Notes: generated by a model from the sequence alone, not told the origin. A DNA stretch of 64,000 bases from Candidatus Poribacteria bacterium (GCA_965242965.1 OZ251518.1:5024001-5088000); one strand, 5' to 3'; positions 1 to 64,000 are shown, counted from the stretch's first letter. Numbers and translations: made by a program.

Positions 1-713
1 TAATGCCGCTGGAACTGCTCCAAGAGCTCTTCTATTTTTTCCTCTGAACTCCCAATGAGTCGTGAGAACGTTTTTGTTGAAAATTTGCATGTCCACACCG
101 TGCCATTCGGTAGAGGCGGCATGGTGTGGTTCTGAAGCAGTAACGCTAGCCGAGATGCCGAAGACCGGAAGGCGATGTGGCTTAATTTGTTGGTAATCGC
201 CGGTTGGCGCGGGACAGGTTTCTCACGCCCTACGTGCTGCGAGAAATAGGCAGCACGGACAGGTTTCCATCGCTTTATGAGACGCTGCGCGAACTGGCTG
301 AGTCTCCGGGTGAACCGATTAAACTGGTTGCGCCCCGGCATCGCCAAATGCGGTTTCCGTTTTAAGAAAAATAGGAAATTCCGCACGCTGACAATTCCGA
401 CGACTGCCGCCGTAATCGTCTCGGCGGTGACGTTAGGGAGCCGATTGTCTTCTTCCCACGCGACTGCACCAAACATTTCTCCCGGTTCCAGCACTTCCAA
501 AGTGGCAGGTTCGGCATCATCTGTCGGTGTTTCATAGATTTTGACGCGCCCTTCCTTGATTAAATAAACGCCTTCGTCACAGAGCGACTCATCGATTTTG
601 AGACGTTTGAACGTTGTTATCTGTGCCAACGCGTCCGCGTCTGCTTCGGCAAAATCGCGGAAGATATCAAACTGTTTGATGCACCAAAATCGCTCGGATA
701 CGAGGTTTTTCAT
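1..713 (-). CDS. CRP/FNR-family transcriptional regulator (cNMP-binding + HTH), runs off window start
   Basis: Not in the ORF track. Manual translation from ATG at 713 (ATGA overlap with the Uma2 stop) gives MKNLVSERFW...GVYLIKEGRVKIY...LEVLEPGEMFG...FRSSASRLALLL...SRLIGSSEEKIEELL, typical cNMP beta-roll and CRP HTH motifs. Confidence 0.8.
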   Translation of the reverse strand, partial: MKNLVSERFWCIKQFDIFRDFAEADADALAQITTFKRLKIDESLCDEGVYLIKEGRVKIYETPTDDAEPATLEVLEPGEMFGAVAWEEDNRLPNVTAETITAAVVGIVSVRNFLFFLKRKPHLAMPGRNQFNRFTRRLSQFAQRLIKRWKPVRAAYFSQHVGREKPVPRQPAITNKLSHIAFRSSASRLALLLQNHTMPPLPNGTVWTCKFSTKTFSRLIGSSEEKIEELLEQFQRH

Positions 714-1303
714 TGGTTTTCAGATGTGTCAGGAAATTCAACGAGGCGATAGATATGCTGCAAGGACAACTCACAGTCAGCGGCGACGATGGACAGCACG
801 TCGTCACTGTCCCGAAATTCGGTGAGGAGCCACTGCGTTCCTTGGCGGAGGTAATGCTCCACGTGAACGCTTTCCTGTGAGATAAGGATGTATTCATGTA
901 GCGATTCAAGTTGCCGATATTGCGCGAATTTTTCGCCTCTGTCGCGTGCCTCGGTAGAAGGCGATAGCACCTCTATGACAACCGCCGGATTGAGGAGCGT
1001 GTCAAAGACATCATCCTCAAAGCGCGGTTTGCCGCGGACGATGACAACATCCGGGTAGAGATAGGCACCAGACGCATCTATTCCGACGCGCATGGCACCA
1101 GCGTAGACTCTGCATTCCCGTTCGATCAATTGGTTGTAAAGTCCAGTCGATGTATTCATCGTGATGAGGTTATGTGCTTCGCTTGCGCCGGACATTGCGC
1201 GTATCACTCCGTTGAGGTATTCGTTTTTGAAAGCCGCCTTGCGCTCCCAGGCGAGATATGCCGCCGGGGATAAATGCGTCGGGGCTGCAATAGGGATGGA
1301 CAT
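710..1303 (-). CDS. Uma2/DUF820 family endonuclease (copy 1)
   Basis: EYLNG..MSGAS..H, YPDV, P..VIEVLSPST...DRGEKF..Y motifs. Confidence 0.9.
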   Translation of the reverse strand: MSIPIAAPTHLSPAAYLAWERKAAFKNEYLNGVIRAMSGASEAHNLITMNTSTGLYNQLIERECRVYAGAMRVGIDASGAYLYPDVVIVRGKPRFEDDVFDTLLNPAVVIEVLSPSTEARDRGEKFAQYRQLESLHEYILISQESVHVEHYLRQGTQWLLTEFRDSDDVLSIVAADCELSLQHIYRLVEFPDTSENQ

Positions 1304-1444
1304 GAGTGCCTCCTCTTGCCTTAATGCTCAGAGTGATTCAAATCTCCGCTTCTGTAATTTGAGTTTTCCGGTGCTCAAAAGGCTAAGATTCGGATAACTG
1401 GTTTCCCTACAGAGACGAGACGAATCCACCGCATTTAGTCTTAA

Positions 1445-1475
1445 TAGTATACAGACAAATCGCCAAAAAAGCAAA
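1445..1475 (-). promoter_or_regulatory. sigma70-like promoter of Uma2 copy 1
   Basis: TTGCTT-17bp-TATACT on the minus strand; near-identical copy upstream of Uma2 copy 2. Confidence 0.6.
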
Positions 1476-1547
1476 TTTATTTTTCTTGGTTGTAGATACC
1501 GATGCCAAGCGCGATAATGCCGGCAATTGTGCCAATGACGAGGTGTT

Positions 1548-2141
1548 TCATGGGTTTTCAGGTGTATCAGGAAATTCAACGAGGCGATAGATATGCTGCA
1601 AGGGCAACTCGCAGTCAGCGGCGATGATGGACAGCACGTCGTCACTGTCCCGAAATTCGGTGAGGAGCCACTGTGTGCCTTGGCGGAGGTAATGCTCGAC
1701 ATGAACGCTTTCCTGTGAGATAAGGATGTATTCATGGAGCGATTCAAGCTGCCGATATTGCGCGAATTTTTCGCCTCTGTCGCGTGCCTCAGTGGAAGGC
1801 GATAGCACCTCTACGACAACCGCGGGATTGAGGAGCGTGTCAAAGACATCATCCTCAAAGCGCGGTTTGCCGCGGACGATGACAACATCCGGGTAGAGAT
1901 AGGCATCCGCTGCCCCGGCGCGGACACGCAAATCGCCGACATAGAGGCTATACTCCAAGTCGTCCAACAGGTTACCAAGCCTCAGTATCATATTCACCGT
2001 AACGCGATTGTGTGCTTCGCTTGCACCGGACATTGCGAGTATGACTCCGTTGAGGTATTCGTTTTTGAAAGCCGCCTTGCGCTCCCAGGCGAGATATGCC
2101 GCCGGGGATAAATGCGTCGGGGCTGCAATAGGAATAGACAT
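1548..2141 (-). CDS. Uma2/DUF820 family endonuclease (copy 2, tandem duplicate)
   Basis: Same length (594 bp from MSIPIAAP) and near-identical to copy 1 apart from the central cassette. Start taken at 2141 by analogy with copy 1 and a GCGGAG RBS. Confidence 0.9.
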   Translation of the reverse strand: MSIPIAAPTHLSPAAYLAWERKAAFKNEYLNGVILAMSGASEAHNRVTVNMILRLGNLLDDLEYSLYVGDLRVRAGAADAYLYPDVVIVRGKPRFEDDVFDTLLNPAVVVEVLSPSTEARDRGEKFAQYRQLESLHEYILISQESVHVEHYLRQGTQWLLTEFRDSDDVLSIIAADCELPLQHIYRLVEFPDTPENP

Positions 2142-2174
2142 GAGTGTCTCCGCTTGCCTTAATGCTTGTATTAA

Positions 2175-2205
2175 TAGTATACAGGCAAATCGCAAAAAAA
2201 GCAAA
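2175..2205 (-). promoter_or_regulatory. sigma70-like promoter of Uma2 copy 2
   Basis: TTGCTT-17bp-TATACT on the minus strand. Confidence 0.6.
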
Positions 2206-2206
2206 T

Positions 2207-3004
2207 TTAACTTTTATCGGTAGTTGAAGCGTTATCAACGGCGCGAATGGCGTTGGCACAGGATTTGTCAAAAAAACGATGATAAAAAAGCGTGCCGAGA
2301 ATTTTATAGCCTGCCTTCAACGTCCCCAAAACTGTGCCGCTAATCTTAGAAGTGCCGATGCGTTTTCGATAGCGGACAGGCACCTCACAACCTCGCATCC
2401 CCATTTTTGCCGATTTAATCTGCATTTCAACTGTCCAACCGAACGTTTTGTCCTGCATATCCAATGCTAGCAGCTGCGGATAACGGATAGCGCGAAACGG
2501 CCCGAGGTCTGTCCAACGCACGCCGAAAAACCAACGCATGAGGCGGCACGCCAGCCAATTCCCAAACCGTGCTTGCGGTAACAGCGCGCCTTTTGAGGTG
2601 CTTACCCGTGAGCCGACGACAAAATCCGCTTTTCCCTCAAGAATCGGTTGGACAAGTTGCGGCATCTCTGTCGGGTAATCGCTATAGTCGCCATCAAGAA
2701 AGACGACGATGTTGGGTTCTGTCACCGCCGCGATGCCGGCGAGACAGGCGTACCCGTAACCTCTTCGCGGTTCTGTCACCACTTTCGCGCCATTCTGTTT
2801 GGCTACTGCCACCGTATTGTCGGTGCAACCATTGTCAACGACGATAATCTCCTGCACGAGAGTTTTCGGAATATCGCCGATGACGTTGGCAATAGCACCC
2901 TCTTCATTCAACGCAGGAATGATGACAGAAATTTTTTGTCGTGGCGCAAGGCGTTCAATTCGCATTTCTGGTGCGCGGTTCCTGTCCCCTGAATCCCTTG
3001 ACAT
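2207..3004 (-). CDS. Glycosyltransferase family 2
   Basis: VIIPALNEE, VVDNGCTDNT, RGYG, FLDGDYSD motifs. Confidence 0.92.
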   Translation of the reverse strand: MSRDSGDRNRAPEMRIERLAPRQKISVIIPALNEEGAIANVIGDIPKTLVQEIIVVDNGCTDNTVAVAKQNGAKVVTEPRRGYGYACLAGIAAVTEPNIVVFLDGDYSDYPTEMPQLVQPILEGKADFVVGSRVSTSKGALLPQARFGNWLACRLMRWFFGVRWTDLGPFRAIRYPQLLALDMQDKTFGWTVEMQIKSAKMGMRGCEVPVRYRKRIGTSKISGTVLGTLKAGYKILGTLFYHRFFDKSCANAIRAVDNASTTDKS

Positions 3005-4011
3005 CAGAACTTTGTCGCCGGTTCCTCTACCGTCTCAAGCAGACGTTGGATGACCGCGTCCGAATCGACTCCCTCTGCCTCAGCGTGGAAATTGGTTAAG
3101 ATGCGATGCCGTAAGACTGCCGGCGCGACCGATTTTACATCGGTAATAGAGGCATTGTAGCGTCCCTTCAAAATGGCTCTCGCTTTCGCGCCTAGGATGA
3201 GATACTGTCCGGCTCGCGGTCCCGCGCCCCATCGCACCCACTGCTGGATGAAATCAGGGGCCTTCTCCGCTTTCGGACGGGTTGCGCGGGCGAGTCGCAC
3301 GGCGTATTGCACGACGTTATCCGCCGCGGGGACACGCCGGACGATTTTATGCAATGCCAAAATCGCCTCACCGGAAAGCGCGGTTTCAAGTTCCGGTTCG
3401 TCAGCACCTGTCGTTGACGAGACGATCTGCGTCTCGTCCGCCTCGCTCGGATAGCCGATGACGACTTTGAACATGAACCGGTCCAACTGCGCCTCCGGTA
3501 GCGGATACGTGCCTTCTTGTTCAATCGGGTTCTGCGTGGCAAGCACGAAGAAGGGCTGTTCAAGGTGGAATTCGGTGCCACCGGCGGTGACGTGATGCTC
3601 CTGCATCGCTTCCAAGAGCGCAGCTTGCGTCTTGGGCGGCGTGCGGTTAATCTCATCGGCGAGAAGAATGTTCGCGAAGATAGGGCCCTGAATGAACCGA
3701 ATAGTCCGGTGCCCCGTCGTCCGGTCTTCCTCTAGCACATCGGTGCCAGTGATGTCGGCGGGCATCAGATCTGGGGTGAACTGGATGCGTTTGAATTTCA
3801 GGTTCAAGATCTGCGCCAACGTCTTAATCATCAGCGTTTTGGCGAGCCCCGGCACGCCTTCTAGCAGACAGTGCCCACCGGCGAAGAGTGCCATCAACAT
3901 CTCGTTGATAACCTCCTCTTGCCCGACAATCACCTTTTTGAGTTGTGCCAAGATAAGTTCTTGGCTTTCCATGAGTTCTTCAATAGCTTGAACTTCTTCT
4001 GTTGCTGGCAT
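3004..4011 (-). CDS. MoxR family AAA+ ATPase
   Basis: [53 protein letters not shown]. Confidence 0.95.
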
Positions 4012-4085
4012 TTCTCCTCCTATTTCGTTTTAATGTGGCAGGACAGACGCAAATGCATCAGGCTCCAGTGCGTGCTGCAGCCATC

Positions 4086-7019
4086 CTAATCAAGCCGCTT
4101 CAGGATAAACCGTTTTGGACCGCGGTTGGAAGCAATCCGCACCACATCTTTGAGATGCATGATTTGGCTTGGCTCAACCCGCGGGGTATAGAAACTGACC
4201 GTTTGTCGCATTTCTGCCTTCCGCTTAGAATGCGTGTAGGCGAGTTCAATAGCGGCGACATCGGTTCTCAGCGTCTGTGCATCCGGAACGGTATCAATAA
4301 CGAAGGGTGCATCCGCATGCACGCCGACTTTGTCTTCAAATATCAACGCTTTTCCGATGACAGCAGGATGCGTGCGATGCTCCTCGCTGAGCAGTTCCGC
4401 GTAAGGGTGCTGAACAAGCGGGAGCTCTAGCACAAATTGACTGCCGATCGCGTATAGATATTCCTTGCATGTCCACGTAAGCGAAACCTTCAGTTCGCGC
4501 TTTAATTCGCGCAAGCCCGATATTTTGAATTCCTCGATTTTGGCGCGTTCGTCTAATTCTAGTGCCTCGTGAAGAAACTCGGCTTGCTCCTCCTCGGTGC
4601 TTAAGTGCGAGAGTTTGCTCCGAAGTTTCGTGTTGAAACTCCCTGTCAGCGTGAGCCCTTGGCGGACTGTTACGCTCAAGTCTTTTTTCACCTGCACCCG
4701 AGTTTCTACACGTTTGATGTTGGACGCTGCGTCCAATGATGGGCTCATCTGGAAGAGATAGAGCCGGTCGGCGAGTGTGTTCGCGCCGCTGTTGGATTCA
4801 GATGTCCCTTCCAGAAAATCTGGATTGATGATAAGTGTCCATCTACCCTGGTCGCTCGCCGGAAAATCGCCGAAGGCGCAGGTTTCAGCAGTCGCATCCA
4901 ACCAGAGGAATTCGTCGTTTTTTTCACCCTCAACAGCGAGAATCATGTGATTGAAGTATGCCAACGAGGGGACTTCTTTGACAATCTCGCGCGAGTCGCC
5001 CGCGGAGATGAGCACAGGATAGGAGGCGATGCCGGCGTGCTTCAGCATCGTTGAGAGCAGCGTCGTTTTATCCTTGCAATCACCGCGGCCTTCTTTCAAA
5101 ACGGCAGAGGCTGGATACGGTTTAATTGCCCAGATGCCGAGTTCAAAGCCGAGATAGCGGATTTGGGTGGCGACGTATTCATACAGCCGTCGGATTTTTT
5201 CTTTACGACTCCACGCCCCCCGGAGAAGCTCCTCTGTCTTCGCCTCAATGTCAGGCGTAATCGTATCTTGTTCGCGAATGAGGGTTGCATACCACGTCAC
5301 CAATTTATCCCAAGAATCCAGCGAAGAGAGGCTGATGTTGGAAGCCAAATCTTGCGGTGCCGGCATGAGATATTCCTCTCTCAGCGGCGGCACGTCGCGC
5401 GCCTCAAACGTATACGTGCGCGTGTAATTGTTCTCGGTGATAGTCGGTTCCATACCCGTAGTGTGGGAGTCTGTCCCTTGCAATCTCTCCCCACCCTTCA
5501 CAACATAGTAGAGTTCCTTTTTCTTCGGGATGTGCGCGCGGAACCGATAGAACTGCACTGGCACCGAAGTCTGGAAGTAAACCTGCCGCCAAAATTCTCC
5601 CTGCATGACGTGCCCGAGATTGTTCGTTGAGTAGGCGTAATCGATGATGCATCCGGGGGAGATTTCCGGCATTGTGAAATACATCAAGCGTGCATCCACA
5701 TAGAGCCCGGCTTCAACGGCACTCGGCGGCGGGATGTCGCGGATAATCTCGGCGAGGTTCAGTTCAACGATTTTCCCATCAGGCGTAAGCGTTCGGGCGT
5801 GATGGATGGTGACATCGTCCCTGCCGCGCATATACGGAATGCTGATTTCACCGAGCCCATATCCGTTCTCATTGAAAATTTTGGCAATGCGGCGGGTGGA
5901 ATAGATATGCTTACTCGCCTCGTCAATGTCGACTTCAACAGCCTCCCACAGCACGAGCGCGCCAGTATCGGGGTAATCCTTTTCATCTGGCACGTTTTCA
6001 AGCGCAGTTTGGATTGCCTGTTCGTCAGCATCGCTGATGAAGTCGTAAGGAATAGATGAAGAAGCTTCGTTTATCCTTCCACTATTCCCATGCCCCTGGG
6101 CAGGCGGTTCACCGGGCGCGTGGGGCTGGCCGTCTAATAGTGCAGCACCACGTCCCCTTTCCGAGGTGTCGGCGAGTTCCGGCGGTTCGGCTCGCACGGG
6201 CAATGCAGAACGCCGTTCCCCCAAGAACGTCTGCTCGGCGAGTTCTCCTTCACCGGTATCTTCCAAATTTTTGCGCGAGGGATTCCTGTCGCCGTTATCG
6301 TCCAGATGCGGATGTTCGGATTGCACTGAACCGTCATTTTCATACCACCCCTGCGTTTGTCCCTGCAGCCATAAAAACGCCTCTAACAGCGAAATGGCAC
6401 CGTCGCTGTTTGTGTCCGCAGCGGGAGTAGAAAATGCATCCACGAAGACATCGCCAAATCCCGCCTGCAGTGAGTATCCCTCGTTCCGTGAACTGGAGGT
6501 GATAACAATCGTTCCCTGCGCACTGACACCCTGCACGAACCTCGCACTGTAAGGGAAACCGAAGATGAGAATTTTCTGCGCCGCGGCGATGCCGTTGATG
6601 CTGGCGACGTATTCCGTTTCGCTAATATCGCGGCCCGGCAGATTGAATTTTAACCCTTGACTTGAACGCGACGCGTGTCCCATCATGAAAAGCAGAAATC
6701 TGTCCGCCGGTTGAATCTTTTCTGCAAGTTGCTTGAACGCCGTTAAAATCGGTTCCCGCTTTGCCGGCCCATCAACGATACCGGGGATGTTCCCCTCGTC
6801 TTCAAAGAGGAAGGTTATCTGCTCAGGCGAGTAGCCGTATTCGTCGGTGAGCAGTTGATGGAATCGCGAGGTTGCACTCCAGAATGCATCATAGAACGAT
6901 TTTTCGCCGCCCACGCCGCCGATGATGAGGACATAATCGGTGCCGCCAAAACTCATCGCGGGGATGAGGAAAACGGCGAGAATCGCTACTATCCATAGGT
7001 TTCGATGAGAATTTATCAT
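4086..7019 (-). CDS. Exported protein: caspase/C13-like N-terminal domain + DUF3857 + transglutaminase-like domain
   Basis: Signal peptide; N-terminal region with LFMMGH and [15 protein letters not shown]; DUF3857-like '[16 protein letters not shown]'; transglutaminase triad GDCKDK / FNHMI / WLDAT. Confidence 0.75.
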
Positions 7020-7492
7020 TTTGCTGGTTCCTCCGCAAAATCGCTTTTGCCACCCGTCTTTCTGACTAATCGGATTTCGGAGATGCGCATCCCTCTATCT
7101 ACCGATTTGCACATATCGTAAACGGTTAAGCCAGCCACCGACACCGCGGTGAGTGCCTCCATTTCCACGCCGGTCCGCCCGACTGTTTGGATTTCCGCTT
7201 CAATCTCAATGTGTTCATCCACGATTGCTAATGCGACGCGGACAGAAGTGAGCGCGAGAGGATGGCACAACGGGATGAGTTCGCCGGTGCGTTTCGCCGC
7301 CATGATGCCCGCGAGCCGCGCTATTTCCAAGACATCACCCTTTTTGATGCGCTGTTCGGCGATGAGTTGGAGCGTCTCCGGTTTGGCTGTCACATGTCCC
7401 CGCGCGATAGCGACTCGCAACGTTTCCTGTTTCTCACCGACGTTTACCATCCGTGCGTTGCCTTTTTCGTCAAAATGTGTCAGTTTATTCAT
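7016..7492 (-). CDS. moaC: Cyclic pyranopterin monophosphate synthase MoaC
   Basis: [37 protein letters not shown]. Confidence 0.97.
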
Positions 7493-9132
7493 CTGATAAT
7501 TCGCTCATAGTCCTCGCGAAACCGTTGGAGGTATCTTCCTTCACCGTGGTATGCGGCGACATCCGCAGGATATGGCTGAATCGGTTCGCCGCGTTTCAGC
7601 ACCGCCGCGCTGAATGCCTCAATGTCAAAAGGGTCAAAAGGGTCAAAAGGCGCGTCGTTAGCGTCGCAATATGCCTTCACACCGGCGACAGCGGCCCCGA
7701 GTGCCGCGCCGCCTTTTTCGACAGGGATGGCAGTTCTGTTCCAAATACCTGCGACGCGCCGCATGATTTCAGGGCTTTCTGTTGCACCACCCGTTACAAA
7801 CAACGGTGCCGCCGTTCTCTTCGCAAATCCTTGTGAATAGGCATAGACAGCGGCGAGGCTTGTCTCCACAACACCGGCGTAGTCACCGGCGAGTGTATTC
7901 GGGACAGAGACATCCCTCCTGCATCGAATCAACTCAAAAGCTGGTGAGACAGGAAACGACTCGGTTTTCGGCTGCCAAAACGTCAGGGAGTGTCCGGGTG
8001 AAGTTTCACGCAGTGCCGCTTCTGCTGGCGCGTAGTCCGCTTTCGCCAGTCCGTAGTGCCTTCTAACTGCATCCCAAACCATCGCGCCATTCGTGCGGCA
8101 CCCGAACATAAATGGTCTTCCGACTCCGTCATACATCGCATTGGCGAATCCCTCAGCGTCAAGCGTATCGCCATCTGTGGATACCATGTTCACGAAACTG
8201 GTGCCGAGGCTGAGTAAATCTCCCGCAACTGGCACTTTCGCCTGCGGATTGTCACCCGAACCGGCGACGACTTTGCAGCGTGGATTGAAGCCGTATTTGC
8301 TCACAAAATAGGCTGCAATCTCTCCGACAACCGTATCAGGCGGCGCAAGATGTGGTAATTTCTTGCGGAGTGCCGCCGCACTGCCGGGCAATCCATCTGC
8401 CGTTGCCGCGAACAATGTTTCATCCCAGTCTTTGCGCCGGTAGTTCATGAGAGACATGCCGCATGCGTTACCGTAGTCTATCGGCACGCGGCTCTCGCCA
8501 GCCAGCACCGCGGGGATAAAACTGCTAATCAGCTGAATGTTCGCCGTTTCCTCGTAGCATTGCGGGAACTGCTGCGCGACGCGCCGGATGATGCCACCCG
8601 TAAATCGAAGCGGCGCGTCGGAGCCGGAGAGCTCAATCATCCGCGTTTTGCCGCCGACTGCGTTCCGAACGTGCGTGGTTTGCTCCACCGTGTTGGCAGT
8701 CATCCAGATGGGTGCGGTGGGATAGGCGAAGCACTCTCCCAGCACAGCCGCCAAATCAGCCTCTCCAACTGTGCGCAATCCGTCAAAGATTTCGGCGGCG
8801 CGATGATTCAGATAGACATGCCCATGCTGCTGTCCTGAGGTGTTGACAACGACGATGTTCCCCAACGGCACGGCCGCCGCTTGCAGCTCAGCAAACATCG
8901 CATCAAGAGAGGCGAGATACATGAGTGGCGGTTGCTCCGCTTCGCCTTCTTCGCGCGGCGGCAGAATGTAGTCTTCACCGATGCCGAATCGGTTCAATCG
9001 CTCATCGGCGCGATAGTCTAGGGCATGCTCAAAGCACTTCTCTGCCGTGTCTATATCAATGACAATAGCAGAGAGGCTCTGCGTGCTGGAATCCAAACCG
9101 AGGGCCAGTCTTGATTTTTTCGAGTCACTCAT
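7489..9132 (-). CDS. FGGY-family carbohydrate kinase (xylulokinase-like)
   Basis: [34 protein letters not shown] motifs. Confidence 0.85.
7624..7650. repeat. 9-bp tandem repeat (GTCAAAAGG)x3 inside the kinase
   Basis: Encodes PFDPFDPFD. Confidence 0.8.
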
Positions 9133-9135
9133 GAG

Positions 9136-10077
9136 TTAGTTCCCCGGATACGCGCGGTTATCCAATGCCGCGACGAACTTTTCAGCGGCGATAGCCGCCG
9201 CCGCGCCTGCCCCCGCGGCAGTGATAGCTTGACGAAACACCTGGTCATGCACATCTCCCGCTGCGAAAACGCCGTCGATATTGGTGCGCTGCAGGTTGTC
9301 AACGATGATATAACCGTGTTCGTCCATCTTAATGATGTCGGTGAAGAGTTCCGTGTTCGGGATATGCCCGATGAAGATAAACACACCGTCGATCGGAAAA
9401 AGTTCCGTTTCGTTCGTTTTGACGTTTTTGAGTTTGGTACCCGTGACTTTTTCGGCATCGCCGCAAATCTCTTCGACGACGGTATCCCAAATAAACTTGA
9501 TTTTGTCGTTTTTGAAGGCGCGTTCCTGCATAATCTGGCTCGCGCGGAGCTGGTCCCGGCGATGGACGATGTGCACCTCGGCGGCGTATTTGGTAAGGAA
9601 GAGGCCTTCCTCAATTGCCGCGTCCCCACCGCCGACGACAATAAGCCGCTGATCTTGAAAAAAGAACCCATCACAGGTGGCGCAGTAAGATACGCCGCGT
9701 CCGCCGTATTCCTTTTCACCTGGAACGTTGAGCATGCGCGGTGAAGCACCGGTGCAAATAATCACGGACTTGGCGTGATAGTTTTTCTCGTAGGTTTCAA
9801 CAACAAACGGTTGGCGGGTGAAGTCAACAGCGGTGACGGTATCAAACCGGACTTCTGTCCCAAACTTCTCCGCTTGCGCCTGCATGCCCTGAATGAAGAC
9901 AGCGGCCTCGTCACCGAAAAAGCCGGGGTAATTCTCGAGGTCCAACGTGAGAGAGAGTTGTCCACCGAGCGCGTCACCGGTAATCAAGACAGGTTCCAGC
10001 ATCGCGCGAGAAGTATAGACACCCGCGGCGAACCCGGCGGTGCCGCCGCCGATGATGACGATGTTTCGTTCTTCCAT
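9136..10077 (-). CDS. trxB: Thioredoxin-disulfide reductase
   Basis: GGG.AG, GGQL, GVSYCATCDG, GGGDAA.EE, VFAAGDV, RQAITAAG. Start set at MEERNI because the upstream extension is repeat-derived. Confidence 0.95.
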   Translation of the reverse strand: MEERNIVIIGGGTAGFAAGVYTSRAMLEPVLITGDALGGQLSLTLDLENYPGFFGDEAAVFIQGMQAQAEKFGTEVRFDTVTAVDFTRQPFVVETYEKNYHAKSVIICTGASPRMLNVPGEKEYGGRGVSYCATCDGFFFQDQRLIVVGGGDAAIEEGLFLTKYAAEVHIVHRRDQLRASQIMQERAFKNDKIKFIWDTVVEEICGDAEKVTGTKLKNVKTNETELFPIDGVFIFIGHIPNTELFTDIIKMDEHGYIIVDNLQRTNIDGVFAAGDVHDQVFRQAITAAGAGAAAAIAAEKFVAALDNRAYPGN

Positions 10078-10182
10078 GTTTTTGTTGTTCGTAATGCGTT
10101 CGATAAGGTTATTTTGTTGCATAACGTCAGTCTACGTAATCCATCATCGACATCCATCATTGACGTTGCCGATGACTCGGTT
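10078..10182 (-). repeat. Degenerate copy of ATTGAC-hairpin leader repeat (family F)
   Basis: Decayed hairpin followed by TTACGTAGA...ATCGAACGCATTACGAACAACAAAAAC directly before the trxB ATG. Confidence 0.7.
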
Positions 10183-10210
10183 TTCAAGCCCCCTAGTCTC
10201 AATACCTTTT

Positions 10211-11077
10211 TTACACAGTCAGGCGAGGGATTTCGTTGATAATCGGATAATTCCGCGCACAAGTTTCGCACTGGAGTCTGTCCGCTAACCAGAGAATTTC
10301 GCCTTTGCACAGCGGACATACCAGAATTTTTTGTAGGAGAACCCTCCTATTCTTGATGGCATTTGGGCTCAGGTGCTCCTCACCTATCAACTTGCGTCGC
10401 GTTCGGTAGATGGCACTTGCCGCCGTTTTCACATGCGAAATGAGGCTGTGCGGAACAGCGTTTTTGATAAGCGGCAGCCACTGATTTTTCGGATAGGCGT
10501 TGCTCAACGCGGCGAGCGTTTCGGGCGATTCCAAATCAAGCGGCGATTTTCCCGGCGGAAGGAGTTCGTAGTCAATCTCGCCTTCCCATTCATATTGGAC
10601 GAGGAAGAGGTGATGATGCGTCAGATGAAACCGCTTCCACTGCTTGTCCTCGGCTACTAATGTGTGGAACAGTTGTCCAAAACCACCGTTCGCCGCCTCA
10701 CCCTCCTTTTTTTGTAAAACGAGTCGGCCGTCAATTTTGTTGACAATCCAGTGGTGATAGGGCCATCCGTAAATGCGTTCGGCGATTTCCGAAGGCGTTT
10801 CAATGTAGCCACGTTTGGCAACCCGCATTAACTCGGCGATGAGCAAAGCAGGCTCTTCCACATGCTCCAGCACGTGTGAACAGATGACATAGTCAAACGC
10901 GCTGTTAGCGAAAGGCAGATACTGTCCATCTGCCTCGACGAGCGGCCGGTCTGCGACGATGCCGCCGCCACGCTGTTCGTCGTCTTCTATGAATTTATCG
11001 CACAAGACATTTGCGCGGGGCTTTGGATTATGGCCGCTCCCTATCTCTAGGACAAAATCACCTGGACAAATGTTCAT
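10211..11077 (-). CDS. Class I SAM methyltransferase with C-terminal Trm112-like zinc-ribbon domain
   Basis: VLEIGSG, LPFANSAFDYVICSHVLEHV; C-terminus ILVCPLCKGE...C..C..NYPIINEIP. Confidence 0.85.
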   Translation of the reverse strand: MNICPGDFVLEIGSGHNPKPRANVLCDKFIEDDEQRGGGIVADRPLVEADGQYLPFANSAFDYVICSHVLEHVEEPALLIAELMRVAKRGYIETPSEIAERIYGWPYHHWIVNKIDGRLVLQKKEGEAANGGFGQLFHTLVAEDKQWKRFHLTHHHLFLVQYEWEGEIDYELLPPGKSPLDLESPETLAALSNAYPKNQWLPLIKNAVPHSLISHVKTAASAIYRTRRKLIGEEHLSPNAIKNRRVLLQKILVCPLCKGEILWLADRLQCETCARNYPIINEIPRLTV

Positions 11078-11220
11078 TTTTCGTCTTTCGCGAGGCGTTC
11101 GCTGTTCGTCTTTCGCGAGGCGTTCGTTTTTCGTCTTTCGCGAGGCGTTCGCTCAGCATTTTTGGTGCAAGGACGTTGTTCTGCGTAGTGCCGTCATTGA
11201 CGTTGTCAATGACTCGGTTC
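11078..11220 (-). repeat. Family F repeat with triplicated ~26-bp tail
   Basis: Perfect GTCATTGAC-AAC-GTCAATGAC hairpin, then (CGAACGCCTCGCGAAAGACGAA)x3 ending at the ATG of 11077. Confidence 0.85.
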
Positions 11221-11257
11221 TTGATGCTATTTCTTCGTTGTCAAGACTTGCATCGGG

Positions 11258-12163
11258 TTATTTCTGAACAACCATGCTGATATAGGGGCTCAGATACGGA
11301 AACGCTGTTGCGACGATGTTGCCTTTGAATCCAAAGCCGACGCACTTTTTGACGATTTGGAGTTCATGCATTCGGAAAAATCGCGCCAGATCGATTGGTG
11401 ATGCATAATAGGCACTGTCGGAGTCGCCGCCGATGGCATCCGCCTGCAAGTCCGGCGCGCGGTATAAGAATTGCGGTGCCCGGCGTGCGAACCGCTTCGT
11501 CGCCCAGAGCCGACAATTCTTCATGAACTGTTCCCATGCTTGCCGCTTTGTCTCACCCCAAACCGGTCTGCCGGGTTTGCCTATGATGAGCCCGAGCCAG
11601 TCCAAAAACGGGGTAATCGGTGAGCAGAGGTTGGGCCCGGAAAGCACGATCTTGCCGCCTCTTCGCACAACCCGAGTCATCTCGGCGAGCGCGGTTTCAA
11701 CGTCGGGCAAATGCTCAATCAGTTCGTTTGAGCAGATAACGTCAAAGGATTGCGTTTCAAACGGCAGCTCCAACACATCGCAGACCTGATAGCGCAGTTG
11801 TCGATTTTCCCACGCCCGTGCTTCTTGTAGGAAGAGGGGCGAAATGTCCGTGCCGACAACGTCGTGTCCTGCTTGATTGATGAGCCGCGCGGAGATGCCG
11901 TTTCCGCAACCCAGGTCGAGGATTTTGGAACCGGGTGGTGCGTAACGGGTTACGAGTTCTACGTAGTGTCGGAGGTATGCCTCATCGTGTGCGGCGAGGA
12001 GGCCCTTATATGCCTCCGACGTTTGGTAGAATTCGCGCATCTGCTGCCGGAGGGGTTTCCCTGCAGGCACAAAGGAAGTCAACTCCGATTTATGATAACA
12101 CATCATGCGATGTCCTGTCAAATTAGGCGCGAAGCGTGTTCCACGGTGCCTCGTCAAAGACAT
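11258..12163 (-). CDS. Class I SAM-dependent methyltransferase (start uncertain, probably ~12106 or later)
   Basis: ILDLGCGNG, GTDIS, LPFETQSFDVI..NELIEH. Confidence 0.85.
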   Translation of the reverse strand: MSLTRHRGTRFAPNLTGHRMMCYHKSELTSFVPAGKPLRQQMREFYQTSEAYKGLLAAHDEAYLRHYVELVTRYAPPGSKILDLGCGNGISARLINQAGHDVVGTDISPLFLQEARAWENRQLRYQVCDVLELPFETQSFDVICSNELIEHLPDVETALAEMTRVVRRGGKIVLSGPNLCSPITPFLDWLGLIIGKPGRPVWGETKRQAWEQFMKNCRLWATKRFARRAPQFLYRAPDLQADAIGGDSDSAYYASPIDLARFFRMHELQIVKKCVGFGFKGNIVATAFPYLSPYISMVVQK

Positions 12164-12524
12164 CTATCAGCTGATACCCTTCTTCGCCTTTGCAGGGACT
12201 GAGGGTGACGAATAACTTCGCAGGCTGAGACGAGACGTTAAAGGAGGCGTGGACGATGTCTGCAGGAATGAAGACAGCGTCGCCTGCGTTGAGCACCTGC
12301 TTCTTGTCCTCCAGCCACTGTTCAACGCTGCCTTCAATAACGTAGATAACCTCTTCTTGTTCTGGGTGCTTATGGAAATCATGTCCGTTCCCGGGCAGGA
12401 GGCTGACTTCCATTGCGACGATGTCTTTCGCGCCGGTGGTTTGTGGGCGGCTGAGCCAGCCTGTCGTGCCCCAATCGAGTTCATCGCGTTCCACTGCCGC
12501 TGCGGTGATAAATTTTCCGTTCAT
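12123..12524 (-). CDS. Cupin domain protein
   Basis: HDFHKHPEQEEVIYVIEG...GDAVFIP...H cupin motifs; AAGGAG RBS. Confidence 0.9.
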   Translation of the reverse strand: MNGKFITAAAVERDELDWGTTGWLSRPQTTGAKDIVAMEVSLLPGNGHDFHKHPEQEEVIYVIEGSVEQWLEDKKQVLNAGDAVFIPADIVHASFNVSSQPAKLFVTLSPCKGEEGYQLIDVFDEAPWNTLRA

Positions 12525-12825
12525 TGCGTGTCAATTCTCCTTTCGGTGTGTTCTTTTTATCCTCAATGTATCGGGAGGATAGAGACATCCGCCCTGACAA
12601 ATAAGGCACGTGAGAAGACGGTAGGCGTAGTTTGCATCCACACCTACCGAGTTCTTCCACAAGCCGGTTCGCGCGTTCACGCTTGTTTTTCCGACGAGAA
12701 CGCTAGCGGATGAATGAAAAAACTATTTTCGTTGCTTAAGAAACTTTAGCAACATTGGTAATAATATACCCTAAATGCGAAAAAAAAGCAAGTCTATTTT
12801 TTTCTTCGTCAAATGCATTCAGTTA

Positions 12826-12854
12826 TTGACAACTTTAATCACTTGTGCTACACT
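12826..12854 (+). promoter_or_regulatory. sigma70-like promoter
   Basis: TTGACA-17bp-TACACT upstream of the membrane protein gene. Confidence 0.6.
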
Positions 12855-12897
12855 TTACCTAAATCAACCGGACACAGAAGCCACACGCAGAAATAAT

Positions 12898-14883
12898 ATG
12901 AAATCTCAAAGCACATCGCAAATCCCTGCGCACGGGGTTACCTTCAAATCTGTCAGCATCGCCGCACTGCTGATTCCAATCAACTGCTACTGGGTAATCG
13001 AGATGGAGGTAATCCGCTATTCAGGACATCCCGTGACGATTTCCCTCTTTTTTAACGTTATTTTCAGTTTATTTGTCGTCATCGGCGTGAATGAACTGCT
13101 AAAGCGTTTCGTCCCAACGCGGGCACTCGCGCAAAGCGAACTCGTCATCGTTTATTTGATGCTGTCAATTGCATCCGGGATTACAGGACACGACATGCTA
13201 GAAATTCTAGTGCCGATGCTCGGACACGCCTTCCGCTTTGCAACCCCTGAAAACGAATGGCAGCAACTGTTCACCCCATTCCTTCCGAGTTGGCTCACGG
13301 TGAGCGACAGCCAACTGCTACAAGGCTACTACGAGGGAGAATTGCCGCTCTATACCGCTGAAACGCTGCTCGGATGGGCAAAACCTGTGCTTTGGTGGAC
13401 AGCGTTCATTACTGTCCTGATTTTCGGGATGCTCTGCATCAATATCATCGTCCGGAAACAGTGGATCGAACATGAAAAGTTGAGTTACCCCATCATTCAA
13501 CTGCCGCTGCAAATGGCGCAATCGGGGCGCGCAGACGGTTCGCTGATAGAACCGCAGCAGAACCGCTTTTTTCGGAACAAGTTGATGTGGCTCGGCTTCG
13601 GCATTGCAGGCGCGCTCGCCTTGTGGAACGGCGTGAATTTCCTGTATCCGATTTTACCGGAATTACGGACGCGCGTACGCAATTTTCAGGTTTTCACGGA
13701 AAGCCCGTGGAACGCGATGGGAAGCATCCCCTTTTCGCTTTACCCCTTCGCAATAGGACTCGGCTTCTTTATTCCGCTGGATTTGTCGTTCTCGTGCTGG
13801 TTTTTCTTCTGGTACTGGCGGGTGATGCGCGTCGTCGGTGCCGCCATCGGGATGCGGAGCCTGCCGCGGTTTCCGTATATGAACGAACAAGCATCCGGGG
13901 GATACCTCGCTTTGTGTGGGCTGGCAATTTGGGCTAGCCGCCGGCACCTCTTGCATGTCGGGAAAACGGCCATCGGCTTGCATACCGATGACGCACGCGA
14001 TACCTCAGACAGCCCAATAGACAGCCCGATGTCCTATCGCGCAGCGGTGCTCGGCATCATCGGTGTCATGGCGTTTCTCGTCCTTTTCTGCTATTACGGC
14101 GGCGCGGAAATTTGGGTGATGTTCATCTTTTTTGTTATCTATTATATGATTTCCATCGCCATTACGCGCATGCGCGCCGAATTAGGTACCCCCGTGCATG
14201 ATCTTCACTATTCCGGTCCTGACGAAATTTTGACACGGACAGTCGGCACGCGCCGGTTAGGTAGAGACAACCTCGTTATGTTCTCCATGTTCTGGTTTAT
14301 CAATCGCGCTTACCGAAGCCATCCGATGCCGCATCAATTGGAAGGTTTCAAGATTATGGAACGGACTAACATGACGATGCATCGGATTATCTTCGCGCTG
14401 ACGCTCGCCGCTGTGCTCGGTTCGCTCGCAGGATTTTGGGCACTCATTGACAGAGGGTATCGGTTAGGCATGGAGGTACGCGCTTATTGGCCATCCCTCA
14501 GTGCCTTCGGCATAGAACCGTATCGTCGTCTCACAGGATGGCTGCAAGCACCGGAGGAGACGCTGATTGCCGAAAGTGGGTTTATGGGGCTCGGTTTCCT
14601 ACTGACGACAGTCTTGATGCTATTTCGGATGCGGTTTGTGTGGTGGCCCTTTCATCCCGCCGGATTCGCTATTTCAACGAGTTGGGGGATGAACGTGACG
14701 TGGAGCTGCCTCTTCATGAGTTGGCTGATTAAGATGCTTATCCTCCAATACGGCGGCGTGGTGCGGCACCGAAAAATCGCGCCTTTCTTTTTAGGACTGA
14801 TTTTGGGCGAGTTTACCGTCGGTAGCCTCTGGACGATTATCGGCATTCTCGCGGGCATCCCAACCTACGGCTTTTGGGTTTAA
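12898..14883 (+). CDS. Multi-pass membrane protein, DUF6785/OPT-like putative transporter
   Basis: Many hydrophobic segments; RKQWIEHEKLSYPI, RMRAELG, WWPFHPAG, PFFLGLILGEF motifs. Confidence 0.7.
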   Translation: MKSQSTSQIPAHGVTFKSVSIAALLIPINCYWVIEMEVIRYSGHPVTISLFFNVIFSLFVVIGVNELLKRFVPTRALAQSELVIVYLMLSIASGITGHDMLEILVPMLGHAFRFATPENEWQQLFTPFLPSWLTVSDSQLLQGYYEGELPLYTAETLLGWAKPVLWWTAFITVLIFGMLCINIIVRKQWIEHEKLSYPIIQLPLQMAQSGRADGSLIEPQQNRFFRNKLMWLGFGIAGALALWNGVNFLYPILPELRTRVRNFQVFTESPWNAMGSIPFSLYPFAIGLGFFIPLDLSFSCWFFFWYWRVMRVVGAAIGMRSLPRFPYMNEQASGGYLALCGLAIWASRRHLLHVGKTAIGLHTDDARDTSDSPIDSPMSYRAAVLGIIGVMAFLVLFCYYGGAEIWVMFIFFVIYYMISIAITRMRAELGTPVHDLHYSGPDEILTRTVGTRRLGRDNLVMFSMFWFINRAYRSHPMPHQLEGFKIMERTNMTMHRIIFALTLAAVLGSLAGFWALIDRGYRLGMEVRAYWPSLSAFGIEPYRRLTGWLQAPEETLIAESGFMGLGFLLTTVLMLFRMRFVWWPFHPAGFAISTSWGMNVTWSCLFMSWLIKMLILQYGGVVRHRKIAPFFLGLILGEFTVGSLWTIIGILAGIPTYGFWV

Positions 14884-14915
14884 TGGGACAAGCGCGCAGC
14901 GTTTGAACAGCATGA

Positions 14916-17750
14916 CTATTCCCGGTGCGGACGCGGGTTAATCGCCAAATTGAGCGGCAATAAAAACAGGGTGAAACTAAACAACAGCGTCCATTGCCAC
15001 TCCCATTTCAGGGGTGTCAACTCCAGAAATTCATTGACAGGTGCAACGTAGAGTGCTACGGCGTGGAGCCCGATAACAACGAGGAAGATAATGAGCAGCC
15101 GTGTGTTGGCAAACATCCGTTGAAAGAGCGATTCCCATGGATACCGCAGTGCCTGCCAGCATGTCGCCAATTGGGTGAAAATCAGCGTGGTAGCCACCAT
15201 TGTTCGAGCAACCGCTACCACTGCCAAGTCGTTCACGTCTGAACGCCACAACATAAAAAAGAAAGGAATGAGCGACATTAAACTGATAGTCACGCCGCGG
15301 CAAACGATGTCTAACCCCGCGGTTTTCGGTAAAAATCGCGTGGTGGAGAACATCGCCGGACGGTGGTGTTTCTCATCGGCAAATATCTGTTCGCATCCGG
15401 CACCGAGAGTGGGGAGCAGGCTACCGAGAAATTGCACCCATGCGATTTGGGTTAATGTCAGCGGCATCGGGAGTTGATAGACATAGTGCAGAATTGTGCC
15501 AAAAATGACGGTGAGTAGCAGTGCCAGCGTGCACGAGAGTCCCCACCTGATGGAGCCCGCCAAGTTCTGATAAGCCTCCCGTGCATGGAGGAGCGCGTCC
15601 CGTACAGCGCGGAAGCCGCTGTTGAGAATGAGCCCATCGCTCTGTGCTTGTGCTACGTCTGAGGCATCGCGCCGATTCGCAAAAGCGATATCCGCGGATG
15701 TCATCGCGCGCGAATCAATGCCGGTTTGCCCCAGGAAACCGACGGTATGGCCGTGGCGTTTCAAACTGACAACAATCGCGCGGCGTTGCTCCCGGCTCGG
15801 CTGGGCGTATGCCAAAGACTTTTGCACCTGCTCGTCCAATTCTTCTCGCGAAAGTGCGTTCAGGGTCTCGCGGGAAGCAATTGCTTTCGCCGTGTGAATG
15901 AGGCCAAGTGCCTTTCCTAGCACGCCTGTCTGCTGCTCATCACGTTGGGTAATGAGGATAATTTTCAGCCCGGTGTCAAGGCTGGATTTCACAACAGTTC
16001 TTGTCTCCTCGTCATCGCTGACAGAAAAAGCAACGAAGCCTAAAAATGTTGAACCCTCCGCCATATCCTGTGGTGTGAGCATCATGTCCGAAGACTGGGA
16101 TGCGACACCGTAGACATTGCCTAGCGTGCCTTGCGAAGACATGCTCCTAAGGTAATCAAGCACCTCACCGTATTGATGATACCGTTCGTCCTGCAGGTAG
16201 ATTACCTCCCCTTGGATGGGTGTGAAGTCACACGCATCCAGCACCTTCCGTGCATTCCCAAAGATGATATTGAGATAGTTTTCATCGCCCGACTCAAAAA
16301 CGCCCATCTGATACCCGAAGTTGGGTGTCAATGGATATTCCTTGACGAGGGGGAGATTCGCTTTGAGTGCGTCTGGTTCATAACCGAGTTGTCGGAGCTG
16401 CTTTTGGAGAACCCGCCGCGGTGACGCGTCTTCATCGCCTCTTTTACCGAGTTGATGCCGTTCGCCGGAAGTGCCGAGTGCCGATGTCAATACTAACCAC
16501 GGCGCACTCGGCGGCACCTGATTTTTTTTCATCGGCGCGGACAGAATTGCGTCAACCGCTTGTCGCTTCTCCTCGGGCGATAGATTCTGGATAGAGCGCA
16601 GCCACGCATGCCACGTCGTTCCCTCAACGAGTTGTTCATCAACGAACATATAGGAGAGCGCGAGGGCGCGTGTCGTTGTGAGCCCCTCCTCACTCGCGCA
16701 AAAGGTGGTGATGCGACTCAGTTTTTCAAGAAAACGCGGATTCCGCAGGGCCACCCCTTTTTTCAGCAATTTCCTAGCATGCTGCGAGAAATTCAACCGC
16801 AACAGGGAGACAGCATCGTGCGGCGCGGCGGCGAGGAGGAAGAGAACACCGAGAGCGCTGAGTGAAAACCAGTCTGTGCCCTGGGCTTGAGAGTTAGCCC
16901 ACCACGCAATGGCGACAGCTATCGCCGCAACACATACCCCCGCTATCTTGATGAGGTTGTGCAGGAATTTCAATTCCCCCTCCGCATACGTTGTCACATC
17001 GGGAGTCTGCTGCGCGTTTGGACGCTGCTTCCAAAATTCAGTCTGTTTGCCTATCTGCACTACAATCGCCTGTCCGCGCCCAGACTCTACGTAGGTGCCA
17101 GCGAACACCATGTTTTTCTGTTTTTGGGGAGGGATAGGAGTTGCGGTATCGCCTTCACCGTCTGTCGGCTTATCCGAAAGCGTATCGCTCGTCTTTTTCA
17201 CGGGGCCTTCTGTCCCGAATAGCGCGGATTCGTCTACCACAAGCCTATACGCCTCAACGATTCTGGCATCCGCCGGGATGTAGTCGCCTTTCTTCACAGA
17301 GATTAAATCACCCGGCGCGATGTCCTCCGGCGTGCATTTGCCGAGTTTACCGCCTCGGATAACCTGAACGCTGAACGCCAGATGCTCATGAACCTGCGCT
17401 TCGCGACGACGGATACGGTACTCGGTGAAGCACGCCCATCCAATATGCAAGAAGAGCATCGCACCGATAACACCCACCGCGGTAGCAGTGGGCGGCGTGC
17501 CGGATACCGGTGAAAATTCGGGACTGATGAAGGGGACAATTAGGACGACTGTCGCTACTGCCAACACGCACACTCGCCAATTCAGCATGGATTTCAAAAA
17601 GGCGGCGAACTGTCTTGTTTTTTGCGGCGCGCCAATTTCATTTTTGCCGTACTGCGCGCGCGCCTTCCGCAAGGCATCGGCACTCAATCCGTGTTCCAAG
17701 TCACTGTTAAATTGATTCAATATTGATGGAATACCGTGGGTATAGAACAT
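14916..17750 (-). CDS. P-type ATPase (type IIA-like), catalytically degenerate
   Basis: HGLS..A...YGKNEI, GDYIPADARI, VDES, NMVFAGTYVESGRG give the fold, but DKTGT, TGES and GDGxND are absent. Start set at MFYTHG. Confidence 0.85.
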   Translation of the reverse strand: MFYTHGIPSILNQFNSDLEHGLSADALRKARAQYGKNEIGAPQKTRQFAAFLKSMLNWRVCVLAVATVVLIVPFISPEFSPVSGTPPTATAVGVIGAMLFLHIGWACFTEYRIRRREAQVHEHLAFSVQVIRGGKLGKCTPEDIAPGDLISVKKGDYIPADARIVEAYRLVVDESALFGTEGPVKKTSDTLSDKPTDGEGDTATPIPPQKQKNMVFAGTYVESGRGQAIVVQIGKQTEFWKQRPNAQQTPDVTTYAEGELKFLHNLIKIAGVCVAAIAVAIAWWANSQAQGTDWFSLSALGVLFLLAAAPHDAVSLLRLNFSQHARKLLKKGVALRNPRFLEKLSRITTFCASEEGLTTTRALALSYMFVDEQLVEGTTWHAWLRSIQNLSPEEKRQAVDAILSAPMKKNQVPPSAPWLVLTSALGTSGERHQLGKRGDEDASPRRVLQKQLRQLGYEPDALKANLPLVKEYPLTPNFGYQMGVFESGDENYLNIIFGNARKVLDACDFTPIQGEVIYLQDERYHQYGEVLDYLRSMSSQGTLGNVYGVASQSSDMMLTPQDMAEGSTFLGFVAFSVSDDEETRTVVKSSLDTGLKIILITQRDEQQTGVLGKALGLIHTAKAIASRETLNALSREELDEQVQKSLAYAQPSREQRRAIVVSLKRHGHTVGFLGQTGIDSRAMTSADIAFANRRDASDVAQAQSDGLILNSGFRAVRDALLHAREAYQNLAGSIRWGLSCTLALLLTVIFGTILHYVYQLPMPLTLTQIAWVQFLGSLLPTLGAGCEQIFADEKHHRPAMFSTTRFLPKTAGLDIVCRGVTISLMSLIPFFFMLWRSDVNDLAVVAVARTMVATTLIFTQLATCWQALRYPWESLFQRMFANTRLLIIFLVVIGLHAVALYVAPVNEFLELTPLKWEWQWTLLFSFTLFLLPLNLAINPRPHRE

Positions 17751-17815
17751 TTTCGTAGTTCGCAGATTGACAGCGTTTCCTGTCCTTGTTGCATGCCGCG
17801 TTCTTGATACAATTA

Positions 17816-18757
17816 TCACTCGGAAGAGATGATTTGGGCACCCTGAACATCGGGAGCCAGAATCTTCATCTCACACTGAATTTGAGAGGCGTGGAAAGCG
17901 GCTTGCATCGCTGCCGCAATCTGCCGCGCGAGGTGTCGGTAACAATACGCAGCCAGCGTCGGGCCCGCGCCACTCAGGGCGACGCTGAAAGCACCGGCGT
18001 TCACCGCCGCCGCCGCCACATCATCGAACCCCGGAATGAGCGCGGCGCGGTAGGGCTGATGCAACCTGTCCTTCATAGCAATCGACAGCATGCTCAATTT
18101 TCCGGTGGCGATGGCGGCGACTAACAGCGAACTGCGGCTGGTATTGTAAATTGCGTCCGCGAGTTCTACCCGCTGAGGCAGCACGCTGCGCGCCTGTTGC
18201 GTTGAAAGCGTGAAGTCGGGAATGGCTAGCACCACGGAAAGTTCATCTGGACAGGACAACTGAATGGTATGGACATGTCCTTCTTCCTGCGCGCAGACAA
18301 CCAAGCCGCCGAGGTAAGAAGCGGCGACGTTATCGGGATGCCCTTCCAGTTCCGCTGCGAGGTTTAGCAGTTCTGCCTTGGAAAACGGCGCGTCGCAATA
18401 CGCATTCGCTGTCATCAAGCCGCCAAGAATGGCTGTGCCGCTGCCGCCTAACCCGCGAATTGCAGGGATACCGTTGTCTATGGATAATTTCAGACCCGGG
18501 GGGACTTGCCCGCCATTCCGCTTGAAAACCAATTCTGCCGCTTGAAACGCGACGTGCTCGGTGGTGCTCGGCATCTTATCCGCGTCCACCCCAGTAACGA
18601 TGACTTGGGTGCCGGACGTATCCATCACTTCCAGCGTCACCGTGCTGTAGAGTTGCAAGGCGAGCCCAAGCACATCGAAGCCGGGGCCGAGGTTCGTCGT
18701 GCTGGCAGGAATACGTGCCGTTATTTGCAATGCATTCGGATTGGTTTTCTGGTGCAA
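17816..18757 (-). CDS. thrB: Homoserine kinase
   Basis: PASTTNLGPGFDVLG, IP..RGLGGSG, EGHPDNVA, DRLHQPYR, LSGAGPT. Confidence 0.96.
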   Translation of the reverse strand: MHQKTNPNALQITARIPASTTNLGPGFDVLGLALQLYSTVTLEVMDTSGTQVIVTGVDADKMPSTTEHVAFQAAELVFKRNGGQVPPGLKLSIDNGIPAIRGLGGSGTAILGGLMTANAYCDAPFSKAELLNLAAELEGHPDNVAASYLGGLVVCAQEEGHVHTIQLSCPDELSVVLAIPDFTLSTQQARSVLPQRVELADAIYNTSRSSLLVAAIATGKLSMLSIAMKDRLHQPYRAALIPGFDDVAAAAVNAGAFSVALSGAGPTLAAYCYRHLARQIAAAMQAAFHASQIQCEMKILAPDVQGAQIISSE

Positions 18758-18819
18758 TTAAATCTCCTTAAGTAGCACTAGATACACCGTTGTTGCAGGC
18801 GATGTTCATGATAGAACGC

Positions 18820-20028
18820 CTACAATTTGGCAATAGCCTTCTCCATTCGGCCGAGAGCCTCTTGGATGTTCTCCAACGAGTTCGCATAGGAGAGCCGGAG
18901 ATACCCATCGCCATATTTACCAAAGGATGTGCCGGGCAGCAGCGCGACACCCGCTTCGTCCATCAGATAATCGGCGAGGGGCTCGCACGCCATGGGCAGC
19001 TGCGTCACATTCGGGAACACATAGAACGCGCCAAGCGGCTTGATACAACTGATGCCTTCCAACGCGTTCAATCCATTGACGATGCCGTCACGCCGTCTCT
19101 GAAATTCGGCTACCATCTCCGTGACAGAGTCTTGCTGTCCCGTCAGTGCCTCAATGCCAGCGATTTGCGTAAACGTGGCGGTGCAGGAATTTGAGTTAAT
19201 CGTCAACTGCGTAATCTTGTCGGCAATGGCCTGCGGCGCGATGCCGTAACCTAAACGCCATCCTGTCATCGCGTAGGTTTTCGAGTGCCCCTCAATTAGG
19301 ATAGTCCGCTCCTTCATCCCGGGTAGGCTAAGAATACTTTGATGTGTGCCTTCGTAGAGGATGCGTGAGTATACCTCATCGGTAAGCACATAAAAATTGT
19401 GTTTCTGCGCGAGTTCGGCGATGGCCCCGAGGTCTTCCGCCGTGAGCGTGCCCCCGGTGGGATTCTGTGGTGAGTTGAGAATCAGCAGCTTTGTGCGCGA
19501 GGTGATGGCCGCCTCAAGTTCTTCGATGCGGAATCGGAAATCGACTTCTTCGCGCAGCAGCAGCGGCACCGCCTTTCCGCCGATGAAACTAATGACAGAT
19601 TCATAAACCGGGAAGCCGGGTTCGGGATAGATAACCTCGTCGTCTTCGTCAATGAGTGCCAAAATCGTGAAGAAGATGATGGGCTTCGCCCCGGGGGTGA
19701 CGGTGACTTCGTCAGGATGGATAGTCACGCCGCGTGTTTCAGTAATGTGCTGCGCAACTACCTCGCGAAATTCGGGTAAGCCTGCGGAGGGCCCATAGCC
19801 TGTCTGCCCGTCCTTCATGGCCTTGAACGCCGCTTCACAGATATTCATCGGAGTCGGAAAATCCGGTTGCCCGATTTCAAGATGAATGATGTCTCTGCCT
19901 TGTGCTTCTAACCCTTTGGCTTTCGCAAGCACCTCAAATGCAGATTCTGTTCCCAAGCGGTTCATCCGCTCGGCGAATATTTTTGTCTGTCGCAATGCGT
20001 TCGGATTGGTTTTCGAGTGCAATTGCAT
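18820..20028 (-). CDS. PLP-dependent aminotransferase class I/II (aspartate aminotransferase-like)
   Basis: IGQPDF, NSPQNPTG, DEVY, SKTYAMTGWRLGY, GAFY.FPN. Confidence 0.95.
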   Translation of the reverse strand: MQLHSKTNPNALRQTKIFAERMNRLGTESAFEVLAKAKGLEAQGRDIIHLEIGQPDFPTPMNICEAAFKAMKDGQTGYGPSAGLPEFREVVAQHITETRGVTIHPDEVTVTPGAKPIIFFTILALIDEDDEVIYPEPGFPVYESVISFIGGKAVPLLLREEVDFRFRIEELEAAITSRTKLLILNSPQNPTGGTLTAEDLGAIAELAQKHNFYVLTDEVYSRILYEGTHQSILSLPGMKERTILIEGHSKTYAMTGWRLGYGIAPQAIADKITQLTINSNSCTATFTQIAGIEALTGQQDSVTEMVAEFQRRRDGIVNGLNALEGISCIKPLGAFYVFPNVTQLPMACEPLADYLMDEAGVALLPGTSFGKYGDGYLRLSYANSLENIQEALGRMEKAIAKL

Positions 20029-20125
20029 CTCCTTAATTGTCGGCGAGCCTACGCGTGACGATGCTCGCGCCTGTTTCGGCGTGACGGCGCGCGTTCAACG
20101 CGCGCCTACCGAAGGTGAAGTCGCG

Positions 20126-21133
20126 TTAATCTGCCTGTAAGATGGCACCGGTGGAGCTCGCAATCCACACGTTCTGTCCATCTAGCACAAAAACTTTGAC
20201 GAGTTTTTCCCTAGATTCTTCCGCTTCCCAGGTTTTGCCGCCATCAGTGGTGCGCAAAATGGCACCGACACCGAAATCGCCGCCCACGGTCCAACCGTTC
20301 ATCTCATCTGCGAATCCAACGCTTCTGAGCGTTTCTTCGGTGCCGCTCATTTGCACTTCCCACTTCTCGCCGCCGTTGCTGGTGTGGAGGATGGTGCCGT
20401 TCTCGCCGACTGCCCAGCCGAGTGAGGCGTTCAGGAAGAAAATATCCTCAAGGATGTCCTCTCTTCCGGTCTCCTGCGTCACCCAAGTTTCCGCGCCATC
20501 GGTTGTTTTCTGGATGAGGGCACTCTGTCCGTCCGTGCTAGGACTGACGCGCACGCCGGCAACCCAACCGGTGTTTTCGTCAAGAAACTGCAAGGCGTTA
20601 TACATGTTCGCGTCGTCATCCCCGACAGCACCTACCTGTCCACCTTGTAGCACTTTCCATGAGCGGCCACCGTTTTTGGTGGAGAGGATAGTGTCGCTTT
20701 CACCCACAGCATACCCGACCTCTTTGTTGGCGAAATAGATGCCTTTCAGCCCGTTGGCAACCTTGCTAGTCTGGAGTTCCCAGTCTGCGCCGTTTTGGGT
20801 AGCCGCTATTGAGCCTTTCGCGCCGACGGCCCAGCCGCGTTTCTCATCTAAAAAGTAAACTTCGGCGAGGTCCGCGCTAATTTTAATGTCGGACTTCTGC
20901 CACGTTTTACCGCCATCCGTGGTATACCCGACGAAGCCCGGGTTTTCAAAATCTTCAAACGAGGCGGCACCGACTACCCAGCCGGTGAGCGGACTAGTAA
21001 AGGTGATAGACATATAGTCCCGAACTTCCGGGTCGCGTTCTTGTAAGACGCTCCAACCCGCTGCGGCAGGCAAGCAGGCCATTGCCAAGAACAGAAAAGT
21101 TACCGCAAGTAGACATGTCCTGAATTTGTTCAT
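20126..21133 (-). CDS. YCF48-like/BNR-repeat beta-propeller exported protein
   Basis: Signal peptide; repeated F...GWAVG..G.I..T.DGG.TW units. Confidence 0.88.
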   Translation of the reverse strand: MNKFRTCLLAVTFLFLAMACLPAAAGWSVLQERDPEVRDYMSITFTSPLTGWVVGAASFEDFENPGFVGYTTDGGKTWQKSDIKISADLAEVYFLDEKRGWAVGAKGSIAATQNGADWELQTSKVANGLKGIYFANKEVGYAVGESDTILSTKNGGRSWKVLQGGQVGAVGDDDANMYNALQFLDENTGWVAGVRVSPSTDGQSALIQKTTDGAETWVTQETGREDILEDIFFLNASLGWAVGENGTILHTSNGGEKWEVQMSGTEETLRSVGFADEMNGWTVGGDFGVGAILRTTDGGKTWEAEESREKLVKVFVLDGQNVWIASSTGAILQAD

Positions 21134-21272
21134 TGTTAGGGTGTCTCCTATGTTGTTGTTTAAAGTGGTTTCCCACGTCTTGAGCCCGGTAAAGGGCAAT
21201 ATGTTTCTAGTTATGTTGACAAGTATCGCATAAATGCAAAATTAAGTCAACATTTTTCACGATAATTGTATT

Positions 21273-21483
21273 AAAAGCGTAGATATTGACAACGTCAATA
21301 TCGGGTTACGCAGAGAGACGTAATATGAAAGGCGATGCATATCGAACGCCTTGCGAACAACGAAAAAGCGAACAACAAAAATTGAATCAAAAGCGTAGAT
21401 ATTGACAACGTCAATATCGGGTTACGTAGAGAGACGTAACATAAGAGGCGGTGCATATCGAACGCCTTGCGAATAACGAAATT
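21273..21483 (+). repeat. Two tandem ~116-bp copies of family F repeat
   Basis: AAAGCGTAGATATTGACAACGTCAATATCGGGTTACG(C/T)AGAGAGACGTAA...ATCGAACGCCTTGCGAA occurs twice. Confidence 0.9.
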
Positions 21484-22912
21484 ATTTCGCAACAATTATG
21501 GTGCCAGTCTTAAAACTTTCGTCTATCTGAAGTTGATAGACATACACGCCGCTTTCGACGATGTCGCCTGCCTCGTCCGTGCCATCCCAGATGAGTTCCG
21601 TTTCACCGAATGGAGCGGTTAAGGTTTTCACGAGCATGCCATCAATGTTAAAAATAAGCACCATGAACTCGCCTTGCAGCGTGCTGCTTGCTACCGCATC
21701 TTCAAGCGCGCGTGCAGGAAATATCACGCGATTGAAATCTTCGTTCGGCGAGAGCGGCGTGAACGGGTTCGGATACGGCTCATCTAATATCCGCAGGATT
21801 TCCTGTCTCGGTTCAGAAGCGTTATTAGCCTCGTCAATTGCGACAATAGTGTAAACGAAACTGCCGACTTCTAATAGACCTTCATCCAGAAATTTATAGG
21901 TGCTTGCGGATGCCTCCACATCTCTTTCCATCAGCAGGCTGAGCGAAGCTGATGACGGACCAGAGGCAATCTGATACCGGACAACGTCACGGCTGGCACT
22001 CGGTGTCCACGTGAGTTCAATGCCTTCGCTCAGTGCAACGAGTTCAAATGTCGCCGGGGGCGATGGGGCCGCGGTATCCTCCGAGACGTTCACCGTCTGC
22101 ATGGCAGAACGTTCCGAACGGAGTTGCAGCGTCTTGTAAGCGGCTATCTGATAGATATGGCTACCTGGCGAGACGTTCACATCGCGATAGGTGGTTGAGG
22201 ACGCGTTTTCGACGTTGATGGTTGGCACAAATTCCTGCGCGATAGGCTGTCCCGTATTTGGTTTCCGATAGATGAGATAGCCGTTGACATCCGGGTCTGC
22301 TGATTTTTGCCAGCGGAGCGTGACATCGTTCTCGCCGGTCGCGTCCGCCTCGGCGGTAAATCTGACGACAGGTGCCGGCGGCACATTCGGAATCACTTGT
22401 AAGGTGAAATCGTCGTTGTTGAGTTTTCCATCTGCTTGGCCAGCGCGGATAAATTCGCCGATGGGGCCGTCTTGCAGATTGCGGAGACGCGCGCGGAACG
22501 TTGCTGCCAGTAGCACAGTATTCGGGGTGCGGCAGTCAAAATAAATGGCGTAGACAGAATTCTGAAGATCTACGATGACATCGGCGAGTTCAATGCGCAG
22601 CTGATTAGCGGAGACGACAGCTCGCGCCACAAGCCTGCTGCCATCGCGCGTGATGCCGCGAAAATCGGCTGAGCGGGTTAAGAAGCCGGGCGGCAACTCA
22701 ATTTCAATCGTCTTAATCTCCTCGCCTGGCTCGGCTAAGGAACGATCTACGCTGAGTGTAACGACGAGCGGCACAGTAGAACTCGCGGGGACAACGCCTT
22801 TCGCCTCCCCCTCAACGTTAATCTCGCCTACAGATGTCACCGCGCCATAACTGTTCGCGGCGATGAGCAGACAGATAATTACTATTTTCGTTTTTCGCAA
22901 GGCGTTTTTCAT
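21482..22912 (-). CDS. Exported fibronectin-III-like protein with C-terminal FlgD-Ig/T9SS-like sorting domain
   Basis: FN3-like VTLRW...GYLIYR..Y.D; C-terminus PYPNPFTP...IFNIDG.LVKTL...WDGTDEAG..V.SGVYVYQL. Confidence 0.8.
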   Translation of the reverse strand: MKNALRKTKIVIICLLIAANSYGAVTSVGEINVEGEAKGVVPASSTVPLVVTLSVDRSLAEPGEEIKTIEIELPPGFLTRSADFRGITRDGSRLVARAVVSANQLRIELADVIVDLQNSVYAIYFDCRTPNTVLLAATFRARLRNLQDGPIGEFIRAGQADGKLNNDDFTLQVIPNVPPAPVVRFTAEADATGENDVTLRWQKSADPDVNGYLIYRKPNTGQPIAQEFVPTINVENASSTTYRDVNVSPGSHIYQIAAYKTLQLRSERSAMQTVNVSEDTAAPSPPATFELVALSEGIELTWTPSASRDVVRYQIASGPSSASLSLLMERDVEASASTYKFLDEGLLEVGSFVYTIVAIDEANNASEPRQEILRILDEPYPNPFTPLSPNEDFNRVIFPARALEDAVASSTLQGEFMVLIFNIDGMLVKTLTAPFGETELIWDGTDEAGDIVESGVYVYQLQIDESFKTGTIIVAK

Positions 22913-23384
22913 GTCCCACTTGGCTAGGCGGGTTGTCTTCTCATGCTGTTTTTTGTTCATCATAGTTGTCCAAACCTTTCGTTTTTCGCAAGGTGTTTTT
23001 CATGTCCCACTTAGATGAGGGTGTTTCATATCTCGATGTCTTCCCGGTAGGCGAGACCTCCTGGTCTCGATGCCCACCGTATCGGGACAAGGATGTCCCT
23101 CCTACCGTAAGGCATTGGGCCCACTTCTGTAGTTCGGGATCGCCTGATCCCGAACGAGTCAAGATCGCTTGGCAAATGTGCCAGAGCTTCAGACGATCTT
23201 GACCTATAGGGAGGATGCGGTCTGCCAACCAAACGCATGGCGAGGGACAGGTTTTCCCACCGCCCTACGTGAAGGAGAGGCATTTTTTTCCGCATCGCGG
23301 GGCCTATCACCGCGACGTTGGGCGATTTATGAAACACCCTCACTTGGATAGGCGGGTTGTCTTCTCAGTCCGTTTTTGTTCATT
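22883..23384. repeat. ~90-bp tandem duplication of the gene leader; second copy interrupted by a TIR element
   Basis: TTTTCGCAAGG(C/T)GTTTTTCATGTCCCACTT|GG(C/A)TAGGCGGGTTGTCTTCTCA..TTTTTGTTCAT is intact at 22883-22960 and split at 22978-23015 / 23343-23383. Confidence 0.85.
23016..23342. mobile_element. MITE-like TIR-bounded REP container
   Basis: TGAGGGTGTTTCATA...TATGAAACACCCTCA; flanks CTTAGA/CTTGGA. Confidence 0.8.
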
Positions 23385-24362
23385 TTAGAAAACCAAATTC
23401 ACCGACAACCGCTGCGTTGTGTTATCGCGGAAAACGCCGGTGAGCAGTTGGAATCCGTAGTCCAATTGCAAATGGGTGGCACTCATTGGGATTTTCAGAC
23501 TCGCGCCGAGGGCGATGGTGGCGGCGGAATCCACGCCGTTCTTCACGCCGTAACCGCCACGCGCGGCGATATTGTTACTGAACCAAACTTCCGCGCCGAC
23601 GCGGACATGCGTTTCTCCATCACGCAGTGCCACCTCCAGCGTCGCCAAACTAGATTTCAGTATGTTGCTTACTGTCGCGCCTTGCGCGCTCATTTCCGCG
23701 ATGGATGCAAGCCGATACGCCACCCCTGCTCGGATATTGCGAGGCACCGAATCGGTGAATGCGTCGGAGATGCTCATGTCCGCTGGCACGAGATTTTCCG
23801 CAGCAACGCCGATGCTCAGCCCGGCGACAGGCTTGGCAATTATCCCTATGTCCATTGAAATCGCCGAGGCGGAAGTTTGCGTAAAATAGTCGTTCCCGGC
23901 GACAAATTCGTTGGTTGCATCGAAGGCAGTGCTGAAACGTTTCAGGTTAGCACCGATGGAAAATTGCTTGAGGAACGCCTTGCTGTAAGAGAATACCAGC
24001 GTCTGCTCTCGATAAATCTCCGAATCCTCAGCCAATATGCCGATATGCGCGCCAATGGAACCGAGAATGCCAACCGGAACAACGCCGCTCAACGCCGTAT
24101 AAGTGATGAGCCCGTTGAATCGCTGCTCGCGTGTCGCTCCGACGTGAATTGCATCGAGGTAGCCTAATCCGGCTGCGTTGTAGTTTGCTGCGTTGCTATC
24201 GTCAGCGAGTGCGACGAATGCGCCGCCGAGTCCCAACGGACGTGCCCCGATGCCGATGTCGTTAAACGCCGCGAAGGTGGAACTCGCAAAGAGAATAAGC
24301 GCGAAAACTAGCACTAACATGCCTATTTTCGCCACGTTAGAGAATGTGTGTCTCTGCATCAT
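23385..24362 (-). CDS. PorV/PorQ-like outer-membrane beta-barrel protein
   Basis: GIGARPLGLGGAFVALADD...NAAGL N-terminal motif; alternating beta strands; C-terminal Phe. Confidence 0.8.
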   Translation of the reverse strand: MMQRHTFSNVAKIGMLVLVFALILFASSTFAAFNDIGIGARPLGLGGAFVALADDSNAANYNAAGLGYLDAIHVGATREQRFNGLITYTALSGVVPVGILGSIGAHIGILAEDSEIYREQTLVFSYSKAFLKQFSIGANLKRFSTAFDATNEFVAGNDYFTQTSASAISMDIGIIAKPVAGLSIGVAAENLVPADMSISDAFTDSVPRNIRAGVAYRLASIAEMSAQGATVSNILKSSLATLEVALRDGETHVRVGAEVWFSNNIAARGGYGVKNGVDSAATIALGASLKIPMSATHLQLDYGFQLLTGVFRDNTTQRLSVNLVF

Positions 24363-24454
24363 AGATGTTCTTGTGGAGGCGTGAACCTCCTTCGGTGCTC
24401 CTTTTTTCTTACAGATAGGTGCGGTTTTCAACCGCGCAGGCGTTAGGTGCGCGC

Positions 24455-25099
24455 TTACACATCGCGCCTACCAGAAAATCCTGTCATTGGCACAAAATTG
24501 ACACCGGTAACCGTTTTCGTCTCTGTTTCTCCCGCTGTCTTCTGAATCAAAAGCAGGTGTTGCACTATACTACCGACAGGAATAACCAACCTGCCGCCTT
24601 CGTCCAATTGGCGAACTAGCCGTTGCGGAATCTCCTTCGGTGCCGCTGCAACGAGGATAGCGTCATAAGGCGCGTGCTCTTGCCAGCCGTAATGCCCGTC
24701 CCCTTGTTTGAAACGGATATTCTGATAGTTGAAGGTTTCCGTTAACCTCACCTTCGCGCTCTCGGCAAGTTCAGGCAGAATCTCAACGGAATAGACTTCT
24801 CCCGCCAATTCCGCCAAAACGGCGGTTTGATAGCCGCACCCTGTGCCTATCTCAAGCACTTTTGATGTCGGCGTTAGCGCGAGCAGTTCTGTCATCAATG
24901 CCACAATGTAGGGCTGCGAGATTGTCTGTCCACACGCAATTGGGAGGGGACTATCCTGATACGCCGAGTTGACATACGCTGGCGTGACGAAGAGGTGGCG
25001 TTTCACCTTGCGCATGACAGCAAGCACCTGCGGGTTGCGGATACCGCGTTTCTCAAGTTGGTGTTGCACCATTTCCTGTCGTTGTATTGCAGCGTCCAT
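24455..25099 (-). CDS. pcm: Protein-L-isoaspartate O-methyltransferase
   Basis: RHLFV, AYQDSPLPI..GQTISQPYIV, VLEIGTGCGYQTA, APYDAI. Confidence 0.96.
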   Translation of the reverse strand: MDAAIQRQEMVQHQLEKRGIRNPQVLAVMRKVKRHLFVTPAYVNSAYQDSPLPIACGQTISQPYIVALMTELLALTPTSKVLEIGTGCGYQTAVLAELAGEVYSVEILPELAESAKVRLTETFNYQNIRFKQGDGHYGWQEHAPYDAILVAAAPKEIPQRLVRQLDEGGRLVIPVGSIVQHLLLIQKTAGETETKTVTGVNFVPMTGFSGRRDV

Positions 25100-25109
25100 C
25101 GCGGGCCCC

Positions 25110-27482
25110 CTAATCGCTCAGTGATACCTGATACGGCATCAAGAGAAAAAGCCTGTGCCGCATGATTTTTAGCAAACGGCTGTCCACAAAAGTGCGAGGC
25201 GTTGAAAGCAAACGATAGTTGTTGACGAGCTGTGATACCCATGTCTGTTTCGGAAGCCGGACGATGTCCACAGCCTGTTTCTCCAATCCTGCCTTCTCTT
25301 GCGCGATTTCAAGGGCGCGGCTTAACCCGCCGAGTTCATCGACAAGTCCGTTCTTTTTCGCCTGCGCGCCTGTCCAGATGCGCCCACGGCCGAGGTTATC
25401 TACCTCTTCCTTCGTTAACCTAGGCCGTCCGATAGCAACTTTTGTGATAAAATCGTCGTAAATCTCCGCAATTTGTCTGCGGACGATGTCCTGTTCTGCG
25501 GGGGGATAGTCGCCGTAATCGGTGTAAAAATCGGCGTGCTTGCCGCGTTTCAAGATTTCCTTACGGATACCGAATGTTTGGTAAAGTCCCTTGAAACTAT
25601 ACTTGCCGCCGATAACGCCGATAGAACCGGTGATGGTGCCGGGTTCAGCGACGATGACATTCGCCGGCGTAGCAATATAGTAGCCGCCCGATGCCGCCAC
25701 ATCTGCCATGGAAACGACGAGCGGTTTCTCTGCAGCGAGCAGCACAAGTTCACGCCACAAAATGTCTGCAGCCACAACGAGCCCACCCCCGCTGTCAATT
25801 CGCAACACGACTGCTTTTATTGCATCGTCTTCGCGCACACTGCGAATAGCGCGCGCAATTGTATCCGAACCCATCACCCGCGTGCCCATCAACGGCTCGG
25901 TGAAACTATCGCCTGTCATCATCAACCCTTCTGCCTCAATAATCGCAATCTTCGGCCGGGGCACTTGCCAATTGTGGACGTAAAGCCCGCTATTCGCATA
26001 CTCGCCGAGGGTGACTAATTCCGTGGCGGAATCGGTAAGGGCAGCCACGACATTCGGCAATTCGTCTTCATAGACGAGTCTGTCAACTAATTTGGCATCG
26101 CGCGCACCCCGCGCGGTATAAGGGCCGCCGTCAATCAAGTTTTTGACGGTTTCTGGTGTCCATCTGCTGTTTGCTCCACGGTTTGTAACTATCGCTGTTA
26201 CTAACTGCTCATAGAGTTCGTCAAGGATAACGTTCTGCACTTCGCGATGTGCTTCTGACATATCTCGCCGCGTGAACGTTTCCGCCGCGGATTTATACTT
26301 CCCAATCCGTTCAATATTTGCCTGGATGCCGAGCATATCCAACGCGTCTTTGTAAAACGCGTATTCGGCGCGCAGCCCGATGAGCCGCACCTCCGCCGAA
26401 GGGTGCATCAGAATCTTATCACATGCCGAGGCGACGATGTAATCCCCGGTAGAACAACTAGAGATATAACTGATAACGATGCGCCCGGACTCCTTGAAAT
26501 CAAGAATGGCATCACGCATTTCTTGCAGTTGTCCCATCCCGTAGCCGCTGCCGTTAATGCGGATAAGCACGCCCGCGACATCTTTGTCCCGCTTCGCGAT
26601 GCGCAGCGTTCGTTCCAGCGAACGCATGGACAACTCGAGAAACTTGCGCCGACGCGGAATGGCTCTTGTCTTCGGCGCGCTAGAGAATTGGAAATAACCG
26701 ACACCCGTTTGCGCGCTGTCCGCATCAAAACGGTTGTCTGTCCCCACTCCCCAATTCCCGATGTTGATACCGAAACGGACATCAAAACTCCTGTCGCTGT
26801 TCAACGTGCCGCGGAGCATCAACTCTCGGATAGGACGCAACTCCAGCGCGTATTGAAAGTCAACGCCTTCGATGCCCCGCGTTTTCTGCATATCAAGCGA
26901 GAAGGTTGCTCGCCACGTGCCAGGACGCAGCGCGATCCCTACGTCATAAGTGCGTCCCAACTTTTCGCCTAACAACTTCGGACGGTTCAGATTCCGAGTT
27001 ATCGCGCCGATTGAAAAATAACGGCGACGATACATCAATCCCAACGACAGCGAACGGAATGTGTCGTAACCCCGCACATCGGAATTTATCCAACTGTAAC
27101 TAGTGCCCCAGTAAAGCGCGCTCCCTAAATGCCGCCCGGTAGAGAGGCTATACCGGGTGAAGTCAATGTCGTCTGCCGCCGTTGCAAACTCCATGCTAAA
27201 TCCCGCGCCCGGGGTTGCGATGAAAAAAGCGTCATCGCCGGGCTGCGACTCACTCTGGTATGTCCGCAGGTAATAGAGGTTCAGCGCGCGGCCTGCGCCC
27301 AATCCCGCCGGATTGAAAAACGTCGCCAGGGCATCGTCACTCACGGCGACAGAACTCACCGGCAAGTGGGTGCGCGCCTTCGGCGGCGCAGCTATCGCGA
27401 TGCAGGCAAATAGCATACCACATACACTAGCGACCCAAATATAGCGTTTGCGAGCAGAACGTAAAACCATAAACAGCACCAA
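25110..27482 (-). CDS. sppA: Signal peptide peptidase SppA with N-terminal beta-barrel-like extension
   Basis: GKYKSAAE, LRIDSGGG, AASGGYY, TITGSIGV, GRIWTG.QA..NGLVDELGG; first ~270 aa beta-rich. Confidence 0.88.
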   Translation of the reverse strand: MVLFMVLRSARKRYIWVASVCGMLFACIAIAAPPKARTHLPVSSVAVSDDALATFFNPAGLGAGRALNLYYLRTYQSESQPGDDAFFIATPGAGFSMEFATAADDIDFTRYSLSTGRHLGSALYWGTSYSWINSDVRGYDTFRSLSLGLMYRRRYFSIGAITRNLNRPKLLGEKLGRTYDVGIALRPGTWRATFSLDMQKTRGIEGVDFQYALELRPIRELMLRGTLNSDRSFDVRFGINIGNWGVGTDNRFDADSAQTGVGYFQFSSAPKTRAIPRRRKFLELSMRSLERTLRIAKRDKDVAGVLIRINGSGYGMGQLQEMRDAILDFKESGRIVISYISSCSTGDYIVASACDKILMHPSAEVRLIGLRAEYAFYKDALDMLGIQANIERIGKYKSAAETFTRRDMSEAHREVQNVILDELYEQLVTAIVTNRGANSRWTPETVKNLIDGGPYTARGARDAKLVDRLVYEDELPNVVAALTDSATELVTLGEYANSGLYVHNWQVPRPKIAIIEAEGLMMTGDSFTEPLMGTRVMGSDTIARAIRSVREDDAIKAVVLRIDSGGGLVVAADILWRELVLLAAEKPLVVSMADVAASGGYYIATPANVIVAEPGTITGSIGVIGGKYSFKGLYQTFGIRKEILKRGKHADFYTDYGDYPPAEQDIVRRQIAEIYDDFITKVAIGRPRLTKEEVDNLGRGRIWTGAQAKKNGLVDELGGLSRALEIAQEKAGLEKQAVDIVRLPKQTWVSQLVNNYRLLSTPRTFVDSRLLKIMRHRLFLLMPYQVSLSD

Positions 27483-27510
27483 GCCAAAGCGTCAAAAGAG
27501 ATACATATCT

Positions 27511-27539
27511 ATTATACCACAAAACGGCGGAAATTGCAA
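27511..27539 (-). promoter_or_regulatory. sigma70-like promoter of the sppA-pcm operon
   Basis: TTGCAA-17bp-TATAAT. Confidence 0.65.
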
Positions 27540-27557
27540 CAAAAATGCGAATTTTAC

Positions 27558-28030
27558 CGAGGGAGTTTCATAAATCGATGCCTTCCCGGTAGGAGAGACC
27601 TCCCGGTCTCGATGCAATAGGTGGCGCGCCTCCCGGGGCCGCGCCAGCAGAAAGCCTCCCTTCATCGTAGGGCTTGGGCCCTCGGATGCCACACGCGCAT
27701 CCGAGCGGGTTCCCCTCGCCATCGTCCGCGCTGCGAAAAAAACGTCTCTTGTCATCGTAGGGCGAGGGCCTGTCCCTCGCCATCGTCCGCGCTGCGAAAA
27801 AAACGTCTCTGGTTCTCTTCAGATCCGTAGGACCTAATACGGCATTGTGGCGATAGAGATCGCGGGGGACAGGCCCCCGCGCTACGGTTGTCGAGCCCGC
27901 CTTCCTTTCACCGTAGGCGAGGGCCCTCGCCATCGTCCGCGCACTCCAACGATCGCGGGGAACAGGCCCCCGCGCTACGGTTGCCGAGGCCGCCTCCCTT
28001 TCATCGTAGGGCCCAAGCCCTACGATAAAA
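27558..28030. mobile_element. REP cluster with only a left TIR (one-ended container)
   Basis: GAGGGAGTTTCATAAATCG followed by GTAG-hairpin modules; no right TIR found. Confidence 0.65.
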
Positions 28031-28058
28031 ATAACGCCTTCCTTGCGCGGCGGAGAAC

Positions 28059-30488
28059 TCAAAATTCCACTGTCAGTCCGAGATACGGGATGATGGGAAA
28101 TTGCCCTACCTCTTCCACGCTGCCATCCTCAGGATTCGTAAATCGCATGACATTTCGCCGATTATAGGCGTTCAAAATTTCCAGGAACCCGCCTATCTTC
28201 CAACCGTCGAAATCCCATTTTTTGCTTATCCGCACATCCAACCGATGGTAGGATGGCAGCGCAATTAAGTCGTCATCTTCAGTTTCAAAGGGTAGTTTGC
28301 GCATCCCGCGCGTAACCGGATCTTGGATTAAGAAGATATCGGCGATTGGAACGTCGGATGTGCCGCTGGAATACTGCCACTTCGCCCCTATATCAAACGT
28401 CGGCGAGAAATTGTAACTCGCCACGATGCTGACGACGCTGGTGTTGTCAAAGAGGTAGGGTTGATACTCGGCTTCGGGATGCGCTCGGCGTTCCGCGTGT
28501 GTCCACGCATACGAAATCCAGCCGAAAAATTTATCGGTGATACGGTGCCGCAGGAACATCTCCGCGCCACCGACATACCCCACACCCTGATTGAGATACC
28601 CTTCGGCTTCATCCGGCGTTACCAAATCTGCCTGCGTTTTGTAATACCCCGCCAACTTAAGTTCGGTTTGAGAGGTGAGCTCCTGCTCCAATTCCACGAT
28701 GTAGTGGCTGGTGACGCTTGAGGTTAACGCCGGATTTCCGTCTTCCGCAAGCATTTCATTCGGTTTCGGGCTCTGTTCATACCGTCCGTAAGCGAGACGC
28801 AGGTCTGCACCACTCGGCATTTTGATGGCAAGACTGGCGCGCGGCTGCACCGAGATTTCGTCTGTTATGTTGAGGTAATCTAGCCGAACGCCCAGTGCCG
28901 CCGATAGAAATGAAGACGGTTCATATCGCGTTTGGAGGTAACCTTCGGCACGGCGAAACTGTTTGTTGAATTCGTCGCGAGTTTCCTCGGTCCGCGTCTC
29001 CTGTAAAAAAGTCCCTTCGCTGCCATCGGGTTCGTTCCTGAAGACAACTGCCTCGTCTCCATCCGCCCGAGCCTCTTCAAGCAATTCTCCCAGGTCTTCG
29101 CCTTCTGGCACTTCCGTTTCCTCGGTGACTGGCAGATTGGTGTAAGAAAAACTTGTCGCGGGGCTGATGGAAAAAAGAAACCCCGGTTCAAACTGAAGCG
29201 TCGGTGTGATTTTATATGACACGTCTTCGCGCAGCGTGTAAACGGGAACGTTCACTTGAATGTCATAGTGCGAATACTCAGTGGACTCCACTTCCCACTC
29301 ACCGTCTGGGCCCCGTGCAAAAGTCTCGTCTGTCACCAGATCGAAGTCAACGTTGAGAAAATTGTGGGAACGCGTGAGAGAGAGGTGTGAGGTAAGCTCT
29401 TCCGTGAAATGCGAACGGAGATGTATCCCTTGTGCCTCAAACCCGTTTTTGAAATAGGCAGAAGAAGACGAGCCTTCAACGCCTTCGGGGGTTGAAAGCG
29501 TGGTTTCAGAGTCTGCATCCGCTGCGATGATGTCAAATTCAAAATGATCGGCGGCACCAAAGGCGTTGAGCGTCAGGTGATGCTTCTCCGCCACGTCGTG
29601 GGCATATTTGAATTGGTAATCTGAAAAGTAGGGCCACACGTTATTTCCCTCTATGAACTGACCGGCCACGAGGTCAAGGTAACTCCGCCGTCCAGAGAGA
29701 TAAACATATCCCTTCTCGCCGATTTGTCCTTCCAACAGCCCCTCCGAATAGAGGATATTGAGGTTGAAAGTGCCGCTGAATGTCTCGTCTTCCAATTTAT
29801 CCCGCGACCGGATGTCAATCACCGTTTGCGCATCCAACCCGAATTCCGCGCCGTAGCCGCCGGCGTAGATGTGGATGTCGTCAATAATTTCGGAACTGAT
29901 AGTTGAGACAATTCCGCCGTAGTGGAACGGATATCCCATTGGTGTCCGATCGAAATAGATGAGATTGTCGCCCGGCGCGCTCCCACGGATATAGAGCGAG
30001 CCAACAAAATCGTTTGGAATGCCGATGCTCGGCAGCGTCATGAGGCCCTTAAGCGCATCGCCACCGGTGCCGGGAAGACGTAGCAACTCACTGCCCCGAA
30101 TCTCCTGCCGACTCACGGTAGGTGGCACGCGCGCGCCTTCAATGATAACCTTCTCAAGTTCAAAGATTTCGCCGAGGTAGACTTTCACTTGTGTTGTATC
30201 GCCCACCCGCACCTCCAGCGTGACTTCCTTTGCCTCGGTATAGGTAGGATGCGAGATGGATAACGTGTAAGTTCCGGGTGCAACCTCGGTGAACCAAAAC
30301 GTCCCATCTTCGTCGGAGGTTTGGTGTTCGTCGGTTTCAAGCAGATGCACATCGGCATCGGCTAACGGCGCGCCGGTAATTTGTTCAGCGACGGTGCCTT
30401 GAATTGTCCCGGTTGCGGCGGGTTCGGATTGGGCAAAAACGGCTACTGGCACTGTGAGAACCAGCAGCAGCCAAAAAAAATGTTTCAC
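28059..30488 (-). CDS. TonB-dependent receptor with N-terminal carboxypeptidase-regulatory-like domain
   Basis: Signal peptide, GTIQGTV..., plug LYIRGS..GDNL, GGYGAEFG, LPSYHRLDVR, NAYNRRN, C-terminal F. Confidence 0.92.
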   Translation of the reverse strand: MKHFFWLLLVLTVPVAVFAQSEPAATGTIQGTVAEQITGAPLADADVHLLETDEHQTSDEDGTFWFTEVAPGTYTLSISHPTYTEAKEVTLEVRVGDTTQVKVYLGEIFELEKVIIEGARVPPTVSRQEIRGSELLRLPGTGGDALKGLMTLPSIGIPNDFVGSLYIRGSAPGDNLIYFDRTPMGYPFHYGGIVSTISSEIIDDIHIYAGGYGAEFGLDAQTVIDIRSRDKLEDETFSGTFNLNILYSEGLLEGQIGEKGYVYLSGRRSYLDLVAGQFIEGNNVWPYFSDYQFKYAHDVAEKHHLTLNAFGAADHFEFDIIAADADSETTLSTPEGVEGSSSSAYFKNGFEAQGIHLRSHFTEELTSHLSLTRSHNFLNVDFDLVTDETFARGPDGEWEVESTEYSHYDIQVNVPVYTLREDVSYKITPTLQFEPGFLFSISPATSFSYTNLPVTEETEVPEGEDLGELLEEARADGDEAVVFRNEPDGSEGTFLQETRTEETRDEFNKQFRRAEGYLQTRYEPSSFLSAALGVRLDYLNITDEISVQPRASLAIKMPSGADLRLAYGRYEQSPKPNEMLAEDGNPALTSSVTSHYIVELEQELTSQTELKLAGYYKTQADLVTPDEAEGYLNQGVGYVGGAEMFLRHRITDKFFGWISYAWTHAERRAHPEAEYQPYLFDNTSVVSIVASYNFSPTFDIGAKWQYSSGTSDVPIADIFLIQDPVTRGMRKLPFETEDDDLIALPSYHRLDVRISKKWDFDGWKIGGFLEILNAYNRRNVMRFTNPEDGSVEEVGQFPIIPYLGLTVEF

Positions 30489-30511
30489 AATGAGTTCTCC
30501 TTGTGATGAGG

Positions 30512-30604
30512 TTAACAGTTGGAAAGCACGGGGGGGGTCTTCAGGCCGGTGGGTTTCATGCGGACAGCAAAGCCCGCGAAGAGGAAAGCGAATGGGATTT
30601 TCAT
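30512..30604 (-). CDS. Putative 30-aa leader peptide/uORF MKIPFAFLFAGFAVRMKPTGLKTPPVLSNC
   Basis: AAGGAG RBS 8 nt before the ATG; lies between a consensus promoter and the receptor RBS. Confidence 0.55.
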   Translation of the reverse strand: MKIPFAFLFAGFAVRMKPTGLKTPPVLSNC

Positions 30605-30660
30605 TGGTTTGTCTCCTTTAAATTGACGTAAAGATGAAATCGGAATTAAACGTTGGATAT

Positions 30661-30689
30661 ATTATACTATTTTTTCGCGTTTTTGTCAA
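30661..30689 (-). promoter_or_regulatory. Perfect-consensus sigma70 promoter of the uORF/TonB receptor
   Basis: TTGACA-17bp-TATAAT exactly. Confidence 0.8.
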
Positions 30690-30699
30690 ATTAAAAATG

Positions 30700-30950
30700 C
30701 GAGCAGGATGTGGAGCAGGATATAAGCAGGATTTACAAGATTTCCAGGATTTCACAGGATTAGGTCTCTGGTGCGCCGGCGTGGTTGTGACCTGCCACGG
30801 GATGTTCGATGCATCAGCATCTATAATCGTGGTAAATCGTGATAAGAGGGACGATCAGGAAAACCTGAAGAGGGACGATCAGGAAAACCTGATCGTCTTG
30901 ACAGGCGTGACCGTCTTGACAGGCGTGACCGTGTAAATCCTGCTTCAGAC
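30700..30950. repeat. CAGGATT-type short-repeat element with internal 24-bp and 18-bp duplications
   Basis: GCAGGAT(T) reiterated on the left and AATCCTGC on the right; AAGAGGGACGATCAGGAAAACCTG x2; CGTCTTGACAGGCGTGAC x2. Confidence 0.7.
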
Positions 30951-30956
30951 GATTTG

Positions 30957-31640
30957 CATGGCGAGGGCCAGGCCCTCGCCCTACGGTAAAGGGAGACGGC
31001 CGTTTACCGTAGCGCGGGGGCCTGTCCCCCGCGATCGCCCGACCTGCGCGAAAAACGCACGCCAGCCAAGGCCGTTTCCTCGACCGAGGCCCGGCGAGGG
31101 ACAGGCCCTCGCCCTACGGTGAAGTACCGTTTTTTTCCCGTAGCGCGGGGGCCTGTCCCCCGCGATCGCTCACGTGAAAAAATCTCTTCAGGTCCTTTAG
31201 GTCCTGCATGTCTATAGTCACCCGACTAAAAAAACACTAAGGGCCTTTAGGTCCTTAATATGCAGCACACGCAACGCGGCGAAAAGCATTAAGTCCTAAA
31301 TGACCTTGAGGGATACTGCATCGGCGCGGGCTATAGACATTAAGGTCCTACGGACCTATAGGCAAACCCTTTCCTGGCCCGTAGCGCGGGGGCCTGTCCC
31401 CCGCGAGTGCTCGCGTGCCCCAGTGACTGTAGTTCGGGCTCGCCTGATCCCGAACGGGCGCATGGCGAGGCGAACCCCTTCCGGGCCCGTAGCGCGGGGG
31501 CCTGTCCCCCGCGAGCGTCCGACCTGCGCGAAAACCGCATGTCGGCCAGGGCCGTTTTCCCGACCGAGGCCCGGCGAGGGCCAGGCCATCGCCCTACGGT
31601 AAGCGGTCCGTTTTTTCCCCGTAGCACGGGGTCTGTCCCC
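30957..31640. repeat. REP-like (BIME-like) cluster without TIRs
   Basis: CGTAGCGCGGGGGCCTGTCCCCCGCGA modules, inverted GGCGAGGGACAGGCCCTCGCCCTACG modules and an AGGTCC-type module; ~150-bp direct repeat 31007-31165 vs 31487-31640. Confidence 0.85.
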
Positions 31641-32212
31641 TATTCAAAAAGCAGCGATACCTCATAAGAGAAGCCTCCGACGACATCTTCGCCGGTGAGC
31701 GTATCTACGTCCGTGAGAAGCGTAAAGTCCTTGCCCGGACGATATACCGCCACGGTTTGCAACACCGGATTAACTACCCAGACTAACCGGGTGCCCGCCT
31801 CAAGATAGGCGATGACTTTCTCCGAAACCCGCGACTGTTTATCTGAAGGTGAGACTACCTCCACCGCCAGATCTGGCGGCACAGGAAAACTCTTGCTCTT
31901 GTCCTCCGGCAAACGTTCAGTTGAGACAAAGGCGATGTCCGGGACCAGGACTTGTGTTCCCACCCGGAAGCCTGTATCCGAGGTGTAGACGCGTCCCAAT
32001 TGATTTTCACGAACGTGCATGCCTAACGGCACGACAAGGTTCGTGCTAATATCTCCGTGTTCCACTGAGGTTGGCGACATTTGTACGGCTTCTCCTTTTA
32101 CGTATTCATACCTCCCCAGGTCGCTTTCAAGAAACTCCTCCAGCGTCATCGTCGTGTGTTCGGGAGGCAGCAATTCTTGCGCGAAAGGGTGGAGGTTAGG
32201 TGAATTCATCAT
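31640..32212 (-). CDS. Uma2/DUF820 family endonuclease (copy 3, different subtype)
   Basis: YEYVKGE, H, VPDIAFVS, PDLAVEVVSPSD, YLEAGTRLVWVVNP. Confidence 0.92.
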   Translation of the reverse strand: MMNSPNLHPFAQELLPPEHTTMTLEEFLESDLGRYEYVKGEAVQMSPTSVEHGDISTNLVVPLGMHVRENQLGRVYTSDTGFRVGTQVLVPDIAFVSTERLPEDKSKSFPVPPDLAVEVVSPSDKQSRVSEKVIAYLEAGTRLVWVVNPVLQTVAVYRPGKDFTLLTDVDTLTGEDVVGGFSYEVSLLFE

Positions 32213-32317
32213 TTCGTTCCTCCTGACGGTAGCGATAGAGTTGCAGGGTTGTTTTATTGTATAAATAATTATACACGCAATGTCTAGGCGATGTCAACTC
32301 TTTTTTGACGTAATCCC

Positions 32318-32612
32318 CAGTAGGAGAGACCTCCTGGTCTCGATGCAATATGCCCGGGGCCGCGGCGGCAGAAAGCCTCCCCTGCATCGTAGCGCGAGGG
32401 CCCTCGCAGGTTTCCCTCGCCATGCGTTTTGCTGTCAAACCTCCTCACCCCTGTAGGTCAAGATCGCCTGATCTTGACCCGTTCGGGATCAGGCGATCCC
32501 GAACTACAGAGGTAGACCCGATGCCTTCCGGTAGGCGGGACATCCTTGTCCCGATATGCACCCCATCGAGAACGGGAGGTCTCTCCTATCGGGAGCTGTC
32601 CCTCGCCATCGC
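32318..32612. repeat. REP-like module cluster
   Basis: GTAGGAGAGACCTCCTGGTCTC, GTAGGTCAAGATCGCCTGATCTTGACC and GTAGGCGGGACATCCTTGTCCCG modules. Confidence 0.85.
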
Positions 32613-32614
32613 AC

Positions 32615-33127
32615 CTAAAAATAGGCATGTATCCCCGCGCCGACGTAAACGCCAGCCAGCGGATTTGATTCAGTTCTCGTGGTTTCCCTGCCGAACCCTT
32701 GGCCGATTCCTAGGTTCAAACCGAGTGGGATGCCACCAAGTGAAAACACCAATTCGCCGCCGAACGCCAATCCGGCACCGAGCGTCGTTGTCTGGAGGGT
32801 TTCCTCTGTATTATATCGCCAACCGCCTTCCAAGGCGAAGTAAAGTCTAGCGATGTTCAAGCGCGTTTGCTTCTCAAAGATGGCGTATGAGACACCCGCT
32901 CCCAACATGTGGTCGCGCTCCTGGTCGCGGAGGATAAACCGCCCGACAGTCTGTAGATAGACAGGCGCGAGCCCACAATAGCGAAAACTAATTCCGCCAA
33001 ACGCGGGCGTAGCACCATGAAAACCGATTGCGTAATCTTTGACAAGTTCTGCCTCTTTTGCCTCCACCGAGAAACTGAGGATTAACCCCAAAAAGATGCA
33101 TAAGAGGAAAGAAATTAAGCGTGTCAT
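32615..33127 (-). CDS. Hypothetical exported small beta-barrel protein
   Basis: AGGAG RBS, signal peptide, alternating beta strands, C-terminal HAYF. Confidence 0.65.
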   Translation of the reverse strand: MTRLISFLLCIFLGLILSFSVEAKEAELVKDYAIGFHGATPAFGGISFRYCGLAPVYLQTVGRFILRDQERDHMLGAGVSYAIFEKQTRLNIARLYFALEGGWRYNTEETLQTTTLGAGLAFGGELVFSLGGIPLGLNLGIGQGFGRETTRTESNPLAGVYVGAGIHAYF

Positions 33128-33149
33128 GTTTTTTCTCCTTTTGATTTGA

Positions 33150-34742
33150 TTATCGGGCAATCAGAGTTATCACCCGATGCGGCTCGGTAGACGAGGGATG
33201 ATGCATGAGGATATCCTGCTTGCCATCCTTGTTGAAATCTACCAGCCATGTGTATTCTTCATGCGGCATCTCAACCTTTACCTTCTGAGGCCGCTTTGCA
33301 AACAACGCCGGTCCCTGCACCCCTAGAAAGACGCGCAACTCCTTCTCGCCTTTCTGTATCAGCAGGTCCGCGCGTTCATCGCCGTTCACATCCCCGATAA
33401 GCACAGAGGGATAGAGCGATCTTTCGCCTGTCCTGCCAGTCGTTTCCACTCGGATGGAACGGGAGATGGTGGGTTTGTCGGGGTAACTGCCGTTTTCCAT
33501 GCGATAAAACGTGAGTTCCATTGATACCGACCCGGTTACCAGTGAGTCAATAATCATGCCGATTGCCTTGAAGACGCGCGGTTTGAGGATTGTGAACATC
33601 AAGTCGGTCTGGCCGTCAAAGTCAAAATCGTGCTGCTCCATGCCAAACTGAATGCCATCAGACAGGAGTTCAGTGCTGACTTCCGGCGAGAACACGGTGC
33701 CGCCTGCGGGTGTCAGGTAACCGAAATGCACCGCGTAGATGGCGTGCATATCCCATAAACCGCCGTGCAGTGAAAACACCCCGAGGTCGGCGATGTTATC
33801 ACCGTTCATATCGGTGAACGCGTGGAGCACGCTTCCTGTCATTTTTCCGGTCAGCCCGTGGTCCTTCCTTCGTTGGCGGGTCCTGTGCGGTGCTGCAAGC
33901 GACGCAAGCGCGTCGGAGTCAAACGCCACGTCGGTAGTGAACGTCTCGGCTACCGGATTAAACACTCCCTGCGCGTTTTGGAGATGCACCTCAAAATGGG
34001 TTCCGTTCCAGAATCCCAAGTCGCCGCGTCCATCTCGGTTGTAGTCCATCTCGTGGATGCGGCTCTGCGTCCACGGTTGATGTCGATAGCCATCAACTGC
34101 ATAGAGGCTATTCATCTCGGTGGAGGTGCCGAGTTTCATGGGTTCAGCGAACGCGCTGTCGTTCAGTTGAACGAACACCCAGAAACCATCGAGGACTGGC
34201 ACCACCAGGTCATCGAGGCCATCGCCGTTTACATCATGAGTGATGTCGACATGCGGGATTGCGCCTGCGGGAGGTGGGTTGATAAACGCGACTTCCACCA
34301 GCACGTGTTCCGTTGCCGATTCAGGTTCAAACCAATTGAGGCGACCAGGGGTATAGGTAATCAGTCGATCTCGGCCGCCGATGTTCGCTACATCGACGAA
34401 GGACACTTCGGGATGCAGCGTTGCGTTGAATTTCGGCACCCAGGTCCCTTCGTCAAATTCATAAATGCGCACGCCCCGGTCACCGTTTACTACGACAATT
34501 TCCGCGACGGGACCACGGAGCAGGAACCCGGTCAAAATAGTCTGCTGTTTGGCGGTGCCGGTGATAACCTCGCTCTGTTGAAAAGCGAATTCCGCGGTGA
34601 CTACGGATGGCTGGAATCTGTCTCCCGCTTGCCCCATGCATCCCGATAGAAAGATGCCAAGTGCCAGGATGGGGCACCAGATTCGAGCACAGTTGGTTTT
34701 TGCTGAACGTCTGCGTTTGTGCAATACGTTTTGTTTTTTCAT
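33150..34742 (-). CDS. VCBS/FG-GAP repeat lipoprotein
   Basis: Lipobox LSGC; repeats DVNGDGLDDL, DYNRDGRGDL, DMNGDNIADL, DVNGDERADL, DFNKDGKQDI. Confidence 0.85.
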   Translation of the reverse strand: MKKQNVLHKRRRSAKTNCARIWCPILALGIFLSGCMGQAGDRFQPSVVTAEFAFQQSEVITGTAKQQTILTGFLLRGPVAEIVVVNGDRGVRIYEFDEGTWVPKFNATLHPEVSFVDVANIGGRDRLITYTPGRLNWFEPESATEHVLVEVAFINPPPAGAIPHVDITHDVNGDGLDDLVVPVLDGFWVFVQLNDSAFAEPMKLGTSTEMNSLYAVDGYRHQPWTQSRIHEMDYNRDGRGDLGFWNGTHFEVHLQNAQGVFNPVAETFTTDVAFDSDALASLAAPHRTRQRRKDHGLTGKMTGSVLHAFTDMNGDNIADLGVFSLHGGLWDMHAIYAVHFGYLTPAGGTVFSPEVSTELLSDGIQFGMEQHDFDFDGQTDLMFTILKPRVFKAIGMIIDSLVTGSVSMELTFYRMENGSYPDKPTISRSIRVETTGRTGERSLYPSVLIGDVNGDERADLLIQKGEKELRVFLGVQGPALFAKRPQKVKVEMPHEEYTWLVDFNKDGKQDILMHHPSSTEPHRVITLIAR

Positions 34743-34780
34743 TTGCCTTCTCCTTAAATCGTTGATCCGTGGCATGTTAT

Positions 34781-35083
34781 TGAGGGTGTTTCATAAATCG
34801 CTCAACGTCGCGGGGACAGGCCCCGCGCTACGGTGAAAAAACGCCGCCCTTTCACGTAGGGCGAGGGCCTGTCCCTCGCCATGCCACACGCGCAGGCGAG
34901 AGGGTTTCCCTCGCCGGGCGTTTTGCTGTCAGACCGCATCACCCCTGTAGGTCAAGATCGCCTGATCTTGACCTGTTCGGGATCGGGCGATCCCGAACTA
35001 CAGAGGTGGGCCCGAGGGCTTCTGGTATTCGACAGCCTTCCAAGGCGGGATAAATACCGAAACGGAGTTATGAAACACCCTCA
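34781..35083. mobile_element. MITE-like TIR-bounded REP container with perfect target-site duplication
   Basis: TGTTAT|TGAGGGTGTTTCATAA...TTATGAAACACCCTCA|TGTTAT. Confidence 0.85.
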
Positions 35084-35299
35084 TGTTATTGTAGGCGGGA
35101 CATCCTTGTCACGATGTATACGCAATCGAGACCAGGAGGTCTCGCCTACTGGACGCGCCTAGCGGACCTGTTTTGTGTCTGTTTCACTCTATAGAGTCAT
35201 CTCAGGCGAAAAAGGATAGTAAAAAACAGCCTAAACAAAATTTGCATTTTAAATCGCGTTTAAGGTATCATAACAGAAAATTGCACGAAAGGAGCATTA

Positions 35300-35695
35300 A
35301 TGACGCAACACTCCAACTACGACAACTTACAAACAGATATCCGTCAACTGAAAACGCCTGCGATCGAGACGTGGGAGAACCAATATCCGCATCGCGATTA
35401 TACGATTGAGATAACGCACCTAGAGTTTACAGCTGTCTGTCCGAAAACAGGGTTGCCCGATTTCGCCACACTGCGCATTACCTACGTGCCAGATAATGCC
35501 TGCGTTGAGCTCAAATCCTTAAAGGAGTATCTGCTTTTCTATCGGGATGTCGGCATTTTTCATGAGCATGTCGTTAATAAGGTGCTTGAAGATGTCGTCG
35601 CGGCATGCCAACCGCGGAAGGTGGAAGTGGTTGGCGATTTTAATGTGCGGGGTGGGATTAAAACGGTTGTTCGCGCGAGTTATCAGAAAACGTAG
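35300..35695 (+). CDS. queF: NADPH-dependent 7-cyano-7-deazaguanine reductase QueF
   Basis: EFTAVCPKTGLPDFA, ELKSLKEY, FHE, FNVRGGI. Confidence 0.96.
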   Translation: MTQHSNYDNLQTDIRQLKTPAIETWENQYPHRDYTIEITHLEFTAVCPKTGLPDFATLRITYVPDNACVELKSLKEYLLFYRDVGIFHEHVVNKVLEDVVAACQPRKVEVVGDFNVRGGIKTVVRASYQKT

Positions 35696-35722
35696 GGCGA
35701 GGGAAACCTGTCCCTCGCCCTA
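35692..35722. terminator. REP-derived hairpin between convergent queF and oxidoreductase genes
   Basis: GTAGGGCGAGGGAAACCTGTCCCTCGCCCTA; its GTAG supplies the queF TAG stop. Confidence 0.55.
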
Positions 35723-35740
35723 AGCATCGGGAGGGTCGAT

Positions 35741-36769
35741 TCACGCAATCGGCACGGAGCGGCCGATTCTCGCCGATTCGTAGAGCGCGTCGAAGATTTT
35801 CGCGACGTTCAACACCTCTTCCGCTGGCACCGGTGACGATAACCCATCGCGAATTGCGGTGTGGAACGATTCAAATTCACCCGGCAATCCTTTGAGGAGT
35901 TCGGGTGTGTAGTTCACCATCTCGTCTTTCTTGTCGAGGTAGATTTGGAGGGGTTCATAAGTCGCGCCTGCCAGATCTCCCATGAAGAAGGTGCCGCCGA
36001 TATTCGCAATATGCGATGCCCACGCTGTCTCTAACGTCACCGTGAGCCCGCCTTCAAAGCGGATAGTTCCCATCGCGAAGTCTTCCACCTCAAATTGCTC
36101 GGGGTCCCATTTGCCCCAAGGGTTGATAACATCGGCGCGATGCCCGAATTTCTTCGCTGTCATCCCGAACGCCTCAACCGGTTTCGGGCAGCCTATCATC
36201 CATAGCAATACATCGAGGATATGCACGCCGATGTCAATAAGCGGCCCGCCGCCAGCAATAGCCTTGCTTAGGAACGATGGCGATGCTGGGACACCGCGTC
36301 GCCGCATCGACATGGCGCGGGCGTAGTAGATGTCGCCGAAGAAACCTTCATCATAGAGTTTCCTCAGCGTGCGGGATCCGGCGCGGAAGCGGGATTGCAA
36401 TCCGATTTGGAGCACTTTCCCGCTTGCTTTCTGCGCGTCTACCATCGCTTGTCCGTCAATAGCGTTCCCCGCAATCGGCTTTTCGCAAAGCACGTGTTTG
36501 CCAGCGTTGAGCGCGGCGATAGTCGGACCGGCGTGGAAATTGTTCGGCGTGCAGACGCTCACCGCATCAAGTTCGTCCATCTCAACCAGTTTCTCGTAAT
36601 TGGTGAAGACATGCGAGATCTCGTGTTTTTGGGCGAACGCCTTCGCGCGCGTCTCGTCAATGTCACACGCGGCGATAATCGAAACGCCTTTGACGTTTTG
36701 ATGGCCGGGGAGGTGTTTGCCGCCCGCGATGCCACCGCAACCAATAATACCGACTTTAATCTCTTTCAT
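35741..36769 (-). CDS. Gfo/Idh/MocA oxidoreductase
   Basis: VGIIGCGGIA, VCTPN..H, GKHVLCEKP, GGGPLIDIGVH. Confidence 0.93.
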   Translation of the reverse strand: MKEIKVGIIGCGGIAGGKHLPGHQNVKGVSIIAACDIDETRAKAFAQKHEISHVFTNYEKLVEMDELDAVSVCTPNNFHAGPTIAALNAGKHVLCEKPIAGNAIDGQAMVDAQKASGKVLQIGLQSRFRAGSRTLRKLYDEGFFGDIYYARAMSMRRRGVPASPSFLSKAIAGGGPLIDIGVHILDVLLWMIGCPKPVEAFGMTAKKFGHRADVINPWGKWDPEQFEVEDFAMGTIRFEGGLTVTLETAWASHIANIGGTFFMGDLAGATYEPLQIYLDKKDEMVNYTPELLKGLPGEFESFHTAIRDGLSSPVPAEEVLNVAKIFDALYESARIGRSVPIA

Positions 36770-36792
36770 TTTTTTTCTCCTCTGTTTTGCTC

Positions 36793-37641
36793 CTATTGGA
36801 AAACAACTTGCGGAGCCTGTTCTAACTTCACCTGATGCGCCGCCGCCCATTCCGTGCCAGCCCAATGGACACCGTTCATATCTCGGCGGCCCTGCGTATC
36901 TTCAGCCGCGCCGAGAAACTGCCTACCCAGGTCATCGAGATGAGCAACTACCGACGCGTCAGGTTGCAGCGTGTCGTTGTAATACCGCAGATAATAGTCG
37001 GGCTTTACCCAGCGATAGTGGTAACCGTAAATGGCAACTTTAGACACGTTCGCAGTGAAATTCAACCCGGCGGCGTGATAGATACGGCTCTCGAAGAGGA
37101 ACGCATCTCCTGCGCGGAGGAGCGGTTCGTCATATTTCGGCGGATCCACTTCACCCGCAGCGATGCGCAACGGTTCACGCAGGACATGGCTTTTCCGCAC
37201 AAACCACGTCGCGCCGGAATTCGGCACGCTAAAATCAGTAAGGCAATATCCCACCTTCAACCCGACGCGCGGACATCCTTCGTGCCCGACATCTAAATGC
37301 ACGCCGACATCCCGATGCCAGTTGCGGTTTTCGGGTTGCGCCGGCGGTTGCGGGTGTTTATAGATGAGCGCGGTGTTGGTGATATGGATATTTGTGCCGA
37401 GCAGTTGCAGAATGAGCGGCACCGCCTTTGATTGCGTAGCGAGTTCGGCGAAGGCAGGTTCTTGCACCAAGCCGTCCCGCCGATGCGCGTAATAGCCGTG
37501 GTATTCAAACGCCTCCATGAGCCGGTCACCGGTTTCGGTGAGTCTGCGAATCATATCGTCATCAATCGCCTCACGCACGATAAGGTAGCCGTTTTCGTCA
37601 AATTCTTGGCGTTGCGCGGCTGTCAACTGAACAAATTCCAT
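36793..37641 (-). CDS. Phytanoyl-CoA dioxygenase (PhyH) family protein
   Basis: FDENGYLIVR, WHRD, LTD...GAT..V..SH, AGDAFLF....H. Confidence 0.9.
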   Translation of the reverse strand: MEFVQLTAAQRQEFDENGYLIVREAIDDDMIRRLTETGDRLMEAFEYHGYYAHRRDGLVQEPAFAELATQSKAVPLILQLLGTNIHITNTALIYKHPQPPAQPENRNWHRDVGVHLDVGHEGCPRVGLKVGYCLTDFSVPNSGATWFVRKSHVLREPLRIAAGEVDPPKYDEPLLRAGDAFLFESRIYHAAGLNFTANVSKVAIYGYHYRWVKPDYYLRYYNDTLQPDASVVAHLDDLGRQFLGAAEDTQGRRDMNGVHWAGTEWAAAHQVKLEQAPQVVFQ

Positions 37642-37769
37642 AGGGATTCTCCTTCGTCTGTCTGCATCAGGATTTACAAGATTATAGGATTAGCAGGATT
37701 ATAGCATATTCGCGCGAACGGTAGACCGAGACATGGCGAGGGACGTTCTGTCAAGAAGATGTCCGGATA

Positions 37770-38125
37770 CCGTAGCGCGGGGGCCTGTCCCCCGCGAGCG
37801 TGAAGAAACCGTCCGGTTCCCGTAGCGCGGGGGCCTGTCCCCCGCGAACGTCCCGTAGGAGAGCCCTCCCGGTCTCGATTCCCGCGAACGTCCGATGGCG
37901 CGCGGTAGAAGAGTCAGACCTCCTCCCCCCCTGTAGGTCAGGATCGCCTGATCCTGACCCGTTCGGGAGCAGGCACTCCCGAACTACAGAGTTATGAAAC
38001 ACCGTCCGGTTACCGTAGCGCGGGGGCCTGTCCCCCGCGAGCGTCCCGTAGGAGAGACCTCCTGGTCTCGATGCAAGTGATGTCCCTGTAAGAAAGCCCT
38101 CCCGGTCTCTCCTACTGGGGAAACG
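37770..38125. repeat. REP-like module cluster
   Basis: Three CGTAGCGCGGGGGCCTGTCCCCCGCGA copies plus GAGACC and GATC-type hairpins; internal TTATGAAACACC TIR remnant near 37992. Confidence 0.85.
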
Positions 38126-38148
38126 GAATCGTTTCTGCAGAGGGCATC

Positions 38149-39621
38149 TCAGAGATATGTCTGCTCCCCGCCATAATGCCGCGCCGCCTTCGGACGCTCA
38201 TCTATCTGCCACGGCAACTTCACCGGCATAAGCCCATCCGTAAAATAGGCATCTGTTACCTGCCAGAATTGCAAACGCGGGTATCTTTTGCCGTTATGCT
38301 CAATTGTCCCTTCTGCTTCGGCGAGATTGCGCATCCCGCGCGTGACAGGGTGCAGCGTAATGAAAATACCCATGGCGGCGTTCGCGTCTTGCATCGCCGT
38401 GCGGAACGCGCGCACCTGATTCAGGTTCAAGCTCCTCCCCGATTTCACTTCGGCGATAACCGGCAGCTGCATCGCCGCGCGGCTGTTTTCCCAAAGCAGC
38501 ACCTTCCCCGTGCCATCAAACCCGCCATCGTTGCTGTTCGCCGTCGGAGAAAGTCCCAATCTCGTGACGGCCCAGTTTGCAAAATCGTGCGGATTCTGCT
38601 CGGCGAGGAGGATGGCATCCTGACATGTCGTCGGGTATCCCTCAATGTCATAATCCACTTTGGGGGTAAGTCCGTGACGTTCGCGCAGCCGCCGTTCCAT
38701 CGGTTCCAAAGCGAGCACCGTCAAATCGATGCCTATCCAGTGCCTGCCAAGTCCATGCGCGGCATCTAACGCCGTACCACAGCCACAAAACGGATCGAAG
38801 ATGATGTCGCCGGGGTTAGAGGAGGCTTTGATGATGCGTTCCAAGAGCGCGAGCGGCTTTTGTGTCGGATATCCAAGTCCTTCCTTTGAGACATTGCGAA
38901 TGGGAGGAATTTCCCAAACATCATCGCACAATCTCCCAAGTGGGTTCAACTTTGCCTCATACTTGCCAGCGAACACCACAGGTCTCTCATAACGCTTTAC
39001 CGTTTTCGCGTCATAAGGTTGACGAACAGCATCGGCGTTAAATGTCCAACTATCGGTTTTGACATACCGAAGGAGGACATCGTGCTTCCGTGCAAAGTCC
39101 CGCTTGGAATTACCGGTGTGTTTGTAGTGCCAGATAATCTCGTTGCGGAACCGCGGATGCCCGAAAATCGTATCCATTATCACCTTCAGATAATGACTCG
39201 CGTGCGGGTCGCAGTGCAGATACACACTCCCGTCCGGCGTTAGTAAACGCCAAATCTCCGCGAGGCGCGGTGCCATGAAGGCGAGATAGGCACGCATCGA
39301 ATCCGCATCATTTTTGCCCTTATACCCCCCCTTCAAAATATTGTCAAATCCTGTTAAACAATCCGACAAATTGCCCATGGTTTCAACCAGTTCAGGGTGC
39401 CGCCCATCGTAGTGAAGGACAGCGGCTTGGTTGTCGCGCGCGGTGTCGTCCCATCGCCAGATGTCGTCAAACGCTTTGCGTTGCGCTTTTGAGCCGGCGA
39501 GGAAGATGTTATAGTTGCGGCCGCTGTTAAACGGCGGATCGAGGTAACAGGTGTGGTAGCGCGCGGTTTGCATCTCGCGCATCACCTTGAGGTTATCGCC
39601 GAAGTAAAGTGTGTTTCTCAT
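38149..39621 (-). CDS. N6/N4 DNA methyltransferase fused to C-terminal restriction-endonuclease-like (Mrr-type) domain
   Basis: YLDPPFNS (motif IV), GYPTQKP..LL.RII, FDPFCGCGT (motif I); C-terminal DGGFDG...AEVKSG. Confidence 0.88.
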   Translation of the reverse strand: MRNTLYFGDNLKVMREMQTARYHTCYLDPPFNSGRNYNIFLAGSKAQRKAFDDIWRWDDTARDNQAAVLHYDGRHPELVETMGNLSDCLTGFDNILKGGYKGKNDADSMRAYLAFMAPRLAEIWRLLTPDGSVYLHCDPHASHYLKVIMDTIFGHPRFRNEIIWHYKHTGNSKRDFARKHDVLLRYVKTDSWTFNADAVRQPYDAKTVKRYERPVVFAGKYEAKLNPLGRLCDDVWEIPPIRNVSKEGLGYPTQKPLALLERIIKASSNPGDIIFDPFCGCGTALDAAHGLGRHWIGIDLTVLALEPMERRLRERHGLTPKVDYDIEGYPTTCQDAILLAEQNPHDFANWAVTRLGLSPTANSNDGGFDGTGKVLLWENSRAAMQLPVIAEVKSGRSLNLNQVRAFRTAMQDANAAMGIFITLHPVTRGMRNLAEAEGTIEHNGKRYPRLQFWQVTDAYFTDGLMPVKLPWQIDERPKAARHYGGEQTYL

Positions 39622-39633
39622 GTTTAAGTGACC

Positions 39634-40181
39634 TGTGGGTGTTTCATAACTCGTTGTTATCAAAATGGTTTCGTGAGACTTCCGAACAATTTTGTTTCCG
39701 CGGTAGGCGAGACCTCCTGGTCTCGATGCCACGGGGGACAGGCCCCCGCGCTACGGTAGCCAGAACGGCTTCTTTTCCCGTAGGGCGAGGGCCTGTCCCT
39801 CGCCATGCTGCGGTCTATCAAACGCTCGCGGGAGACAGGCCCCCGCACTACGGTAGAGGAGGCGGCAGCGCGCTTGATCCGTTCGGGATTAGGCGAGCCC
39901 GAACTACAGTCTCTGGGGCACGCGAACGATCGCGGGGGACAGGCCCCCGCGCTACGGTAGCCAGAACGGCCTCGCTTACCGTAGGGCGAGGGCCTGTCCC
40001 TCGCCATGCTGCGGTCTATCAAACGATCGCGGGGGACAGGCCCCCGCGCTACGGTAGCCAGAACGGTTTCGCTTACCGTGCGGGAGCAATCGAGGCCGGG
40101 AGGTCTCTCCTACCGGGAAAACAGAATCGTTCGGGGTGTCACGAGACTAGTTTTACAACAACGACTTATGAAACACCCTTA
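39634..40181. mobile_element. MITE-like TIR-bounded REP container with long (~90 bp) imperfect inverted ends
   Basis: TGTGGGTGTTTCATAACTCGTTGTT... / ...AACAACGACTTATGAAACACCCTTA; flanks AGTGACC/AGTAACC. Confidence 0.8.
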
Positions 40182-40194
40182 AGTAACCCAAGTA

Positions 40195-40223
40195 TTGACA
40201 CGCGCGCAGAAATATGTTATCAT
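40195..40223 (+). promoter_or_regulatory. sigma70-like promoter
   Basis: TTGACA-17bp-TATCAT. Confidence 0.65.
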
Positions 40224-40261
40224 AAATGCAGAATAATGTCTAATGCAAATTGCACATCACA

Positions 40262-41410
40262 ATGAAAATCGCTTTTATCTGTTTTATCTTCATAGTTTTC
40301 TTATCCGAAGTTCCCTCTTATCGCGCCGATGTGAGCGAGGCGCAGCACGCCTATCAGGCTGGGATGCAAGCACTTTCCAAGCAAGAGACTCGCGAGGCTT
40401 TTGCCGAATTTCAGCGCGCGATAACACTTGAGCCATCGTTCGCGGCGGCACACTACCAACTCGGGCTGCTCTACGGACAGCAATCGCAGTGGAAACCAGC
40501 TGTGCAAGCGTTCCAAACGGCAATTCGCATTGATGCGGATTTCGCCGATGCACACTGCCGCCTGGGTGAAGCATACCTGGTCGGATTAGCACAGGCGAAA
40601 GCGGCAATACCACCGCTGAAACGCGCCTTGCAAGCGCAGCCAGACATGGAACGGGCGCGAAGACTGCTCGGCACCGCCTACCTCCGTCAAAACCGAATTG
40701 ATGATGCTATCCAGCATCTGAAGCAGGCATCGGATACAAAAGCGCGGTATCTCCTCGGGCTCGCCTATTTCCAAAAGAGTGATTTTGCGAAAGCCATTTC
40801 GCACTTTGAAGCAGTGATTCAACGCGACAAACGGCACGCGAAAGCACACTTTAACCTCGGAAACTGTTATCTGCGCACCGGCAAAGTTGCAAAAGGGCGG
40901 CATGCCTTGCACACTTTTGAGAAACTAACGCAAGAAGAGGAGCAACTCGCCAGACTTCGGCGGGCAATTCGGGATATGCCCGAGCGGTGGGAAAACCGCT
41001 ATCAACTCGCCGAGCTCCTCATCAAAAGAGAGGAATGGGATGCCGCTGTTGTGGAACTCAAGGCGTGCATCGCTATCGCACCGCGCGATGAAAACGGATA
41101 TGAACTGCTCGGTTATATCTATCTGCAAACGGAAACTTACACCGCTGCGCGTGAAATCTACGGGCATCTCGTTGAATCGCGTCCCGAAAGCGCGGTGTAT
41201 CGGAATAGCCTCGGCGTTGTCTATATGATGCTAGAGAAACCGCGGCAGGCAGTTGTGCAGTTTGAGACAGCTGCGCGCCTGGCTCCGAATAATCCACAAG
41301 TTTATAGGAATCTGGCGAACGCTTACCGCCAAATCGGCGAGCAGACAAAGGCGAAACAAGCTTATCAACGCTATCGCTCGCGAAACGAGAAACATCGTGA
41401 ACAAAAATAG
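40262..41410 (+). CDS. Tetratricopeptide repeat protein (exported)
   Basis: Signal-like N-terminus; many A..NLG..Y...G...A TPR units. Confidence 0.9.
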   Translation: MKIAFICFIFIVFLSEVPSYRADVSEAQHAYQAGMQALSKQETREAFAEFQRAITLEPSFAAAHYQLGLLYGQQSQWKPAVQAFQTAIRIDADFADAHCRLGEAYLVGLAQAKAAIPPLKRALQAQPDMERARRLLGTAYLRQNRIDDAIQHLKQASDTKARYLLGLAYFQKSDFAKAISHFEAVIQRDKRHAKAHFNLGNCYLRTGKVAKGRHALHTFEKLTQEEEQLARLRRAIRDMPERWENRYQLAELLIKREEWDAAVVELKACIAIAPRDENGYELLGYIYLQTETYTAAREIYGHLVESRPESAVYRNSLGVVYMMLEKPRQAVVQFETAARLAPNNPQVYRNLANAYRQIGEQTKAKQAYQRYRSRNEKHREQK

Positions 41411-42926
41411 GCACGCGAGAGAAACTGTCGACGTATGCGTTATCGGTTCAGGAGCGGGCGGCGCGGTTATCGCCAAAGAGCTCGCCGAAGCTGGACTCTC
41501 TGTCGTCATTTTAGAGGCAGGCGAGCATCATGAACCGAGCACCTTCACCGAATATGAACCCGACATGTTGCCCCGCCTTTTCTGGGATAGCGGCTTGCGT
41601 CGGACGCGCGACGGTGCCATCGTTATCTCGCAAGGCAGAGGTGTCGGTGGTTCGACGGTGCATAATCTCTGTTACGCAGTGAGGCCGCCGCAGCCATTAT
41701 TGGACAGATGGGGACTTCCGGATATATCCAACGCTTTCGCGCGCGTGGAGCAAACGCTTAACGTTAGGCAGATTCAAGAATCCGAAGTGAACCGCCTTAA
41801 CGCTGTCATCCGGCGCGGTTGCGAGGCGATGGAATGGCGCGGCACTGTGCAACGGCATAATCGCGGCGCGTGCACTGCGTGCGGCGCGAGGTGTCTTTTC
41901 GGATGTCCGAATTCCAAAACAGGCATCGGCAAGCAAAGCATGGCTGTCACCTATATCCCGTTGGCACTTGCGGCTGGCGCGCGCCTCTATAGCAACTGCC
42001 TCGCGGAGACGGTGCTAGTTGAAAACGATAAAGCCGTTGGCGTTTCTGCGAACTTGCTTTCAGGACGACTGACTATCCAAAGCAAGGCGGTTGTTTTGTC
42101 CGCCGGCGCGATTAATTCGCCGCAACTCTGGTTAAAAAGCCGCTTGCCGAATCCAAACCGACAGGTTGGACAAAACCTGCATCTGCATCCAGCGGTGTTT
42201 GTCGGCGGCATTTTTGATGAGATTATTGATGGCCACCTCGGCATCCCGCAAAGTTATTATATTCATGAGTTTCTGGATTTGGGGGACACCTCGGGCGTTG
42301 GGAAAACGGGTGCATATAGAAATCCCCCCGGACAATCCACACCAAAACTAGACAGCGGATACCTGCTTATGCCGGCGTTTGGCTCACAGTTGATAGTCGC
42401 AGCGAGTCTACCGGGGTTTGGCAAAAGCCATCGCGAATTGATGGAACGCTACCGCCACATCGCCGCGCTCCTCGTGCTTTTGCATGACACGACATCGGGA
42501 CGCGTATCCCTCAATCGTGATGGCACGCCGCGCATCGCGTATCGCTTGAATCGCGAGGATAAAGCGGTATTGGTTGAAGGCGCAATCAACGCCGCGCGAC
42601 TGCTACTCGCCGCAGGGGCAACGGAAATCTTGATGCCTTACACCCAACATGTCCGCATTAAAACGGAGGCAGACTTGGCGGATATCCATCGGCGCGGTAT
42701 CGTGCCAAACGATGTGATGCTGGCTTCGAGTCATCCGCAAAGCACCCTCCGCATGGGCGAAGACGCGGCGACTTCTGTCGTCACTTTTTCTGGAGAAGCG
42801 CGCGCCGTCCGGAACCTCTTCGTCGCCGATGCGAGTCTGTTTCCGGCTTCAATTGGCGTGCCACCGATGCTGACTATCGCCGCTTTGGCAGATTATGTCG
42901 CGCATCAGATTGTCAGAAAATTGTAA
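41397..42926 (+). CDS. GMC-family FAD oxidoreductase
   Basis: VIGSGAGG, GRGVGGSTVHN, C..CG.RC..GC, VGQNLHLHP, LFVADAS.FP...GV.PMLTI. GTG start at 41397 inferred. Confidence 0.9.
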   Translation: MNKNRHARETVDVCVIGSGAGGAVIAKELAEAGLSVVILEAGEHHEPSTFTEYEPDMLPRLFWDSGLRRTRDGAIVISQGRGVGGSTVHNLCYAVRPPQPLLDRWGLPDISNAFARVEQTLNVRQIQESEVNRLNAVIRRGCEAMEWRGTVQRHNRGACTACGARCLFGCPNSKTGIGKQSMAVTYIPLALAAGARLYSNCLAETVLVENDKAVGVSANLLSGRLTIQSKAVVLSAGAINSPQLWLKSRLPNPNRQVGQNLHLHPAVFVGGIFDEIIDGHLGIPQSYYIHEFLDLGDTSGVGKTGAYRNPPGQSTPKLDSGYLLMPAFGSQLIVAASLPGFGKSHRELMERYRHIAALLVLLHDTTSGRVSLNRDGTPRIAYRLNREDKAVLVEGAINAARLLLAAGATEILMPYTQHVRIKTEADLADIHRRGIVPNDVMLASSHPQSTLRMGEDAATSVVTFSGEARAVRNLFVADASLFPASIGVPPMLTIAALADYVAHQIVRKL

Positions 42927-42948
42927 ACTCACTTGCAGCATGAGTGAA

Positions 42949-42981
42949 CGTAGTCATTGACAATGTCAATGACGGCTTAAG
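42949..42981 (+). repeat. Left half of a family F repeat; right half at 43614-43676
   Basis: GTAGTCATTGACAATGTCAATGACGGCTTA, continuing after the insertion as CTTACGTAAA...CCGAACGCCATGCGAACAACAAAAA. Confidence 0.8.
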
Positions 42982-43613
42982 TGAGGGTGTTTCATAAATC
43001 GCTCAACGTCGCGAGGACAAGTCCCCGCGCTATTGCCGGTAGGAGAGACCTCCTGGTCTCGATGCAATACCGTAGGAGAGCCCTCCCGATCTCAATTTCT
43101 TCCCGGTAGGAGAGCCCTTGGGTTTCGATGTTCCCGTAGCGCGGGGGCCCTCGGATGCCATACGCGCATCCGAGCGGGTTTCCCTCGCGTTGTCCATCGT
43201 CAAGATGCCGTCTTAGGTCCTTTAAGTCCTACATGTCTATAGATACACGTGTCGGGCCATTTTCAAGGTCCTTTAGGTCCTTAATAAAAACCGCGCGGCC
43301 CTGGCAAAATCTATTAAGGACCTAAAGGACCTTAGTGTTCTTCGCGTTCGCGCGGGCTATAGACATTCAGGTCCTACGGACCTGAAGAGAACAAGAGACG
43401 TTTTTTCCGTAGCGCGTGTGGAAACCTGCGAGGGCCCTCGCCCTACGATGAAGGGGCTTTTTGCCGCCGCGGTCCCGGTAGGCGCGCCGCCCTATTACAT
43501 TGAGACCGGGAAGTCTCTCCTACCTCATCGAGACCAGGAGGTCTCTCCTACGGGGGCATCGCTGGCATTGAGACAGGGAGGGCTTTCCTATACAGATTTA
43601 TGAAACACCCTTG
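42982..43613. mobile_element. MITE-like TIR-bounded REP container nested in a family F repeat
   Basis: CTTAAG|TGAGGGTGTTTCATAAATC...GATTTATGAAACACCCTTG|CTTACG. Confidence 0.85.
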
Positions 43614-43632
43614 CTTACGTAAAAAAGCATCA

Positions 43633-44691
43633 TTGCCTCCAAAACTCTATCCGAACGCCATGCGAACAACAAAAAATTCACTTCCACACCACTCTCTCGG
43701 CAACTTTCCTACCCCGGTGCATCGTCTTCGCAACCTTGGGCGTGCCATCGGCATTGACTCACTCTGGATAAAACGCGATGACTTGAGCGGCAGGCTAGGC
43801 GGCGGGAACAAGGTGCGAAAATTGGAATATCTCTTTGCGGACGCGAAGCAGAAAAATTACCAAACCCTCTTTACTCTCGGCCCCACCGGTTCAAACCACG
43901 TTCGTGCGACGGTGGTTTATGGCAAAGCGGCAGGTTTCCGCGTAGAGTGCCTCCTTTTCCGCCAGCCGCGCACTGAATATTCTGATATGAACTACCAAAC
44001 GATTTATGAACACGCGGCGCAGGTATCCGAGGTCAGACGCATGAGCACCTTGTTTGCCTATTATGCATACCAAAAGACGAGGCACGCCTTTGGCAGCGGA
44101 CCGGAACGTTATTTCATCGCCGCGGGCGGTTCGTCGCCGCTCGGTTCTGTGGGATACGTGACAGCGGTTATGGAACTCAAATCGCAGATTGATGCGGGCA
44201 TTTTACCCGAACCGCGGTTTATCTTCGTGCCTGTCGGCACTTGCGGCACGATGGCGGGGTTGATGGCAGGTGTGCGGCTTGCAGGGTTGCGAAGTCAAGT
44301 CGTCGGTATCCGCGTCTCCGATTGGATAATCGCGAATCCATGGGCGGTTTCCCGAATGGAACGGCGTATCCTGCGTCTCCTCGGCGCGACAGATGGTGGA
44401 TTTATGAACCCGCGTCCTGTTGAGCTCTGGCATCACGATTTCGGCAAAGGCTACGCTGTCCCGACAGAAGCAGGCACGCGCGCCGTAGAAATGATGATGG
44501 AATACGAGGGTATCCTCCTTGAAAATACCTATACCGGCAAGACGTTAGCGGGGTTGATGCACTATGTCAAGGCGCGGGATTGCGAAGAGGAGCCGATGCT
44601 GTTTTGGCATACGTATGGAGCCAATCAAACGGATTCCAGCAAAATTACTCATCAACAGCATACCCCTCCCCAATCGCCTCATTCACCGTAA
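43633..44691 (+). CDS. PLP-dependent D-cysteine desulfhydrase/ACC deaminase family protein (start 43633 TTG or 43660 ATG)
   Basis: FPTPV, WIKRDDL, GGNKVRKLEYL, GSNH, GTCGT.AGL, YTGK. Confidence 0.9.
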   Translation: MPPKLYPNAMRTTKNSLPHHSLGNFPTPVHRLRNLGRAIGIDSLWIKRDDLSGRLGGGNKVRKLEYLFADAKQKNYQTLFTLGPTGSNHVRATVVYGKAAGFRVECLLFRQPRTEYSDMNYQTIYEHAAQVSEVRRMSTLFAYYAYQKTRHAFGSGPERYFIAAGGSSPLGSVGYVTAVMELKSQIDAGILPEPRFIFVPVGTCGTMAGLMAGVRLAGLRSQVVGIRVSDWIIANPWAVSRMERRILRLLGATDGGFMNPRPVELWHHDFGKGYAVPTEAGTRAVEMMMEYEGILLENTYTGKTLAGLMHYVKARDCEEEPMLFWHTYGANQTDSSKITHQQHTPPQSPHSP

Positions 44692-47296
44692 CCCGCCAAT
44701 TGTTTTCAAACAGCATCCGAAACGACATCGCCGCATCATTCGGACCGGCGGCGTTCATCGTGCCATACGAACTCGAATTTCGATACGCCGCCTCTAACGT
44801 ATCGATCAAACTTTGCTTGTAAGTCGTGTCGCTGTTGCCCACAAGTTGCTGTCCTTTCGTCTCGAAAATGAGCAACCGGCGCGGCTGATTTTTCTGTCCC
44901 TGCAGACAGGCGACGAAATCGGGATAGACCCGGTCGCGCCGCCAACCCTGCAGGAAATATCCCTGCTTCGCGGCGATACGATGCCACCACTGAATCGCCG
45001 ACTTTTCATCAAGATAGAGCGCGAAATCTTTCTCCAAATTGTTGAATTCCGCCTCAAAAACCGGCTCAAATAGGTTGAGTTGCAACGCATCCCCATGCAG
45101 ACGCGTCAAAGGACTTGCCCCCTGAGACAGGTTAACCTCCAGCGTTTTCTCTAATTCGTAGTTCAGCGCGACATCTGTCTCAAGCCGAAACTGAATTGTG
45201 TTAGCCGCCAATTTCTCACGGAAGATGTCCTCAGACAACTGCTCAATGCGTTCGCGCAAGCGGAGTTTCAACACCTCCGAAAGATAAAGCCGATTCTGAA
45301 ACAGCACCTCTTCGGTTGTGCCTTGCTCGCGATAGCGGTTGAGCGTTGCTTTGACGATGCGCGCCGATTGCCACGGGTTCGGCACGACATCCGCTAAACG
45401 CCGCACGAAAAAGGCGAGCTCCAAACCTGCATCGGCACCCTCTTGCCGTGCTTTTTCAATCACCGCCTCGTCTTGCAAATGGATAGTGGCACGAATCTCC
45501 TGAAAGAGTGCCGGCGATTCCAAATCCACCGGCTCCACCGCATCGAGTTGGTGCCAGGCAATCGCGCTTAAAATATCGCGTTCATAATCGAGGGCTCGCC
45601 AGCCGCGGCCTTCCTTATGCAACACGCGCGGGAGAAAAATGTCCACCTCACGGTATTCTCGCCTGCGTTGAAGCGTTTTCTGAACACGCACCGTCACAGG
45701 ACTCTCAACGTAATCGGCAAGTCCGGTTAACCCCTCCGCCTCTAATCCCTTCTTGACGTTGCCGACAGCATCGCCGACTTTTTGGTTGAAGCAGTAGATA
45801 TAGCAACTGTCCAATTTCGCGATGTTTGTGGCGCGGGCGTGCGGTTGCCGCATCACTCTCCCGATGAGTTGCGTCATCGCTGTCTTCGCAGTGGTGTTAT
45901 CCAAAAGTGCCAATAGGTAGGCAAAAGGGCAATCCCATCCCTCCTTCAGCGCATCTTTCGTGATAATGTAGCGAACGGGGCAAAACGGACTCCCCAAGTC
46001 AAATCCAGTGAGCTCGTCTTGTTCTGACGATTTCACTTTGATTTGCTCGGCTGGCACCCCGAGGGCGTTCATCAGTTCGTCGCGCGCATCTTCCGCATGC
46101 ACCCGAATGCCATCGCGCTGGTTTTTGCCTGTCCTATCTACGCGAATTACCGCGATAGGACGAATATAACGGGCATCGGTTGTCTGAAATTGCCTTGCCG
46201 TTTCCTCAAGTGCATCGCGCTCCGCCTTCGCCTGCGCAAGCGTATACTTCCAATCCGAATCCGGGAAATTCCGAAGATGGATGGGGAGTTTTATCATCTC
46301 CTCTTCCTTGAGCGCGACACCGGAAACGTTGACGAGGATGTTGCTGATGCCGAGCTGCGGCGTGGCAGAAAGCTCCAACACAAAACGCGGATTCAGGCGA
46401 TTTACAGCCGCCACGAACTGTTGATTGTTCTCCGCGTTCCTGCTGCCGTATGCCTTGTGCGCTTCGTCCAAAATTACCGTCGGACGAAGGAGTTTCAGCA
46501 CATTGAAGAGACTCTGTTTAATCAGTCTATCGGCGCGATTAACAGCGAGGATGCCGCGAAGTTGATGCGGATATCCGGAAGTTTGAGACACGGAGGGCTC
46601 TCCTACCGTCTCCAAATCTGGCTGTTTTTCGGATAGGGCTTGATGTTCCCGAAGAGCATCCTCGATTGGGAAAAAGGAGGCATAGCCGCTGCTATCACGG
46701 AACATTTTGAGGAATTCCTTGTTCCGATTTCGGTTCGTCGCGGGCAGCATGAGGAGCATGACACAGAGGTAGTCCTCAACGTCTTGCTTCGTGAACCTAT
46801 CATCTTTCTGAAGCAGTTTGACGCGCCCACCCGATGCCCTGTCGAGGCTCTGCCGATACGGATGCTCGCGGTCCCGAAAAGCATCCCACGTCTGCGTATA
46901 GATGGCTTTCGTCGGCACGAGCCACAGCAGGAACCCTTTGCCGAGTTTGAGGCGACGCACGGCTTCCACGCCGAGCAGCGTCTTCCCACCACCTGTCGGC
47001 ACTTTGAGACAGACGTGCGGAATCGGTTCACCAGACGCGGTTTCGCGCGGAATGTATCCGGGCACCTGGTCAGCGACACCCGGCAATATCCCTTTCCCAC
47101 GTAGGGCTTCCCACGCGATGCGCGGGTAATCCGTCGCTTGTTCAGCTGCAGTCGCGGCTGCCTCTCTTAAGACAGCGGGAAGTTCTTCAACGTTAACGGA
47201 GGCGAGTTCGTCTGCTTTTTTGCGCGCGTCGCTCAGTGCGGCTAAATAGCGTTCCAGTGTGTCTAATGCTTGTTGTTGATAGTCTTTGAGTTCCAT
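44645..47296 (-). CDS. res: Type III restriction subunit Res (SF2 helicase + PD-(D/E)xK nuclease)
   Basis: VPTGGGKT, ILDEAH, ELSATP, ALKEGWDCP, QLIGRVMR, YPDFV...IFETKG. Confidence 0.88.
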   Translation of the reverse strand: MELKDYQQQALDTLERYLAALSDARKKADELASVNVEELPAVLREAAATAAEQATDYPRIAWEALRGKGILPGVADQVPGYIPRETASGEPIPHVCLKVPTGGGKTLLGVEAVRRLKLGKGFLLWLVPTKAIYTQTWDAFRDREHPYRQSLDRASGGRVKLLQKDDRFTKQDVEDYLCVMLLMLPATNRNRNKEFLKMFRDSSGYASFFPIEDALREHQALSEKQPDLETVGEPSVSQTSGYPHQLRGILAVNRADRLIKQSLFNVLKLLRPTVILDEAHKAYGSRNAENNQQFVAAVNRLNPRFVLELSATPQLGISNILVNVSGVALKEEEMIKLPIHLRNFPDSDWKYTLAQAKAERDALEETARQFQTTDARYIRPIAVIRVDRTGKNQRDGIRVHAEDARDELMNALGVPAEQIKVKSSEQDELTGFDLGSPFCPVRYIITKDALKEGWDCPFAYLLALLDNTTAKTAMTQLIGRVMRQPHARATNIAKLDSCYIYCFNQKVGDAVGNVKKGLEAEGLTGLADYVESPVTVRVQKTLQRRREYREVDIFLPRVLHKEGRGWRALDYERDILSAIAWHQLDAVEPVDLESPALFQEIRATIHLQDEAVIEKARQEGADAGLELAFFVRRLADVVPNPWQSARIVKATLNRYREQGTTEEVLFQNRLYLSEVLKLRLRERIEQLSEDIFREKLAANTIQFRLETDVALNYELEKTLEVNLSQGASPLTRLHGDALQLNLFEPVFEAEFNNLEKDFALYLDEKSAIQWWHRIAAKQGYFLQGWRRDRVYPDFVACLQGQKNQPRRLLIFETKGQQLVGNSDTTYKQSLIDTLEAAYRNSSSYGTMNAAGPNDAAMSFRMLFENNWRVTVNEAIGEGYAVDE

Positions 47297-47319
47297 AGCT
47301 TGTTCCTCGCGTGCTGGCC

Positions 47320-47722
47320 CGCGTGCGCGTAGCGCGAGGGCCTGTCCCTCGCGATCGTTGTGTTAACCAAGCCCTGTCCGCGTGCGCGTAGCGCGAGGGC
47401 CTGTCCCTCGCGATCCTGGCATGGCGGGGGACAGGCCCCCGCCCTACGTTAATAGAAACCTATCCGTCTATCCGTAGCGCGAGGGCCTGTCCCTCGCGAT
47501 CCTGGCGTTAACCGCGTCCTATCCGCGTGCCCGTAGCGCGAGGGCCTGGCCCTCGCGATCGTTGCATGGCGGGGGACAGGCCCCCGCCCTACGGTAATAA
47601 AAACCTGTCCGTTTATCCGTAGCGCGAGGGCCTGTCCCTCGCGATCGTGGTGTTAACCGCGCCCTGTCCGCGTGCCCGTAGCGCGAGGGCCTGTCCCTCG
47701 CGATCCGTGGCGTTAACCGAGA
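47320..47722. repeat. Tandem REP-like array between mod and res
   Basis: Six CGTAGCGCGAGGGCCTG(T/G)CCCTCGCGATC copies plus two inverted GGCGGGGGACAGGCCCCCGCCCTACG; alternating ~59/87-bp spacing. Confidence 0.9.
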
Positions 47723-47726
47723 CACG

Positions 47727-49490
47727 TTATTCATCCATCACAGGATAGATGTTGTAAGGCAATTGACAAAACGTAATCCCCATCGCCGTCAAATCCTTCT
47801 GACTCATGAACTTATGCGCGGCCCAAACGTATGCCTTCTTCCCATCCTTCTTGCACTGCGCCGCAATCCGCGCCGCCCGATGTCCATCTAACGCCGCGGC
47901 GTTGCTCTCTAAAAAGGCGAGATTCGGTTCATAGATGAGATAGAACCGGTGGGCATCGGTTTCGCCGAAAAGATAGTCATCATGCAGCGCGATACCCTCA
48001 AGCGAACTGCCCGTTGCGATGTAGGCGATATAGTTCGCCAAGGTCTCGTAAGCCGGTAAGGTTTCACCCGAGAGCATGCCTTCCTCGTCAATGGGCTCGC
48101 CAAGTTCGCAGTAGGTAAATGAGCCACCGAGGCCCTGCCGCAGGATTGCCTCTCTCGCAGTCGGCACGCCGTTGATGACGCGTCGGATGCGTTCCGCGGT
48201 GATGTCATCGGCGTAGTCTTCGCACTCAATGAGGATGAACTTGCGATTGCCGCCATCTGCTTTGTTAAGAGCAAGAACAGCATGCGCCGTAGTGCCACTG
48301 CCAGCAAAAGAGTCAAGGACGATGTCGTTAGGACCGGTTACTGCCTCAAAGAGCGGCTTTAACACCTCTTCGTCTTTCGGAAAAGGGAAAGGCTTGCCGA
48401 GTAGAGAACGTAATCGCTTTGTCGCAGCGCGTCCATCTCTGTAGAAAACGCTGTAAGGTATTTCGTATTCAGATTCTTTCAGGTAAACTTTAACGGTTAA
48501 CACAGACGTTTCATCAGGTCCAAACCGAATCCGATTGTCAGCAATGAGTGCGTTCATTCGCTGTTCCGTATAAACCCAACCGCGCGAAGGAACAACGCAC
48601 GCCTTGCCTGTCACCGGATGGAGGACTGGATACCGTGCGCCGTTACCTCCCGGTGCAGAGGCATTAGATGCATGATAAGGTCCACGAATATCCACATGGC
48701 AGTAATGTCTATGCCGCTTGGCTGGATGGTTATCGGGGAGCCCCTTAAACCATTCTGCCAATTCGGCTTCAATTTTCGCAAAGTCTTGTCCATGTTTCCG
48801 TTGGAGTGCGGCGTGTTTTTTGTAGATGTCGTCCAATCCCTGTTTTCGGACGCGCCACGTAGTTCCCGATTGATTCAGGAATTCGTGGTTTTTGAGGTAG
48901 CACAGGATGTAGTCGTGCGAATTGGAGAAGAGTTTTGCGTTGTTTTTGCGTCCGGCCGCCCAGACAAACTGCCCGACGAAATTGCCGGCGGGAAACATCC
49001 GCTGCGCGTCGAAAATCTCATCCATGATAGCGCGAAGGAGATGCACCTCATTGTCATCAATAGAGATAAACATCACGCCATCCTCGGCGAGTAGCTCGCG
49101 TAAGAGATGCAGGCGCGGCCACATCATGCACAACCACTTGTCATGACGTTCTAAGTCTTCAACGTCAATAGGGCTGTTTGTCGTCAACCACCGCTGCATG
49201 AGTGGGCTGTTGACGTTATCGTTGTAAACCCAGCCTTCGTTGCCTGTGTTGTAAGGCGGATCGATGTAGATGCACCTGATTTTGCCGGCGTATTTTGGGA
49301 GGAGTGCCTTGAGTGCGTGCAGATTATCGCCGTGGATGATAAGATTATCCTCCAATAAAGGCGATCTGACCCCCCCTTCATAATGTGCATTTTGAAGAGA
49401 TTTGGCGGCATCTATCTCCAACGTGCGGCAAGGCACGGTGAGGTGATGAGAATAGATAAATTGCTTGCCTTTGAAATCGAGTGTAGGCAT
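47727..49490 (-). CDS. mod: Type III modification methyltransferase Mod
   Basis: IIHGDNL.ALK, IYIDPPYNTG, FISIDDNE, FPFPK, VLDSFAGSGTTAHAV. Confidence 0.93.
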   Translation of the reverse strand: MPTLDFKGKQFIYSHHLTVPCRTLEIDAAKSLQNAHYEGGVRSPLLEDNLIIHGDNLHALKALLPKYAGKIRCIYIDPPYNTGNEGWVYNDNVNSPLMQRWLTTNSPIDVEDLERHDKWLCMMWPRLHLLRELLAEDGVMFISIDDNEVHLLRAIMDEIFDAQRMFPAGNFVGQFVWAAGRKNNAKLFSNSHDYILCYLKNHEFLNQSGTTWRVRKQGLDDIYKKHAALQRKHGQDFAKIEAELAEWFKGLPDNHPAKRHRHYCHVDIRGPYHASNASAPGGNGARYPVLHPVTGKACVVPSRGWVYTEQRMNALIADNRIRFGPDETSVLTVKVYLKESEYEIPYSVFYRDGRAATKRLRSLLGKPFPFPKDEEVLKPLFEAVTGPNDIVLDSFAGSGTTAHAVLALNKADGGNRKFILIECEDYADDITAERIRRVINGVPTAREAILRQGLGGSFTYCELGEPIDEEGMLSGETLPAYETLANYIAYIATGSSLEGIALHDDYLFGETDAHRFYLIYEPNLAFLESNAAALDGHRAARIAAQCKKDGKKAYVWAAHKFMSQKDLTAMGITFCQLPYNIYPVMDE

Positions 49491-49547
49491 GCGGTTTTCC
49501 TGATGTTGTCCTCGCTGTTATCCGCAACAGCGAGGACAGGTTGGAAG

Positions 49548-50111
49548 TTATACGGTGTTTTGGTTCTCGCGCGCTTTGTCGAGATTGATGGGGAGGCCGG
49601 CATTCTTCATTTCCCGCCCTAGTTTCGTCTGCCATCCATTGGCAGTGTCCATTGGCACATAGACTAGGCCGTGGATATCTGATGGCCGTTCAACACCTTC
49701 TTTGTATAGCACGCAAATTCGCTCGCTCCCTAGTTTGCTCAAAAAATAGCCGAGTTCAAAGATAACGTGTTGAGAGGCTCGGGGTTTGTGTTCCTCCACC
49801 GCTTCATTTTTCGAGGCACCGATGTCGTCGGGGGTTAGCAAGACAACGGCAAACCCTACATCGGTTGAGATTTCCTCAAACGCTTCAAAGATGGATTGCC
49901 CGTCGCTAGGTTGTTCGTGAAAGCTGACAGATCTCAATCCTAATTCGTCAACGAACCGTTTGACAGTTGTTTTCGTTTCATCGTCACGTCCATGCACGAT
50001 GAACACCGCGTCGACGGAGGCACGCTCCGGTTTTTTGGGAGATACCGTTTTGCCACGCACAAATGGTGGATTTAGGCGATGAGTCTCCACAACGTGATTC
50101 TTCGCGTTCAT
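49548..50111 (-). CDS. Stand-alone TIR-like nucleotide-binding protein (CAP12/Pycsar-type TIR)
   Basis: VFIVHGRD, FAVVLLTPDDIG, RASQHVIFELGYF, PSDIHG..Y. Confidence 0.85.
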   Translation of the reverse strand: MNAKNHVVETHRLNPPFVRGKTVSPKKPERASVDAVFIVHGRDDETKTTVKRFVDELGLRSVSFHEQPSDGQSIFEAFEEISTDVGFAVVLLTPDDIGASKNEAVEEHKPRASQHVIFELGYFLSKLGSERICVLYKEGVERPSDIHGLVYVPMDTANGWQTKLGREMKNAGLPINLDKARENQNTV

Positions 50112-50204
50112 AAGTTTTCTCCATTCCCGCCCTGATGCATCGATGCATCGCGGAAGTGCCGAGTGACAATCGCCACTGAAAAGATAAAGTTAAATACTGA
50201 ACCA

Positions 50205-50234
50205 ATTATAGCATTAATCCACAAATGAAGTCAA
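50205..50234 (-). promoter_or_regulatory. sigma70-like promoter upstream of TIR-mod-res
   Basis: TTGACT-18bp-TATAAT. Confidence 0.55.
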
Positions 50235-50342
50235 ATTCTATCCGAAAATCCAGAACGATTCAGTTATCCCCTCGCTATAGGTTGCGCTCGCCCATCGCAA
50301 CCGGGTCAAGAGTGTTTTGGCAATCGTGCCAGAACTTCAGAA

Positions 50343-50795
50343 CTATAAAAGTCTGTTGAGATCAACAGATAGTCCTGCCCGGTTCATCTCTCGTGCCAAC
50401 TTGATTTGCCATCCACTGAATTCATCCATTGGGACATAGACTACGCCGTGGATATCCGAGGGGAGTTCAACGCTCTCTTTGTGGAGGACACAGACTTTCT
50501 CTGGGAGTTCCGATAAGAAATAGCCGAGTTCCAAGACAACGTTTTGGCGAGCCCTTGGTCTTTGTTCTGCCGGTTTATCTTTTCGCGAGCCAATATCGTC
50601 GGGCGTTAGCAAAACAATGGCAAAACAGGCCTCGGATGCGTGTAGTTTAAACTTATCAATGATCGTTCGTCCTTCGCTTGGCTGCTCGTCAAGGACGATT
50701 GGTTCTAAGTTTAAACCAACTTTATCCAGAAAAATAACGACAGCGAGTTTTGCCGCTTCGTCATGCCCATGCACGATAAACACTTTTTCATTCAT
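50343..50795 (-). CDS. Stand-alone TIR-like nucleotide-binding protein (second copy)
   Basis: VFIVHGHD, FAIVLLTPDDIG, RARQNVVLELGYF, LPSDIHGVVY. Confidence 0.88.
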   Translation of the reverse strand: MNEKVFIVHGHDEAAKLAVVIFLDKVGLNLEPIVLDEQPSEGRTIIDKFKLHASEACFAIVLLTPDDIGSRKDKPAEQRPRARQNVVLELGYFLSELPEKVCVLHKESVELPSDIHGVVYVPMDEFSGWQIKLAREMNRAGLSVDLNRLL

Positions 50796-51055
50796 TAGCG
50801 TTCCTCAATTAATGCTGTATCCTCTTTGCGGGGGCGCGTGTTGGCGATTTGGATCGGGACTTCCTGATACCCAGTTTCCGCATCTCGGATAGCTTCTTCT
50901 CGATTGGATTCTATTGTTTCGCGAAGCGTGATTTCCAGCGTCTCCAGCAAAGCATCACGAGTGCATTCCTGGCAATTGACACCGGGAATCTCTTGTATCC
51001 AACCGAGCCACCATCCATCACTCTGTTGGATAACGGCTGTGTAAGTTTGGGACAT
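50795..51055 (-). CDS. HicB-like antitoxin
   Basis: YTAVIQQSDGWWLGWIQEIPGVNCQE.TR..LLE.L; AAGGAG RBS. Confidence 0.8.
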   Translation of the reverse strand: MSQTYTAVIQQSDGWWLGWIQEIPGVNCQECTRDALLETLEITLRETIESNREEAIRDAETGYQEVPIQIANTRPRKEDTALIEER

Positions 51056-51077
51056 TTCTTGCTCCTTTTCGACGTGC

Positions 51078-51325
51078 CGCGTGCCCGTAGCGCGAGGGCC
51101 TGTCCCTCGCGATCGCCCGCATGGCGGGAGACAGGCCCCCGCCCTACGTTGATAGAAACCTGTCCGCGTGCCCGTAGCGCGAGGGCCTGTCCCTCGCGAT
51201 CGCCCGCATGGCGGGAGACAGGCCCCCGCCCTACGTTAATAGAAATCTGTCCGCGTACCCGGGGCGCGAGGGCCTGTCCCTCGCGATCGCCCGCATGGTG
51301 GGGGACAGGCCCCCGCCCTACGTTC
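51078..51325. repeat. Three tandem ~87-bp REP doublets between the HicB-like genes
   Basis: Each unit is CGTAGCGCGAGGGCCTGTCCCTCGCGATCGCCCGCATGGCGGGAGACAGGCCCCCGCCCTACG, with variants in the third unit. Confidence 0.9.
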
Positions 51326-51344
51326 CAAAGACGTTATCCATCTG

Positions 51345-51536
51345 TCACACGATGGATGTTGTTTGTTTTGCTTGCTGCGCGTCATAGTCCAAGATATCAA
51401 GAAGCGCGGATTGCAGACTTTCCAATAGTTCTTCGCGCGTCCGTTCTTGGCAATTCACGCCAGATATTTCACGGATCCATCCAATCCACCATTCGCCGGT
51501 GTATTGGATTTGCGCGGTATAATGTGACATTTCCAA
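51345..51536 (-). CDS. HicB-like antitoxin (short second copy)
   Basis: YTAQIQYTGEWWIGWIREISGVNCQERTREELLESL; GAGGAG RBS. Confidence 0.75.
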   Translation of the reverse strand: MEMSHYTAQIQYTGEWWIGWIREISGVNCQERTREELLESLQSALLDILDYDAQQAKQTTSIV

Positions 51537-51596
51537 TCTCCTCTGTTAGTTCGTGAAATTATTATCATATAAATGCACGGTTTTGTCCAATTTAAA

Positions 51597-52045
51597 TGAG
51601 AGTGTTTCATATCTCGTTGTTGTCAAAATGGTTTCGTGATACCCTGAACGCTTCCGTTTCCCCGGTAGGAGAGCCCGCCTGGTCTCGATGCAACCTCCCC
51701 GTAGGAGAGCCCTCCTGGTCTCGACACGCCGGTAGGCATTGGGCCCACCTCTGTAGTTCGGGATCGCCTGATCCCGAACGGGTCAAGATCAGGCGATCTT
51801 GATCTACAGGGCCTGGCGCACACACGATGGCGAGGGACAGGCCCTCGCCCTACGTGAAGGGCAGCGTTTTTTTTCGTAGTGCGGGAGGCTGCCCCCGCGA
51901 GCGTTGGGATACGCGTGCACGCACGATGGCGGGGGATAGGCCCTCGCCCTACGATAAAATCGAGACCAGGAGGTCTCTCCTACGGGGACATCGCTTGCAC
52001 CGAGACCTGGACGGCGCGCCGACACGGATTTATGAAACACCCTCA
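51597..52045. mobile_element. MITE-like TIR-bounded REP container with mismatched flanks
   Basis: TGAGAGTGTTTCATA...TTATGAAACACCCTCA; flanks TTTAAA vs GGTAAC. Confidence 0.78.
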
Positions 52046-52110
52046 GGTAACCAATAAACATGATAATTCAATTATCGCATTAATTGCGCAATTTTGTCAA
52101 GTTAAAAATG

Positions 52111-53283
52111 TCAAACCCGCACGCCGAGTGCAAACGCATCAATCGCCTGCCGGATATCCGCATCTCTATGCGATGCCATCACCGTAACGCGCAAGCGGCT
52201 TGTCCCCGATGGCACAGCCGGCGGCCGAATCGCCGGGGCAAATACGCCTGCCGAAAACAACGTCTCCGCAACTTGCACTGCGCGCTGCGGCGTGCCAAGC
52301 ACCACAGGTAAGATTTGCGTTTCACTCGGCAGGAGTTCAAACCCTAACGCCACTAATGCAGTTTTAAGGTGTTTCGCGTGCGAAAGTAGGCGGCACCGCA
52401 ACTCTGGCGTGGAACGCATTACGTCTAGTGCAGCTATCGCGGCGGCTAATGTCGCGGGCGGGAGCCCTGTCGTGAAGATGAAGCCGCGTGCCCGGTTAAT
52501 GAGCAACTCAATTAAGGCAGTGCTTCCCGCTATATAGCCGCCAAGTCCGCCGATTGCCTTGCTGAGCGTGCCCATCTGGATAAGGAACTTTTCCTGTTGC
52601 AACCCGAAATGTTCAACGGTGCCGCCGCCATGTTCGCCTAAAACACCGAACCCGTGCGCGTCATCTACCAATACCATCGCATTATGTTGCGCGGCGACTT
52701 CGCAAATATCGGGCAGCGGCGCGATGTCGCCATCCATGCTGAAAACGCCATCGGTGATAATCAACCGTCGCTGAAAGCCCGCGGCTGCCGCCAATAATTC
52801 CTTCAGATGCGCGACATCGCAATGCCGATAGACTTGCTTCGTGGCGCGGCTGAGTCGGCATCCGTCTATGATACTCGCGTGGTTGAGTGCATCGCTCAAA
52901 ATCAAGTCGCCTTCGCCGGCAAGCACTGGGATAGTGCCGGTATTGGCGGCGTAACCTGAACTGAAGACGAGAGCCGCCTCCGTGCCTTTCGCCTGTGCGA
53001 GGGCGGCTTCCAGCGTCGCATAGAGTTCGCTGTTCCCGGAAATGAGGCGTGAGCCGCTCGCACCTGTGCCGAATGCAAGCGTCGCCTCCACCGCAGCTTC
53101 CAGCACTTTTGGGTGTGTGCTTAAACCGAGGTAGTTGTTCGAGGCAAGATTGATGACTTCGCGGCCATCAAGGACAATTCTGCCAGTCGGCGCGCTCATC
53201 ACGGCGCGAAGGTGGCGTGATAAACCTGCCTGTTTAAGGGCTGCGTATTCTGCTTCTAACCAATCGTCAGATAGATATGACAC
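52111..53283 (-). CDS. bioF: 8-amino-7-oxononanoate synthase
   Basis: LASNNYLGL, GASGSRLISG, FSSGYAAN, NHASIIDG, VFSMDGD, DDAHG, GTLSKA, IRPP.VP.GTSRLR. Confidence 0.92.
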   Translation of the reverse strand: MSYLSDDWLEAEYAALKQAGLSRHLRAVMSAPTGRIVLDGREVINLASNNYLGLSTHPKVLEAAVEATLAFGTGASGSRLISGNSELYATLEAALAQAKGTEAALVFSSGYAANTGTIPVLAGEGDLILSDALNHASIIDGCRLSRATKQVYRHCDVAHLKELLAAAAGFQRRLIITDGVFSMDGDIAPLPDICEVAAQHNAMVLVDDAHGFGVLGEHGGGTVEHFGLQQEKFLIQMGTLSKAIGGLGGYIAGSTALIELLINRARGFIFTTGLPPATLAAAIAALDVMRSTPELRCRLLSHAKHLKTALVALGFELLPSETQILPVVLGTPQRAVQVAETLFSAGVFAPAIRPPAVPSGTSRLRVTVMASHRDADIRQAIDAFALGVRV

Positions 53284-53315
53284 GGTAGTGTTCCTAAAGA
53301 TTCATTTCGTTTAAA

Positions 53316-53612
53316 TGAGGGTGTTTCATAAATCAATGTCTTCCCGGTAGGAGAGACCTCCCGGTCTCGATGCAATAGGGCGGCGCGCCTACTGGGGCAG
53401 CGGCGGCAGAAAGCCCCTTGAAAAAACGTCTCTTAGGTCCGTAGGACCTAAAACGCCATTTCTTGCCGATGGCGATCGCGGGGGACAGGCCCCCGCGCTA
53501 CGATAAAAAACGGTTCTTGAGCCATCGCGGAGGACAGACCTCCGCGATACGGGAACATCGAGACCGGGAGGTCTCTCCTACCGGGAAGCCATCGAGATAT
53601 GAAATACCCTCA
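53316..53612. mobile_element. MITE-like TIR-bounded REP container (~55-bp inverted ends)
   Basis: TTTAAA|TGAGGGTGTTTCATA...TATGAAATACCCTCA|TCTAAA. Confidence 0.82.
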
Positions 53613-53765
53613 TCTAAATGGTGAAGTCTTGACAACAAGACTGCATGCTAAAACAACGCCTATTAAACCACCGCTAGGCAATACAAAAATTTTATTTCAA
53701 AACTAATGAAAATATGATATAATTTTTTTTAGCAATAAACAAGGAAAAGTGGAGGAGAGCGAACC

Positions 53766-54605
53766 ATGACACCTGAACAACGCTATCTGTTTGACGTGAC
53801 AGGTTACCTGCACATCGAAAACGCTGTCACCGGCGATGCATTGAAGGAAGCGCAGGCGGCTGTTGACAGATATATCCATACACCGATTGACGCGAGACCG
53901 GCGGGGTTCACCACGCGTCCGCGCGACTTGGAACCCGGCAAAGGCGGTAGATACGAGCACGGCTTCGCCTTCGACCGGGCATTGGAGGCGATGACGGTGC
54001 ATCCCGCTATCTGGCCCCTCGTCAAGGAATTCACCTTTGATAAACCGAGATTCGTCACCGGCACGCTCACGCTGGAACAGCACAATCCGGATAGACAACC
54101 GATGGGGACGAATCCGGCCGGGCTGCACTGCGCACGCGAGGGACGACACTGGACAACACGATATGAGATTAAAGATGGCAGCATCTACTGCAACGATTTC
54201 GTCGCCTTCTTTTATCTCACCGATGTCCATCCCGGCGATGGCGGGCTCATCGTAATTCCGGGTTCGCATAAGAGTCAGTTTGAACGCCCGGAGGAACTTC
54301 TTACACCCGGGCCCGACGGCATCGATCCGGAGCCCGATGATGTCTTTACTAACATCACGCCGAAGGCAGGCGATTTTGTTGTCATTTCCGAGCTCCTAAC
54401 GCACGGAGTCTTGCAGTGGAGACCGGGGGACAGGGACAGACGCTTCCTCATCTTGCGGTATCGTCCGCAGTACGACGGCAAACCGAGTTTGCCGGACGCA
54501 ATCATCGAGCGGTTATCACCGGAGGTTCAGGAATTGGTGCAGACTGCGTCGTATCAACACACGAAGGAAATTGTGAAACGAGATGTCGTGACGTTGACAG
54601 GTTAA
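53766..54605 (+). CDS. Phytanoyl-CoA dioxygenase (PhyH) family protein
   Basis: MTPEQRYLFDVTGYL, LH, YLTDV.PGDGGL.VIPGSHKS, AGD.....E.LTHG. Confidence 0.9.
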   Translation: MTPEQRYLFDVTGYLHIENAVTGDALKEAQAAVDRYIHTPIDARPAGFTTRPRDLEPGKGGRYEHGFAFDRALEAMTVHPAIWPLVKEFTFDKPRFVTGTLTLEQHNPDRQPMGTNPAGLHCAREGRHWTTRYEIKDGSIYCNDFVAFFYLTDVHPGDGGLIVIPGSHKSQFERPEELLTPGPDGIDPEPDDVFTNITPKAGDFVVISELLTHGVLQWRPGDRDRRFLILRYRPQYDGKPSLPDAIIERLSPEVQELVQTASYQHTKEIVKRDVVTLTG

Positions 54606-54612
54606 CTAGTTT

Positions 54613-54712
54613 CCGTAGTGCGAGGGCCTGTCCCTCTTTTTCGTAGCGCGAGGGCCTGTCCCTCGCGAAGCCAGACGAATTTCCGTAGCGCGAGGGCCTG
54701 TCCCTCGCGAAC
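54613..54712. repeat. Three REP-like hairpins
   Basis: CGTAG(C/T)GCGAGGGCCTGTCCCTC x3. Confidence 0.85.
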
Positions 54713-54743
54713 GCTACGCGTTTAAACAAATGGAGAAAATCCC

Positions 54744-55787
54744 ATGGCTACCCCTGAATACCGCGTCTGTATCGTCGGCTGCGGCCGGATGGGCGGCACG
54801 ATTGACGAAGAAGTCCGCGCCACGCCGCACGGTGCTTTACCTTACTCGCATGCCGCAGGCTACACCGCATGTGAACGGACAACCATCGTCGCAGCGGCGG
54901 ATGTCGTCCAAGAAAAGGCGAAATATGTCTGTGACAAGTGGGACATCCCCAAACTTTATCTGGACTATCGCGAGATGATAGCGCGAGAGAAACCGGATAT
55001 CGTCAGCATCGCCACGCGCCCGGGGAATCACGCCGAGATTACGCATTTCGCTGCCGAAAACGGCGTGAAAGGCATTTATTGCGACAAACCGCTCTGTGCT
55101 TCAATGGCGGAAGCGGATGCGATGGTGACAGTGTGCGAAAAGTATAATGTCAAGTTCAACCTCGGCACGCAACGCCGTTTCACGCCGGGTTACCTCAAAA
55201 TGCGCGAGATTCTTGAGAGTGGGCAGCTCGGTGAACGGCGCGCGGTTATCGCCTATTCCGGGGGTGCCGCGCTCTGGGGATACACGCACGCCGCCGATAT
55301 GCTCCTTTTTTTAGCGAGCGATTCGCCGATTGATTACGTGCAGGGAAACGTCGCCGTTGACGATGCAGATTTTGACGACAACCGCACCGAAGCAGACCCG
55401 GGCATTGTGATGGGATTTGTCCAATTTCAGAACGGTATCCGCGGTATCAGCATTCCCGGTACCGCTTATGAATTTGAGGTGAATTGTAGCGAAGGCACAG
55501 TGCGTTCACTCAACAACGGACTTGACTTCCAACTCCGCAAACGGCAGGGACAATTCAGTGAGATTTTAGACGCGCCATTCCCGCATTTTGAACGGAAAAG
55601 CGGCACCGTCGGCTGCATCGAGGACATCATTGAGGCGATTGAGACGGATACCGAGACGCTGGGGAATATCCATCTCGCGCATCGAAGCACCGAGATGGTG
55701 TTCGCTATCGTGGACTCGCAACGTCAAAACGGCGCGCGGGTGCAACTGCCGATGAAAAACCGGGAACTCTATCTCGGAAGGTGGTGA
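54744..55787 (+). CDS. Gfo/Idh/MocA oxidoreductase
   Basis: IVGCGRMG, PDIVSIAT...H, GIYCDKPL. Confidence 0.9.
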   Translation: MATPEYRVCIVGCGRMGGTIDEEVRATPHGALPYSHAAGYTACERTTIVAAADVVQEKAKYVCDKWDIPKLYLDYREMIAREKPDIVSIATRPGNHAEITHFAAENGVKGIYCDKPLCASMAEADAMVTVCEKYNVKFNLGTQRRFTPGYLKMREILESGQLGERRAVIAYSGGAALWGYTHAADMLLFLASDSPIDYVQGNVAVDDADFDDNRTEADPGIVMGFVQFQNGIRGISIPGTAYEFEVNCSEGTVRSLNNGLDFQLRKRQGQFSEILDAPFPHFERKSGTVGCIEDIIEAIETDTETLGNIHLAHRSTEMVFAIVDSQRQNGARVQLPMKNRELYLGRW

Positions 55788-55792
55788 AACTG

Positions 55793-56533
55793 ATGTTCAG
55801 GAAACCCAATATTTTCGCTGGCATCGCGGGCGTGGTTCTCTTATTGAGTTACGTCGCGAGCGCGCTTCCCGAACGTCCCGCGAGCACGCGGTATGAGCAG
55901 CGCTCGCCAAGCCGTGATGGCATCGGGAAATTTTACATGGGACGTGAAATCTCGCAGGTGATGGGGCACCTCGGCGCGGGATGGCTTGAACGTCCCGAAC
56001 GCGAACGCGAAGAGATGCCGAATCGCCTCATAAAATTGCTGAACCTTAAACCGGGCGATGTCGTGGCTGATATCGGTGTCGGCACCGGTTACATCGCCCG
56101 GCGCATCGCACCGAAAATTGGCGACGAAGGCATCGTCTACGGCGTTGACATTCAGCAGGAGATGCTGGATTTGCTCGCCGAACAAATGGCAGCGGCTGGC
56201 ATCACGAACGTCAAAGGCGTGCTAGGAACTATCACAGATCCGAAGTTACCGGAGAATTCGGTAGATGTGGCAATTATGGTAGATGTCTACCACGAATTCT
56301 CGCATCCGTATGAAATGATGCAGCACATCTGTCGCGCGCTGAAAACGGGCGGCCGCGTCGTCTTCGTGGAATACCGCGCGGAGGACGATACCGTGCCGAT
56401 TAAGCGGCTCCACAAAATGAGTGAGCTGCAGGTAATCAAGGAGGCAACGCCGCATCCGCTAGTCTGGGTGGATACGCACGATGATTTACCGTGGCAGCAC
56501 GTTATCGTTTTTGAGAAAATTGATGAACAGTAA
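55793..56533 (+). CDS. Exported class I SAM-dependent methyltransferase
   Basis: YMGREISQVMGH.GAGWLERPERE.EE, VADIGVGTGY, MVDVYHEFSHP. Confidence 0.88.
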   Translation: MFRKPNIFAGIAGVVLLLSYVASALPERPASTRYEQRSPSRDGIGKFYMGREISQVMGHLGAGWLERPEREREEMPNRLIKLLNLKPGDVVADIGVGTGYIARRIAPKIGDEGIVYGVDIQQEMLDLLAEQMAAAGITNVKGVLGTITDPKLPENSVDVAIMVDVYHEFSHPYEMMQHICRALKTGGRVVFVEYRAEDDTVPIKRLHKMSELQVIKEATPHPLVWVDTHDDLPWQHVIVFEKIDEQ

Positions 56534-56547
56534 TGTCAAAAAAATGT

Positions 56548-56576
56548 TTGACAAAAAATCCGCATTTGCGTAAAAT
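56548..56576 (+). promoter_or_regulatory. sigma70-like promoter
   Basis: TTGACA-17bp-TAAAAT. Confidence 0.65.
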
Positions 56577-56628
56577 GTAGAATCACGCGAAAACGTTTGG
56601 CTCATTGAGAAAATAGGAGAGAGTTATC

Positions 56629-59600
56629 GTGAACATTGCTAAAAACACCGTTCCACTACTACTCGCGTTGGTGTGCTGCCTCGCCATCTTACCGATGGCA
56701 TCCGCTGAACCCGGCAGACAACCCGCGCAAGCGGAACTGAATTACAACCTTGACATCCGTCCGATTCTCGCAGATAACTGCTATGCTTGTCACGGGCCGG
56801 ACGAAAAAGCCCGGCAAGCAGAACTGCGGCTGGATACGAAAGCAGGCGCGTTCTCGGAACCGAGCGGGTATCCGATAATCGTCCCCGGAAACCCGGATGA
56901 GAGTGAACTCTATCGGCGCATCATCTCTGAAGATGACAATTATCGGATGCCGCCGGCAGATTTCAATAAGACGCTCACGCCCGAGCAAGTAGAGACGCTC
57001 GCGCAGTGGATACGCGAAGGCGCAACATGGGCGGAACACTGGGCATTCACAACACCGACGCGCCCAACGCCGCCGACTGTCAAAAATGGAGACTGGGTGC
57101 GTAATCCCATCGATGCGTTCATCCTCGCGCGGTTAGAAGCAAACGGATTAACGCCCGCGCAAGAAGCTGACAAGCGGACGCTCATCCGACGGCTCAGCTT
57201 CGATCTCACCGGTTTACCGCCGACGCGTGAAGAGGTGCATCAGTTCCTCGCAGACGATTCTCCCGAGGCGTATGAAAAACTCATCGATGCCTTCATGGCG
57301 AAGCCTGAATACGGCGAACATACCGCTCGGTTCTGGCTCGATGCGGCGCGCTATGGCGATACGCACGGACTGCATCTGGATAACTACCGCGAAATGTGGC
57401 CCTATCGAGACTGGGTAATCGATGCCTTCAACGCTAATATGCCGTTCGATCAGTTCACAACTGAGCAGCTCGCAGGCGATTTGCTGACTGAACCGACGCT
57501 TGAACAGCGCATCGCCACCGGCTTCAATCGATGCCACGTCACCACGAGCGAAGGGGGTTCGATTGACGAGGAATACTACGTCCGATACGCCGTAGATAGG
57601 GCGAATACGACTGGCACTGTTTGGATGGGGTTGACCGTCGGATGCGCACAATGCCATGACCACAAGTATGACCCGATTACGCAGAAGGAGTTCTATCAAC
57701 TCTACGCGTATTTCAACAACATCACCGAAAATGCGATGGATGGCAACCGCAAGGATTCACCGCCTGTCGTGAAATTGCCGACACCCGAGCAGGAAGAAGA
57801 ACTCGCCGCGTTTGACGCGCAAATCGGTGAACTAGATGCACAGACGAAGGCACCTCTCCCCGGTGTTGATGCAACGCAAATCGCTTGGGAAAATAGGATG
57901 CCGCGCTGGACGCTCCTGAAACCTGCCGAGATGCACTCAAAAGGCGGCGCGACGTTGGAGCTGCTTGAGGATAATTCTATCCTCGTCAGCGGCACGAACC
58001 CGGAACAGGAAGTTTATGAAATCGTCGCGGAGTTGCCTTCCGGAAGCCAATGGAGTGCGATTCGGTTAGAAGGCATCACGCACAAATCTCTGCCGAAAGG
58101 CGGCGTTGGCAGAAGCGATAATAGCAACGTCGTCCTCACCGATTTTTCACTGGAAATCGCCACGGCGGCTCCAACAACAAATACGGAGGCTGACGTAGAA
58201 ACCGAAGAACCGGAGGCTGACGTAGAAACTGAAGAAATAGAGGCTGACGTAGAAGCCGAAGAGATGGAGGCTGACGTAGAAGCGGAAGAAACGTGGACAC
58301 CGATTCCGATAGTGCATGCCTGGGCAGACCACGAGCAGGCCGGCGGGGACTTTGCCGTCGCAAACGCGATTGACGACAAACCGGAAACGGGATGGGCTCT
58401 GGACAGACGACAGGCAAATCGACAGGCAATCTTCCTCGTTGCAACACCCTTTGGAAAGGAAGGCGGCACATTGAAGATGCGCCTCAAGCACGAGTATGAC
58501 TTGCGGCACAAGCAGTTCGGCAGATTCCGGCTTGCTGTTACGGACGCGCCGACGATTTATCCGATCGGTTCTAAAATCACGTTGGGAGATTGGCACGCTG
58601 TCGGGCCGTTCACTGCAGAGCACGGCAACATCGCCTTCTATCAAACTTACGAACCTGAAACGAAACCTGTCGGGACAGGCGATAAATTCACCTTCGGTGA
58701 CAAAACCTTGAAGTGGGAAAAGCAGACGCATTGGATTGATGCACAGGTGCATAACGACATCGTCGGTGAAAACAGTGCGACTTATCTCTTTCGGAACATC
58801 AGTTCTGTCACGCAGCAGAAAGCACTCCTGCATATCGGCAGCAACGATGCGCTGAAGGTTTGGTTGAACAACACCGAGGTCTTCGCCAAAAACGTCCAGC
58901 GCGATGCAGCGGCGGACCAGGAACGAATTCAGGTGCAACTCAAACCCGGTAACAATGCTTTGCTCCTCAAGGTTGTCAACTATTCCGGTCCTTCGGGTTT
59001 CTACTTCCGCATTGAAACCGATGCGCCGATGGTGCCGGCGGACATTGTCGATATCGCCGGGGTCGCCCGCGGTGAGCGTGAAGAGACGCAGCAAGCACAG
59101 ATTCGGGACTATTACCGGAATAACGTCACGCAGGATGCCGATTTGAAGGCACTCTTTGCAGCGTTAGCCGATGTGCGGCAAAAACGGAATACGCTGGATG
59201 CTTCGCTGACGACGACGCTCGTCATGCAAGAGCGGACAGAACCCCGCGGGGCTTATGTCTTGGAACGGGGTGAGTATGAACGCCGCGGTGAACAGGTGTA
59301 TCCGCAAACGCCGGCAGTGCTACCGCCGATGGCCGCCGATGCTGCACCGAATCGCCTCTCCCTCGCGGAGTGGTTGCTTTCACCGGAACATCCCCTCACG
59401 GCGCGCGTGACGATTAACCGGTTCTGGCAGAACGTCTTCGGCACGGGCATCGTGAAAACCGCCGAGGACTTTGGCACGCAAGGCATACCGCCGGTGCATC
59501 CGGAACTCTTGGATTGGCTCGCCACCGAATTCATCGCCTCCGGATGGGATGTCCAGCAGATGCTGAAGTTGATGCTGACTTCAGCCACTTATCGGCAGAG

Positions 59601-60303
59601 CGCGCAGGTAACGGCGCGAAAATTGGAATTGGATGCGGATAATCGCCTCCTCTCGCGTGGACCAAGGTATCGGTTTGATGCCGAAACCTTGCGCGATAAC
59701 GCTCTCGCTGTGAGTGGTTTGTTGTATACGCATATCGGCGGACCGAGTGTCAAACCACCACAACCGGATGGACTTTGGGCCGCTGTTGGATTTACCGGTT
59801 CTAATACCGACAAGTTTGTCCAAGATACAGGGGCTGATAAAGTGCATCGCCGGAGTTTCTATACGTTCTGGAAGCGCACCTCACCGCCGCCACAGATGAA
59901 CATCTTGGACGCGCCTTCACGCGAATCCTGCACCGTCAGACGCGAACGCACTAATACGCCGATGCAGGCGTTGATGCTGATGAATGACCCGCAGTATTTT
60001 GAGGCTGCGCGTGCTTTCGCAGAACGTATCCTAAAAGAAGCCGGAACGACATCGCAGGAACGCATCGCCTACGCCTTTGAGATAGCCACGGCGCGACTAC
60101 CGAAATCAGACGAAGAAGCACTGATTCTCGCGATGTTGGAGGCGCAAACGGAAGAACTTGCAGCCAATCCAGAGGCGGCAGAAGAACTCGTCCAAGTTGG
60201 CGAATCGGCACCTGATGAGACTTTAGACGCTGTTGAAGTCGCCGCATGGACGATGATCGCGAACCTGATTCTGAACCTAGATGAAGTGATGAACAAGGGG
60301 TAA
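56629..60303 (+). CDS. PSD1 (DUF1553)/DUF1549 protein with planctomycete cytochrome c domain
   Basis: [61 protein letters not shown]. Confidence 0.93.
58184..58290 (+). repeat. 24-bp coding tandem repeat x4 (EADVE(T/A)EE)
   Basis: GAGGCTGACGTAGAA recurs every 24 bp. Confidence 0.9.
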
Positions 60304-60446
60304 GCCTTAATCGAGACCGGGAGGTCTCGCCTACCGGTATTCGGATGAAAATCACGTGCAGTAGGCGGGACATCCTTGTCCCGAACGCATCGCGACCGGG
60401 AGGGCCCGCCTACGGAGATGGATTTGGTATTACGGGGGTAACATCC

Positions 60447-61928
60447 ATGGATCCGATTAAAGAATATCTAAAACTAGAAACGCGCCGCCAATTTTTTGGC
60501 AAATGCGCGACAGGGCTCGGCGGCGCGGCACTCGCTACACTGCTGCCGAACACCGTTGTGAACGCGCTTGAAAGCCATGCTGCTGCACCACGCTTCGGTG
60601 GGTTGCCGGAGCTGCCGCACTTTGCGCCGAAGGCGAAGCGCGCGATTTACCTTTTCATGTCCGGCGCACCCTCACAACTCGACCTGTTTGACTACAAGCC
60701 GAAAATGGGGGAATGGTTTGACACAGATCTGCCGGAGTCTATCCGCATGGGGCAACGCCTCACAACGATGACATCGGGACAAGATAAGTTCCCCATCGCG
60801 CCGTCTATCTTTGAATTCAAGAAGTATGATAACGGCGGCGACGGAGTCTGGCTGAGCGAGTTGCTGCCGCATACCGCCACGATGGTGAAAGATTTGGCGT
60901 TCATCAAAACGGTGCATACGGAGGCGATTAATCATGACCCGGCCATCACCTATATTTGCACGGGTGACGAGAGTCCGGGGAAACCGAGCCTCGGCGCGTG
61001 GCTGAGTTATGGGCTCGGCAGTGAAAACCGCAACTTACCCGCCTTCATTGTGATGAACGCGACCTGGTCTGGGCCAAAGGGCGCGCAGGCACTCTACAAC
61101 CGCTTGTGGGGCTCTGGATTCCTGCCTTCTGAACACCAAGGCGTGTTACTCCGCAGCCACGGCGACCCGGTGCTATTTCTCTCAAACCCGAAAGGTGTCA
61201 GTGAGAATGCTCGGAAGCGGATGCTGGATGCCCTCGTGGACTTGAACCAGAAACTCTATGAGGAAGTAGGAGACCCGGAGACGCATGCGCGCATTTCGCA
61301 GTATGAAATGGCGTTCCGGATGCAGTCTTCTGTCCCGGAGCTCATCGACCTTAAAGATGAACCGTCAAACGTCTTGGAGATGTATGGGCCCGATGTCCAT
61401 AAACCGGGCACGTTTGCGCATTGCTGTATCCTTGCACGCCGGATGATGGAGCGGGATGTCCGTCTCGTCCAAATTTTCCACCGCGGGTGGGATCAGCACG
61501 GCGACTTGCCCAAGAATATCCGGAATCAGGCACGCGACATCGACCAGCCGTCAACCGCGCTTGTCCAGGACCTGAAACAACGCGGCATGCTGGATGAAAC
61601 GTTAGTCGCCTGGGGTGGCGAATTCGGACGCACGGTTTATTGCCAAGGCAAACTCAGCCGCGATAATTATGGGCGAGACCATCATCCGAAATGCTTCACG
61701 CATTGGATGGCAGGCGGCGGTATCAAAGGCGGAGTCGTTCACGGTGAAACCGACGATTTCAGTTACAACATCGTCCGGGATCCCGTTCACATCCGAGACT
61801 TGAATGCCACGCTTCTGCATCAACTCGGCATCGATCACGAACGCTTAACGTTCAAGTTCCAGGGGCTCGATCATCGGTTGACAGGCGTTGAGGACAAAGC
61901 GCGGATTGTCAGCGAGGTGTTATCATAA
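60447..61928 (+). CDS. DUF1501 domain protein
   Basis: TRRQFF Tat-like signal, [41 protein letters not shown]. Confidence 0.93.
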
Positions 61929-62123
61929 ACCTCCGTGGGGGCCCGCAACGGTTTGCACCCTGTCTCGAAAAAGGCGGTAGGCGGTACAAGGGTGTCCCGC
62001 CTACCGAAACTTGCGGGATAAGTCCCCGTAGGAGAGACCTCCTAGTCTCAATTCCCCGTGGGAGTGTCCCGCCTACCGAAACTTGCGGGATAAGAAGATT
62101 CCACATCTTGTAGGGAGATGTAG

Positions 62124-63290
62124 ATGCTGATTTACCAGAATATCGAAGATAAAATTGATGCCGCTACCTTACATGAAGTGCTGGCAGGTGAATACGAGAG
62201 CATCTTCTTAACCAGTTGCACTATTGAAGGTGTTGTTGACATCGCTTCCCTCTCGCTTGAAAAGGACGAGGACGGCGCGTTCATTCTGGATAAAGACATC
62301 GTGTGTATTCACTGCACCTTTGAAAACCTCGTCAAATTCCCCAAAACTGCGTTCCAGAAAGAGCTTGTCTTCAGCGAGACTGTGTTCAAGGAGCCTGTCG
62401 ATTTTCGCGGTTCTAAGTTCCAAGGGCACTGCGATTTCGGACAAGCCGACTTCCGCGCGCGCGTCAGTTTTCGGAGTGCTGTTTTCTACGACGAGGTAAA
62501 CTTCTGGCAGGCGAAATTTCACAACCTGGCGGAATTCAACGAAGTTGAATTCCAAGACAACGCGATTTTTGGGAAAACGCACTTCCACGGCGTGGGACAT
62601 TTTGGACAGACTGTTTTCCAACAGCAGTTGGACTTCAGTTACACGCGCTTCCATGATACTGTCACCTTTGAGCAAGCGACGTTCGGCACCGAAGCGGACT
62701 TTACTTCGGCGCGCTTTGCGTTTGTCGCCTCCTATCGCGACATCAGTTTCATGTCCGATACGCTACAACAATGGTTTGTGAACAAGTGGAAGCGCGATAA
62801 GCACCCGCCAACTGAATTCTATTTAGATAGCCACCATGTTGACGAAGTCTCTAATCCATTCTTCAAGCGGTATGTGGCAGACCAGCAGTTCATCCGTGTT
62901 TTCAAGGAGCGGAGCCCTTTCGGCGCACGAGTCTGGCGATGGAGCTCCGATTACGGACGCAGCTTAGGGCTTTGGGCGTTCTGGTCCTTCCTACTCGCCG
63001 TTGTGTTCGCTTTCGCCTATTCCATTTTTCCACCGGTGTTGGAGAACTTTGCGTTGGGTGATTTTGCCCCCAATATCATTCAAAACGCTGGAGACGCTGC
63101 TGGCAACCAACTCACATTTGGAAGTGCTTTTTACTTTAGCGTCGTCACCTTTACCACACTCGGATTCGGTGATGTCGTCGCAGAAAACGGCCCCGCGCGT
63201 TTCCTGGTCACGCTTGAGGTTATCTTAGGCTATATCATGCTTGGTGGGCTCATCAGCATCTTCGCCAATAAGTTAGCCAGCCGGAGTTAA
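62124..63290 (+). CDS. Pentapeptide-repeat protein fused to two-helix ion-channel domain
   Basis: (F....F)n repeats; SDYGRS; FYFSVVTFTTLGFGDV selectivity-filter-like motif. Confidence 0.88.
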   Translation: MLIYQNIEDKIDAATLHEVLAGEYESIFLTSCTIEGVVDIASLSLEKDEDGAFILDKDIVCIHCTFENLVKFPKTAFQKELVFSETVFKEPVDFRGSKFQGHCDFGQADFRARVSFRSAVFYDEVNFWQAKFHNLAEFNEVEFQDNAIFGKTHFHGVGHFGQTVFQQQLDFSYTRFHDTVTFEQATFGTEADFTSARFAFVASYRDISFMSDTLQQWFVNKWKRDKHPPTEFYLDSHHVDEVSNPFFKRYVADQQFIRVFKERSPFGARVWRWSSDYGRSLGLWAFWSFLLAVVFAFAYSIFPPVLENFALGDFAPNIIQNAGDAAGNQLTFGSAFYFSVVTFTTLGFGDVVAENGPARFLVTLEVILGYIMLGGLISIFANKLASRS

Positions 63291-63304
63291 CGTTTGCCTT
63301 AAAC

Positions 63305-63610
63305 GGTAGGCGCGCCCGGAATCGCTTCCCGGTAGGAGAGACCTCCTGGTCTCGACTCTTCCGGTAGGAGAGACCTCCTGGTCTCGATGCAATGCTGCTT
63401 TTCCGGTAGGAGAGACCTCCCGGTCTCGAAAAATGCGATATCGGGACAAGGATGTCCCGCCTACCCAGATATCGGTAGGAGAGACCTCCCGGTCTCGATG
63501 CCCACCGTATCGGGACAAGGATGTCCCGCCTACCCAGACTAGGTCGGTATCGGGACAAGGATGTCCCTCCTACCGGGGAAACATCGGGACAGGGATGTCC
63601 CTCCTACTCG
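63305..63610. repeat. Array of GAGACC-type and GGGACA-type GTAG hairpins
   Basis: GGTAGGAGAGACCTCC(T/C)GGTCTCGA x4; ATCGGGACA(A/G)GGATGTCCC(G/T)CCTAC x4. Confidence 0.9.
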
Positions 63611-63668
63611 GACAGAAGATGAATTGCTATTGCCCAACATCCACACTAGCAAAAGGATTTTCAACGGA

Positions 63669-64000
63669 ATGCTCTCAAACCAATTAACGGCAGTCATTGT
63701 TGGCGCAGGCTGGTCAGCCGAGGGACACACCAAGGCTTTTCAGCATTACGGCGTTGAAGTTCTCGCCTTATGTGCACGCAAACCTGATGTCGTGCGAAAA
63801 CACGCCGACCGGTTAGGTATCCCCGATGCCTCAATTGATTGGCGCGAAAGCCTGCTCAAACACCGACCGGACATCGTCGCTATCACGACTCCTGCGATTT
63901 TGCGCAGTGAACCGATCGAATTAGCGGCACAACTCGGGTGCCATATTATCTGCGAAAAGCCGCTGGCACTCACTGCTACGGAAGCAGGAAGACTCTACGC
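63669..64000 (+). CDS. Gfo/Idh/MocA oxidoreductase, runs off window end
   Basis: Manual translation MLSNQLTAVIVGAGWSAEGH...PDIVAITTP...IICEKPLA. Confidence 0.85.
   Translation, partial: MLSNQLTAVIVGAGWSAEGHTKAFQHYGVEVLALCARKPDVVRKHADRLGIPDASIDWRESLLKHRPDIVAITTPAILRSEPIELAAQLGCHIICEKPLALTATEAGRLY

Follow-up and report, generated by a model that had tools for sequence, protein, structure and literature searches.

Inverted-repeat elements in the window

The window, which here means the whole 64,000-nucleotide stretch of Candidatus Poribacteria DNA that was analysed, contains six two-ended elements (E1 to E6) that share inverted 15-bp ends of the type TGAGGGTGTTTCATA, together with one-ended copies of the same family. 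All six lie exactly where the original prediction had placed them, and their termini are those it described, with 0–2 mismatches. The one-ended copy that it reported at 27558 is also present, and a second one, at 37993, was missing from its list. The features are given below, with no strand assigned to the two-ended elements.

23016–23342: E1, two-ended, 327 bp; ends with 0 mismatches; flanks CTTAGA / CTTGGA
27558–28044, plus strand: one-ended copy; a left end (2 mismatches), then a REP hairpin array of about 470 bp, without a right end
34781–35083: E2, 303 bp, of the main 68-copy subfamily; exact duplication TGTTAT
37993–38007, minus strand: second one-ended copy; right end with 2 mismatches, bordering a REP array (37700–38148)
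39634–40181: E3, 548 bp; flanks AGTGACC / AGTAACC; cargo of at least eight REP hairpins
42982–43613: E4, 632 bp; flanks CTTAAG / CTTACG
51597–52045: E5, 449 bp; no recognisable target duplication
53316–53612: E6, 297 bp; flanks TTTAAA / TCTAAA

The five flank pairs that had been reported proved correct, with one exact 6-mer, and three 6-mers and one 7-mer that each contain one mismatch. The prediction also held that no two interiors are alike. This is the case at full length within the window but not genome-wide: large blocks are common to several window elements, and both E1 and E2 have full-length partners elsewhere in the genome. E2, with 48 such partners, has the order end, alpha sub-terminal piece, REP B, spacer, REP A (with a nested 29-bp hairpin), linker, REP doublet, beta sub-terminal piece, end. 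E1 belongs to an 11-copy cluster and has 7 full-length partners; its REP hairpins follow directly after one end, and the remaining three quarters match the main subfamily. The best genomic partner of E5 covers only 0.66 of the element, and the cargo of E4 consists of REP hairpins and a palindromic module of about 190 bp from the TAGGTCC repeat family. As predicted, at least three sub-terminal end types occur in mixed pairings among the window elements. One of the types, which E3 has at both of its ends, is similar to the left end of the parent insertion sequence (IS) described below.

The end TGAGGGTGTTTCATA was searched at up to 2 mismatches. It matched 15 times in the window, where 0.06 matches were expected (100 shuffles, largest value 1); the match at position 522 is probably due to chance. 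Across the 5.7-Mb genome, 983 matches were obtained versus 1 for a reversed-pattern control, and the sub-terminal motifs were 86–97% end-associated. The genome tally comprises 312 two-ended elements, with a median length of 380 bp, and 387 one-ended copies, which means that a large share of the family does not consist of tidy containers. Ends are nevertheless mostly paired: 311 of 380 consecutive plus-then-minus pairs are spaced 100–1,500 bp apart, versus 56 of 379 minus-then-plus pairs. Exact, AT-rich duplications of 6–8 bp (6 bp, n = 83; 7 bp, n = 33; 8 bp, n = 4) flank 120 of the 312 two-ended elements, whereas the shuffled-pair mean is 2.3, an enrichment in flank identity of about 50-fold. 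One-mismatch duplications flank 60 elements (shuffled-pair mean, 19.0), and a recognisable target duplication is absent in 132. The flank logo of the elements is A.TTAAn.

The parent insertion sequence and empty sites

The original prediction had assigned the ends to a DDE-type transposase, and an intact IS that shares these ends is indeed found in a related genus. In this genome (G022), seven intact copies of 1,109 bp each contain a single gene that encodes a 332-amino-acid transposase. Both flanks could be read at six of the seven copies, and the duplications are 6 or 7 bp long (GATAAT, ATTAAT, ACTAATT, ATTAAAG, ATTATC and GATAAC). The protein matches Pfam DDE_Tnp_1_3 (8e-10, 39.3 bits; cut-off, 27). 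Its best NCBIfam match is transpos_IS982 at 55.2 bits, below the cut-off of 130, and we therefore call it IS982-like and not a member of the family. IS982 elements, by ISfinder criteria, measure about 1 kb and combine one transposase gene with short duplications of variable length.

Searches of the source genome with PF13612 and PF01609 (DDE_Tnp_1_3 and DDE_Tnp_1) gave no match above cut-off in an assembly that is 94.7% complete, and genome-wide searches for this transposase and its Pfam families placed no match inside the window, in agreement with the prediction that the window is devoid of a transposase. All that was found is a relic at C1:2371347-2371747, which contains stops and has one end. 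Its identity with the G022 transposase is only 45–46%, across two short pieces, and the G022 protein may therefore differ from the enzyme responsible for the burst. Long end pairs were considered as autonomous copies and rejected: among 26 pairs of at least 750 bp, 13 of the 14 that exceed 1.2 kb are unrelated ends around ordinary host DNA. Six large frames from the long pairs, judged by eye, resemble a CTP synthase, a membrane transporter, a helicase-like protein and similar products, and none resembles a transposase. Among the long pairs, only C1:54310-57213 has a duplication.

Orthologous empty sites in single copy were found for E1 and E4. In G001, a genome of the same genus as the source, the E1 site is clean and has a single TTTAGA, and the E4 site is clean and has a single ATTACG; relative to G001, both elements are precise insertions. 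For the remaining four window elements, divergence or rebuilding of the orthologous spacers has left no clean empty site. At E3, the right-hand junction in G001 shows AGTAACC once, and the left side is different, since G001 is without a 2.5-kb stretch that includes a methylase gene. E2 is absent from G001, as is the adjacent REP doublet, which has no transposon ends. The spacers orthologous to that of E5 are too diverged to read, and the E6 spacer holds an unrelated REP family in G001 and in a second relative, G002. At the one-ended copy at 27558, G001 and G002 carry different, shorter repeat content. An insertion common to the source genome and G001 was sought at one locus and not found; the two genomes have independent insertions there, 500 bp apart. 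Metagenome contigs from four runs match E6 as far as base 53612, beyond which they diverge. No contig that bridges an empty allele was found among the matches listed from four runs in four studies, a result that is uninformative on absence since contigs break at the ends.

The expansion is a lineage-specific burst, with 827 ends in the source genome versus 0–15 in each of 40 relatives. In the wider set of genome contigs, a pattern of the end plus the beta sub-terminal piece gave 0 matches. A shorter pattern matched at least 31 loci, 30 of those listed being from Candidatus Poribacteria records. Among the matches listed, most readable loci appear to be the right-hand termini of complete IS copies, and only one (L064) is a two-ended, REP-bearing MITE.

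Common inverted ends, duplications, small size, the lack of a transposase gene, a related autonomous IS and empty sites, the features by which MITEs are recognised, are all found in this family. The observation behind the original prediction is thus confirmed and its interpretation supported: judged from evidence that is comparative throughout, the six elements appear to be real miniature transposons of a cut-and-paste IS, and the hairpins inside them a second, unrelated mobile system carried as cargo.

Movement of the REP cargo

GTAG hairpins number 6,657 in the genome, belong to several families and are intergenic at the loci read; 16% lie inside two-ended elements and 84% outside. One intact RAYT gene, of the kind that the prediction associated with such hairpins, is present at C1:3147499-3147963. 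Its 154-amino-acid product matches NCBIfam NF047646 (REP_Tyr_transpos) at 120.6 bits (cut-off, 80) and PDB 4er8 (TnpArep) at 1.6e-4. The gene lies between GTAG hairpin arrays of the GTAGTTCGGGAGC type, the only REP family that flanks it, and not within the inverted ends that would mark a TIRtron or TIRYT. In contrast to the sub-terminal motifs, 26–49% of the copies of cargo linkers are far from any end. The hairpin cargo is evidently a system separate from the DDE element.

Full-length twins, defined by a partner that covers at least 90% of both copies, exist for 119 of the 312 elements, in clusters of 68, 11, 5, 5, 4, 4 and smaller. In the largest cluster, the same four-REP order and the same linkers recur at 68 loci, and in 27 members an exact duplication of 6 or 7 bp is present, its sequence varying from locus to locus. 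These copies are old, with a median identity of 91% to the subfamily consensus. Within the subfamily, carriers of the nested 29-bp hairpin gave no signal of forming a clade (165 and 360 of 500 shuffles reached the observed value), a result that is uninformative if the copies arose by star radiation. The pair of ends at C1:54310-57213 brackets 2,904 bp with a 588-amino-acid ankyrin-plus-dockerin gene and no transposase. It is flanked by the duplication TTTAAG, and precise empty sites are seen in G001 (a single TTTAAA) and G002 (TCTAAA); IS ends, a passenger gene, a duplication and an empty site together identify a mobile insertion cassette. The original prediction had left open whether the MITE ferries REP mosaics or serves as a preferred landing pad for them, and the first option is directly supported by the subfamilies, in which a single order of cargo recurs at many loci. 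DDE-type ends evidently do ferry REP cargo, and elements also acquire REPs in place, to a minor extent.

It is improbable that the elements served as landing pads only, with small REP-free MITEs coming first, REPs entering them preferentially through RAYT and the cargo never being ferried. Such entry does seem to take place as a minor process, given that about 7 of the 68 subfamily members have private REP-sized insertions. In addition, a main-subfamily copy in the same genus (L041) is without the REP A/B pair, versions of about 165 bp with a single REP doublet exist in the source genome, and a single-copy, 181-bp MITE with the same ends in another genus (L043) is REP-free, the only such version found. 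However, independent entry cannot yield the same REPs and linkers at 68 differently duplicated sites, and as a sole explanation it is already contradicted by these shared cargo orders. The preference itself is slight, REP islands near ends having 3.2–4.0 hairpins versus 2.8 for those without ends, and the 2.9-kb gene cassette indicates that the ends do move long cargo.

We regard as very improbable the converse idea that REPs originate from the MITEs, in which case end-less REP islands would be remnants of decayed MITEs and REPs would travel chiefly by the DDE element. The one-ended copies do show that ends are frequently lost, and some cargo modules are mostly end-associated: the A–B spacer has 54 of its 208 copies far from any end, the mid linker 41 of 142 and the C/E junction 184 of 475. 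By contrast, 1,744 of 2,267 REP islands lie more than 120 bp from any end, and, compared with G001, the doublet beside E2 was acquired without ends. A single end match was obtained in G002, which nevertheless carries REP hairpins at the spacers examined, and, among 41 related genomes, RAYT is found above its cut-off in 22 and this transposase (E ≤ 1e-20) in 10.

That the inverted ends themselves belong to the tyrosine-transposase world and are moved by a RAYT-like enzyme is barely credible, since GTAG hairpins and not TGAGGGTGTTTCATA ends flank the RAYT gene here, the ends in relatives flank a DDE transposase gene with the same 6–7-bp duplications, and HUH enzymes of the IS200/IS605 type are not known to produce any duplication. 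The model for this arrangement is the TIRtron or TIRYT, in which, according to selected passages of the source, RAYT-like genes within inverted repeats form moderately abundant families (PMC3733652, Di Nocera et al. 2013).

Proposed mechanism and known systems

As a whole, the data are very probably best explained by REP-filled MITEs of a Poribacteria-specific, IS982-like DDE IS, whose cargo was ferried and whose transposase has since been lost. The parent IS inserts at AT-rich nTTAAn sites and duplicates 6–7 bp of the target. Its transposase would recognise only the inverted ends of about 18 bp, such that any DNA between two inverted ends would move along. In the source lineage, the interiors of these non-autonomous derivatives would have filled up with the genome's own REP/REPIN hairpins, the GTAG-headed putative substrates of the HUH tyrosine transposase (RAYT), which would also spread on their own. 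Because the ends would move whatever interior they enclose, REP mosaics would then have been copied to hundreds of sites as passive DDE cargo, the lost transposase presumably acting in trans. New cargo versions may have arisen by the gain or loss of whole REP units, by the nesting of the 29-bp hairpin in REP loops and by the exchange of whole end modules; RAYT would have made the REP changes, and recombination would have swapped the ends. Successful versions would then have been amplified as subfamilies. With the transposase lost from the source genome, the copies would now be decaying fossils.

A rather unlikely extension is that the REP cargo is not neutral, in that a hairpin-rich interior would improve the element as a substrate of the DDE transposase, for instance by folding such that the two ends meet, or would improve its tolerance between genes. 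This would account for REP-filled versions at hundreds of copies versus the single REP-free copy in another genus. For REPINs, a second way of spreading that does not depend on RAYT would have opened up, and two unrelated classes of selfish DNA would be mutualists. On this view, the ends would also carry host genes for eukaryote-like proteins from site to site.

The comparisons with known systems draw on abstracts and selected passages of the cited papers. MITECca01 of a Cardinium endosymbiont, derived from ISCca4 of the IS982 family and, with 169 copies, the commonest mobile element in its genome, is likewise a lineage-specific MITE of an IS982-type IS that lies mostly between genes (PMC9769881). 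[quoted passage not shown] The GTAG-headed, GC-rich hairpins, inverted doublets, mosaic clusters and a RAYT gene amid REP arrays are shared with REP/REPIN–RAYT systems and BIMEs, in a literature that treats MITEs and REPs as separate classes (PMC3733652, PMC3337134, PMC3184786). Unlike REPs and BIMEs, which are without terminal inverted repeats or target duplication, the Poribacteria arrays are bracketed by DDE-type ends and 6–7-bp duplications. Passenger DNA bracketed by transposase-less IS ends and moved in trans is known as a mobile insertion cassette (MIC), an example being MIC231 of the Bacillus cereus group; the ankyrin element fits this description exactly, whereas most Poribacteria cargo is another mobile repeat family and not a gene. 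MICs and solo IRs are described as IS-related objects, and our one-ended copies correspond to the latter (PMC3129680). BrickBuilt of Porphyromonas gingivalis is a MITE with an interior made of another repeat, in variable unit number between fixed leader and tail ends; in contrast, the Poribacteria cargo consists of interspersed hairpin elements with their own transposase, and copies number in the hundreds (PMC4596501).

In the titles, abstracts and selected passages covered, our literature search found no description of a REP-filled DDE MITE. Nothing was retrieved that joins Poribacteria with miniature inverted-repeat elements or that concerns bacterial IS982 MITEs with target site duplication, and Poribacteria with REP returned only an unrelated review.

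Arguments on how REPs spread continue to rely on indirect evidence. The present genome reveals a second REP vehicle, a DDE transposon that copied ready-made REP mosaics to hundreds of intergenic spacers, and some REP doublets have the majority of their genomic copies in association with such ends. The finding further shows that a pair of inverted ends from this IS is able to mobilise arbitrary DNA, among it the gene of an ankyrin-repeat protein, a kind of protein linked to sponge symbiosis. For annotation, the family accounts for much of the repeat-filled intergenic DNA in this Poribacteria lineage and for the breaks of short-read assemblies exactly at these ends.

Paired ends, target duplications and empty sites

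The 15-bp terminal inverted repeat that bounds the elements, TGAGGGTGTTTCATA, has 15 matches in the window at up to two mismatches versus 0.06 expected. It is present at every position named in the original prediction, which described six two-ended elements as a DDE-type MITE acting either as a ferry or as a landing pad for REP mosaics; the sequences, flanks and GTAG-hairpin interiors of these elements agree with that description. A motif scan of the window found another one-ended copy, at 37993-38007, together with a match at 522 that is likely due to chance. The two-ended elements of the window are:

E1, 23016-23342
E2, 34781-35083
E3, 39634-40181
E4, 42982-43613
E5, 51597-52045
E6, 53316-53612

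The search was extended to the whole 5.70-Mb genome, which comprises two contigs (the window is C1:5024001-5088000). At up to two mismatches, 983 ends were found (450 exact, 377 with one mismatch and 156 with two), and the reversed-pattern control gave none, none and one, respectively. Consecutive ends in plus-then-minus order lie 100-1500 bp apart in 311 of 380 cases genome-wide, compared with 56/379, 32/171 and 27/163 for the other end orientations. The genome thus holds 312 two-ended elements, with a median length of 380 bp and a summed length of 131,657 bp, and 387 one-ended copies. Among 40 relatives, high abundance of the ends is limited to this genome, with 827 ends at up to one mismatch versus 0-15 in each relative.

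The DNA immediately outside the ends exhibits the logo A.TTAAn. Exact direct repeats flank 120 of the 312 elements (6 bp, n = 83; 7 bp, n = 33; 8 bp, n = 4), a further 60 are flanked by repeats with one mismatch and 132 have neither. When left and right flanks were shuffled, the mean number of exact repeats was 2.3 (maximum 7) and that of one-mismatch repeats was 19.0.

Two same-genus genomes, G001 and G002, are syntenic with the window region, at approximately 80-92% identity over most aligned blocks. E1 and E4 are precise insertions relative to G001, the corresponding sites of which carry a single TTTAGA and a single ATTACG, respectively. E2 is absent from G001, where its spacer is otherwise changed too, and an end-less REP doublet in that spacer is found in this genome only, not in G001. 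The spacers of E3, E5 and E6 are too rebuilt in the same-genus genomes for their sites to be read. Directly to the left of E1 (window ~22890-23015), a tandem duplication of about 80 bp, absent from G001 and G002, holds a second, unfilled E1 target region (CTTGGC, then the same downstream sequence).

Contigs from four public sequencing runs (four studies; two of the runs are labelled sponge metagenome and metagenome) match the elements, and their depth is enormous when summed. Precisely at bases 34781, 35083 and 53612 of the window, these contigs, which are uninformative on empty alleles, diverge into sequence that is AT-rich and heterogeneous.

The parent insertion sequence

G022, a genome from another genus of the same family, has seven elements bounded by these ends, each exactly 1,109 bp long. 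The six copies for which both flanks were read carry the duplications GATAAT, ATTAAT, ACTAATT, ATTAAAG, ATTATC and GATAAC, and the four copies compared in sequence are identical to one another; two of the remaining copies lie in the opposite orientation. Each copy codes for a 332-aa protein, P0001, which matches the Pfam family DDE_Tnp_1_3 at 8e-10 (39.3 bits; cut-off 27) and also DDE_Tnp_1; its top NCBIfam match is the IS982 transposase, at 55.2 bits, under the cut-off of 130 for that model. At E ≤ 0.001, P0001 has 1,329 homologues; the 120 listed are 73-94% identical, and the sole organism named among them is Candidatus Poribacteria ('hypothetical protein'). A scan of public genomes with the end and the first sub-terminal bases yielded at least 31 loci. 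Thirty of the matches listed are Poribacteria records, and most readable loci among the matches listed resemble the right ends of full-length copies of the insertion sequence.

A search at E ≤ 1e-20 recovered the transposase from 10 of 41 related genomes and from none of the three that belong to this genus. A profile search of the present genome gave no match above cut-off for PF13612 or PF01609. The sole remnant of the parent here is a relic at C1:2371347-2371747, in which two short stretches, one of them containing a stop codon, are 45-46% identical to P0001 and which one end adjoins.

REP cargo and how it spreads

A simple scan found 6,657 GTAG-plus-hairpin units genome-wide, in several families. 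Two-ended elements contain 1,070 (16%) of these, or about 3.4 each. The scan detected no hairpin in 15 elements, and all eight of the 15 that were inspected contain imperfect hairpins. Most hairpin islands (1,744 of 2,267) have no end within 120 bp. One intact gene for a RAYT, the HUH tyrosine transposase of REPs, is present (C1:3147499-3147963; 154 aa); its product scores 120.6 bits against NCBIfam REP_Tyr_transpos (cut-off 80) and matches the TnpArep structure PDB 4er8 at 1.6e-4. Arrays of GTAGTTCGGGAGC-type hairpins stand on both sides of this gene, and the same hairpin family is found as cargo of the main MITE subfamily. Among related genomes, 22 of 41 have a RAYT above cut-off. The other Y1 match in the genome is a transposase (TnpA) broken by two TGA stops; it belongs to an IS605-like element (C1:3124157-3125711; L001 267-1821, minus strand), in which a 408-aa TnpB-type gene lies beside it.

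In an all-against-all comparison, 119 of the 312 elements matched another element over at least 90% of both lengths, forming clusters of 68, 11, 5, 5, 4, 4 and fewer members. E2 belongs to the 68-copy main subfamily, the 269-bp consensus of which reads end, beta piece, inverted REP doublet, linker, REP A, spacer, REP B, alpha piece and end, alpha and beta being sub-terminal end types. Exact 6- or 7-bp duplications flank 27 of these 68 members and vary in sequence between loci. E1, a member of the 11-copy cluster, looks from its sequence like the main-subfamily design with one end module swapped. Genome-wide, end types are paired in many combinations that are not random: alpha-beta pairs number 65, alpha-alpha pairs are rare and no beta-beta pair is among the 40 commonest pairings listed.

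Copies of the sub-terminal pieces are nearly always beside ends (11/204, 3/107 and 5/37 lie far from any end), whereas copies of the cargo linkers are often end-free (184/475, 41/142 and 54/208). It follows that the cargo modules are elements in their own right, which the DDE element copied as well. Private REP-sized insertions are found in approximately 7 of the 68 members, a same-genus copy of the subfamily lacks REP A and REP B, and another genus has a REP-free 181-bp MITE. REP gain in place occurs but is minor. Together, these results confirm the observation and support the two-tier reading of the original prediction; of the two processes that it offered, ferry and landing pad, ferrying, as seen in the 119 elements with full-length partners, is the main one.

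Subfamily copies have a median identity of 91% to their consensus. Same-genus genomes have empty sites at the orthologous positions, and the sole G001 copy whose site was compared is at a non-orthologous one; the burst is therefore younger than the split of these species, and it has since stopped.

A 29-bp hairpin (CTCGGATGC...GCATCCGAG type; 531 copies genome-wide) is nested, in fixed orientation to the REP, within the loops of REPs from two different families, for example at window 34872-34906 (inside E2) and 27700-27740. It occupies two positions in the main subfamily (17 and 11 of the 68 members), with no clade signal among its carriers there, and appears to form a third level of nesting. 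In the interior of E4 (window 43190-43400) lies a palindromic module of about 190 bp from the TAGGTCC / AGGACCTAAAGGACCT family. The 16-mer AGGACCTAAAGGACCT occurs 549 times genome-wide, and its module appears twice in a 2.9-kb cassette, C1:54310-57213; the cargo is therefore not restricted to GTAG REPs. The spacer at window 27558-28044 and its orthologues carry three different repeat sets in three same-genus genomes (490, 358 and 147 bp); turnover of intergenic repeat islands is therefore rapid.

Known systems, gene-sized cargo and a methylase gene

The literature already describes MITEs derived from IS982-type elements (PMC9769881), REPs, REPINs, BIMEs and RAYTs (PMC3733652; PMC3337134) and a MITE whose interior consists of repeats (PMC4596501), and it counts MICs and solo IRs among IS-related objects (PMC3129680). 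In the parts of the literature covered, we found no account of RAYT-type REPs filling DDE-type MITEs and no mention of MITEs in Poribacteria. Every component is of a known kind; this case stands apart in how they are combined, in its scale and in having lost the parent transposase.

The strongest single case for ferrying lies outside the window and is bounded by the same ends:

C1:54310-57213 (L044 1511-4414), 2,904-bp cassette: an alpha end and an IS-like end, REP arrays to either side and a gene for a 588-aa ankyrin-repeat and dockerin protein

This cassette is flanked by the duplication TTTAAG and has precise empty sites in both G001 and G002. Its gene has an apparent promoter of its own, and a copy with 76% identity is located elsewhere in G001.

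Within the window, a gene on the minus strand (38149-39619) encodes a fusion of an N6/N4 DNA methylase and an Mrr-type nuclease domain. This gene, E3 and a REP array make up a stretch of 2.5 kb that both same-genus genomes lack, their orthologous sites measuring 17 bp in G002 and 724 bp in G001. The genome contains nine full or partial copies of the methylase gene, five of which have a MITE end within 160 bp.
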